A stretch of 64,000 nt of DNA from Antedon mediterranea. Lineage: Eukaryota > Animalia > Echinodermata. Under the pieces are notes generated by a model, which saw only the letters and a program-made list of their open reading frames with translations, had not been told where the DNA came from and made no database searches. The stretch is taken from contig NC_092677.1 in the NCBI RefSeq assembly GCF_964355755.1, positions 456,101 through 520,100 on the forward strand, written 5' to 3'. Position 1 is the stretch's first letter, and each line of letters starts with the position of its first letter. A program made the position numbers and the translations under genes. Positions 1 to 64,000 of the stretch are shown in pieces.

Positions 1-2200
1 CAAAACAATTAGGCAAAAGGAAGCTAAACCGTGGTATACCGATGAAATTCGATCTGAAAGGAAAGTACGTCGTCAACTTGAACGTAAATGGATGAAATCA
101 AAGCTTCCTAAGGATAGACAGGAATACTGTGTTCAAAGATGCGTTGTAAATGGACTGATTGAAAAGGCCAAGACGCGGTATTACTCTAGTCTGGTTAGTG
201 ACTGCACAGGTGATCAAAAGAAACTTTTCAATATAGTAAATAAACTTTTACATCACTCCAAGTTATAACTGCTTCTGATAAATGTAATATATCTTATGGT
301 TTAACTAGGTCTATACGGTTTTCTCAGTTCGAACCTGCAAGTGATGAGGACATTTTAAAAATTGTCAAAAATTCTCCCTCTAAATCATGTGCACTTGACC
401 CGGTACCAACTTCACTGATTAAGAAATGTACTTCTGCATTTATTCCATTAATCACACATATTGTTAATAAGTCTCTTGAAAGTGGTTCTTTCCCAGAGTC
501 TCTAAAAGTCACCCATGTTCGACCCACATTGAAAAAAACAGGTCTAGATCCCGAGATTCTGAAAAACTACAGACCTATCTCGAATCTTAGTTTTTTAGGA
601 AAAATAATTGAGAAGGTTGTTTCTAAACGGATTTTGTCGCATGTACAAAAACATGGCCTACTTGATCCGTATCAATCTGCCTACAAAGCGCATCACAGTA
701 CTGAAACGGCATTACTTCGTGTAAATAATGACATCCTACGTGGGATGGATGATGGAAAGCTAACTGCTCTAGTATTATTAGATTTAAGTGCAGCATTTGA
801 TACGGTTGATCATTCTGTGTTGCTAAATAGACTCAGTACTTATATTGGTATTGAAGGAAAAGCACTTGATTGGTGTCGGTCATATTTGGAAAAACGACCT
901 CAACACGTATGTATTGGTGATGCTATTTCAAAAGCTTCTTTTCTAAACTTTTCGGTACCACAAGGATCTGTTCTTGGGCCGCAATGGTTTACTATTTATT
1001 TACACCCGATACGGGATATCATAAGTAAATATGATCTGTGCTATCATGTTTATGCTGATGATACTCAGATTTATATTTCTTTTAAACCTACTATGAAACA
1101 CAGTGACATTTCTTTGGAATTGCTCCAACATTGTATCTATGAATTGCGTGTCTGGATGAAAAACAACTTTCTTAAATTAAATGATGAAAAAACAGAATTT
1201 GTTCTCTTTGGATCAAAACAGCAGTTGGAAAAACTGCCACCAAGCTTTATTCACATTGGTGAAACCCAAATTGACCCGGCTAGGCAGGTTAGAAATCTTG
1301 GGGTTGAAATGGATGTGGGTATGACTATGATTTCTCATATCTCAAAAACTATTTCTGCGTCGTCTTTTCACTTTCGAAGGATTCGTAAGTTTATAAATGA
1401 GACAGCAGCTAAACAACTTGTTCATGCTTTTGTCACTTCACGACTAGATATGGGAAACTCTTTGCTATACGGGCTACCACAAAAACAACTCCACAGGCTC
1501 CAACTGATTCAAAATACAGCGGCACAAGTTGTTAAAAAATTACCAAGATATGGACACATATCAAACACTTTGGAAATATTGCATTGGCTCCCTGTTAGGT
1601 ACCGCATTGTTTTTAAAATATTACTTTTTGTTTTTAAGTCTATAAATGGCATGGCTCCTGAATATATTTCTGACATGCTTAGGCTGTATGTTCCCGGACG
1701 TAATCTGCGCTCTAGTGACTCGCTGCTTCTACATCAGCCTAAGTCTCACCACTCATGGGGTGACAGAGCATTCTCCGTTACTGCTCCTCGTCTGTGGAAT
1801 GCTCTACCGAGCTCTATAAGATTTTGCAAAACTGTTGATACTTTTAAAAAATTATTAAAAACACATTTATTCATTAAGGCATATGGAAATCATGAGGTTT
1901 CTTAAAGTTGTTTAGACTTAGAATTGTTTTGTATACCTTTTCCTGGCCAGCATTATCTTTGGGGTGCCTCTGTCTTGGTTGTTGTCTCTGAGCACCCGGT
2001 CGTCTGTGGCAAGGCAAATGTGTATCCTGCTCCTTTGTTTGGTCACCTAGGTAGGGGTCCGGGACCGCGACAGAATAACAACGGATGGGGACCCTCCAAA
2101 GAAATTGCATTTTATTTGCCAGGAATTTGTATGATTGATTTCTTTTTTATTTTTAAATGCGCCTTGAGCACTCTGGAGTGGTATGTGCGCTATAAAAATC

Positions 2201-2229
<29 letters not shown>
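1..2229 (+). mobile_element. Non-LTR retrotransposon (L2/CR1-group LINE), ORF2 3' part plus 3' UTR and (TTA)n tail; 5' end outside window; degenerate
   Basis: ORF 529-1905 has RT motifs NYRPISNL, LLDLSAAFDTVDH, VPQGSVLGP, YADDTQIY and the C-terminal LHWLP...R..FK...APRLWNALP typical of L2/CR1. Upstream coding remnants PWYTDEIR..RRQLERKW (frame 2) and KSCALDPVPT (frame 1) show a frame break near 270-300. Ends in (tta)n at about 2201-2229. Confidence 0.93.
529..1905 (+). CDS. LINE reverse transcriptase domain (remnant ORF2)
   Basis: 458-aa ORF with YADD catalytic motif; probable small in-frame deletion near FHFRRIRKF. Confidence 0.9.
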   Translation: MKKTGLDPEILKNYRPISNLSFLGKIIEKVVSKRILSHVQKHGLLDPYQSAYKAHHSTETALLRVNNDILRGMDDGKLTALVLLDLSAAFDTVDHSVLLNRLSTYIGIEGKALDWCRSYLEKRPQHVCIGDAISKASFLNFSVPQGSVLGPQWFTIYLHPIRDIISKYDLCYHVYADDTQIYISFKPTMKHSDISLELLQHCIYELRVWMKNNFLKLNDEKTEFVLFGSKQQLEKLPPSFIHIGETQIDPARQVRNLGVEMDVGMTMISHISKTISASSFHFRRIRKFINETAAKQLVHAFVTSRLDMGNSLLYGLPQKQLHRLQLIQNTAAQVVKKLPRYGHISNTLEILHWLPVRYRIVFKILLFVFKSINGMAPEYISDMLRLYVPGRNLRSSDSLLLHQPKSHHSWGDRAFSVTAPRLWNALPSSIRFCKTVDTFKKLLKTHLFIKAYGNHEVS

Positions 2230-2233
<4 letters not shown>

Positions 2234-2250
2234 TTCTTTTTCATTTTTAG

Positions 2251-5200
2251 GTTTACTGCTCTCCATTCAGAACAATATAAACACCAAACTGATCTCCAGT
2301 TCATGTTTTCATATTGTGCCATACAGCGAGTCTCATATGGCCAACCTAGGGGGTGACATTTGCCGTGTGTCGGACACTGACCGACACATTAGTCTGCTCA
2401 ATCAGGGTAGGTTTTACACAAATCCTGAATTAGAACAAATTGTTGTGGTGACTTTGGTTGGTGTTGAAGCTATGAAGTTGACTGGTGCTTATGTGGATAA
2501 GATTCTTGGATTTTCAACCACAGTAAGTAGCTCTTGATCATTTAAACTAATTTAATAGTTTACTAGGTACAGACTTAGCTCATTCAGTACATTAAATACG
2601 GAAGACTCAATTTTTAAAAATAATTTTCTACTTTTTTTGTTAAAATTATGATTTATAATAACTTATGCTTTGTTTAGGGTATAGAGTTACTTGGTATGAA
2701 ATGGCTTCCTTCTCTAACATCAGCTCAAGCTAAGGAAATGACTCCATTTGAAGTTGGAGATCGCCACTGGCATTCAAGCCTACAAACTTTGACCTCTAAC
2801 CCTGTCGTTATTAATGTAATGCGTGGGGTCGATGCATTCCAACGTCTGCGCTCTATTCTTAGAATCAACTTAAATATGCCAATCAGTCGCTCTCAACCTC
2901 CATGTCTTGAAAAACTGATATCGCCAACTGCAGAACTGGCTTATCGTCAAACCGTTGTCTTCTTCTCGGATCGTGAACTATTTTCCGACCCAACAGTGCG
3001 GATTAATTTGCAATATCAACCACCATTACGAAACCCGAATCTCCAATCTGTGTCTACTGCTCGTTTCATGTGGGCAGATGACCCTGTGTCATCGCCGGGG
3101 AAAAGTAGAGGACGTGTTGGAAAGTCAGGGAAGAAATCGTTTGTTGTGGAGGAATCTGTTTTTAAGTCTATGACAGCAGGTAAGCCTTTGATAACTAGAC
3201 TAAGTTAGATTAGATTAAGCTACAGTAGATTAGACTAGACTAGATTATGCCAAAGCTAGACTAGACTAAAGCTAGATTAGACTAAGCTAGATTAGAATTA
3301 AAGTTACTGTAGATTACACTAGACAAGATTTGACTAAGCTAGGATAGACTAGATTATACTAAGCTAGGTTAGATTAAGCTAGATTAGACTAGACTAGATT
3401 ATACTAAGCTAGAATAGACTAAAGCTAGATTAGAATTAAAGTTACTGTAGATTACATTAGACTAGATTAGACTAAGCTAGGATAGACTAGATCAGACTAA
3501 GCTAAACTAGACTAGAATTAAAATTACTGTAGATTACTAGATTAGACTAAGCTAGACCAGACTAAACTGGAATGCCTGAACTTTTCAACCATATTAACAA
3601 TTGACATTTGTATTGACAGGACCAAGACCAATAACAACATTAGCTGTTATCAAGCCATACTCAATTGAGCGTAATCTGGTAAAGATCTTGAAGTACATGA
3701 CACGTGAAGGATTCAAAGTAGTTGGATTAAGACTGGTACAAATGAGCAGAGACCAAGCGCTTGCTTTGATTCCTAACTCATTCAAGACGGTAATAACATA
3801 TGTTTATTACTACAGTATTATTGTATAATCACTATAATGATAGTACCTAATTATATTTTTACTTGTATATTCTATAAAATCAAATAAACAAACAAAAAAT
3901 TAAGATCAAGAAGAGAATAAAACAATTCAACAACACTTACTAAAGAAAAATAAATTTAATAAAGACTGAAATGATATACAGGGACACAAAGGTAAACTGA
4001 ATCACTAAACTAAACAAGTCTTAAAAATTACAATAACATGTGCACAATAATGGCTTCACATTTATTGTTATCCATTTCAGATTGACCGGTACATAGAGTT
4101 CCATACTGAATTATTGACAACAAATCCATCAATGGTGCTGTGTCTTCAACGTGAGAATGCTGTCAAGAAACTGTTAGACTTATGCGGCCCTGAGGATCCA
4201 AAACACTGTAAATCTATTAACCAGTTTCTGTGGAGAGGCATCTTTGGAAAGGATGTTATTAGGAATGGTCTGCATGGTAAGAAATGCGTTCACTGTTGGT
4301 GTTAGTAGTATGAGTATTTAATAATTGTCAAGGTAGGCAGGGTTTGTGTTAAGATTTAAGATGAAGGGAACTTAAGAACAATTATAGTGGAGACCATTTT
4401 GGTATGTACAATTTAAGGAAGTCTCTAGCTTAGCTAAAAAATTAGCTAAGATAAAAATAATACTCAAAATTCATTTTAAATTTTGATTTATTATAAATAG
4501 AGAGAGATATAAGTGTACATAATATACATAAAAATGGCAATTGAGAAGGAGCCATTATTTTGTTTATTTGATTACATTTTTTCTTTTATGTAGTTTCTAA
4601 TAGTTATAGTGCAGCTGTTCAAGAAGAGAAACTGTTTTTTCCAACCGGACTTTGTTGTGAATCAACTCCAGATCTTGTGGCAGACGGGGTAAGAACAGAA
4701 ACTTAAGAACCTTAACATAATAGATATTTAACAGTAGAAATATCTGTAGCATAACTTGATATACCTTGATCTTAAGAAATAGTTTGTTGTTTTTGTAGAT
4801 CCATTGTCCATCACAAGACAAGATTTGTGGAGCTAAAGGACAGAAATTTATGAAGAAAAATACAAAGAAGGAAAATAGGGAAGATTACGTGTTCCTAGCA
4901 GGTACATTTTTTAAATATTGTAAAAAAAAAATATAACAGGAATATTTTTATATTGCTTGTTATAAATTAATTTTTATTTAATTAATTTAATTTGAGATTG
5001 GTTAGGATTCAAAAATTTGAGCAGGTAGTTGTGGGGAGAGAATAACAATTGTAAAAACCAAGTGCTAAACTTATATTATTACTAAATAATTATATTCTAA
5101 TTTTATTCTATCATTTCTAAAATAAAACAAAAAGGGTGGTTCCACCAAAATCTGTAAATTTGTTCACATAAAAATAAATTGCTTACATGTTTCCATTTTT

Positions 5201-6864
5201 AGCTCACAGTGGCCTCTGTGAAACAACCTGTGTCGTGCTGACTCCTCCCCTAATCCTACAAACCAATCAGAATAACCAGAATATGTATGTTGACATTTTG
5301 GACAAGTTAGTGTCTGCTGGATTTGAGGTTGTGGGAGCTCGTATGATTTGTCTGACGGAAAAACAAGCTGGAAAAGTTTTGAATATTTACAAGAGTTCGA
5401 TGGACAAGTTGGTGAGTAACACTACATAGAGTTGTAGATTGGTGATTAACGAGTTTGACGTCTAAGGTCCAGGATTCAAATCCTGAACTAGTACCTGTTT
5501 CTACTCCATTCCCTAAGCCTCAAATGAGAAATTATCATGATTAGTGAGTTATGATACTTGCTGTGGCATGTGTTTAGAATAAAATAAAACAAACAAATCG
5601 GGATTATAAAGTGTATACATACAATACCGTATATAGTTAATAATGGAGAAAGTAAAATAATTCAGTAATTGTTTGGAAAACTTGGGACTGTTTAGTATTA
5701 GGCAATTCTACAGGTTTCTATACATTTATCTATTGCAGCTAGCTCATCTGATAACATCTTCAATTTTATAAATACTCCATAATTCACTGTACTTTGATTT
5801 AGAGTTGCATTACATTGTTGTGTGTTCCCTTAGGTGTCTGTCCACACTAAGCCATCCTTGGTGCTTGCACTCGAAAGGGACAATGCGGTTTCTTGCTGGG
5901 ATACAATTTTGAAAAGGTAACAACATAATCTTTATCATACACTTTGTCTACTTTTCAAATATTGTTATATTGTAAAAGTTATTATTAGTTATTACATTAT
6001 TAAGTTTAAAGCTCTGTCTACACTATCAAACTAGTTGGACAAAAAAAATGTGATGTACCCAAATATGGTAGTAATATCCCCAAATATGGTAGTAATATGA
6101 TGTCATCGTGTCCATGTATGGGCACATCACATTAAGTTTGATAGTATGGACATAGCTTAATACATTTCTAAACATTCACAGCTCTGTAGTATCATCTGAA
6201 ATTCTATTGAAATATGCAGAAGACATTTTGAGACCACTTACACAATCTCAGGTATTTCATTTTATCTTTTCCATGCGAAATTTGCATTTTATTTCCATTC
6301 AAGTTAGCATTGTGTATGAACAAAGGTTTCCTTAATGTGGAGTCATTTGCCTCTTTTTTTCTATTATATTGTATTTGGGTTTTTTTTTCATACAAAGAGA
6401 AGCTAGAAATTCATAGAACTCTTTTCGTGTCTTATTTTATGGCTGTGATCAGCTACTGCAACAATTGAAAACGTTTCTAATATATCTTTAAAATTACTAA
6501 TCTTTCAATTTTATTACGGGTCAGAGATCATAATGATGATATATGAAATATAAATTAACCAATTCAGATACTAAAAGAATCTTCTCGTGTATAAAATTTA
6601 AATACATTTAACTACATGTACATAGGAAGTATTCTCCTCCTGTACAATAAATACATTAACTAAACAAAATAGTATGAAATTATAAATAATTAAAACATAT
6701 AAACAGCAATAATGATCTGAATTGTGATTTAGTCGCAAAAGTAAGAATGTTAAGGAGCACTAATATTAATATTATTAACTTTATTATAGGCACACACTGC
6801 TCTTGGGTTTTTCTTTGATGAGTTGTGTAATTCCAGTCATGGAGAAATTATTCATGAAAAGTAA
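2251..6864 (+). CDS. 3' part of a multi-NDK (nucleoside diphosphate kinase-like) domain protein, possibly axonemal; exons 2251-2522, 2678-3179, 3620-3789, 4081-4276, 4594-4688, 4799-4901, 5203-5411, 5834-5916, 6182-6250, 6790-6864
   Basis: GT-AG exons join in phase. NDK-like segments: TTLAVIKP...GFKVVGLRL, MVLCLQRENAVKKLLDLCGPEDP, RGIFGKDVIRNGLHVSNSYSAAVQEEKLFF, a further repeat GFEVVGARMICLT...LALERDNAV, and terminal AHTALGFFF..K*. Confidence 0.8.
3192..3570. repeat. Intronic degenerate pentanucleotide repeat (ACTAG/ATTAG/GCTAG)n
   Basis: About 380 bp of agact/agatt/aagct units with a recurring gaattaaagttactgtagattac block. Confidence 0.9.
6009..6158. mobile_element. MITE family A, copy 1
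   Basis: TIR aagctctgtctacactatcaaact / agtttgatagtatggacatagctt, flanked by TA/TAA-like sites; homologous copies elsewhere in the window. Confidence 0.8.
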
Positions 6865-7110
6865 GGATATGAATATGCATAAAAACATGACTATGCATAA
6901 AACATAAATATGCATTAAACATGAATATTCATTAGCACATTCATGATGATGCATACAACTATGAATATGCAAAAAAAAAAATGAATGCATAAATACATTA
7001 GTGTGCAAGAATACATGAATTTGCATAAAATTCATGAATATTCATTAGCACTTACATGAATATGCATACAAACATGAATATTTATTAGCACAAATATAAA
7101 TATGTATTTA
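6865..7110. repeat. Low-complexity repeat (atgaatatgcat-like) just downstream of the NDK-gene stop
   Basis: Repeated catgaatat(gc/tc)at units; explains spurious ORF 6784-7035. Confidence 0.7.
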
Positions 7111-7369
7111 ATTTAGGATTTACTTGTTATGCAATATTATTTTATTTAATGACTAATTTATAAAAAGCCTCATTGTTATAAATTAATGACTAAATAAATT
7201 ACTAAATTAGTAAATAAATTTATTAACACACCCATTTTTGTAAATAATTTGAAGATATCCAAATTGGAATTCATAATATCGACAAAATAGTTAATTGTTA
7301 ATATAAAAATATATATAATATACAGATTTTAATTTGTAGTTGATGTTTAGAATGTAAATATGGTATCTT

Positions 7370-7730
7370 TACAACACCGAAACATTCCAATGTAATGCCG
7401 TCCACTGGTAACGTAGTTAATGTTACAAAATATTTTTAGGATAGAAAATATTTTTATTATACATATTCCAGTTAGTTGTATATCACATCACTTTTAAGTA
7501 AGCATACTTAAATCTCACCGATACATTCCATAAGTAATGCCGTCCACTGGTAACAATGTTATTGTTGCATAATATTTTTGGGATGTTAATACTAGAAAAT
7601 CTTTATAACATGTGTTTTTGTTTGTTATATAACAATACCACATTGCTTTTAAGTAAGTGTACTTAAATCTCACCGATACATTCCAAATGTTATGCCGTCC
7701 ACTGGTAACAATGTTACATAATATTTCATA
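7370..7730. repeat. Three-copy degenerate tandem repeat (about 140-155 bp period)
   Basis: caccga(t/a)acattcca...atgccgtccactggtaac occurs at about 7375, 7516 and 7671. Confidence 0.8.
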
Positions 7731-8253
7731 GTTTGTATCTTGAAAGTAAAATGAATATTCAAAAGTTTAAAATACCAACATTTAATGATGGAAAATCTTT
7801 CCATTCATTTTTTCGTATTCGAAATTTGTGTATATATTTGTTCTAAAGTCTGTATATTTATGATTGAAAAGAATTTATAAAGGTTTATTTGTTATTGAAT
7901 TTGTCTACTGAAAGTGTTTTGATTTTATGAATCTAAAGTTAAAACAGTCGGACAGTCGGTCATGTCGGTCGATCAAGTCATGTACTGTCAATTCATGCCA
8001 TGTCGGTCGGTCGGTCAAGCCAAGTCATGTCCTGTCACGTTATAACACGCTAACAAATATTTAAAGAAATGCAAGTATCATATTCATAATCAATGGAAAC
8101 ATAAAAATAGAATTTATTAAAAAAAAGTGTAATGTTTGTGAATCATTATTACTGTACATTTAAACTACACACATATAGGTACAACGTTTGCATTATGGTT
8201 TACTACATACTATCTTCCTTTCTTTTCTGTACATAATGTCTATTTTGCATATA

Positions 8254-8360
8254 AAGCTCTGTCTACACTATCAAAAAAAGTGATGTGCCCATGAATGGAC
8301 ACGATGTCATACTGCTATACCATATTTTGTCAAACTAGTTTGATAGTGTAGACGGAGCTT
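8254..8360. mobile_element. MITE family A, copy 2
   Basis: ta|aagctctgtctacactatcaaa ... tttgatagtgtagacggagctt|ta. Confidence 0.8.
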
Positions 8361-8903
8361 TACCTAGTCATAAACTCATGTTTATATACAGTACTGTACT
8401 GTTGTTGCATTGACTTTGAACATAATATTGGTAGTTCTATTTTGTTACTTTTAACTCATCCGCAAGATCGTCCCCCTTCAATCGTCCCCCTTCAATCGTC
8501 CCCCTTCAATCGTTTGAATTGTGTGCTTTGTACTTCTTGTATTGTATTTTTGCTTATATTTTAAATATATCTAATACAATGCATAGTCTATAATAATAGG
8601 TGCTGCTGTTACGGTTAGTACACACTGGAGCAGTGTTCATGTGCGCTAAGCGTTCGTGCACGCTTGACGCGTACATACGCGTACAATATTGTGTGAATCG
8701 TCATTATTTACGTTCACCACTTATTACAACGTAGAAAGAACGTAGCACCAATAGGATGTACATCTATTATTGTAAAATTCATCCAGTATCCAATACATCG
8801 TATCATAATTATACATTTTATTAATAAGAATTGTAAATAAACATAACATTTACACTTGTACAGTAGTTTCACCTTAATTAAGTACTAGGACATAAAGTGA
8901 TGT

Positions 8904-11900
8904 CTACTTAGCTACATGAACTGCTGCAGGTACCTCATTTGCATAGGTTATTGGCGTCTTTCGAATGACCTGAACCATAAAATTGTACACAAATACAGTA
9001 TTACTGCAGGATACTGTTCATTGATGGCAAGAGGTGATTATGTTCTCATGTTTATGTTGATGAATTGTTACATCAAATTGTGACGTCATATAATTACATC
9101 ATTAACACTAGAGATATCATTAACATCATTAATACTAAATTAATGTTAAATTGTGTTTTACAAATGCACTGCTTTGCTTTTGTATGCTTTTTTGTTTGAC
9201 AATCTTGACTGTTCCAAAATATCTGGGCCAATCTACAAAAAAAGTGTTAAATAATGTTAATTATTTAAGAAAAAAGTTCGTTAAACTACGCTAAACTGTT
9301 TTCAATGGTCGTTTTATATGGAAATTTATAAAATAGAGAACCAATTAACATCTTAAATATGAACTGTTTGATTAACTATATTTAAGAAAATTATTCATAG
9401 AAAAAACCAATTTAGTGTAATGTTTTAGAACTCGTAAACTGAAGGGCCTCTCATCAGAAAATGATTCATAAATATCAATAGAAATACCATTCTTAGATTA
9501 AGTAACGTCCCACTTAACTAATCCCTCTATTGTCATTAATTGTTAACTACACAAAGTCATAGAAAGTAGTTTGCTTGTACCAGACGTAAAAAGTAGTTTG
9601 CTTACCCCAGACGTTGTGTCCGATGAATCGTCTTTTTCTTTTAGACCAACAAACTCAATTTCATTGTACGAAAATCCGGACTTCATGCTAATAACGAATT
9701 AATGAAAATATCTTAATATTAGAGTATAAAATTTGGATCAAATAATAATGATGCTGACGTCATAATGTATAGTAGGTTTATACGAAACTACGCGTGAAAA
9801 CTAAATCAAAAAAGGGCAAATTTACAGGAAACTGACAGAAGTACCAATCTTTCGAAAAACTCTTCATTTGACATTGAAACAAAGTGACATTATTCGGTAA
9901 AAGTTTAGTATTTATGGAATCTGAGATCTGACGATTCTGGTATACTTTACTGATATTTCTAAAGTAAAGGTTTAGTAGTGGCGTTTAACTAGGATTAAAT
10001 GAATTGATGATAATGTCAAATACCTGTATTATAACAAATAAATAAACTTACGTAGAATCATCGTATTTATCTGAAAAAGAAACAAGATAATCCATAATAA
10101 AATAAAGTCATCCATAATAATTACAGGATTGATACAACAAACACAATATATTAATTTAAAACACTATAATATCTACACAAAAGAATACATTTTGGTAAAA
10201 TTACCGTGACGAAGTCGAAAACCTTTTACGAATATTTCCTACGGTATTTTGCACGTACAAAGGGAATTAAGGTAATACACGTTCTTGACAGACAGTTTAA
10301 TTCATATATAAATTGATATGCATACTTACATCCTTTTGGCATTCGAGACCGCCTTTTACAAAATAAAAGACAGAAAATGATTAGAACGATAAGAAAGATG
10401 AAACCAGTCGTACACGCTGAGATAATGATGATGGTCATTGGCTCCAGTAGTGGTACTAAACAAAACATAAATGAATAATCACAATAAATATGTTTTCACA
10501 TGTTAAACTCATTTGTCTTCTTACTCTACCGACAATTACACAACAACAATACACACTGTACATACAATACATTTGAACGCGCGCGTCGAAGTTAGACTCC
10601 TTCATGGGATTTCAATCAGTTCTAATAATTAACTGCACTGTAATACTGCAATGGAAACTAAATAATAAAAGATTTGTTATGCCACTTTTCCAGCAAAGGT
10701 AAGACTATAATATAGAGTTATAATAACATTTATGTTTCGTACCAATTGTTACTACTATGCCGTTACCTTTTATGTGAATACGGAAACTCGCGGAACTTGG
10801 GAACGGAATTCCGCCTCGCACTCGACAAGTATATTTCATATTATCATCCATTAGGCTCGCATCAATTATCTCTATGTTCGCAGACGATGACAATTTAACT
10901 CCATTTTTGTACCACTCGTACGAATATGTATCTGCTGATTCGCACTCGTTTACACTGCAGACTAACGTCATTGATTTTCCTTCTTTTAGTGAAACCGATT
11001 CACCCTCAATAGTACGACCTGTCTTCATGTCACTCACGGTGGCATATCCACAGGAGTCTAGAGAAAGCAACAACAAAATATTTTACAAATTTAGCTAATC
11101 AACTGTACATATTAAACAAGATTTCTAGAAAAAAAAGTTACAAGTAGAGAAAAATAGTAATAATACAAGCATGGAAAAATTCCTCTATGTTAATATTGAT
11201 TTTGAATTCCCAACTTTATGTATTTGGCTAGATAATTAAGACGTATGATATTTCTAAGATCTAGAAAAGTGAGATATCTTAGGTCTTACTTTGATAGATC
11301 TTAATTTCTACACACTCTTTTTTTTCAAGTTTGCATTTTTTCAGGAACTTGTTTTGAACCTTTCAGTTTATATATGTGGTATTTTTTACCACATATTTTT
11401 ACGTCAGTAAGAATTCAGAGGAATGTGGAAAGTAGACATTAATTCGCAGTAAAGGCCGAATTGAATAAATATTGGCCTCCTCCTACCTCCAATGATTACA
11501 CTAGTCATTTTCTGCATGTGGCCGACTGGATTCGTAGCAGTCAGTGTCAGTTCGTACGACTTGCCAACTTCTTCCTCAGGAACGTAGAAGGTAAAGGAAG
11601 ACGTGGTCATTCCTTCCACTACATGTCCATCTTTTGTCCACATCAGGCTTGCTGGTGGGTTTGATTCCACCTCAAACGTAACGGTAACGTTCTGGTTGAT
11701 TACTGTCTTGGTGACACTTATGTCATTGATAACTGGTGAAACTGTAAGAAGAGTGTATAATATGGTAATACAGTTATTTTTTTATAAGTTTTATATTTCA
11801 TTTCCAAAAACACAAAAGGCCATCATACCAGCTTTATTAAATAATATGCCTACATAAGCTTACTATCAATTTTCTATTTTAGATACATTGCCCTTCCCTC

Positions 11901-11939
11901 CTCATCAAGAGAACAATTGAAACATTGATTGATTGATTG

Positions 11940-11973
<34 letters not shown>

Positions 11974-14900
11974 ATTAAAGAGTTAGCACACTGTTAAACT
12001 TGTTCCATGCCAGAATTAACAGGTTTTTACTGAATGTGCTAAATTTCAGATTATGTTAATTCAAATGTGTAAGTTCAAGATTCTGATTCCAACCCTTCAG
12101 TTAGTATTGTTGTATGTTTATTAGTTATTTTTTTATTATTACTTGTCAAAGTTTTTATTTTATTTAAAATACTTACAGTATACTTCTAGTCGTTTTGGAG
12201 GACTTGTTTCTTCCCTGACGTTGTTGCGCGCGCCACACACGTACATTCCGTCATCAGCACGTGATACGCTGTATATTATGAGTGTATGGTCACTTCGAAT
12301 CATGTGACTTCTAGAGGTTAAAGGAAGTTCTATGTTGTCTTTCTTCCAATAAACCGACGGCATGTTGTCACCAGTTGCCCTACAGGTCATCGTGGCGTTA
12401 CCTCCAACAACAATGCCATGCGATGGCACATTTGATACAGCTTCACTTAACCCTAAGTCAAAGAAGAAAAACAATTACTTTTTTCTGACTTAATACTTTG
12501 AGCCTTGTAGTACTACTAGTACGAAAGACACAGTGAACTAATATTCTTGATTTTGTTTGTGTTTATTAAATCTGTCTAGTCCACCATATTGTTTTCTTCA
12601 ACCTCCCCATGATTTGAATATAATATAACAAAACTTACAATAAACTTTAAGACTGATATCACCAAAGTCTTCATTTGGTGTATCCCCAATGATTTGAACC
12701 CGACACCTGTATTTTCCATTGTCTTCCTTTTGTACATTTTGTATCTGCAAGTCTGCTTCTCCTGACACGCTGTGACGTGGGTAGCCGTCCTCCCTATGAG
12801 TGGTTCCCTCGGTCCTGGTAAGAATTGGTTGTGGGTTGTCGTACTTATCTAGTAGACTCCAATGTACGATTGGTTCTGCGTTTACACTGGCAATTTTCTT
12901 GCTAAATGTACATCGTAGAACTACTGTACTCCCTTCCATTGATTCTGTACTTTGACCAACATTTACTGACGTACCAACAACCACTATAGAAAAAAAACAA
13001 TTGAATTATTGATTTTTTTTTTTTTAAATCATAAAACGTCTATTAACTCAAATAGTTTACGTTTTCTTTGCCCTTAATTTCCTCAGTGTAGTGCAAATAA
13101 GTCTCTGTATCTGTACGACTTTTAATATACCTGTGATCCTCGAATAGAATAGAATAAATGTAGGTAGGCCTAAGACTTAAGCCTACACATCACAAACAAA
13201 TCACGTAACTTACCCATGTATATAGGTATCGAACAAATACCTGAGTTCATTTGATTTTTTTTTTATTTTGGAATGTTTACCGTAGATATGACATGCACTT
13301 TTTTTGTCAAAGGTATCCATTGACAATATAGTCGGCTAGACGGTTTATAAAACCGAAGTTACAACCCATTTTGTTAAAGTTAAAATACTTAAAAATTATC
13401 TAAATTGAATAGGGCAGATGAACAACTAAATCCAGCTTTTTAAATATAATAATAGTTACGTTCTTGAACTGTTCACATCCTTTGTAACAATCGTGCTTGC
13501 GTTGATTTATGAATAACGCTAGCAGACTTTTAATCTGCTATTTTAGTAAGGAGGTCGTGTTAATGTCACTCTAAAGTTACACTCGACCTATTTTTATAAT
13601 GTTTTATTACAAAAAGAAAAATGGTTGTTATACAGTAGTAATAATTGTTTATACCTTGTCGACAGACATCCAGATAAAAGGCACCACAATACCCTTGCCA
13701 ATAGAAACATCTATCCGAATTTATTGTTAGACGTTTTAGCTAGTAATACTGTAGTTGTAAAGTTAATATACCTCTGTCTACACTACAATTTGATGTGCCC
13801 AAATATGGTAGTGGTATGCCCAAGTGTGGTGATATGACATAATTATGTCCATATATGGGCACTCACATTTTGTTGTGTAGACAGAGCTTTAGACGTTTTA
13901 GTTTGTAAAGTTGCTATAGTATTATATACCATTGTATTAAATAGACAGAAGTGAACGTGATTCTCGCTACTCTATATTACTCCATTCATTGGAATATTTG
14001 GTAATACAAACTGCAAAGTGTTTCTATGGAACGCCGTTTACGCAACATTTCAATGATATGAATTTTATGACGCGATATGTGAATGAAATGCATCGATATG
14101 AATTGAATGGCGCGATATATGAATGAAATGTTTTGAATTGAATGCTTTGAATTGAATGTTTTGAATGAACTGTTTTGAATGAAATGTTTTGAATAAATTG
14201 TTTTGATTGCAATGTTTTGAATGAAATGTTTTGAATGAAATGTTTTGAATTAAATGTTTTAAATGAAATGTTTTGAATGAAATGTTTGAATTGAATTGAA
14301 AAGTCAAACTATTGGTGGCGTATGTCATTCCCGCTCGCGATTTTTTTCTCAACCTCTTAGGCCTAAGCGTGGGTAGCCTCATCTCCACGCTGCCTTTACA
14401 GAGAATCCTAACAGACCTGAGTTCGGAAATATGTATTCCAATGTTTCAGGTCTGTTAGGATTCTCTGTAAAGGATCCATATTGATGACAGCGTGGAAAGG
14501 AGATGAGGGTACCCAGGCTTAGGCCTAAGAGGTTAAAACAAAATCGCGAGCAGGAATGACATACGCCGCCAATAGTTTGACTTTTCAATTCAATTCAAAC
14601 ATTTCATTCAAAACATTTCATTCAAAACATTTCATTCAAAACATTTCATTCAAAACATTTCATTCAAAACATTTCGTTCAAAACATTTCATTCAAAACAT
14701 TTTATTCAAAACATTCAATTCAAAACATTTCATTCAAAACATTTCATTCAAAACATTCAATTCAAAGCATTCAATTCAAAACATTTCATTCATATATCGC
14801 GCCATTCAATTCATATCGATGCATTTCATTCACATATCGCGTCATAAAATTCATATCATCAAAATTTTGCGTAAACGGCGTTCCATATGTTTCACCGAGA

Positions 14901-16781
14901 ATCTTGTGGAGTAGATTATCTAAGCTGGGTCTATAATGTATAGTTTACTACTATTTCAGGCACGTCTGTCCATAGTTTTAACCAGAAACACTTCTATTAT
15001 GCAACATATATTTGTATACAGTATAGTATAGCTACAGGACTGGCATTTATAATACCCGGGTTAAACGAATCTAGTCAAGTGAAATACAGATAGGCCTATA
15101 TCACGCAAAAATGAATGAATATATACAGCAGGGAAAAATTTCATTTGAATATTTTGTTTAGCAAAATTGCTAATCAAACTGATTTTTTAGTCAAGAAACA
15201 TAGTTTTGTATTGTATTTTTTGCTACACAATTGTAGAAATGTGTAGCAAAAAGTTTGTTTTGTATAGCTTTTTGCTATGCTACACTGGCGAAATTATTCC
15301 CTGTACAGACGTACTGTAAAGTAATAAATCTTCTTGAAATGTGTTAAAAAGTTATGGAATGAGGTTCTGAACTAAAGCAATAAACACAGAATTACGTTAT
15401 TATAACACGTGACGTATGTAGGGAGGACACACAAGTACGTGTGTATATTCGAACAGGTGTCTTGCGTTTCTCAACACGCACACTTTTTAAAAGACATGGT
15501 TTGTAATGCTTTTGGCCCGACCTTTGACATTGTATAGGGGGATATATATACCCATAGAGATATTATAGTCTTTATGATATACTACATCTTATATATAAAC
15601 TAAAGTTTTTTATTGATGAAGAAATAAAAGTTGGTCGATCCTACATAAGACAAAAAAAAAAATAAAGTTACTTTATCTCACCATTACTGTTTATGTTTGC
15701 GATATGCGACCGATGCGTGGGCGCAATTATGTGCATCAACCCGACATAGACGCACTTATCGAAAGTCAAATGCTGTGAACATTGCCAAATTGCCCATGAA
15801 TAATAGCCTATATGCATGGTAAGGGTGTTGAGTGCCAATGTTTAAATATCTTGACACCGGTAAATTAAGACACATTGTAAAATTGTCTTTGGTTTGTGGT
15901 ACTAAGTGAATAAATTACAACATTATAATAGTAGAGAAAAAGTTACTGAAAATCTAATCTAATACTCATAGCAATTATTCATGGGTGGGTTCCATGGGTG
16001 GTGGCTGAGAGTAAATGTTTATTGATAAGCCTTTAATTTGATGAGATGGTACTGCAGTACATGTTAAGAAACTATGGAGGAATATTGAAACCTGCGCTAA
16101 TTCTTCGAACCAAAAGTTTAGATTTCAATGTTGATGTATTTAACGATTGATTTGAAGAGGTTCAAGATCGCTGTTGTTATAATACATGTACCGTACTACA
16201 CCATTAGACAGAAATAAAAGTGGCTTAAAATAACAAACGTGTATACTTTTCGTATAAACACTTTAATCGTAATAATAGTATGACAATCAACTTAAAAGTA
16301 TATGAAGGTTATCTCCATTACTTTTTTTTTCATGATTATTGTGTATAAATGACAAACTACAAGAAAAACCAACATAATTGCTTTAGAAACGGTTATTTCT
16401 GCTTAGTTAATCTAATGTTTTATTCAATATTTAATTAATATTAATTACATGACACATCTTTGTTTTTGGAATCTTTATTTGTTTACTGATTTTATAGTAT
16501 ATTTCAGAATATCTTAGAATTGCCTTATTCAAATCTGCATATATAATGGGAAAATTGAAAACAGAAAATCAAAAATTAAAGAAAATTAAAACAAGATAAG
16601 CGGCCTGGATGTGTCTCTTGATGTTGAAGGGGTACACCCTCCATATATGTGTAGGTTCTGATAAAACAAACTTGACAACAATACAATATAAAAAAGATTG
16701 TGAAACAAACTTACCATCAATTACAAACAGATAGCATAGTCCAAGCCAGTACAATCTAAATCCACTAGTTAAATCCTTCAT
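8904..16781 (-). CDS. IgSF receptor 1: signal peptide, 4 Ig domains (V, I, Cys-less, C2/I), TM, Tyr-motif tail; exons 16781-16715, 12983-12639, 12452-12177, 11741-11487, 11057-10767, 10455-10330, 10070-10052, 9687-9606, 9232-~9170, 8969-8904
   Basis: Signal exon MKDLTSGFRLYWLGLCYLFVID with phase-1 donor; one Ig domain per phase-1 exon (DNGKYRC, DDGMYVC, KYTC); TM IIIISACTTGFIFLIVLIIFCLLFC-KRR; tail has YDDS, FSYNEI, ITYAN. The last junction is uncertain (weak gtgcat donor versus an in-frame stop near 9158). Confidence 0.8.
11927..11975. repeat. (ATTG)n microsatellite
   Basis: Directly visible tetranucleotide run. Confidence 0.95.
13772..13890. mobile_element. MITE family A, copy 3 (internally deleted)
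   Basis: ctctgtctacacta...gtgtagacagagctt, with the same internal tgtgcccaaatatggtagt core. Confidence 0.75.
14027..14885. mobile_element. Foldback-type non-autonomous element: ~860-bp near-perfect palindrome with internal tandem repeats and TA target duplication
   Basis: ta|tggaacgccgtttacgcaa ... ttgcgtaaacggcgttcca|ta; arms carry (ttcaaaacatttca)n arrays; inner arms ctttacagagaatcctaacagacctga / tcaggtctgttaggattctctgtaaag around a ~24-bp spacer. Confidence 0.88.
15129..15303. mobile_element. Probable MITE (short TIR cagggaaaaatttc / gaaattattccctg)
   Basis: Imperfect terminal inverted repeat with internal (t)agcaaaa/ttttgcta motifs; only one copy seen. Confidence 0.45.
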
Positions 16782-19557
16782 GATTATTTCCTTTTTACGT
16801 TAGATATTTCTCTGGTTGCACTCAGCACTGTACTCTTCGAATGGACGCCCTATATAGTTTAGTGGTGCACGACGCTCGAACCCAGTGCGGTCTCTACTGA
16901 ATACCTGTAATGAAAGAGCGGAAAATACAATATTTATGATTTAGAATGAAAATCCTTCCTCGTTGTCTTCAACAATACAAGTAACAATTGTACATCACGC
17001 TACACTGACCCAGTAGTTTTGTCAAAACTCACTCGTATATAACGAAAGTAAACGATAATAATCTGCCGTGCTTCTATGATCATGGCCTTAGAGCTGATGA
17101 TCTAAAATAATATCTAGCTACACGTATCAATCAATTTGTTTACATTATGTACATGATGTTTTGTTGTATATTGAAATATGTATGAGTAGAAATAGGTACT
17201 TTGTACAGTATCGTATCCACCAGATTCCCAGTGCTGTATCTCCACATACAATACTATCTATTTATAAGTATTATTAGGAATATTTGGTAATGCAGCATAT
17301 ACAGTAATTTATTTATATGACATCAACATGTGGTGGCTGTATCATGGAAGGTGATGATCTAAAATCATCATCATCAGCAAAATAATGTCTTGCTACACTT
17401 ATCATGTCTTTTAGTGGCGTGCAACGCGACTCTACAGATCACTTTGTCGGTCGGTAAACACTAACTTGAGCAAGTGACTGCAGCCGCCATGTATATGGCC
17501 TTGTTATATAATTTATATGGAAGATATGTGAGTAAAAATAAGTACAGAGTATAGATCTGTACATTATCGTCATCCCTGTATGTACTGTTGTTCATAGTAA
17601 TTATCGTAGTTTAATGATAAAACACAACATTATTCTTTGAGCTACACATAATATAATACTTCATCATGCTGTCTTATCAATGGTAGTACTATCACTACGT
17701 GATCATTATGATCATTATCAGCCATCATTAGTTTAATATGTTACATTTATGTGCATGCAATGTTGTACATTAAAGTTTTACTTCAATTTGGAAGGAGCAA
17801 AAATAGAACATTCATCTCTTATAAAAGTTGACCTTGATACGTGAGTCTAGACTCTAGAGCCCATACGTCACTCCTTACAGCATACTTAAATGATCAAGGG
17901 AGTGATAAATCCAATCTTTATTACGGATCACCAATTTTTGTAACGATCTTCACGATCATGAAGGGCACTTTTACGTTACAATAATAAACATTGCGATATG
18001 ACAGCTTCCAAAACTCTTGTTGTGTTTTTATTATTAATTGACAAGGGAACCACCACTGTATATTTCAACAAAATTAGATTAAAGTTTTATTTTATTATAT
18101 TAAAGAGATGATACTTCATCGCTTTGGCGATGTATATTATTACAGGCGCTCTAAAATGTCAATGGTACAGTTATAGAAGGGTGCCAATAATTCCAAGAAG
18201 AGTGGATTGTACGTACCGCGTATAGACTAGAATGAAGGGTGGGAATTTAGACTAGAAGGCTGACCACTATTTGATACCTCGCCACTATCCAGGTTTATCA
18301 CCTTATCTCACCTCCGCCAACAATTACAACCCTCAACAAGATGTGTTTCAACCTATTGAGTAGTGCTGCATGAGTTGATCTGGGCCTCAATGGTTCAATA
18401 ATAATAATAGCTAGTTAGGCCTACACTAAGCAGTATAATAATTTTAGCAGATTATAGAATGCCACAGTATTGCACTGTTGCCTACCGTACAGTACTTTTC
18501 CAGCAGTAATTTTATATAATAGACAGTTATATTGGTTTCCATTATCAATAGCGAGATATTTACCACCAAAAGTAAGTTTCATTCTTTAAGTTGTCTTTCA
18601 TTGTATGGTATAGTTATAAATATGCAGAATTAATAGGTTTAGATTCCTGTAACAATTGTTTCTTTTCAGTCAATTTAATACAATTATTTATGTAAACACG
18701 CCTGGTCGGTGAGTGTGTGCATTAGGGTTGACTGGAAACACTCAATGCGTGTGGCTTGTGTCAAAGGGGTGTACCGTACAAACACATTTTAGGTAAAAAA
18801 ATCGGTGTTAAAATCACACCGGAACATGCCCTATTTCATGAGTTCGAACTTCTACCACATGGTCCCCAGTATTTGAGATAAAAAATGATGTGAAGACATG
18901 GTTTTAAGAAAGACTAAGTGTTAAGTAACATTTAAAATAAATAATAACTGTAAAATTGGCCTAATATAGTTGTATTTAAAATTAGAGATAAAGAGAAAAC
19001 GTATTTGTTTTAGTTCAACATCTGGAATCTGGTTAATCCTTCAATTTTTATGAATTACATTTAAGCATTGTCAAAATGTTTGTACAGTAGTTTCGCAAAT
19101 TAAAAACAAACAAGCATCAGACAATCATGTTCTGTGCTTGAAACTAAATGTTCCCAAACTATGTGGAGGTAGAAATAATACCGCTAACGGTCCATCCGTC
19201 CGGTTTGTGATTCTCATGCACATTAGTTTTCATTGGTTTTGATTGAAAACGTATCAGTGATATTATGACTTTAGTTCATTAAATGTGTCCTTAGAACTAG
19301 AAACATTTCGTTTCTTATAGGTTTATCGAACTTTTCTTCACACGTTTTCTCTAAATTCTTTATCATATAGAGAGAATTATGTTTAATAACTTTTCTTACA
19401 ATTATGCCATATCAAATTATCACAATCGTAAATTTAGTGCGTACGTAAAATGTAAACAGTGAGCATTCATTATTTATGGATGAATACAAAACATAGTAGT
19501 AGAAGTAAAAGAAGCAAGTAGGCCTATAATTTCCTGGGAGTGTATACTTTGGTATAA

Positions 19558-19645
19558 GGCTTGGTTCCCACTAGCATACAACGCAAGGACGTATAGCACG
19601 CGCAACGCACACTCTCTCGCGCTGCGCCGCTGGAAACCAAGCTTT
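19558..19645. mobile_element. MITE family B copy (cttggttcccact.../acgcaacgcaa core)
   Basis: gcttggttccca ... tggaaaccaagc inverted ends; related pieces near 37275-37310, 44300-44445, 48440-48550, 49083-49215, 56706-56830 and 59847-59950. Confidence 0.6.
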
Positions 19646-21951
19646 AGTACAACCATACATGATTGTGTAAGTGTGTACGTGTGTAACTGGAGATTAGAAT
19701 TCCTACTAATCAAACTAAGAAACAAAGGTATATCGTTACATGCACAGTGGGACCCTTATCTTATCTATCTACTTATTTAATACTTAAGTCATTAAATCCT
19801 CGTACTTAGATTAACATGTTCAATCTATCAATTGTTCTGTCTGGTGCTGTTGGTATATTTTGTTTTACAGAATTGACATTGATATATTTGGTTACCATAT
19901 ACGTTTCCATGGTTTTTGTCTTGAGTTGGTTTGTTTTCCGGTCAAAAAGAGAATTTTAGAATGTTGTGTAGGATTAGGTTTAGTCGCAATCAATGTTCTA
20001 CTCTTAGGTTGTAGAATTAAGCTTAAATTTATTGGAAACGCTGAAAGCTGGTACTGTAGTAGAGGGAATATTGTGAATGTTTTATTTCGTTTTCTAGCAG
20101 TAATGCATAGTCCATGATATATGAGTTCGTGATGGATGTTTATTTTTTCGTCGAGAGATGAATTTGGTAGAACTCTTTTGTATCATCTTTATTTAACTTA
20201 TGAGAAACAATGAAATGGGTTGGACTAATTTAAAACGTATTTAAAGGTCACTTGTATGGCGGCTTTTTTTATTACTAACCAAGCAATGAGGTCCAGATGG
20301 TATTCTCTTCTAGCCAATAGAAATACTGGAATGTTACGCTAATCCTGTGTAATCATTAACTAGATTTACTGGTCTCAACAACTATTCCATTCTACACCAT
20401 TCTGTTAGTGTCTATTTCAATTATTCAATGCATTTACAAAAATCCAGTTATCAAATTCCTTTCAATTTCATAAATATTTTGAAAAATATAATATCTTTTT
20501 GTTTCATTTTGTTTTCAACAATTCCCTTTTTAGGGATTTAAAGAAACATGTTAGAAATCTAAAGATCAAACGTTCAATTCAAGAAGATAAAATATTTTGT
20601 ATTGCCAACAAAATAAAGTTTTATTTTTAGGCCTACTCGTCAAATGACGTACATCGTGTTGTCATCATGTGTTAGGAGCCAAGAAATTCATCAACAACAT
20701 TCACAATGTCAATGAAAGAGACAAACAGAAATGTAAGCCTATAAAAACTATATATTATCAATTGCCAATTTTTCTATATATATAGTTTCTGTCTGTGTTA
20801 AAAAGTGTCATAAAAAATAGGAATTAGCGGCCCTTTTCTAACAAATTAAGTTTAGTCGTTTGGTCTATTCATTTTAAAGACGATAATACTTAGCAATTGT
20901 CTTTTGTTGCTGTAATTATTACGTACATTGATATACAGGCATACTATAAGCAATTATTATACGTCTTATACATAGATTACTACTGATTGTTTTACCTTCG
21001 TTCCACACCACATAAACATAATTTGATAGTAATCGTATGAGGGAGTATTCTTCTTATTTTGCTCCTAAAATTCTCCATTAAACCAATACATAAACTTATT
21101 TATTACTGACTCTTTTTAAACTTATCTGCTGCGCGACTAATATACTTTAAAAAATACTTTTTAAAACTCACCTTGGATCTTGTTGATGTTGTTAGCTTGC
21201 TTAATTTCGGTTGAATGGATTTTAAGTTCTGACTACTCCGCACCTAATACTCTACTCCCAAGGTAACTAGACCGTGTGATAACATACATAGGTATGGCGT
21301 GCCACTCAACTGCTCATAAATCGTTTTTCACTTGCGACTGTATGGTACGCTAATCACGACTTAATTTAGATCATCATACAAAGTTCCTAATTTACATTTT
21401 GATGAATCTTTATTTTTAATTTTTGTGCATCTGTACGCTTTACGCGAACGTTTTTTTTGGTTTGAAGTTTCGTTGAATTTAAATACCATTCGTTTTAATA
21501 TTCATAACTTTATTTCAATATGTGAGTGTGATATATGTTGATAGTCATTAACTAATATTTACATCATTTACCCTGGTTCAGAGTAGCTACAAAATATATT
21601 CGTTCTATAAATCATATTACAATCTACAGCGTACATTATTTCACTATTGATATATATATAGATTGGCAGTCATTCCCAGTAATAACATTAAACGTATAAA
21701 AAAGCTTTTAGTATTGATTACAGTAAAGTAATCGGTCCTCGCCTATTTTATAACAGGCCCAAAGCCAGCCAACAAAAAACCACCTTTAAACATTTTAGGT
21801 ACCACTTTATATCAGGCCCCTACTAGTAGTTGTCTCCAGTCCCGTCTTGAGTCGATCATGTTTACTGTTCAATGTTCTGACCAAATATCATAACACCGTA
21901 GGCTCTTTCAACTCATTACATTGACTTATTTAACCTTGTATAGCTTGCTAA

Positions 21952-23386
21952 TTAAAATGACGTGTTGGTTTTATTAACACTGTTATCATATAATGGGTTT
22001 CTGATTTCGTTCATGTGAGATTCATCATCTCCCTCATCGTCGTCTTTGTGGAAGCCGTTATTTCCATACACATGTTGGTTTTTGTTGTCATCCGTACAGT
22101 CGTTTTCATCATCTTTTTGTTTTTCATCTTCATTATTCGTGGGTTTCCTTTCATTATTCTCGCGGTGGCTACTTTCATCAGTACTCAAATTGTGATCTTC
22201 TTTCTCTTCTTCGCACTCGTCATTGTGATAGTTATCATGTACATAAGGCCGATGTCCCTGTGTGTTTTGGTCTCCATTACAACCCTCGTACTCGTCTTCG
22301 TTGTAGCTATCGTGCATACCAGGCCGATGTCCCTGTGTGTTTTGGTCTCCATTACAACCCTCGCACTCGTCTTCGTGGTAGTTATCGTGCATACCAGGCC
22401 GATGTCCCTGTGTGTTTTGGTCTCCATTACAACCCTCGCACTCGTCCTCGTGGTAGCTATCGTGCATACCAGGCCGATGTCCCTGTGTGTTTTTGTCTTC
22501 ATTACAACCCTCGCACTCGTCTTCGTGGCGGTTATCGTATATCGTTGGCATCATTTTTTGGTTGCACTGAATGTTTTCATAAATGCTTTCCCGAAAGTGT
22601 GTAAAATCAATATAATCCTATAAAAAATACCCAAATAAATCAAATCAACATTGTTGAAAGATTCCTTCCTTGAACGTTCAGTCAATATAGGATTATGATT
22701 GTATTTAGTTTTAGGCCAAATAAAGTCATTTATATTTTTTCTCTGGGTGTAGGCCTATCGAAGTCTGAAAAGAGATCGCGTTAAAAAAACTAAAACGTTA
22801 CCTTGTCTTCGGATAATAAAGTGTCTAACTGCCCTGACAACTGGTCAAACGATGGCCTATCTTCTGGGTCAAGACTCCAACACCATATCATAAGTTCATA
22901 TCTAAACAAAAACATATTTTTCTGATACATTAATAACATTGCAAGGTATAATGTGTGGCGAAGTTTATTACGTGTTCTGTGGCGTTTAATAATCCATAAT
23001 CACATTGCAAGATATAATGTGTGGCGAAGTTTATTATACGTGTTCTGTGGCGTTTCATAATCCATAATCACATTGTCTAGATTAGTAATAAGTATATTAT
23101 TATTTGATTTCTTACATTGATTGTTCGCAATGATCAGGTTTAGGCATCCGATATCCTTCTTTTATCTTTACGATAAGATCACCTGTTGATATACCTGGAT
23201 ACGGGTGGCCTCCTGTAAACAAGTCATATCATTATTGTAACTATATAATTATCTGATCAACATAGGCCTGTAATCATCATCATTATCATCATCGCCATCA
23301 TTATCATCATCATCATCATCATAATCATCATCATCATCATCCTTGTCATCATTATCATCATCATCATTATCATCATTATCATCATT

Positions 23387-23424
<38 letters not shown>

Positions 23425-26400
23425 CATCCTTGTCATCATTATCATCATCATCATTATCATCATCATTATCATCTTCTTCTTCTCCTCCACTTCTCTCTTT
23501 ACCTAAAGTGATAATCTCCCACATTGTAACACCAAAGGACCATACGTCAGAACTCGTGGAGTATGCGTTGTCTAGGACAGCTTCAGGTGCCATCCAACGA
23601 ATGGGTAGTTGAGGCTACAAAAAAAAAATCAATCACATCAGGGAGATGTAAAATAAATTTAGTCATTGTACAAGTCCCTGCATAGTTCATGTTATGTTAT
23701 CAGTCAGAGGAAAATAGCAGAAGGCTTCCTACTTTCTAGGAGTGTTATCAGGTAATCTATATTGATCACAGTGCTGCTTTTGCCATTTTCCATCTAACTG
23801 TTATATAGATATGTATTTAGAACCCGATTTAGAATAGGTAGATAAATATGAGATCATAACACTATAAACGATCCTCTTCCTATTTGACCGTGAAATTTGC
23901 AAAGGTTGATAGGTATATAATTAATGTACCTGGTTGAGGTCCTCGTAAAGTCCACTTTGTTCCTTAGTATACGCCATTCCAAAGTCAGATAGTTTGCATC
24001 GTTTATCGTAAGTAAGCAGCACGTTCCTTGCTGCCAAATCACGATGGATACACTAGGAAATTAATTGATGTAATTAACTTTTTTTGAAATCGGTCACCTT
24101 ATAATTTAAATATAGACATATTTATTAAGTGTAATGATCTATGTAGTTAGACATTTATTAGTGAAATTCGAATGCGCCCTGACTAGTGACACTGTACATA
24201 TAAATATGTTTATCTACTTGGGATGCGATAACATTTCCAACAAATCAGAACTCAGGAATTTATTCTTGCGAATATATTTTTCTACAAAATAGGCTTCAAG
24301 CTATAAGAAGTTATACTATAAGCAAAACTGAGATTCGAAGAACATTTTTTTAAAGGGCTTTTACCTTTACCATTCCCTGGATCCCACATCTGTTTTATTC
24401 ATTATACGTAACATTTACCTGTATGGACGCCAGGTATGACATAGCCCTAGAAATCTGCCAAGCAAATGACGTCAAATCATCAGCGTTTGGCTGAGTGAGG
24501 GCGACAGGCGCGATATTGACAACTTCATAGGCGGCGTCATCATCATATTCTTGATGAACTTTTGGTACTGATAAAATATTTTTGGATTTGCGAGATTTGA
24601 ATAAGTAGTCTCGTAGATTTCCATAAGCTGCATATTCCAGAACAATGTATAGTGGATCTAAAAGAAAAATAGAGATTTGTTTCTAACTTGGGCGCAACGC
24701 AATCTAATTAAGATATCTTTAGTTAATGGAAATTTTATTTCAAATGTTGGGTTGAAAGTGCCTTACTTTTGCATTTGTCATATTGATAACTTTAACTTAA
24801 CAATTCTGCAATAATGTTTTTACGAAGCTAAAATATATTATTACCTTCCATTGTACAACAGCCAATTAGTTCTATAATGTTAGGATGTTTGCTAAATGTT
24901 TTCATCAAACTTAATTCATCTTGGAATCTGAACTTTTCTGAGTTATTGCAATTTTCTAAAAAGAGAATTGATAGAAATGAAATTATGTCAATATGCCAGA
25001 TTCCTTACCTTAGTTTTATTTAAAATAAACAACTGTTATATTGATAGGGTTAAAGGTACTAGTGGGGAAGTCTAATGTAATTCGGTGAGATTTTATTGTT
25101 CAAATCGAGTGGAGAAAATTTGGAATAGGCCTACTTGGAACTATTAGAATTCATTGCAATTAGACCCTATTTTGGCTGCCATCTTAGATTTCAAAATTGT
25201 GCTTATTTAAACTTATTAGTATAAACATGTGGACAAGTTTTATAATTGGTTATTTGTTTTTACTTTTGATGGTTTTGACAGCAACCGTAGTTTTACTCTT
25301 TTTACCCTTGCGGTAAAACTCAGCTCGTATCACCTTTCCAAAAAATCCTTCTCCTAAAACATCTTTTAACACCAATTTGTTTCGAGCTATTTCCCAGGAA
25401 TCCGTTTTTGCTGATCTGTTTCTCATGCTCATGATTGAAATAAGTGTCTAGTCGATATAAAATAAGAAAAAAATGTATAAAGTTTGCATCATAATAGGCT
25501 GAGGCGTATGTTGTTTAGGAGGGATAGAGTCGGGCTAGTATTGAGTGAGTGAGTGGCCGAGCGGTTAAGACAACCGTAATTACGTAGCCATAACATCGGC
25601 AAGGGTTCGAGGCTCACTCACTCCATGGTTCTGGTGGTAGAACGAGTCTTCTCGGATAAGGACTATAAACCGTAGGTCCAGTGTACACAACTAGCTCGTG
25701 TGCACTTTAAAGAACCTAGTACATCTTTCGAGACGAGTAGGGGGTTACCCCGGTGTATTAGTACATCACAGCCACTGATCACCAACTGGGTCCTCTGGGA
25801 GATCAGTCTTTGACTGAAGAGGTCACCCAGTATAAAAATGAACAAACAAACAAACATTGAAAAAGTACTTTATTGAAATCGCTGAAGTATTAGATGCTTT
25901 CATGTAATTGATGTCATCTGTATTGATCATTCTTTATAAACGTAGATTAAAAAAAATTGATCAGGCTACGTTTTTAGCTAATAATTATTTTGTAAATTAC
26001 AGTAATTTTTAAAAATAGAAATTATACCTACCTCCTGCCTTGGTGGTAAGGGTTTGTTACTGGAAGAAAATATATCAGTTATTTAAAATGTATTTGGACT
26101 GAGTTTGTAATAGAGTATAGTAAACTTAGTAATTCAGTTCGATCGAATAGATTGAAAATAGCATTACTATTCTAAATACAAAAATACATGTTATGTGACA
26201 ACAGAATGTGAAGTGCCCATGTATGGACATGTCACTATCATTATTTGGGAATATCACTACCATATTTGGGCACATCACACTTTGTGTCAAACTAGTTTAA
26301 TATATATTATCATTTCTTAACATAAAATATTGAAAACTACAAATGGAACAATAAACATATATAAAAATGTACCTTTTGGTTCGATGTCGGCGTTTATCTG

Positions 26401-29069
26401 CAAACAAATAATATCAAATAATTAAAATACGAATTATTAACATTTTGCTCATGAGTGGGCGAGATGATTATGACAAGAAGTTTGGTAATTGACAATAAAA
26501 CTAAGACATTTTATAGGTCTCAAAATATACATGTCATAATCAATAATATTAATTGTATGTATCTCGTTTTCATGGTACGAGGCCTATTATAGGCCTACGT
26601 TACACAATTATAAAAACATCATTCGATGTGAGCTACTGTATGACTTAGTATTTAGCCATGGTATTAGATATTATCAATACATCATTCGATGTGAGCTACT
26701 GTGTGACTTGGTATTTAGCCATGGTATTAGATATTATACCAAAATATTTTGTCACACACTTACTTAAGTAATACATGACTAGAATCACACATAATGCTGT
26801 AGCGATGCACGAACAAATAACAATGATAAACACCTCACCCATTGTTAATGCTGATGTTAGTACTGTAAAAAAGATAATAATATAAATTGTCTCATATAAG
26901 TTTGGTTGGTATAAGAATGAAGGCCATCATAATAGTATACATGAAAAATAGTATTATTATCATTATTATACATTATTGTTTTTAAACTCACTATCTACAT
27001 AGACTTCTACCGTCTCTCTATTCCTTCCAAGAGAATTGTTCACAACAAATGTGTAGTTTGTCAAAAGTCCCGTGTCTGATTTGTGGAAAAACAGTTCCAA
27101 ATATGGATTTGTCTCGCCTTCGATGACGTCACCATCGCTATCTAACCACTGGTACGTTCCGGATGGTTCAGCGTCAAATTCGAATTCAAGGAGATACGTT
27201 TCATAGGGATAGACAATGACTGGTTTTAATGGGTAAATCTTAGGAGCAACTGGAGGCAAAATCAGAAAAGTTAAGTTTTTAGAAAATGACAAATATACTT
27301 TGACAGATCGACAGAGGGCGTGCTATTTAATATACCGGCCCGTATTTAAGATAAAGATAACTCGAGATTTTAATAAACGTACTGTAACCAATAGGCCTAT
27401 ATATTTTCCTGAAAATCAATATAGGCATAATGGTCTGTAAGAATATACCCGTCAAGACGATAGTTTGAAATTTGTAGACGTACGTCATGTTGCAAGTGAC
27501 AAAGTACATACAAGCATTATATCATTATACAGTATATTAAAAATAATAATAAGTAGTATTGCAAAAACAATATAAAAAAATTGTTTACAAAATAATTTTT
27601 TTTTTAAATTTAATTTCAAAACATATACGTAACAAGATAACAGAAAAAAGGGATTGCAGGTGATTTTATCAAGTATATCTTTTATTTGATACTCACAAAT
27701 CACCGTTAAATTATAGGAATCGGAGAAATGTTGCTCAATTCCATTATCGGCCAAACAACGGTAATCTCCTGTATCTTCCTTCTCCGCATTAGTAATCCAC
27801 ATACCATTATAAGCATCGTAGTATCTGTTTTGGTCCGGAATCATTTCTCGAGAACCTTTCCAAACAGTAAAATTAGCTTTGGGATAGCTTGATTGTACGA
27901 AACAGGAAAATTTAGTAGTTTTTCCAATTTCAACTCTGTTTGGGTTTATTTCCATAGTTACAGGTAAAGCAAAATCTGAAAGAAAGAATGTAAACCAGTT
28001 AATGTGTGTAAGTGCAGGCTATATAAGGATTGTTGGTATAATAATTAATACTTACAAGCATACACAATAGTTTGTGTATACAATTCTTTATATCAAACCA
28101 ATTGTGTAAAATACGAAAATATATGGTAAATACCTTCTTGCCATATTGTTAATTACAAACCAGATGAACATTTACAATCATACTATATTTATCGAAACTT
28201 TTGCCAGATCTACACACATTCAACATTCATGATTTGTTGTCGAAAACACATTATAGCAAGAATAGGCCCTTACTGTAATTGACGTCACATTAAAAATGAT
28301 ATTTTGTAGATTATGTTGAAATAATGTTATAATAGCTATCAATCATACGTCAGTTCTTGTTTCAAACATGTAAGTTATGACTTGATTTGAATGAAATCTT
28401 GTTTGTGAATAAATTACCTCAAACACACAAAAAAAATAAAAAATTGAATACTGTAATCTTTGACGTTGTTACATTAAAAATGATATTTTGTAGATCCTAT
28501 TGAATGATTTAAAGTGTAATTTTAGTATCAAATCAGGCACAATGTACTCCAAAATAGTAATTTTATGCCAATACTTACGAATAACAGTAAAATTTGTGGT
28601 TTTATTATCCTCAATACTATTTATGGAACTCTTGACTTGACATTTGTATTGTCCAGCATCATATCTGGACACATTGTAGATAAGCAAAGTTGCTGAATCT
28701 ATGATGTCATAACGTGTTTTATCTATAATGATTCCAGAACCGTTGTCGTCTATGTCCGGTTCTGAAGCTACAATGAAATAGAAATTCCCAATTCGAGTGT
28801 ACCAGATAATATCAACATTGTCTGTATAATTTTCCAATGTGTAGTTACAGAATAGTTGGGCGTTTTCCCCTTCTACGGCAGTTACATAATCGGAGATAAC
28901 AACTGTGATCAATTGGTCTGAAAGAAAAATATTTAATTATTAGTAAGCGCCCTTTACAACATAATGTCTTTGAACCGATTAAAAAATATCACACTTATTA
29001 GTTTGTCTTACCTTGACAGTGTATTTGATTGTAAGTAGTAACTATTATGAAAAATGACAATAATTTCAT
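21952..29069 (-). CDS. Receptor tyrosine kinase, 3 Ig domains + TM + FGFR/RET-like kinase + repetitive acidic tail; exons 29069-29012, 28917-28579, 27975-27697, 27249-26992, 26862-26764, 26397-26373, 26059-26032, 25447-25264, 24955-24845, 24657-24419, 24052-23930, 23614-23503, 23212-23116, 22901-22802, 22617-21952
   Basis: All 15 exons join in phase. Kinase motifs: [139 protein letters not shown]. Confidence 0.93.
22225..22540 (-). repeat. Coding 75-bp (25-aa) tandem repeat, ~4 copies, in the RTK C-terminal exon
   Basis: aggccgatgtccctgtgtg at 22246, 22321, 22396 and 22471; peptide unit [23 protein letters not shown](S/N)Y. Confidence 0.95.
22937..23076. repeat. Intronic tandem duplication (~66 bp x2)
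   Basis: cattgcaag(g/a)tataatgtgtggcgaagtttatta...aatccataatca occurs twice. Confidence 0.85.
23272..23473. repeat. (ATC/ATT)n microsatellite in RTK intron
   Basis: Trinucleotide run; source of the poly-Asp, poly-Met and poly-Ser pseudo-ORFs. Confidence 0.95.
23701..23802. mobile_element. MITE family C copy (second copy at about 41880-42014)
   Basis: aggaaaat(a/g)gca(g/a)aaggcttcctactttctagga...ttttgccattt is shared by introns of two different genes and has inverted ends. Confidence 0.65.
25543..25855 (+). mobile_element. tRNA-derived SINE with Deu/Nin-like central domain and (AAAC)n tail
   Basis: A-box tggccgagcgg, B-box ggttcgaggc, acceptor-stem pairing gagtgagtg/cactcactc followed by ca. 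Central tcggataaggactataaaccg...taaagaacc...ttcga...gagtagggg...ccccggtgt resembles the Deu/Nin consensus as I recall it. Possible attga TSD. Confidence 0.85.
26616..26738. repeat. Intronic tandem duplication (~62 bp x2)
   Basis: acatcattcgatgtgagctactg...ggtattagatattat occurs twice. Confidence 0.85.
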
Positions 29070-29115
29070 TGGATTCTGTGGATGATAAAAAAAAGAGAAA
29101 AAAGCCTTACAAAAC

Positions 29116-29200
29116 TGAAACATACCGAAATATACCGAAACATTCCGAAACATACCGAAACATACCGAAATAAACACCGAAACATACAGAAATATACTGA
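29116..29200. repeat. 10-bp minisatellite (accgaaacat)n
   Basis: About 7 degenerate copies. Confidence 0.85.
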
Positions 29201-31879
29201 ATTTATTAAGGATTATGTCTATCTTGATAATATATTGCTTAATTGACTTTCGAATGTCAATTTTGTAAAAATGAAAATGATATTTCTCTCATGAATTCCT
29301 AAATTGTACTGTACTCTCGTGCTTTTAACTTGTATCAACTTAATTTGATAGAAAACGCTCTTTCACATACGTTTGATATTCTATTCTTTAATTATAAACT
29401 GAAAGCAGTAGACATACGATGATTGACAACACAAATTAACTTCGCTTATTACCACCGTAAAGCACATCATCTTTGGTTAACTTCACATTTTAATTACTAA
29501 GTCGTTTGCTTAAGTTTAATCATTATCATTCAATCTTAGTTTATTGTTTGTGTACTTAAAGCAGTGAAAGTTGATAATCGTTGAAAGATGAAAGATTACT
29601 ATTACATTTGGTAATCAATGCGTCTAATAAACCGGTTACAATATTACCGTCAAGGCGCATGGTAATCTGTGTTCGTGTGTAGATGCGACGCTTGTAGCCC
29701 TAACTTAAGATCTTTATTAAGGTTTCTTGAGTACACATATTATCACATCATTTAAACAGTTAGTTTGTACATTGAATGAGTGATTAATTATCAACATTGT
29801 GTTTTAATAATATGAACTCTTACAGAATTATGAAATTGCAAATGTATGAAAAGCATAGACGTGCATTTGAAAATGTACCTTCATATTTAAACATGTCACC
29901 CATTTTCAGGTAGGGTTTGTGAGAAGAGTGTTTAATAGCAAATTCTAAATAAGAAATATTATCCAGTCGTATCCAGGCATTTAAAACATTTTTAGTCATT
30001 TTAAAGGCACAAAATATCCAGATATTAGAAACACTGATCCAAATCATTCAATAATTTAAAATTCATTGGAATTTCTAATTCCAAGGTATAACATGGGTCC
30101 TCATAGGTCGAATGGTACTGTCGAATTATCACAATATAAACACTAGTATTTTGATGGTTAACAAATAGCAACACTTGGTACGTTAGATCACAAACACACA
30201 CAAACTATGTCGCTGTCTGTATTGCAAAATTAAATCATTATTGTTCGATCTTATTTAAGTTAATCGATATCCTCACATTGTAGTGATCGCAAAAACAATT
30301 CATTTAACCTACCTTTAATCTCTCCATTTTCCCAATAAGTAACTTCATCCAGTTATTTATTATTTATAACTCCAATAAATAGTTCAAATCAAAGTGACCT
30401 TTAGTATCTCGTGAATAATTGCATCGTTATCTATGTATAATAAAGGGCGTATATGCCTCCCCTTACTGTATATAATCGCCAAATCTGAGTCGTGTATGGT
30501 TCCCTCTAGTCCAAATGTTTATTTTAATTGTACACCGTACTTGTTCACATTTTTAGTGGATTTACAGAATACGTTATTTCAGTACTTTAATACCAACAAT
30601 TTTATAATTTCCAATCTATTTCCATTAAATTATGTTGAAAAGTTGGTATAATGATTTAAGTATGTTACTTAGCGGGCGCACATCATTTTTTGGTAGTTAT
30701 CACAACTGGCTTTAGAAAGCTTTCCTTCGGGCATGCGTCCTTCAGCCATTCTAATATCGAGTATACTAATTATTATTGTTCCAAATAAAATGTACTTACC
30801 GTTTGATAAATTTAACGACTAAAATCAGTTTGAAACATGCAGCCCTAGATTTGTAGCAATCTTTGTTTTAAATAGGATAAATATTATTTTATCAACATGT
30901 TTATTTCTATTAGAAATTTGATATAAGCCGATAGAGTATTATTTCATCAACATATTTATTTTATTATCCATCTGATATCTATTTATCAAGAAATTTCTGC
31001 TATAAATAATACAATAATCCATTTTTATTTATTTTAATATATAATTATGGTAAAATCGGTATGGCGTAAAATTATAAATAGAGCTTTGGTTCGAATCGCA
31101 TGTATAATACTTAATTAAGTCACGTAGTATAGTCAGTATATTACAACAGTAAATAAATTGCTTGTCTTGCGCATGTGTTATTGAAAAAGATCATAGTAGA
31201 GTTTTTGCAACAGAAGGAAATCGATCGATTGAAACAAATATAATGAGTGTTAGTCTGTAGTCATTGCATAAATATTTGTAGAATAAATCATTCTTTGAAC
31301 AGGTGATGCTAAAGTTCACCAACATAATACTTAATCCACTCAGCTGTTAATAAGCCTGGTAGTATGATAATTAGACTGCTACAAACGAAATAATCCGGCG
31401 ACGTCTTTTTTGTGGCCCGTACTCCGCACGGCCTAGCATCGTTATTCTCGATCTTTTCAATTTTATCGAGGGACTTAATTTTTAGATGGACGTTCTTGGA
31501 TCTTGATGCTGTACGGTAAGTTGAATGCAAAGTTAAATATTATGTTTATTGTATAATTATAGATTTATAAATCAAGATATCATTATCCCTAGGTAATATG
31601 CATATTCATTTGTACTGCTGTATACATAATAGCAAAAACTCCTCAAACCACAGAGATATTATAAAAAGCATTAGAATATCTTGTATTGTTCGTTGTTATC
31701 TAAGAATTCTGGAAAAACCAAAAATCAAATACAACATCTTTATAATTAATTAAGTCACACACATAATTCATTTAGCCCACCATAGTGTTTTTGTTCAAAA
31801 TCATAAAGTGGAATAATAAGACGCATTATCAGTAGGTTTGAAGATCTAATCTACATTTTTATTTGATTTTACAGGGAAC

Positions 31880-34800
31880 ATGCGACGACGTATGCTTTAT
31901 TTAATGGTCTTGTTGATGGCAGCTGTAGGTGCGTAATTCATTTTCTATTTGGCCTAGTTCTGTATTTTTTAAAAACATCTTTTAAAAACATCTTTTAAGA
32001 TGCTTTAAAACATTGAGTAGTCAAAGCTAATAGGCTTAGGTACGGTATTTAAATGCATTGTGTATATAGTTATTCTATAAGTGACATCTCTGTACAACGA
32101 TATAAGCCGTAATAATTAAATATGTGAATAATATGATGGAAAAAAATATTTCACCACGAAATATACAATTACTATACTATATAGAACTATATTATCTTCA
32201 TTATTGTTATTATTTGTAGAGTAATAAGGTTTGGTAGAATTAATTGTAAACCATATTGATAATTAATTTAACAGTTTTTGACATGTTGTTATTAGCGCAC
32301 ATACTAAGAATCACAGTCTAATGGACTTAAGTCGATTGGAACAATCAATTACAAACGTCATGGTTTTATTTCTTACGATCAGTTGCTAACAAAATTTACA
32401 GCAGTTTAATTGCACATCGCATTTCTTATCGTACACTGCGACCTATATTTAACTAGTGTAGTTTAACTATTAAATATATACAGCTCCCACATGGCGTATA
32501 AAAACGATACAAAAAATCTAAAACATCACAAAACTCTATGGTTGTAGTGTAATAATCATAATTAATGTTACTGTTTTCGTCTTTCTAAATTCGTCCAATC
32601 TTTAGTCTTTTCACCAATATTATTATTATTTTCATTATTATCTATCATCCTGATTCTGACGAAGTTGCGTCATCATTTAAAGAAGAACCAAATTGATTTT
32701 CTTTGTAGAAATTTATTCCGACTTAAACACCAAAACAAATTCAACCCAACAAGCTTTAGAGGGTGCAAACACGACCTTAGTCTGTACGTTCACACCAGAG
32801 GACGGTATTGACATAACATGGAGTATTATTGATGAAAGTGATGTACCGGTATATAATGGCAAACTGTTAATATCCAGAAATGAAGTATTATTCAAACGAT
32901 ATGATCTAGTTGATCAAGCTAGTTTGTTGATTAGCAATGTTCGACAAAGTGACGCTGGTACCTATGTGTGTAGCATCTACAGCTCAGCTGATAAACTGTC
33001 GTATTCGTCACCAGTTACACTGAATGTCTTGTGTAAGTATTATATTATTGCTAAATGCACGCACACCGTTTTACTCTGTGTTTTATGTATCTCATGTTTA
33101 ATTGTATGCGATGTTTTACTGGTGAAACAAAGCTGTTTGTATGGAATTGAAGTTATACACTTGCGAATGATTGACCCAGAAAATGTATTAACTTGTGTAT
33201 TAATGGTCTACGGTATATTTTCAGAAGATGGGACGACATACATTATTTATTAGAGTTAGACCTATAACATACCAATAAAGAAGACGTAATGTTTTGGTAT
33301 ATTTTGGAAAATACTAAATGAATAATATAACAATTTGTTACACAAATCTATACACATTAAATAGGGATAGAGAAGCCGCATATTGAGTTACCTAGCAGCA
33401 CGATCAGTGAGGGTGAAGTTGCCACTCTTGTTTGTTCCACGTCCGCTAACCCTACTGCAACCTACAAGTGGCTTCGTGAAGGTTATAAAATCCAGTCGAA
33501 TCATCCTAGATATGTCCAGTCGTCTACAACTGGCGTGCTAACTGTATACCACGCAGGTTATGAAGACTTTACATCGTTTTCGTGTATGGCGTCAAATTCG
33601 GCTGGATCGAAGACTAGCGAAGAAGTAATATTGAACGTACATTGTATGTCTATCGCACTAATTAAGCCATCTCATTAAGTCTCTCACTAATTACGTCATC
33701 TCATTTCGATCTATTAGATTCAATCTGGCAAACCACCAGTATCGTCATCAATAATCATTATGTCATTAATGTTAACATTGAACATTCATTTCAGCTTCAG
33801 CAGGATTAAGAAACCACGTATGCAAACTTTCACTACAATCTCATTTATTATTTTACTTCTACGCTCTTAGCTTGTCTAACTGTGCCTAATTAAGATTTAC
33901 AATCAGCAACCTTTCTACTTATTTCCAGAGCTTTGCAATATTTCACTTTGCTAAAACTGTCATGTTGTTGACAATGAGAAATGTCTTCTTTTGTCCTACA
34001 ATATTGTATTGTCCTTTCTTTTGCTCATTTCTTGATCATTGTTTGTTTTTGGTAAATCTAACTGCAGATTCATACGGCACTCACCGTTTTCACAGGCTAC
34101 ATTTTTGGCACATGTTGCTCCCATTGATTAATTCATTTTATAAACATTGCATTTACTATTTTTTAGCCTAAAACTCGTCTCAACAGTGCTTTACCATTTC
34201 ATCGCCTCTGCTTAAATTGGGTAAATGATGGTTCTCGACCACGCACTCCCACCCTCTCCACTTGACAAGAATTTACTTAGATGTGTTTATAATAATATTT
34301 TTCCAAATTCTAAACTATAAATAAAATAGATCTATTGATTACATCGGTTGTTAATGATTGTCTTACCCTGAACAATTACGTGGACTCTTAACATTCGACA
34401 TGTTGCAAATAGTTGAATAAAATAAATTTCTTTTCTGAACATCCTTGTATCTTTACAATTACTATTATTGTCCATGCATAATCGTTCCAATAGGCCTATT
34501 CATCATCGTTCCAATAGGCCTATTCATAATCGTTCCAATAGGCCTATTCATCATAGGTAACTCAGATTGGTGAGAACCTATAATTTTTCAAACTAGACTA
34601 AAGTTGTAGCGTACCATACTGACTCTTGTTTCTTCTTACAGATATTCCTAGATTCTCAATTAGGAAACAAGGAAACTCCATACGATGTATTCCATATGGA
34701 AACCCTGCAATAGATCAGGTAGAGTACTACATTAATGGTACCAAGCAACCAGACTTAGAACAAGTTACAATTGATGAACGATTTTGTAATCTAGTTACGT

Positions 34801-35943
34801 GTTCGGCTGAAAACGTTGCCGGAAATGGAAATAGAACTGAATTGTACTGCCCAACAGGTATGTTTGTATTCTAATAAGAAACATACTTTATCATCATCTA
34901 CCATCTGAGGTCCATGACACTCTTATTCCTACATACTTCTCTATTGCTTCTTCTTTTAGTTCAGAATATGTATTATTATTTTTTAATCTATAGAATAGAT
35001 ACCCTCATCTTATTTTTCAGTCATACAGTATCTTCCTTCTATCATGATTTTCAACAATCTCTTCTTCTTCTCTACTTCTATTAAGAGAACGCCAACTTTC
35101 TATAAACCCTTACACCGGTAATGCCTACAATACTTGTGTGTTACATTAGACTATAATTATATAAAGTTTGCAGTACGTTTGTTTTGTAGTTGAGTATTGA
35201 CTTTAACAGTTTTCTTTAGAAACTCATACGGGTGTACTGCAAACTTTCCATCGTCATTATAAATTGTTTTTGTTTTAATCCTAACAATATGTATTTTATT
35301 TCTTTTCAGTAAAGACTGCACCCGAGAAACCCAAAGGTAAGTTTTAACTGAAGCTACATATCACCTCATTTTTATATTGGTCGACCAGCAATGGTACACA
35401 CAACTAAATGTGAAGTAGTAATATGGTAGGGCTTACTAAAAGGTGATGAGCAATGAGCAATTTTCCGCGGTACAGCAGCAAAAGAAAATGCCTAAAGGTT
35501 GTTTTTCTAGAGGATCCAAATTGTAAATGTTTCATTTTATTATTAGATCTTGGTAACCAGACGCTTGTTGGTGTTCTGACGTCAATCTTGATATTCTTGT
35601 CTTTATCTGTTGTTATGGTAATAGTCTACCTCGCTTTGCGACCCGGCCCAGGTAAGATAAAACTACTATTTTATCATATGCTTTATAATATATGTCCAAT
35701 AATTATTGAATACTTGTTAATTAAGTTATATTATCATTTAATTTTAAGATTTTGAACAGAAAGAAGGACGATATGATGATCTATTCGACGGACCGTCGCC
35801 AGTAAGTCGTATATAACTAATTATACGTATTTTACTGTATGGAACTTTGTGTGTGGGATCAGCCATATTTGTACATAATACATAAGCAATTTTGTCTACA
35901 TCGTAAGAAATACGATGACGTCATCCTCTCAACGATAACATAA
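31880..35943 (+). CDS. IgSF receptor 3: signal, V, I, short 4-Cys Ig-like domain, TM, short Tyr tail; exons 31880-31928, 32709-33032, 33365-33643, 34642-34857, 35310-35336, 35547-35651, 35749-35801, 35908-35943 (tail exons uncertain)
   Basis: MRRRMLYLMVLLMAAV signal; DAGTYVC V domain; second domain WIEKPHIE..LVCSTSANPTATYKW..FSCMASN (missed by the ORF track); TM LVGVLTSILIFLSLSVVMVIVYLAL. Confidence 0.85.
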
Positions 35944-36603
35944 TGATATTGAGTTTATACAGCTGAAATGGCACTATTTCTTGGACGATGTCCACAGACT
36001 CTTTTAAAACAGGAGAAAATGTTCGTTTATGTTTTATAAATGAATTAACTTTCAGTTGGTTAATTTTATCAACAGATAAAGTAAGTCTTAGAAGCCTTAT
36101 TTTGTAAGTTTACACAGAAGCACTGTGCAATATGGGTGCATAAACATTAAAGTAATTGTTTAATTTACAGTACTATGGTGAAGACATAGTAAATGTAAAT
36201 TCTTTTAAATGAAATACATTTTTTTTAGATGTAAATTCGTTTAATTGTTAGTTTGTGTGTGAAATTATGTAACTTTTTTCAATAAATTATACTACATTCT
36301 GTTGTAGCTGGTTTTCTTTGTCGTTATAATCATAATAAATAATTTATATTGAGTCAATCGGAGAAAAATATTTATTTGAATCGCACTCGCTTCCTGTAAA
36401 CTTTAAACTTGTTAAAACTATGAAACGCGGTTCCCGTAATAAAATAAACATTTATAATGCCACGATTATTAACATACAAATAGCACATGTTAGAGTAATG
36501 TACTACGCTGGTTTTGTTTGACTTGTGCACTTTGGAACCAAATGTTGAATGTAGTCAGCAGTCTGTACTCAATCAGTTCAAGATTCGAATGTAACCGTCA
36601 ACA

Positions 36604-38609
36604 ATGGCTGTCGTGTTTGCACACTTAGTAATATGTGTCGTGTGCATATTAACAGGTAGGTACTACTCATTTGTACCAGAATTGGACAGCTGGTATTTAA
36701 GTTGTTTGACTGACTAACCAATCTAACTTTGTATTATTGATTTGATTATGTACAGTAGAATAACCATTGTAGTTATTATCTAATTTCAGATCTTACAGCG
36801 TGTTCAGAAGTATCACGTAATTGTAAGTAAACACATTAATATCCTATTTTAATTTTTTTCTATATTGCATTTATCCTATGCGATATTAGATAATTAAGTA
36901 TTGCATTTGTTATTTTATAGAATCGTAATATATTTTTGTTTCCAGATAACAGGACAGTTATTGAAATAAATGATAGTATTGTAAATGAAGGAGAACAAGT
37001 TGAGATAACGTGTAAGACCGAAACAAATAAAACAGTGGAAGATGTCACATGGTACCATGGTAACAAGATCATTAACGTGGATGATCCGCGTTTATCACAA
37101 AACGATGACGTCACAACATTGATGATCAATGAGGTTGATAGGAAAGATGCTGGTAACTACAGTTGCCAGACGGTAATTAACAAAACAAGAACGACTTCTT
37201 GGAACTTTGGCTCGCTAAAAGTTAACTGTAGTGAAGTGGAAAGAAATTTATAAAAAAGAAAAGCGAGTTTAAAATACGCTTGCGTTGCGTCTCTAGTGTG
37301 AACCAAGCCTAAATTAATTTCTATTACTGTTTGAATTATTATTTAATATTACAGATATTGAATTTGTGACAACAGAGTTTGACAACGACCATGTAATATG
37401 CGAGGTGATTAGTTATCCTAATCCAGCCACTGTCAGAGTAGTTGTGAACTCAAACAAGTTAAAGTCTGCAGACAACAAGGTAGAGTTTACACTAACAGAA
37501 CATGATTCTAGGTATAACGTGTCGTGTGAAGCAACCACACTCAGCGGACAAGTTGTTGTTCACAGTTTTGAAAACGAAGGTAATATATACGTAATATGTT
37601 TATTTAAACTATATTTATCTTTATTTTGTTATCAATTGGATCATACCGCAGAATGTCGATACAATTTTCAACAGCAAAGTATCAATATACAACGTTCGTT
37701 GTGATTATGACATCATGTTCCGAATTTGTGTATTTTCAGTTAATTGTATGTTGTAAAACGTTAATTGAATATGATATTTATTCAAATTTTTAAAATAAAA
37801 TTGTTTTAAAACTTATGAATAATACAGTGTTCTCATTCTTGTTTCGTTAGATCACAACGAAGATCGTAAGTATTTATTATTGTTCATATAATTTGAAATC
37901 ATTTGAAAAACATATACTTACTTTAATTATAAACAAATAATGAGTGATTCACTGGTGTACCGCACAACATATAGGCCAACTGTATTCAACTTTTCCATGG
38001 AAAAGTAGACTATTATAATATTCCTCCAATTAAACTTATTATTTAACATAGAGAAACAAAATCTCACCATGTAAAATGAAATTTACTCTTTTCAGCGGCT
38101 TTATCTCCAATGGTAGTCATTGGTCTAATATTAGGAGTAGGATCAGTCGTGCTATTCATTATACTTACGGTTTTTGTTTGTAAAAAAGGTAAATGTTTAG
38201 TTTAATTTAATGTTGTTGCAAAAGAATTTTATTTGTGGTATGGAGAAGGAGACTATTTTAACATTATCAAGGTGACTAATATTACGATGATTAATGACGA
38301 TGATAATGATTCAGATTGAAATAATGACGAAAAAATGTACATTATTTATAAACATATTTAACCATTTATGCTTCTATATGATGTGTTTCATGATCATGAT
38401 TGTTATTATTATAGTTAAAAAGAGAAGACAAAAGAACACAGAAGTAAAAAAGTAAGTTCTACATAATTATGTATTTTAATAAAGCTCTGATTATGTTTTT
38501 AAACTAGTTATACAAAAACTTATTTTTGTTTTTTAGAAACGATGATGGAAGGGTGTCCTATAAAGCAGTTCATAGTGAAGACAATGAAGAGATATCTATT
38601 AACACTTAA
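36604..38609 (+). CDS. IgSF receptor 4: signal, microexon, 2 Ig domains, TM, ITIM-bearing tail; exons 36604-36655, 36790-36822, 36946-37227, 37355-37579, 37851-37865, 38096-38188, 38415-38451, 38537-38609
   Basis: Phases are consistent; DAGNYSC; TM MVVIGLILGVGSVVLFIILTVFVC-KK; tail VKKRRQKNTEVKKNDDGRVSYKAVHSEDNEEISINT*. Confidence 0.82.
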
Positions 38610-39420
38610 ATTGTATCACATTGTTGTTGATTCAGTAGTATTTTAAGATACTGACCAAAACTGTTTAGTATCACCACGAATCTTATACCGTACGCCGCGT
38701 GGATTATGACGACGTTGCGTACACGTGAATTTGTCGACTTTGTATGTGGCTTTTAATTCAATATTATATTAGGATAACCAAAACAGTAGCTGTCACATGC
38801 CTACAGTCATGATGTTAAATAAAATATAACTTAATATTAAATATATATAAAATATTAACTTAAATATAGTTTGTTGTGTAGAGCTTAGTTTGAGTTGACA
38901 CGATACAAAAATAAAATAGTAGTACATTAATGTTCTTGTATAACATATTAAGTTAAATATATACAAATTTAAAACGATCTTTATCATGTCATGCTGCAGA
39001 CATTTTAAATAAGTATTATATATAGGCCTGTAGTTGTTTAGTATTTACATTTCGATTTGTGTATAGGTCCTAAATGGATTAAAGTTAAATAATTCAATAT
39101 TACAAATAACCTCTGACGACTGATTAACAATGATTGGTTCTAAGCCTATATAATCACATAAGAGTGTCATAATTCATACCATATAGTAACAAAAACGAAA
39201 TAAAACACAATGCGGATGTATCACCAACAACGGAACAAATATTAGTCAGTCAACATGTCTCTTCATCGTAGGCACCATAAAACAACTATAAAGCAATAAC
39301 TGTACAAAGTCCTGTACTCAGATGACTACATAGTGTCTTCAACAACAATGCACTCAAAACAGTACTCATAAACGTCGCTTTGAAAACTGAATGAAACTTT
39401 TACTTTACTTTAAACTAGAG

Positions 39421-42400
39421 ATGTGTAAGATTAATGCTGGAATATATTTCTTTTTGACAACAACTGTGGTTGGTAAGTTTGTTATTTTGAATAACTTTTA
39501 AGGAACAATTATAATTGTGTTTGAACAGGTCTGTCTTGATTAGTTTACCTTTGTAATACCATTCATTCGTAGCATCCAACTCGAATGTTGGTATGTACTA
39601 AGAAAAGGTCGTTCGTTTTTAATTGTCATTTCATCACCACCAGGGCCTAAGTTCATACTCACTGGCTTTATCTAGATTAAGCTTGATCTAGATTGTTTCA
39701 ACAACATTTTAAAACAACAACAGAAACAGCAATCAAATCTTCCAGAATTAACAAGAAATTGTTGTACATGATAAAACAAGCATTTTACGAAGATTGTTGC
39801 GAATAATTCCTTTTCTTCGTAAACTTAGGTTGCTTGAGTCAACTACAACTAACAATACCTCAATCTCAAAGTTTTGTTGCTGGTGAAGATGCAGTGTTTT
39901 CCTGTAGGTACAGCCCGTCAGATGCCACTAGTGTTGACGTCACATGGTTTAAAGGTGATCTGTTTAACAATGAAGAAAGTTTGATTACGAGAAGCATCGT
40001 AATTAATACACGCGCGTCTCTGGTTGCTGTGGGAAACGGTGAAGCTAGCATGCGCTTGTCTTCGTATTCACGTACCGATGAGGGTGTGTATACTTGCGAG
40101 ATTTATGGCAACGTGGCCGGTGCACCTGATAGCAAAAAGAAATCAACAACGATTAGTACAAGAGGTGAGTGTTGCTACAACTTAATGATAGTCATGCTTA
40201 AGATCATGCTTAATTCCATGTTTGTTCTTCATGGTCATTTGCATGCTTATATGGATACAATATGAAGATGAGTGAAGTGAAAGATATATACACTAAAAGA
40301 ACATTTCAGATATTGAACCTATAATCATGGTGGAGAGTGAGGGGAAAGGAAAAATAGATTGAAGATTATGTTCTATAATATTTTATTTTAAAATTACTGT
40401 ATTTGTTTAAAAATAGAAAATGATAAACCTGTCTTAGAAATTGTCTCTGATGACTTGACTGAAGGTGGATCAGCTACACTCACATGTGTGACGAATTCGT
40501 ATAGCGATAAGACCACGTGGTATCGTGCGGATCAATTGGTGTCCATTGGTGAAAGATATCAAGCCGCTGATTCTGTATTAAACATCACTGTACTGACAAA
40601 CGTAGACCACGCTTGGTACAAATGTCAAGTTGAAAGAGAGGCTGACACGTTTGAAAGTGATGCTAAAATGCTGTCTGTTAAGTGTATGTTATATAATTTG
40701 CTTTGTTTTTTTTTTATATTTTACCTGAATTATTTTATCTAATAAAAGAAATTAAAAGAATTAAAAGATCAGAATCAACTCCCACATTTATAATAATTTA
40801 TAATAATAATATTTATATATAATATATTTATAATATATATATTTTTATTATATTTTCCTCAAAAAAATGTATATAAATGAATTAAGGAGGTAAGACAAAG
40901 AGGAACAAGTTCCTATTACCTAAAAGGTTTCAACAACAAAACAATTAAAGAGTATAAAAAAATGAGAGAGTAGACAATTATGTTGGGAGACTTCAAATAG
41001 TTTAATTCTATAATATTATTACTAATTATTGATGAGAGTGATGAGTTCATTTATTTTTTGTAAAACCGTGTCAAGACAGTTTCATCAAGCTGTTAGCTAA
41101 ACTTCGACAGTTGCGTTAAGATGCCGATTGGGCTCCTTCCAGCCACTGGATGGTTTGATGTGTAGTCTAGGAGACCAGCCGTTATTGCTTATGTTTATTG
41201 TTTATATTTTTCTTTTAGATACACCAATCCCAAAACTGATATTTAATCAGAACATGGTTGCATGTTCAGGGGAAGACTCATTCCCCCTACCGATGTCATA
41301 CACGATATATTTTGATGGGATACAACAAAAACTGACCAATGAAAATGAGGCAATGTTAAATAATGATTGTGTCAATATCACGTGTTTTGTTGAAAACACT
41401 GTAGGAACCGGAAGTGACACAGAACTTTGTCCTAAAGGTAAATATTACCATTAATGCACATTTCACACCAAGAAGTGACATCACCCTTGTTTGGTTTGTA
41501 CTTTAAAAAGTCATATTTCATTTCTGCCATACCATCACGATATTAAAAACTATAAAAATCCTCACTATAATCTTTTAGTAACAATGATTATAATGTACAC
41601 AACTGCAATGATTTTTTGTAAATTTCACATTGACATTTTTCCGTTATACGGGTAAATTGCTGGTTATATATGTTATATATGTTATAAGAAACATATCATG
41701 TATTATAGATAAATATTGATTATCATTCCGACTCATTAATGTTGAATGTTATTATGTTTTTTCTCAGACATTGTTTACCCAGAAAAACAAACAGGTAAGT
41801 TGTTGTTATTGGTGCTTACTCATCATCGGCGTCGTCTACCACCATCATACTACAACCAAAATCTCCAAAATTATCTATGTACAGTTAGGCTGTCAGGAGG
41901 AAAATGGCAAAAGGCTTCCTACTTTCTAGGATTTTTATCAGATAATCTATATTGTTTTGAGAACTCTTGCAACATGACCACAGTGCTGATTTTGCCATTT
42001 GTCCCCTTACTGTAGATTTACTTTCTATATGATTGGGTTCAAAGGTCATATTCATTATTATATTTGATCTTCACTTGTAGGACTACAAGGGGGTGCTGTT
42101 GCCGGTATCACCGTTGGTGTATTGTTATTCTGTAGATTTACTTTCTATATGATTGGGTTCAAAGGTCATTATTATATTTGATCTTCACTTGTAGGACTAC
42201 AAGGGGGTGCTGTTGCCGGTATCACCGTTGGTGTATTGTTATTCTGTAGATTTACTTTCTATATGATTGGGTTCAAAGGTCATTATTATATTTGATCTTC
42301 ACTTGTAGGACTACAAGGGGGTGCTGTTGCCGGTATCACCGTTGGTGTATTGTTATTCTGTAGATTTACTTTCTATATGATTGGGTTCAAAGGTCATTAT

Positions 42401-43151
42401 TATATTTGATCTTCACTTGTAGGACTACAAGGGGGTGCTGTTGCCGGTATCACCGTTGGTGTATTGTTATTCTGTGTTGTTGTTGTTGTAGGAGTTGTTG
42501 TTATCGTAGTTTTAAAAGGTAAACAAATTACTAATTGATTATGATTTCGACAGCAATGTTTGTGGAATGAACTATACAAAATACATTAACATTAATTCTG
42601 TATCCAGTGCAACAATTACTTATCTTCATAAAATAATGTATATTTCCCATTATATTTAGGTTTTATTTATAGGCCTATTAATTAACTTTATTTCTTTTAA
42701 TATGTATACATTTACCGTTTTTACCAAATGACTTGACTTTCTTGTTGTAGGTATGTGTTTCCTGCCAACATCTAAAAGTGGAACATTCTCTGTTAAAGAT
42801 ACGTGAGTATTGATTGAAAGTATTTAATAAATACTTTTTGTTTATAAACAAAACTGTCCTTTGTATTGTAGTTTATGTATATGTGACGTCATTTATTTCA
42901 TATGAGTACAACATAAAAAAATACTCCATAAAACTAATATACTATAATAATAGTCCTACTACTGTATTATTAATATTATTTAGAATACGTTGATAGCAGG
43001 TTTGGTTGTTAACTTTGATCATGATTTGTTGCTCTTTTTTTACAGCGGAGAGAATAAGTGTGAGTGGCCAGGTGGTTCAAATGATAGCGAGCAAGACAAG
43101 GGTACTGTCGAAGATGAAAGCTATGAAAATACCTCCTCAAACTGGATCTAG
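39421..43151 (+). CDS. IgSF receptor 5: signal, V, I, short 4-Cys domain, TM, tail ending YENTSSNWI*; exons 39421-39472, 39829-40164, 40417-40683, 41219-41437, 41768-41794, 42423-42518, 42751-42802, 43046-43151
   Basis: DEGVYTC, DHAWYKC, DCVNITC..ELCP; TM GLQGGAVAGITVGVLLFCVVVVVGVVVIVVL; all junctions in phase. Confidence 0.87.
42010..42475 (+). repeat. 114-bp tandem repeat x4 spanning the intron end and 5' half of the TM exon
   Basis: Acceptor cacttgtag ends at 42080, 42194, 42308 and 42422, each followed by gactacaagggggtgctgttgccggt... Confidence 0.95.
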
Positions 43152-43159
43152 GGGAATCT

Positions 43160-43590
43160 AGACAATTTAAATGTCCGGAGCTTGGCGTTTTTATCTAAAC
43201 CTGTGGCGTCTAGATTTAAATGCCTGACGTTTGGCGTTTTTATCTAAACGTGTGGCGTCTGGATCTAAATGCCTGGCGTTTGGCGTTTTTATCTAAACGT
43301 GGGGCGTCTAGTATGTTTATTACTACAATAATGCTGTTTTATTTCTTTACTGTATTTTTATATTCTTACTTTAATTTATTTGCTAAAATTAATAATCATT
43401 TGTTTAGTTTTCTTAATATATAATTAATTTTAGTGCCTAGTTTAGGTCTGGCTGCACACACATTATGTTAATCTAGTGCCATGGCGTTGCCTAGTTTAGG
43501 TCTGGCTGCACACATTATGTTAATCTAGTGCCTGGCGTTGCCTAGTTTAGGTCTGGCTGCACACATTATGTTAATCTAGTGCCTAGTGTG
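43160..43590. repeat. Two short tandem arrays in the 3' region of receptor 5 (~43-bp ttggcgtttttatctaaac unit; ~52-bp gcctagtttaggtctggctgcacac unit)
   Basis: Three copies of each are visible at 43160-43310 and 43432-43586. Confidence 0.85.
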
Positions 43591-44959
43591 TAGTTCACTG
43601 TTCTACGATTTTCTTGTCTTCCTTTGTTCTATTTTATTTTGCTCATTCCGCTCTGTTGTGGTGAGTATGCAGGAAAGCACTTGTTTGTAACATATTTTAT
43701 ATTAAATGTTGGATTTACGGAATATAGGGAAGTAGTTCATTTCATCATGTTTTCTATCTTATTAATTATAACTAAGCCACGTATACCTTTTCAAATGCAT
43801 TCGTTAAAATAAATAGTCTGACTTTAAATGAATTACGACTGAATACAAATGACGTCTGGATATAAAATGACGTCTCAGGCACATTTTTATTGGATTAATT
43901 ATAATTTAAATAAAAGTATTTCGCAATCTAACATTTTTGAGGAAAAAACTGATGACGGAGACTTGCATTAACTATACAGTAAATTACATTTTATAACGGT
44001 CACCTAGAGTACGTATACTGCAGAGAACCGCGTCTATTAATTATGTCGGGCGATGTTAGGATCAAGAAAACTATTTAGTAAAACATGGAGGTATATTTTT
44101 ATACCTCCATGAGTAAAATAACCAAAATATAAAAGAAAAATACCGTTGCAGAATATGGGAATCTGTGAATACCAATTACAATTCAAATTCATTTTGGTGT
44201 GGTGTTTTATTGAGTAGCCTATGCTAATCAACTATATAGGCGTTAATTGCTTAACTGTACATTACTAGAATCATTGAGCTGTATAGCTCCATGTGTTAGA
44301 ACGCTGCGTATAGTCTGAGACGCTGCGTATACGCTGAGACGCACAAACAAAACATTTGACCAATCACACATTACGACGGATCTTCCGAACTCTCGCTTGT
44401 GATTGGTTAAATTATTTGCGACGCCTCCCAGTCAGAACCGCCAAATTGGCAGAACATATTTGCAGTGCAGATACCTAATAATATTGTTATACTCACAATA
44501 TAACTATGCCCTGCATAATATTATAGCATGTAACACTGTAAATTACATACAACAAATCAGGGAAGAGTTAAATTACTCTTCTCTGACACAATAAATGCCT
44601 ATTTGAAAGTGATAATTAATAAAATAATTTATTTATGAGCAATTCTGCTGATTTTATCGATAGTTACTAATTAAATAAACATTTATATTTAAATAATGTA
44701 ATATATATGGAATTTCAAATGTTTAAATACGACACGATTTGGTTGTTTATTGTTTGTTTAGTTTGAGTTCGTGAACTAAAGTTAATGACTAACTATATCT
44801 TATCTTGATTGTAAACGGCCGGCCATTTAGTAACAGACCGTGGAGTTGGCGGGGAGAGTTTCATTCGTGGTCTCGCATCGTTTCTGTTTTACGTGACTAT
44901 TCATGAAATCTTAATTTTTAAAAAAAGTATTGTTAATATCGAAGTATTCCGTCAACGCC

Positions 44960-47900
44960 ATGGACATGTTATATTCCAGTTTGTTAATTATGCTTATAGG
45001 TAAGTACGACTAATATTATTTAATACATTGTAAGGCGTGGCTATACGTGTATTGCACGATACCATTAGTTTGTGTAGATATTAGGTTTGAATTACGTGTG
45101 AATAACCTGTTATTACTGAACTTTGGTCACAGACGCTTCTACATGTTAAACATTGGTCAGCCATTCAAATACACAGTATATTTCTATTACTGACTATGAT
45201 GTATACAGTCTATATGAATTTATAATGTTTGTAAGAAATAGATTAAACTAGAGAGTTAATTCATTACATGGCCTATTTGTCACTAGATATGTAGGCATTA
45301 AAAGTAATATTTAGTTCATATTCATTAAATATTATCAAACGTAACACTACCGGTAATATAATATGTATTTTCATTATGTTAGTTAATATAGTAGGTAATG
45401 ACGAAATAGCGCAATAAAGCACATTATTTCGGTAATCTTACTTTATTTGCATAGGCCCCCTAAAGACAAAGTTCTAATTGGATTGTGGTTCTGTCTCGGT
45501 CTTCGTTTCTAGAAACCTTTTCCTCCATCACAATACTAATACACAATACGTTTAATTATTGTGGTTTTGCTATTTGCCTAATTTCAGCTTGATTGCTTTC
45601 ATTTTTATACATAGGCTTCCTACACTTGGATAGATATACTATATTTTAATTTCTGTTAATAAGTACTACTGTTTTCTATAGGCCTGACATGCATCACATT
45701 TGAATTAAAGATTTTATCACTATATTTTGAATCATGTTTTTTTAACCATAGTCCCTATGGCTGTTGCACTAGAGGTCACAATAAGTGATGTGCAAGGATT
45801 TCCCGAGAATTCAGACGCGTTACTAGCTTGCGACTACGCACCAACTAGTGCAACGGGGGTTGATATCTCGTGGACACGAGTTAATGCTCAAAGCGAAATT
45901 ACTAATTTAGTAGTACGAAGTGAAGTGGTTGATGAATTCAAATCACGTATGGAGCTCCAGGTTGCTGATACTTTCCAGGGTAACGCTGGTTTAATAATTC
46001 GTAATGTCACTAAAGAGGATGCTATGTCTTACGTGTGTGCAGTATTCTCTACTAGTGATGGTCAAGAACAAGGAATAACTACTCTACAGATACAATGTAA
46101 GTATTGATCTTTTTGTTTTTCTCTTTCTATCATGCTTGCTACTTAATGGTATCTCTAAAACAGGACATGCTCCCGATTGAAAAAAAAAATCAATTCCTTG
46201 ATCATAACTTTCATAAATTTAAAAGGTCATATTTGACCTATACACTCAGCAAGACGTGCCCGCATATAAAAAAGAAATAACTATTATTTAAATACTTATG
46301 CGATCTACAGATATAATTTACATTGTGTATGGCCTACATAATATCCAAGTCCAAACGAAAAGAAAGAAAGAAACGAAACGTGTAGGACTAATAGACCTTA
46401 GATGAATGCGGATATTTTTCTGAACCCACAGTGTTAGTCTACGTTTTATTGGGGAAGGATTTTGTAGGTACTTAGTACTATAATACAATATTGAATAAAT
46501 GTGAAATGTTAAGAATTCTACTGTTTTTTGTTTTTATTTTAGGGAATTACAAGCCAAAAATTACAAGTGATCCAGCTCCAGATTCTTTGCAAGTTGGTGA
46601 CAACGTAACATTTACGTGTTTATCTGAAGCCAACCCTACATCAGAAATAGCATGGCTAAAGAACAACGTTACCATTGAGATGGATGACAGATTCACAAAG
46701 AACGAGAATGCATCTACTCTTCACATAGATGGTTTAACTCGAGATGATCACGCACTCTTTAGTTGTAGTTCAACAAACCCCGTAAAAGAAATAAGGAGTG
46801 ATCAGATTGAAGTTGATATAGAATGTAAGTAGTATGCCTAATATTGGTAATAGAACACTTGTTTACTTTAATTATAATGATTAAGAAGACATTTAGATCA
46901 TAGGCTGGCCTAAAGTATACATTGTGCTGACCCGCACGGTATAGGCTAATCTACAAAAATATCCAAATGGCTGTAGACTAGTTTTTAAAAAGGCGATTCG
47001 ACTAAATATTGGTAAAAAGATAAATATTTTGGCACAGATGGTATTCCATACGTATATTACTTGCGCTATATAGATAAAACAAATTGTGAATTGGAAACTA
47101 TGAAACGCCGAGTGCCTTCATTGGAAAATAGAAGTTCAGAATTGTTGTTATGATTTATAATAGGTCTAAGTATAATTGTTTTTAATAGATGAGCCAGAGA
47201 TGTATTTAAACCAGACAGGCAACAAAGTTGAATGCACCAGTGAAGCGAATCCAGCAGTGTATCAGTACGAGTTTGAAGTAGACGGTAAAGTAGTGAGGAC
47301 AGACGACGCAGTGTACGAATTGAAAGGAACTGAATGTGTTAATATCACGTGTTTTGGTACTAACAAAATAGGAACAGGCAACGCATCGGATATCGCGTGT
47401 CCTTTGAGTAAGTATTCTGTTACTCATCCAGAAAAGCAAGAAATTTCTACTTACTGACTTTTATAGTTAAATCACCTTTTGACGTCGCTTTAAATTATGA
47501 AACAAAAACAGTACGCTTCTTTCACATATTTTAACATTATTCTATTTGCTTTATTTAACATGAATTTACAATGTGTCTATCTTGGTATAATTCTATACAA
47601 TACTATTGCTTTTTAGTTCATCAATGTTTTTTTTCATTTCAGTTATTCCATCCACACCGCAGCCTAGTACAGGTAAGAATCAACTAAACTGTCATTGGTG
47701 TGTTTAAACGCGTATCTGTACGCGCGCGTATGTTTTAAAATCTGAAATTTAAAACACCCTCTTGTTATATTACGTCTTTATATATTATAATATTACGTCA
47801 TTATAATTTATGATTCATATCTGCATCTATAGGTTTGTCTGGTGGCGCTGTCGCCGGCATTGTTATTGGTGTTCTAGCGTTAGTTGGCGCTGTTGTCGTT

Positions 47901-49434
47901 CTTGTCCTCATCCTCCTCGTATTCCGTAAGTACACAATTCTCTTCCACTAAGTTACTTTTCTAGTGGCCAATCACCCAAAATAAGTCGTTTTAGTATGGT
48001 TTAACTAATTATATACTTATCGAATTCTTATTTTTGTTTTGGAGCAATGAAATTAAAACAGTCGCGCTACTGCAAAATCATCAGCGTATAATTACAGGGT
48101 GGTTATCTGTGGCAAAGAAAACTTTTTTAGTATTTAGTAACCTAACAGACAACCTAAACAAATGAGTAATTCTCGTATTTTTATACGTCGTTATCAGGTA
48201 AAAGTGGAGTGTATGGAGAATCCAAAGATTCAAAATGGTGAGTGTCTAAATTACTATTATCATCATTATTATCATTCCGGTATATATAATATTCAGAATA
48301 TTATAGGTAAATTCTCCCAGTATCTCCAAGTGTACGTATAGGCCTACTATGAAGAACAATACAGAACTATGGTTTGGGGTTAGGGTCAGGATATCAATCC
48401 CAATAAGAGAATGCTTCCAATACTATACTTAAGCCTAAATCGTGGTTTCCACAAGAGACGCACGCAAGCGAGTTGATCAATCACAAGCGACAGTTCGAAT
48501 AATATATCTATCGCTTGTGATTGGTCAAATCATTTACGTTGCGAACCAATCATTATTATTATTGTCACAATTAAACATAAAAAATAAAATCTAATGTAAA
48601 AACAGTTTTTAAAAACAGATTGAAACAAGTTATAAACTTGCAGTGGCCAAGCACATAACATGTTTTGTTTATGTTGTTACAGGAACTATGCAGAAGAAGA
48701 TGAAAAGATGGAGACTAAAAAGAAGGAAGAAAGCAAGCCAGCAACAGGTTCAGGAGGCACAGATACAGGTAGGGACAACTACTTATTGGTTGCTAGGCAC
48801 AGATACAGGTAGGGACAACTACTTATTGGTTGCTAGGCACAGATACAGGTAGGGACAACTACTTATTGGTTGCTAGGCACAGATACAGGTAGGGACAACT
48901 ACTTATTGGTTGCTAGGCACAGATACAGGTAGGGACAACTACTTATTGATTGCTAGGCACAGATACAGGTATGGACAACTACTTATTGGTTGCTAGGCAC
49001 AGATACAGGTAGGGACAACTACTTATTGATTGCTAGTCGATCAATCGACTTGATACATTGATCTATTCATCCGATCAATAATCTTGGTTCCCACTTGGAC
49101 GCAACGCAACGACGTAGGCACAACGCAAGTGAGTTGACCAATCACAAGAAGTTTCAATGATCCACCGCATCGTGATTAGTCAAATTACTTATGGGGCGCG
49201 CCCATGCGTCGTGTGAACAGAGATTTAAGATTAAACCAATACCTTGCGACCGAAATTACCCTGTTAGACCTAAAACTGCAGAACTACAAAGTACTAAAGA
49301 CATGTTTTTTTTTTTTAATGTTAGGTACGGCGTCAGAAAAAAAGGGCAGCAGCGAAGAAGAGAAGGGGAAGGATCACAGGTATGATGAACCACCGACAGA
49401 GGCAAAGGAAGCGAACGAAAAGGATTGGGTGTGA
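44960..49434 (+). CDS. IgSF receptor 6: signal, V, I, short 4-Cys domain, TM, charged tail ending EKDWV*; exons 44960-44999, 45752-46096, 46543-46824, 47189-47407, 47643-47672, 47833-47925, 48198-48237, 48683-48768, 49325-49434
   Basis: DAMSYVC, DHALFSC, ECVNITC..IACP; TM GLSGGAVAGIVIGVLALVGAVVVLVLILLVF-RKSGVY; all junctions in phase. Confidence 0.88.
48755..49036 (+). repeat. 40-bp tandem repeat x7 containing the exon/intron donor junction
   Basis: aggcacagatacag|gtagggacaactacttattggttgct, with donors after 48768, 48808, 48848, 48888, 48928, 48968 and 49008. Confidence 0.95.
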
Positions 49435-49525
49435 CCATGGCAACATAATACGCGTGACCGCCGACAGAGGCAAAGGAAGCGAACGAAAAGGATTGGTTGT
49501 GACCATGGTAACATAATACGCGTGA
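49390..49525 (+). repeat. Tandem duplication (~68 bp) of the last codons and stop of receptor 6
   Basis: ccgacagaggcaaaggaagcgaacgaaaaggattgg(g/t)tgtgaccatgg occurs twice. Confidence 0.9.
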
Positions 49526-49867
49526 AACTTTGCATAATTTACGCAAAAGAAGAGACAAACCAAATTCAATTAAATACTATAAAAGATAATAAAGTTAGAT
49601 TAATAACTATAATTGTTAGTTTTCCTTTTTAGTTTTGTTAATATTATTAAGTAGTATTTTAGGCCTAGATTTTTACAAATTTTAATGACACATAATTTGT
49701 ACCTGATTTGTATAGATTTAGCATTTGTACATCAATGATAAATTTAATTGTTTTTTAAATCTTGTTAAAAATAAATCGTCTTTATACAAATATTGTGCGT
49801 ATACCTTTTGACAATTGTTCTATAGGACCTACAGGCACATAGGCCGATAAAAAAAACGATTGTAACT

Positions 49868-50228
49868 TGACACTCGGGTGACGCTCGGAATTGAATTGCA
49901 ATAAACATGACTCTCGGGTGACGCTCGGAATTGAATTGCAATAAACATGACACTCGGGTGACTCTCGGAATTGAATTACAATAAACATGACACTCGGGTG
50001 ACGCTCGGAATTGAATTGCAATAAACATGACTCTCGGGTGACGCTCGGAATTGAATTGCAATAAACATGACACTCGGGTGACGCTCGGAATTGAATTGCA
50101 ATAAACCTGACACTCGGGTGACGCTCGGAATTGAATTACAATAAACATGATACTCGGGTGACGCTCGGAATTGAATTACAATAAACATGATACTCGGGTG
50201 ACGTTCGGAATTGAATTGCAATAAACAT
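49868..50228. repeat. 40-bp minisatellite x9
   Basis: tgacactcgggtgacgctcggaattgaattgcaataaaca repeated. Confidence 0.95.
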
Positions 50229-51282
50229 TGCATTTAAAAGAGCTTTCTCGATCACCCGGGTTTAACGGCTCAACGAGTAAAACGTCACCGTGTAGCAGGC
50301 AGAGATTCAACAACAAAGGTAAGTGGTTCAATTCTCTCACTAATCATGTAATTAAGTTCTTCTTTCAGCAAAAACAAAACGCGAAACTCCCGAGTCGAAA
50401 ATAAACGCGAAAAAATACCACGCGAAAAAATAAACAAAACACAAAAAAATTTAAAACCCCAAAAATTAAAAAAAATTAAATTAAAGCAAAAAAAAATTGT
50501 CTTTTTTTTTGGAGTTATTTTTGCATTTTGAAGTCACATGAAGTCATGAAGTTTATGCATAAAAATAATCTCTCTATACAAGGATTTTATTTAACAAGGT
50601 ATTATTTCTGCAATTAATATGATTTGTCATTATAGTAACCAGTAGGCCCCTATAATTATTTGGATTTTAATAGATTTATAATATTTTAAAAATACAGTAT
50701 AGTACATTTATTTCGAAATATACCATATGAGTTTTTAGAAATTCAATTATTAAGCTATATATAATTATATGCGTATATTTTGCGTTATCATCGTCTTGTA
50801 GACGTATAGTAACCATTTATGTAAACAAATAAATGGATTGAATTTTTGCCATTTTTAACCAATTTGAGGTAACATGCGTAGATTATTTTGATCGTCAAAT
50901 TATGAGATTCTGCGCATGCCGATTTATATACAAGATACAAGATAACTTTATTATCAAATAGTTGATTAACGAAAGATTTGAAATTGGTTTTTCTCATGGC
51001 AACTTAATATAAAAATAGATAAAATCAGTAAAATGTAGTAAAATACACAGCACTGTAAAATATGTAGAGATAAGGATAAATGCTATCAAGTGTTCCCAGG
51101 TGTTATAAAATACAATTATTTGTGTTTGTCGTCATTATATTTAAATATATCGTGGTAACATGCGATGATCATATTATTTTATTGTGGTCTGCCCATGTCA
51201 ATTCAAGTTCGTCATTTTTTGAAAAATAATCAAAATATTCACTAAAATACTACTATTATTATTATGCCATAATATTTGGCTA

Positions 51283-54200
51283 CTATACGTCTATAAGATG
51301 ATTTAACGCAATATATGCACATATATAGCATATATAACATTTTAAAAAGTGCCTATTTTGGAAATATTTATTTTTTGACGTAAATGGTTACTATAGCATA
51401 ATAAACATGCGCAGAGTCGAATAATGCGTTCTGCGCATGTTAATTGTGCTATAGTAACCAGTTTTATCGAAAAACAAAAAGGTCGAAAATTGGCCATTTT
51501 TTTGAAAAAATCCCTTTACTTTAAGTACAGGGAAATTTTCGAAAAATTGCCGATTTTCGACCCTTTTATTTTTTTGTCATCAATGGTTACGATAGTATAA
51601 TAAACATGTGCAGAGTCCGAATAATGGGTTCTGTGCATGTCAATTGTCCTATAGTAATCACTTTTGACATAAATGGTTACTATAGCATAATAAACATGCG
51701 CAGAGTGGAATAATGGGTTCTGCGCATGTCAATTGTGCTATAGTAACCAGTTTTATCGAAAAATTAAAATGTCGAAAATTGGCCATTTTTTTTTTAAAAA
51801 TTCCTGTACTATAGTACAGGGAAATTTTCGAAGAATAGCAAATTTTCGACCCTTTTGTTTTTTGACATAAATGGTTACTATAGCATAATAAACATGCAGA
51901 GAGTCCAAAAATAGGTTCTGCGTATGTCAATTGTGCTATAGTAACCACTTTTGACATAAATGGTTACTATAGCATAATAAACATGCGCAGAGTGGAATAA
52001 TGGGTTCTGCGTATGTCAATTGTGCTATAGTAACCAGTTTTATCGAAAAATAAAAATGTCGGAAATTGGCCATTTTTTTGACAAAATCCATGTACTATAG
52101 TACAGGGAAATTTTAGAAAAATAGCAAATTTTCGACCCTTTTGTTTTTTGACATAAATGGTTACTATAGCATAATAAACATGCACAGAGTCGAAAAATGG
52201 GTTCTGCGCATGTCAATTGTGCTATAGTAACCACTTTTGACATACATGGTTACTATAGCATAATAAACATGCGCAGAGTGGAATAATGGGTTCTGCGCAT
52301 TTCAATTGTGCTATAGTAACCAGTTTTATCGAAAAATAAAATTGTCGAAAATTGGCCATTTTTTGAAAAATCTCTTTACTATAGTACAGGGAAATTTTAG
52401 AAAAATAGCAAATTTTCGACCCTTTTGTTTTTTGACATAAATGGTTACTATAGCATAATAAACATGCACAGAGTCGAAAAATGGGTTCTGCGCATGTCAA
52501 TTGTGCTATAGTAACCACTTTTGACATACATGGTTACTATAACATAATAAACATGCGCAGAGTGGAATAATGGGTTCTGCGCATGTCAATTGTGCTATAG
52601 TAACCAGTTTTATCGAAAAATTAAAATGTCGAAAATTGGCCATTTTTTTTGAAAAATCCCTGTACTATAGTACAGGGAAATTTTCGAAAAATAGCAAATT
52701 TTCGACCCTTTGTTTTTTGACATAAATGGTTACTATAGCATAATAAACATGCACAGAGTCGAAAAATGGGTTCTGCGCATGTCAATTGTGCTACAGAAAC
52801 CACTTTTGACATAAATGGTTACTATAGCATAATAAACATGCGCAGAGTGGAATAATGGGTTCTGCGCATGTCAATTGTGCTATAGTAACCAGTTTTATCG
52901 AAAAATTAAAATGTCGAAAATTGGCCATTTTTTTGAAAAATCTCTTTACTATAGTACAGGGAAATTTTAGAAAAATAGCAAATTTTCGACCCTTTTATTT
53001 TTTGACATAAATGGTTACTATAGCATAATAAACATGCACAGAGTCCAAAAACAGGTTCTGCGTATGTCAATTGTGCTATAGTAACCAGTTTTATCGAAAA
53101 ATTAAAATGTCGAAAATTGGCCATTTTTTTTGAAAAATCCCTGTACTATAGTACAGGAAAATTTTCGAAAAATATCCGATTTTCGACCCTTTTATTTTTT
53201 GACATAAACGGTTACTATATAGCATAATAAACATGCAGAGAGTCCAAAAATAGGTTCTGCGTATGTCAATTGTGCTATAGTAACCACTTTTGACATAATT
53301 GGTTACTATAGCATAATAAACATGCGCAGAGTGGAATAATGGGTTCTGCGCATTTCAATTGTGCTATAGTAACCACTTTTGACAGAAATGGTTACTATAG
53401 CATAATAAACATGCACAGAGTGGAATAATGGGTTCTGCGCATTTCAATTGTGCTATAGTAACCACTTTTGACATAAATGGTTACTATAGCATAATAAACA
53501 TGCGCAGAGTGGAATAATGGGTTCTGCGCATTTCAATTGTGCTATAGTAACCAGTTTTATCGAAAAATAAAATTGTCGAAAATTGGCCATTTTTTGAAAA
53601 ATCCCTGTACTATAGTACAGGGAAATTTTCGAAAAATAGCAAATTTTCGACCCTTTTGTTTTTTGACATAAATGGTTACTATAGCATAATAAACATGCAC
53701 AGAGTCGAAAAATGGGTTCTGCGCATGTCAATTGTGCTACAGTAACCACTTTTGACATAAATGGTTACTATAGCATAATAAACATGCGCAGAGTGGAATA
53801 ATGGGTTCTGCGCATGTCAATTGTGCTATAGTAACCAGTTTTATCGAAAAATAAAAATGTCGAAAATTGGCCATTTTTTGAAAAATCCCTTTACTATAGT
53901 ACAGGGAAATTTTCGAAAAATAGCAAATTTTCGACCCTTTTATTTTTTGACATAAATGGTTACTATAGCATAATAAACATGCACAGAGTCCAAAAATAGG
54001 TTCTGCGCATGTCAATTGTGCTATAGTAACCACTTTTGACATAAATGGTTACTATAGCATAATAAACATGCACAGAGTGGAATAATGGGTTATGCGCATG
54101 TCAATTGTGCTATAGTAACCAGTTTTATCGAAAAATTAAAATGTCGGAAATTGGCCATTTTTTTTGAAAAAATCCATGTACTATAGTACAGGGAAATTTT

Positions 54201-55200
54201 CGTAAAATATCCGATTTTCGACCCTTTTATTTTTTGACATAAATGGTTACTATAGCATAATAAACATGCAGAGAGTCCAAAAATAGGTTCTGCGTATGTC
54301 AATTGTGCTATAGTAACCACTTTTGACATATTAATGGTTACTATAGCATAATAAACATGCGCAGAGTGGAATAATGGGTTCTGCGCATGTCAATTGTGCT
54401 ATAGTAACCAGTTTTATCGAAAAATAAAATTGCCAAAAATTGGCCATTTTTTTGAAAAATACCTGTTCTATAGTACAGGGAAATTTTCGAAAAATAGCAA
54501 ATTTTCGACCCTTTTGTTTTTTGACATAAATGGTTACTATAGTATAATAAACATGCACAGAGTCGAAAATGGGTTCTGCGCATGTCAATTGTGCTATAGT
54601 AACCACTTTTGACATAAATGGTTACTATAGCATAATAAACATGCGCAGAGTGGAATAATGGGTTCTGCGCATGTCAATTGTACTATAGTAACCAGTTTTA
54701 TCGAGAAATAAAAATGTCGGAAATTGGCCATTTTTTTAAAAATCCCTTTACTATAGTACAGGGAAATTTTCGAAAAATAGCAAATTTTCGACCCTTTTGT
54801 TTTTTGACATAAATGGTTACTATAGCATAATAAACATGCACAGAGTCGAAAAATGGGTTCTGCGCATGTCAATTGTGCTATAGTAACCACTTTTGACATA
54901 AATGGTTACTATAGCATAATAAACATGCGCAGAGTGGAATAATGGGTTCTGCGCATGTCAATTGTGCTATAGTAACCACTTTTGGCATGGTTACTATAGC
55001 ATAATAAACATGCGCAGAGTCGAATAATGGGTTCTGCGCATGTCAATTGTGCTATGGTAGAAAATTGGCCATTTTTTTGAAAAAATCAAAATCAATACGT
55101 CTATAAGATGCTTATAACGCAATATATGCACATATATAGCAATATTATTGCATAATAACCGTCTTTTAAAAAGTGCGTAATTTGGCCATTTTTCGAAAAA
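51283..55200. repeat. Higher-order satellite (~285-bp unit: two ~89-bp hairpin monomers plus one ~107-bp palindromic spacer), bracketed by a direct repeat
   Basis: Monomer tggttactatagca..acatgcgcaga..tctgcgcatgt..tgctatagtaacca; spacer centred on ccctgtactatagtacaggg; flank atacgtctataagatg...aacgcaatatatgcacatatatagca at about 51285 and 55095. Confidence 0.93.
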
Positions 55201-55638
55201 ATCCCTCATGTTTAGTGATCCTAATTGTTAATAAGAGTCAATGTACTTCATTCATTTAATGTAATAATCTTGACCTTTGACCGATCGATGAGTATAATAT
55301 TTCTCTACTTTCTTATTATAACAAAGCTCAAGGGATAATGGAACTGGCCACGTATTGTTACTCTTCATGCATGCAGGCCTTTTCAAAGATAACCAATTAC
55401 AGCAAACCCACTTACCTATACAAAAAATAGGACTACTTTATAAATTTAAAATGCTAGGTTTATACAATTAACAATACTGATGGTTAGAAAAACTCTAAAA
55501 TTTTATAAAATATAAGTAAAATGATTCCATTGTTCCCATTTACCAGTAATTTATAACTAAATCATGGGTTTTGTTATGTTTATTTGTATTGTAATATCAT
55601 GTTTTTAATTGACGAAATGAAATGAAATAATTGATATC

Positions 55639-58432
55639 TCACCAGTCTAAGTCTTTCCGTTGTGTTGGTCGCATATACTTGAAAGCGTTTCCTAAGTAAC
55701 AGAAAACACTCTATTATTTATTTTTATATACATTGGAAAAATTGTATTTCAAAAGTAAATTTATCTCATCGAAATTTAAATTATTTTCAGTACTATAAAA
55801 TATTACAGACAATACAAATTGATCAGAAACAAACTACGTTTATTTTTCGTTTTAATGACGCTTCGCGTGATTACACAGATATTGAATTATTCTGCAGGGC
55901 TCTCCAAAAGACACAAACCGAATGTCTATATTAGTAACGAGCTAATCATTGGATAACAAGAGACCTCCCACGGACTATGCAGTGTACAACCGTCGCATTA
56001 AAGGTTTCAGCAGCGGCAGCAGCGAAAGTCGTAAACTTGCATAGGTCGTCTTAAGCCAATGTAAGCCGTCAAACGATGAACTTTCGGTTTTTACAAGTAA
56101 TGAAGCGTGAAAAGTCAAATTGTTACAAGAAAAAACAAATTTAGAATGGTAAAAAATGTATTGCAATTTTAATAATTACTAATAACAAATAGAAGTTAAA
56201 CAAAAAAGCAAATGACGCTGCGTGGTTGTGCGTGGCAATTGCGCGTACACAATGGGCTTATACAGATTCACAAAACTATTACATACCGTAAGCTCCTTGA
56301 CACACATCCTGCACAATCAAGGTTTATAACAAAAATTACTTACGTTTCTTCAAAATTATAAACCCAGCTATAAGTAAAGAAATTGCAATAACTGAAACTA
56401 CGATTCCAACAACCGCTCCACCACTCAAACCTACAAAGTAAATGAAGTTGAATCATTAATTTTTGTTGTTGTAAAAATTGGCACTTGGTTTACATCTTCA
56501 GGGACGTCATCGTGAAAATTCAATACAATGTTTGTCAAAACTATATTCACATGGTAAAGTATACAGCAAACACAAATACTATGCTGCACACCATACATGA
56601 GTTAGTGGTTTCTACAAACCCACGACATCCTCCTATTGTATTCATATTTAGGGGTAGCATTGGTAAGAACTCTTAGATACTTGTGTGTTTGTGTTTTTTT
56701 AAAAGCCATGGTTCCTACTTGGACGCCACGCAACAACGTAGGTACAACGCAAGTGAGTTAATCAAACGAAAGAATAATCCACCGTGACGTGATTGGTCAA
56801 TTATTACGTCTTTGCGCTGTGTCCAAGCCAAGAGTGACCCAAGTTTAAGTATGCATCTTAATCTCCACCACTGTTATATTCTTACCTTGTTTATGCTCTG
56901 TATCTGTCTTTTGTGCTAAAAATAACAAAATGACAAATAAAATGATTACTATAAGAAAAAGACGATGACAAATGACAAATACAATTATTACTATAAATAG
57001 AAATATATGATTCAATAATATAATTGACTTGAATGAACAGTATGAATTCCATAGTCCTATTGTATATGTGCGTATTACATACCTGACCCACAGACCAGTT
57101 GTGACGTAATCATAGATGAAACTTCGTTTGACGCTTCGCATGTCACGTGCTCGCATGAATCAATGTCCATTTTAACATATGATAACTCCACTTCTTCGTA
57201 CTTCGAACTGTTTGTGTATACAATTATTGTAGCGATTGGAAAAGCGTCTACCTGGCAGAGTAGCGTATTTCCAGTAACTGATAGATTTATAACAGGTGCG
57301 TCTATAATAAAAAGCATAACTTTTAACTTATAAGTCAAATATCTTAAAGCATTAAACATTGATTTTTAAAGGAAACAATGAAGGAAAGAAGAGTAAACAT
57401 AGAATCTAACATTCAAATGATTGCTGAGATCATCTACTATCCACAATAGATGTTTTCAGGAATGAAACTAATCGCCAGACCCGTAGATTACCATAATAAG
57501 TCGCAAGAAAAAGACAGAAATGTACATACGCTTTACTTGCAACAAGAGAGTTTCACTTAGCAACACGCTTGCGTTGTTTCCAGATCTACATCGAATTTCA
57601 CTTCCATGATCTTCTCTAGTTAATGTGTCAATCTTTAGAATAGTATCCTCCATTTTGTAATTACCGCCATCAATTGTCCTGTTATTAACTGACCACGTGA
57701 CAATAGAAATAGGTTGTGAATCTGTTACGCACGTAAGGATGACGCTATTTCCTGTTTGAAGTATTCCAGAAGGCTGCTGAGTAATGTTTGGTACACTATT
57801 CCCTTAAATAAAACAAATATTCTATAATGCACTTTTTGCGTGTCATACAGGCGCTCCATAGTTGTACTAAACATTTACATTTACAATACTTGTTTAAAAA
57901 ATATCTATTTTCTGTGAAGAATTATATTTTCTATTACAGTACTTACATATTATATTTAACCGTGTCGAAGCTTTTGATCCTCGTTTCGTCTTAATGACGA
58001 CTACTTCGCAAACATAAATTCCAGCATCAGATTCTGTGACATTAGCAATGCCTAAACTAGCATCTCCAAACGAATTTGCTGCCAAGAAATAGCCTTCAAT
58101 TTTAGATTCATTCCTCACAATTATGTTAGTTATATCTTGTTTAGATTTTACATAACTCCATGAAATGTCGATGTCGCCATTCACAGTTTCCGGATCATAA
58201 TGGCATTTTAAAATCGTTGGTTTTCCTTTTGTTGCGAGTTGATTTGAAGGTATCTCTACGGTTACATTACTGCAGAACACCAATACTGAAAAAATATAAA
58301 CAATTATTGTCTATAGATAAAAAAGAAAAACCGGACTTAGACGGCAGAAAATACATAGGTTACAGACTTACCATTGCACGAAGTAAAGATTATAACAATC
58401 AAACTTAATATACTTCTACAAACACCTTCCAT
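55639..58432 (-). CDS. IgSF receptor 7: signal, V, I, short 4-Cys domain, TM, short tail ending KDLDW*; exons 58432-58372, 58285-57947, 57802-57530, 57301-57083, 56915-56886, 56430-56344, 55691-55639
   Basis: MEGVCRSILSLIVIIFTSCN signal; DAGIYVC; WNSVPNITQQP..LTC..EIRC; SCEHVTC..LVC; TM GLSGGAVVGIVVSVIAISLLIAGFIIL-KKR; tail NAFKYMRPTQRKDLDW*. The terminal exon is less certain. Confidence 0.83.
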
Positions 58433-61400
58433 GCTTTGCAGATTCTGTTTACAGGTCCATATGGATTGGACCTAACAACAGGAAGTCTAACAAGTCCTTT
58501 CAACAACTGACAATTCAGTTAAAACACTTTCTAGTTTTTGGAGAAAATATTACGTTTATATAACTGTGTAAGTCTTTCACACTGCTACCTCATTGTTGAC
58601 ACCTTCAGTGACTAATACGTTAGAACCATTTTTGATTCATTGATAAGAAAATAGAAAAAAAAAAAGCCAAATAAAGACTGAAGAATCACAATAAATGTTT
58701 AAATAACAGGACAAAGAGTAGTTAATCATTGATAGTGTCATGATCAAAGGTTGCTTTTGATTCGAGTAGTATGACCTATAATAGTTTTTAAGAATATTTA
58801 TAATGTAGCCTAATTGATTTCCTACCACCACCTCTGTTGCTTGAATAAACACCTTTAAACAGAACCACACTTTGCGGTATTTTTTAAATATTTTTTTTCC
58901 AATAATGTTATGGATAATAATAATTTGGATAAATTTGAATAATCAATCAGTACTTGATCTGAATATTTCTTCTCTTTCAAACGAATGAGAATGAAATATA
59001 GTTGACTCAAGTTAAAAATCATTCAAAATAATCAACCGAAACTTGTATCAGGTAAGCCGAATTAAAAATTATAGTATGGAATAATAGAGTTGGTGATAAA
59101 AGTTCAAGATGGGATAATAAAATTGACCTAAATTCTACTCTGGAAGATTTAAAATTCTGGAAACAATCAAACATGTAAGCTAATAATTTAAATATCCATA
59201 ATACAAATATTTGCAATGCACACTTTTCTCCTCAAGAACCTTACTAATTCGACCACAAACAAATGTATTCATAAATTCTCTAGAGGGCGTGCTACGGTTC
59301 AGGATTAATTATTGCATGGGGAGCATTCCCTGATGACCTACCACCAGTGCTCTAAGTTTAAGCATGAACCTATTATAGGTCCATGGTTTAAGCATGAGTG
59401 AATGAGATAGATCCATGGTTTAAGAAATACATATGACAATGTTGTAAGAGTGTATTATTTAGGCCGTCATGGTGATTATCAAGTCATTGTTCTTAAACGG
59501 TAAAAAGTGCCTATAAATAGGCCTAACAAACAAGATACGCCTTCTTTTTCTGAGTACAAGATACAATGCAATAATGAAAGTTTGCTTTTACCATAAATTG
59601 ATCACGTGCGCAAATATTTTTAGTGTTCATGTGACCTGTTGGTGTAATAAATTAATAACTTAGCTTAATGTTTTATGACATTGGGATCAACAAGTTCAAC
59701 AACATTGCAAGCAATAACATCATTCTGTTTCCTTCTAGCCTATAGAAAAGTCAGTGCCATTGTGTTTGGATGAATTATAGTAAGTATAAATACTTTTGCA
59801 CATTTAAATAACAACAAGCGCTATATCTTTAATCCACTATGTTCACTCAGCTGGAACCAGCCTTAGTATCCATAATATGCGTACGCGTACGCAATGACTA
59901 TCGTATACGTACGCGCAACGCAAATGATTTGACCAATCACAAGCGGCAGTGGCAAACAATTGAAATTGAAGTCTCTCATATGTTAATTTCATTTGTGTAT
60001 TACTATGCCTTTTTAAATGGTATATTTTCAATCCGAAATCGTCTTAAACGAAACAATTTGGTGAATATTTTAATCTGGGAGTGTCTTTGTTTAAAATAAA
60101 CCCTAGCCTATAATGCCTAAACTATTGATTTAACCAAATCACGATTACCAGTGTGTGATTATCATCTGTCGAGTGTCTGAATAATCCCAGTTGATGTTCT
60201 TTTGTACCTCTTAACCTCGTAATTGAACCTTAACAATATTACAAAAAATATCACCAATAAAAGTCTACCGTTATGTTCAAATTCTAACGGTTTTTCAGTA
60301 CAATAGGCTTTTGAAAATCTGTTTGAGATGTGGATAATTGCATTCTTTAATTGTACGTTTGGTTAGTCTTTATACCTGCCTGTTCAACTGGAACGAAGAA
60401 TAACGGACTGTTCACTACCGGTACAATAGACTATACACTCCAGTTTTCAAAGCCTATTCACCCGGCGGACTTATTATAAGCAGCGGTAACAACATTTAGC
60501 AGTAAGAAATTTCAATTATTTTCCATTTTATTTCAGATTTTATCACTTTACTATAAGCACTAGAAACGAATAATAAAATATCTTGATATTTAATTAGTGT
60601 GATAGCAACAGCAGCGGAAGCAAACGGTGCGGTTTTCTCACCTGCGGCGGGATGGTAAGCTGCGACAATCAACACCGCGCCCTTTACAAAACCCGGCAGA
60701 TTTTGCTCATCTTCGGAGCAGAATTCATTGAGCTCCTGCATCCTCTTTTCACATCCAAACTTTAAGCGGATTCATGATGTTTTGATGATGTAGACTTTTA
60801 GTGAACTCAATACGTATTACGAAGTCATTTCCGTAATCTGATAATGATATGTTGAACAGTGTCATCGATACTATCGTATAATTAATGAAGTCTAACCTGT
60901 TGATCATATTTGTTATTCATAATAATCACAAACGTTTATTGTTCACTATAAATAATAAAAATTACAATAATACATTAAGTATGCAAAATTACACTAAGTA
61001 GGCTAGTACATTAGCGGAAGAAAACCTTGTATTTTACTGTTAAACCATAGAGAAATATTGGTATATGTGAATGGGAACATTTATCATCTCTAATTGACCT
61101 CAACATCCATCACAATATCTTTGTCATAATCATGTTAATAAGCAGCATGATTACACTCATATTTTTATCATGATTAATACGCGCACATCCTCAGTAATTC
61201 AGAGTACAGTACTTGTTGTTGCAACACCTTTACAGCAATATTCCTTTTGTACTTAAGTCTATTATTGGACGTATGTGTTAACCAGAGCGAGAGGTGCAAC
61301 AAAGAACACTAAACGATTCCAAAGAACAACATAATATAATAAATACTTAATAGTATGTGTGAATTCATTACGAAACCGTTATTCCGCTGAGCCGTCGAGT

Positions 61401-62670
61401 AGTTATCACGAATGGGCGTGGCAACTTAGACTATCGTTACTTAAGCATAATTATTAAGAAATGTATACCCGACGGTATTATACTATTAATAATATATTAA
61501 TAACATAGGTTGTATATCCATGTATATGCTGCTGCCGCATAGATTTTATCATATTTTATACAACATTATTTTATGATTTTTGTAAGGTGATTCATGCATT
61601 TGGTATCGTAGTGATGTCAACCCAGCATGATCTTAACTACAAGCCTGCATTTAGTGTGTGTCGTGTTTCCATCGCACACAGCAAGAGTCCACTGGCCTGG
61701 AGAAACCAGTGTAGGCCTACTTATGGATGCGATAACATTCATAAACTGGGTTTCTTCAAAATCCTAATATATTTCCGAATCGTCATACTGGTGGTGACTG
61801 TTTCATACCAATTACATCGATTATTACGCATCGCGTACGGTTTCTATAGCTGCGTCTGATTTGTGACGTCACTGCCGTACGCGCACCGGGTCGAAAAATT
61901 TCTAAATTACTTTACTATACCTTCTTTATGATTCGCCAATTAAGTGTATCACCGATTAATACAGTTTTGTACAAAGCGAAAATTAAAAATAGGCTTATTG
62001 ATTGTTCAATTTGGCACAATAATTGTGAATTTTTATTTTTTAAATAAAACATGATTGATGAATAATAAATAATAATAACTTTATTGAACATACGCCTTTA
62101 AATCGGCGGCACACGTTCTTCTGGACGGTGCGTTCTTACATACATTACATACATTAAGTTAGCCAGAAGGCTAAATAAAGTATAAAGAGAAAAAAAAGAA
62201 AAAACATTTAAATGAAAGGAAACGAATTGTATAAAAAGAAACTAAAGAGCAAAAAGTACAATACTTAACTTTGATGGAGTGTTATTATTTATTATTAGTA
62301 TTATTATCAATGTTATTAATATGTTAATTTTAAAGAAAATATTATTAGACTTATATTAAAAATGTCATTTAATTTAAATATTATATTGTTTATTATTATT
62401 TAATTATTTATGTTCTTGTTAATACTGTATATAATTTAATTATGTTATGAGTTATGATCTTTATTATAATAAACATGAACATAGTTTATATACTATTTTT
62501 TTTTTACCATACTCAGTGTTTGTGAGCCGGCCCTTCATGTGCTTGATGTATTGTGGGCTACTTACTGTGCATCTCCAATGAGTTCTGATAGAAGTTTAGA
62601 CTCAGTCTCTTTACCTATCCAATAACATTAATTTTTTTCATAAACAAATATTAATGTTTTATTCACAGAT

Positions 62671-63515
62671 ATGAAATTAAAAATCTTCCTATGCATGTTA
62701 ATAGTAGAAGGTAAGTTCAGTTCATCAATGGCGTATTCCTGTCTAGACTAAAATAGTTTATTTACAGAATGTAACATGTCTAAGAGCCATTATACAGTTT
62801 ATGCCTGTTATGACGTCATATCAAATTTTGATGAACCTAATCATGTTATCAGATTAATGTCAAACGATAAAGCAAAGAAAGAGATGATGAAAACATGCAT
62901 TATGTTTACTTAGTGATTCATTACAAAACATAGCTTAGACAATGTTTGAAGATTGGTTTTCAGTTGGTTTATTTTTAAGATTTTCGCGCCACATAATCAT
63001 TTTAAAACATGAATGATAACAACACAAGTATTAACTTAGCATAGGGTTAAATTGAAAGTTAGACATAGTGAACAAAATGAAAACATTGCACATAAAATAG
63101 AAAAGCCATTAAACTCTATCAGTAATTATAGTATATATAGGCCCAACGTATTATTATTATGTTTATAATATGGGCAAATAATGCATGCAAATGATATATC
63201 TTTGAGAGACACGCCCTTTGGCGATAGTTGTCTTTTGTCTCTCCTCCGTGATCCCTTTTTATGTATCACTAAAAGAAAAGGAATAAATAAATAAACTATA
63301 TAGACTAACTTGCGGAACGAAATTGTGCATTATCAAACTAATTCATAAAATACTTTTGTTGTAAGCTATTATATTTAGCGTGCGATGTCAGACAACACAA
63401 ATATCTGAAGAAGTAATGGTGGAAGTAACAACAAAAGAAGATGTACCAATGGTAGCAAATGTAACACCAAGTCAGTCACCAGCAAACAACACAACTACAG
63501 CAGCACCACCACAAG
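62671..63515 (+). CDS. 5' part of a secreted or membrane protein with a mucin-like Thr/Pro/Glu-rich segment; exons 62671-62710, 63366-63515, continuing beyond the window
   Basis: MKLKIFLCMLIVE|AIIFSVRCQTTQISEEVMVEVTTKEDVPMVANVTPSQSPANNTTTAAPPQ with phase-1 donors; requires an AAG acceptor at 63365. Confidence 0.65.
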
Positions 63516-63769
63516 GTAAAACAGTAACCGTTATCTGCAGGTTATCCTCTTAGTTTCCTTCTTGCTTCCTAAACTTCTCTCTTGATTTCAACCATTACAT
63601 CGAATATTCCTTATTATATATCCCCCTTTTCTTCTCTTCTCTATTTTACTCATTCCTAATTAATTCTTTTTCTTCTCTTTCTTACTCTCCTTTTATCTCA
63701 ACTATTGGGTCTACACAAGTAAATTATTTTCTTTTTTTCTTCTCATTTCCTTGCGTTTTCTTCTCCAAC

Positions 63770-64000
63770 TGCTTTCATTTGTCTTCTTCTGTTTCTTAAT
63801 CACTTTTTTTTCTTTCAACCATTAAACCTTCATCGGCTTTGGGCCTACAGCAGCAACATAAACTATTCCCTTCCTTTCTTTTCTTCTCCTTTCTTCCTTC
63901 TTTAACTCTAAAATTTCATTTGTCTTCGTCTGTTTCTTAATCACTTTCTTTCTCTCAACCATTAAACCTTCATCGACATGGGCCTACAGGAGCAACGTAA
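63770..64000. repeat. Pyrimidine-rich intronic duplication (~140 bp period)
   Basis: ttcatttgtcttc(t/g)tctgtttcttaatcacttt...caaccattaaaccttcatcg...gggcctacag occurs twice. Confidence 0.8.

Follow-up and report, generated by a model that had tools for sequence, protein, structure and literature searches.

The seven immunoglobulin (Ig)-type genes clustered at 8904-58432 of the window, i.e., the 64,000-nt stretch of Antedon mediterranea DNA analysed here (GCF_964355755.1, NC_092677.1, positions 456,101-520,100, forward strand), probably represent an old V-I-compact-C2 family conserved in feather stars, whose members are likely nectin/SynCAM-like receptors for cell-cell recognition or adhesion, with a fixed tail for each gene and a recent offshoot of one gene, G6 (rough probability 0.55). 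Six genes are kinase-less (G1, G3-G7), and one (RTK) encodes an intact FGFR-like kinase.

8904-13250, minus strand: G1, signal peptide, V, I, Cys-less C2, C2, transmembrane segment (TM), tail
21952-29069, minus strand: RTK, signal peptide, V, I, Cys-less C2, TM, tyrosine kinase
31880-35816, plus strand: G3, V-I-mini-stalk-TM
36604-38609, plus strand: G4, signal peptide, 33-nt microexon where V is expected, I, mini, stalk, TM, ITIM tail
39421-43151, plus strand: G5, V-I-mini-stalk-TM
44960-49434, plus strand: G6, V-I-mini-stalk-TM
55412-58432, minus strand: G7, V-I-mini-stalk-TM

When the window sequence was spliced, all seven genes gave open reading frames with AG/GT splice sites, and RefSeq models of A. 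mediterranea are identical in every letter to four of the proteins over the shared exons. Each Ig domain occupies one exon of phase 1-1 throughout the cluster, the first cytoplasmic exon is of phase 1-to-2 in six of the seven genes, including RTK, and five genes possess a stalk microexon (27, 15, 27, 30, and 30 nt). Identity among the paralogues is low (V 21-38%, I 16-33%, mini 15-32%); V and I domains retain the canonical Cys and Trp. The sequence-only reading had described this tandem cluster, its single-domain exons, stalk microexons and highly diverged ectodomains, and all of these were confirmed; the architecture that it called conserved needs a correction for G4, which has no V exon. No additional Ig exon was found in the 64-kb window by HMM scan. 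The automatic names carried by these genes are mutually unrelated (PSG2-like, KIRREL3-like, CEACAM1-like, and NCAM-like).

Five of the genes (G3-G7) share a membrane-proximal, compact, Trp-less C2-type Ig domain of 72 residues, termed mini here, to which Pfam is blind. Pfam Ig families match 15 of the 21 domain exons, and those without an Ig match are the five mini exons and the third domain of RTK.

47189-47407, plus strand: mini exon of G6, the family marker
34642-34857, plus strand: mini exon of G3
37355-37579, plus strand: mini exon of G4
41219-41437, plus strand: mini exon of G5
57083-57301, minus strand: mini exon of G7

The structure model of mini (pLDDT 94.6) has seven strands and finds its best folds in CD22 (Z 9.9) and amphioxus IgVJ-C2 (Z 9.3); the domain carries the Ig disulfide and matches C2 domains best. 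A similar compact membrane-proximal domain is present in unnamed V-C2-mini receptors of other echinoderms (Holothuria, Apostichopus, Patiria), which differ from the crinoid genes in their C2/C1-like second domain and in their tails (degenerate-kinase, death-domain-like, or short). No function of these receptors was found in our literature search.

One-to-one orthologues in Anneissia japonica were identified for all six genes compared (G3-G7 and RTK; none for G1 was among the proteins retrieved), apparently on one scaffold of 1,030,499 bp, with three accessions consecutive. Because of these six counterparts, the cluster genes are likely to encode stable receptors for recognition or adhesion and not immune receptors of fast turnover. 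The sequence-only reading had named one-to-one orthology to unrelated known families as the opposing outcome; the orthology is indeed one-to-one, but all the genes belong to one related crinoid family. Identity by exon between the two crinoids is 43-62% for V, 52-62% for I, and 44-75% for mini, with V being no clear outlier. Trees of the mini and I domains pair Antedon with Anneissia for G3, G4, G5, and G7, while G6 joins its own copies; support is weak for the G6 pairing and the deeper nodes, deep nodes are unresolved, and the branches of G1 and RTK are long. No date for the Antedon-Anneissia divergence was found in the accessible part of PMC13079724.

Some tail stretches are kept better than their surroundings, including the final 14 residues of the 17-aa G7 tail (14/14 identical in Anneissia), the SNWI end of G5 (identical in the orthologue; P0007 and P0008 XP_033096728), RYxxL in G3, whose Antedon tail holds RYDDL, and the ITIM in G4. 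The earlier view of a family cluster with distinct tails is supported, with tail motifs conserved in Anneissia. G6 has a juxtamembrane KSGxY, conserved in Anneissia, and a tail ending in KDWV, whose DWV is missing from the Anneissia model; its membrane span matches in 25 of 31 positions. We take the tail motifs of G5, G6, and G7 to resemble motifs bound by PDZ domains and by band 4.1. No Pfam match to the syndecan/4.1 family was obtained in the nine proteins scanned, and a PDB search for such a tail likewise gave none. Trp occurs among the last two residues of three of six tails (shuffle P = 0.001, a feature picked after the fact), in line with the Trp-containing C-termini noted earlier, except that in G7 the W is internal and lies at an exon junction, and its homologue in G6 is the junction W, not the C-terminal one.

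38553-38570, plus strand: consensus ITIM of G4, VSYKAV (VTYKPV in the orthologue)
42010-42475, plus strand: tandem repeat of the G5 TM exon, four 114-nt copies of the acceptor and half of the membrane span, the last being the sole complete one

The G4 orthologue (P0098 XP_033096729) retains the V domain; in Antedon, tblastn with this V found no V exon at the locus, and a weak donor follows the I exon. The ITIM of G4, claimed from the sequence alone, is present and preserved as V[ST]YKxV though the rest of the orthologue tail diverges, while an ITIM in one of six tails is by itself within chance (shuffle P = 0.20). This conserved motif would fit an immune inhibitory receptor equally well. As for the possible ITAM-like pair proposed for the window tails, none of the six contains a strict ITAM. 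A further exon that would complete an ITAM in G3 was rejected: the second half, Yxx[L/I], is missing and the RefSeq tail stops earlier. Models of G3 without the I exon exist in both crinoids (P0004; P0024/P0026), and soluble isoforms of G7 are modelled in Anneissia. A RefSeq first exon of G7 near 60.7 kb has no hydrophobic signal and was discarded; 58432-58372 was retained instead.

Two Antedon copies of G6 lie outside the window (P0003 and P0005), with ectodomain exons 84-96% identical to G6 and a different TM and tail. P0005 shares 46/49 V, 87/94 I, and 70/73 mini residues with G6 and 8/28 in the TM; P0003 shares 79/94 I and 68/72 mini residues; both are partial automated models in which the signal peptide is absent. 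The P0003 tail bears a loose ITAM-like pair, YDDL-x8-YHSV, a type of pair that arises in 7.6% of shuffles. Raw contigs contain copy-type variants (R97H, K101R, K235T, E241D, D261A, and one inserted Ile) and, in three runs of one sample, the mini-to-I joint in the order of P0003. Excess read depth, which does not equal copy number, is limited to the three ectodomain exons of G6. Across contigs of two samples, differences in G6 exons are few, and those listed are paralogue variants or silent; this survey covered G6 alone, with alleles inseparable from paralogues. In run X1, RNA by guess, introns are covered and none of the listed splice joints is present.

These copies give the best support to the idea of paired receptors, which was not supported inside the window: the ectodomains of the window genes are 15-38% identical, no tail has a strict ITAM, none of the 15 spans examined has a charged TM residue, and six of six testable genes are one-to-one with Anneissia. 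According to the accessible part of PMC5701461, near-identical ectodomains on another TM and tail, as in G6 and its copies, are the pattern of Siglec-11/16. CEACAM1/3 offer a further likeness. It is possible, though doubtful, that the locus belongs to an innate immune paired-receptor system, in which G4 (ITIM) and G6 recognise self and are targeted by pathogens, the tyrosine-pair copies of G6 are the activating counterparts, and similarity is kept by duplication or gene conversion. The tyrosine pair of P0003 and the pseudokinase or death-domain-like tails of the sea cucumber relatives are consistent with such a system, which is opposed by the absence of an ITIM from G6 itself, the placing of the ITIM on the unrelated paralogue G4, the partial state of the copy models, and the divergence and stability of the window genes. 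Somewhat more tentative still is the proposal that echinoderms own a paired Ig-receptor system, in which a V-x-compact-C2 ectodomain is swapped among tails of ITIM, tyrosine-pair, scaffold, kinase, pseudokinase, and death-domain type, the Antedon G6 ectodomain is passing to activating-type tails one exon at a time, by copying or gene conversion, like Siglec-11/16 and CEACAM1/3 in mammals, and the clustered RTK acts as the priming kinase. No report of paired Ig receptors in echinoderms was found in our literature search, and sea-urchin V-type IgSF genes may be already described. Hibino 2006 and Lapraz 2006 reportedly may cover such genes as well as orphan RTKs.

The RTK protein has 905 aa with an acidic repeat tail and an intact kinase (which includes a 15-residue stretch, letters not given here) that is closest to FGFR1 among the kinases compared; its orthologue (P0001 XP_033096730) is 62-90% identical by kinase exon. 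FGFR1-like traits are the juxtamembrane W and the C-terminal Y-I/L-D motif. RTK differs from FGFR in its V-type first domain, in a single activation-loop Tyr (DFGMAY), and in the hinge "molecular brake" column, which is Glu in Antedon and Asp in Anneissia, not the Asn that defines the FPVR group (PMC8662651). G1, which has no mini domain and whose tail of 61 aa contains four Tyr (YNEI, YAN), shares with RTK the V-I-[Cys-less C2] order and the juxtamembrane exon phases 1-to-2 and 2-to-0, and its third domain finds its top match in that of RTK (18 bits). The V of G3 scores 37 bits to the V of RTK, and the two genes are divergently transcribed 2.8 kb apart. Three Ig domains and kinase-less neighbours recall FGFR and FGFRL1, and FGFRL1 frequently adjoins FGFR according to the available part of PMC2754479. 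A growth-factor module, with RTK signalling and the kinase-less neighbours, G1 foremost, acting as FGFRL1-like decoys or co-receptors for its ligand, is nevertheless unlikely: the V of RTK is 21-33% identical to those of its neighbours, which is low for a common ligand, and no FGFR structure was matched by the V domains of RTK or G1 in the structure search. FGFRL1, as described in that part of PMC2754479, is a single gene whose six exons include a box exon that separates Ig1 from Ig2 and a single exon for TM plus tail, a plan found in none of the window genes; on this ground the FGFRL1-like decoy array suggested earlier fails.

Feather stars are solitary animals, which counts against an allorecognition complex of the Hydractinia Alr type, whose V domains would be homophilic and hyperpolymorphic, as do the stable orthology and the few G6 exon differences in two samples, paralogous or silent. 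The clustered single-pass V/I-set genes, tails more varied than ectodomains, and an ITIM do resemble Alr as presented in the accessible part of PMC9546547; however, the crinoid V and I domains have canonical Ig cores, unlike many Alr domains, and the genes have no Fn3-like region and no ITAM, making this reading highly improbable. When two copies of the V-I part of G6 were folded together, the score was 0.00, no verdict either way. In a feature-based Atlas comparison, G6 matches best a cluster with the automatic name 'histocompatibility ligand transmembrane form' (score 0.96, tied with HEPACAM2), a lead only, though one in the direction of Alr.

Among the readings raised from the sequence alone, the nectin/SynCAM-like one fits best. 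Like nectins and Necls (CADM, SynCAM, PVR), most cluster genes have a three-Ig, single-pass V-C-C plan, from which G4 (no V) and G1 (four domains) depart. The G6 model has three Ig domains, and its best Foldseek rows are nectin-1, CEACAM6, nectin-3, IgLONs, and DIPs (13-24% identity; 15-20% in the nectin rows). The nectin family combines PDZ/4.1 tails with one ITIM offshoot, according to the available part of PMC7286890, and the cluster has putative scaffold motifs in most tails, an ITIM in one, and a recent tail-changed offshoot. It differs in its I-set second domain, its 72-aa Trp-less third domain, and its tandem array with an RTK; the conserved SNWI and KSGxY motifs match no Pfam family. 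Against adhesion, the nectin fold likeness is generic to three-Ig proteins, with CEACAMs, CD22, and IgLONs scoring alike, and ectodomains of 43-62% identity, the V loss of G4, and the G6 copies point to quicker change than might be expected of a core adhesion family. In the profile search, CEACAMs rank top, and vertebrate nectins are absent from the top 60 sequence matches.

If the cluster encodes recognition or adhesion receptors, the N-terminal V domains would bind partners on opposing cells, and the tails of G5, G6, and G7 would dock scaffold proteins through PDZ- and band 4.1-like motifs. V[ST]YKxV of G4 would recruit an SH2 phosphatase or an endocytic adaptor, G3 would signal via YxxL, and soluble isoforms would serve as decoys. 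RTK, the kinase-bearing relative next door, could phosphorylate the tail tyrosines of its neighbours. Once Antedon and Anneissia had split, the G6 ectodomain would have been copied at least twice onto another stalk, membrane span, and tail, a young offshoot that may be analogous to the origin of PVR from nectin-2.

Automatic naming obscures that these genes belong to a single syntenic family, whose mark is a compact Ig domain undetected by Pfam. The family offers a small, tractable set in which a gene with a conserved ITIM stands beside a relative that bears a kinase and a recent ectodomain copy with a swapped tail, and it bears on how, in invertebrate deuterostomes, V-domain adhesion molecules become immune receptors. 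Should the G6 copies be truly activating partners, paired Ig receptors would reach echinoderms.

Gene models were built from a six-frame reading of the window and inspection of splice sites, and all seven Ig-superfamily genes (the receptor tyrosine kinase gene RTK and the kinase-less G1 and G3-G7) splice into open frames, which bears out the sequence-only reading of seven Ig receptor genes with one kinase. The exon plan it proposed also stood: every Ig exon is phase 1-1, and the stalk exon of 15-30 nt was confirmed in five genes. The first cytoplasmic exon runs from phase 1 to 2 in six of the seven genes, RTK among them, an indication that the membrane region has a shared origin. Pfam recognised Ig families in 15 of the 21 domain exons scanned, with no Ig match for five short membrane-proximal exons and the third domain of RTK. 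Two sub-types are present, G1 and RTK (V, I, and Cys-less C2 domains) and G3-G7 (V, I, and a compact membrane-proximal "mini" domain), with the V exon absent from G4; paralogues are 15-38% identical. Other elements of the window are as follows.

244-1902 (+): 553-aa open frame, non-LTR retrotransposon reverse transcriptase (RVT_1, E 4e-34)
2232-~6830 (+): gene of several exons beside the cluster, encoding repeated NDK-like domains
21955-22617 (-): RTK tail, a 75-nt (25-aa) repeat present 4.4 times in frame
37228 (+): weak donor, GTAGTG, after the G4 I exon
44796-45187: alternative haplotype upstream of G6, differing over 393 nt by 11 substitutions and 5 gap letters
51373-55059: ~3.7 kb satellite between G6 and G7, 284- and 89-nt units
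62671-63516 (+): beginning of an eighth gene, its product secreted or membrane-bound, with a signal-peptide exon plus a Thr/Pro-rich mucin-like exon, continuing past the window

The NDK-like gene, which we take to resemble NDK-domain ciliary dynein assembly factors, can serve as a synteny marker; the start of the eighth gene had no Pfam match. Intron retention at the weak G4 donor would give a secreted single-Ig product, and non-coding heterozygosity upstream of G6 is high.

With a profile built from the five mini exons, seven proteins were recovered among 2717 candidates, including the Antedon mediterranea RefSeq models of G6 (P0002), G3 (P0004), G7 (P0006), and G5 (P0007), and the window is accordingly of feather-star origin. 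The exon plan agrees with this independent annotation, our G6 and G7 models matching it at 100% in every exon past the first. The automatic RefSeq names differ from gene to gene, and thus the family is unrecognised in that annotation.

Searching with the kinase-insert exon of RTK gave one protein among 15 candidates, Anneissia japonica XP_033096730, and further searches obtained orthologues of G3-G7. The six orthologues each sit on a contig of 1,030,499 bp, an identical figure from which we infer the same scaffold, and those of G5, G4, and RTK have consecutive accessions.

Identity between Antedon and Anneissia orthologues, by exon
G3: V 65/105; I 58/93; mini 54/72
G4: I 48/92; mini 38/73
G5: V 64/112; I 52/89; mini 49/73
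G6: V 61/115; I 57/94; mini 41/73
G7: V 47/110; I 47/91; mini 32/73
RTK: kinase exons 62-90%

In domain trees the two species pair gene by gene wherever there is support, which is weak at deeper nodes; no G1 orthologue was among the proteins retrieved by these searches for the other six genes. The V domain is present in Anneissia G4 and has been lost from Antedon G4. Isoforms without the I exon are modelled for G3 in both species, and isoforms without the membrane span for G7 in Anneissia. Stable one-to-one orthology, fixed tails, and divergent paralogues fit a recognition or adhesion family better than a paired-receptor locus with birth-and-death turnover. We infer the functional steps of every reading, and give this one a probability of about 0.55. 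No description of the cluster was met in the portions of the literature searched (including PMC11999971, PMC13079724, and PMC7916673), two key sea-urchin genome papers lying outside that scope.

The kinase of RTK retains intact catalytic motifs, as had been claimed, and has FGFR1 as its nearest solved structure, the top row itself being a two-kinase EGFR construct. At the hinge, where an Asn defines the FPVR group (PMC8662651), Antedon and Anneissia RTK have Glu/Asp, and the V domain matched no FGFR chain in the structure search; RTK is best described as an FGFR-like orphan RTK. Its tail repeat is rich in His/Asp/Cys, has one Tyr per copy, and is absent from the Anneissia orthologue. The kinase-less genes do not match the FGFRL1 exon plan given in PMC2754479. 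An RTK-decoy module, akin to the FGFRL1-like decoy array suggested before, is improbable, and weaker than recognition or adhesion.

Under the ITIM/ITAM consensus of PMC9546547, the six tails examined hold no strict ITAM. The claimed ITIM was found in one of six tails, a count unremarkable by shuffling (P=0.20), but the G4 motif VSYKAV is kept as VTYKPV in Anneissia within a tail exon otherwise 6/17 identical; shuffling of the two G4 tails, from Antedon and Anneissia, produces the consensus at rates of 3.4% and 1.4%. Several tail motifs are rescued by orthology in this way: RYxxL of G3, the final 14 residues of G7 (identical), and KSGxY of G6, whose membrane span is 25/31 identical. Of the proposed Trp-containing C-termini, SNWI of G5 is conserved, whereas the Anneissia G6 model ends differently. 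KSGxY presumably resembles band 4.1-binding motifs and the xWI/xWV ends PDZ ligands, likenesses that a Pfam scan of nine proteins did not confirm. None of 15 membrane spans examined carries a charged residue.

The G6 model has three Ig domains and a helix (mean pLDDT 79.5); its likeness to the best Foldseek rows (nectin-1, CEACAM6, nectin-3, NCAM2, IgLONs, and DIPs, 13-24% identity) is generic. Modelled alone, the Trp-less mini domain, with a second Cys pair in G3, G5, G6, and G7, is confident (pLDDT 94.6, seven strands) and resembles C2-type domains, CD22 (Z 9.9, rmsd 1.8, 72 aligned) being tied with amphioxus IgVJ-C2 (Z 9.3), CD58 (Z 9.2), and CD48 (Z 9.1).

Two further Antedon models, P0003 and P0005, share the G6 ectodomain and are not encoded in the window; their contig is of 28,587,047 bp, the same figure as for the models of the window genes.

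Identity of the copies to G6
P0005: half V 46/49; I 87/94; mini 70/73
P0003: I 79/94; mini 68/72

Beyond the ectodomain the stalk is 4/10 and the membrane span 8/28 identical, the tails are unrelated, and the span common to Anneissia is that of G6 itself. Since the G6 ectodomain is only 53-61% identical between Antedon and Anneissia, the copying postdates their split. When contigs of four runs (two samples) were aligned to G6, ten of the 40 differences listed (of 119) were exonic, five silent and five matching substitutions of P0003/P0005. All four runs contained the additional Ile codon seen in P0003, and three runs, all from one sample, contained a joint leading from mini back to I, the exon order of P0003. 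Summed contig depth, which is no copy number, rose over the three ectodomain exons and not over introns or the TM exon. The copies are therefore real DNA with introns unlike those of G6, their protein forms as modelled being predicted; both models lack a signal peptide, and the P0003 tail carries YDDL-x8-YHSV, a pair that does not amount to a strict ITAM and that 7.6% of shuffles also yield. Near-identical ectodomains on different tails follow the Siglec-11/16 pattern (PMC5701461) and, more loosely, that of PVR derived from nectin-2 (PMC7286890). These copies and the conserved ITIM speak for an immune reading of the cluster, which we nonetheless hold doubtful; allorecognition, also weaker than recognition or adhesion, is very improbable.

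In the wider family, a mini-type profile search reached 224 proteins at E<=0.001, and the majority of the 150 listed are long multi-Ig repeat proteins; 21 were examined whole and 10 named. P0119 is a further Anneissia member on a different scaffold, and P0158 and P0051, from Patiria, carry the mini domain, which in one of them accompanies a tyrosine kinase. Sea-cucumber P0099 and P0110 have V-C2-mini-TM followed by a degenerate kinase, P0123 a weak death-domain match in its tail (20.7 bits, under the cut-off), and other such proteins short tails. Across echinoderms, one ectodomain type is thus combined with tails of several kinds, and the sea-cucumber V-C2-mini-TM families (P0099, P0110, P0101, and P0123), whose tails are degenerate kinases or death-domain-like, are a candidate echinoderm immune receptor expansion.
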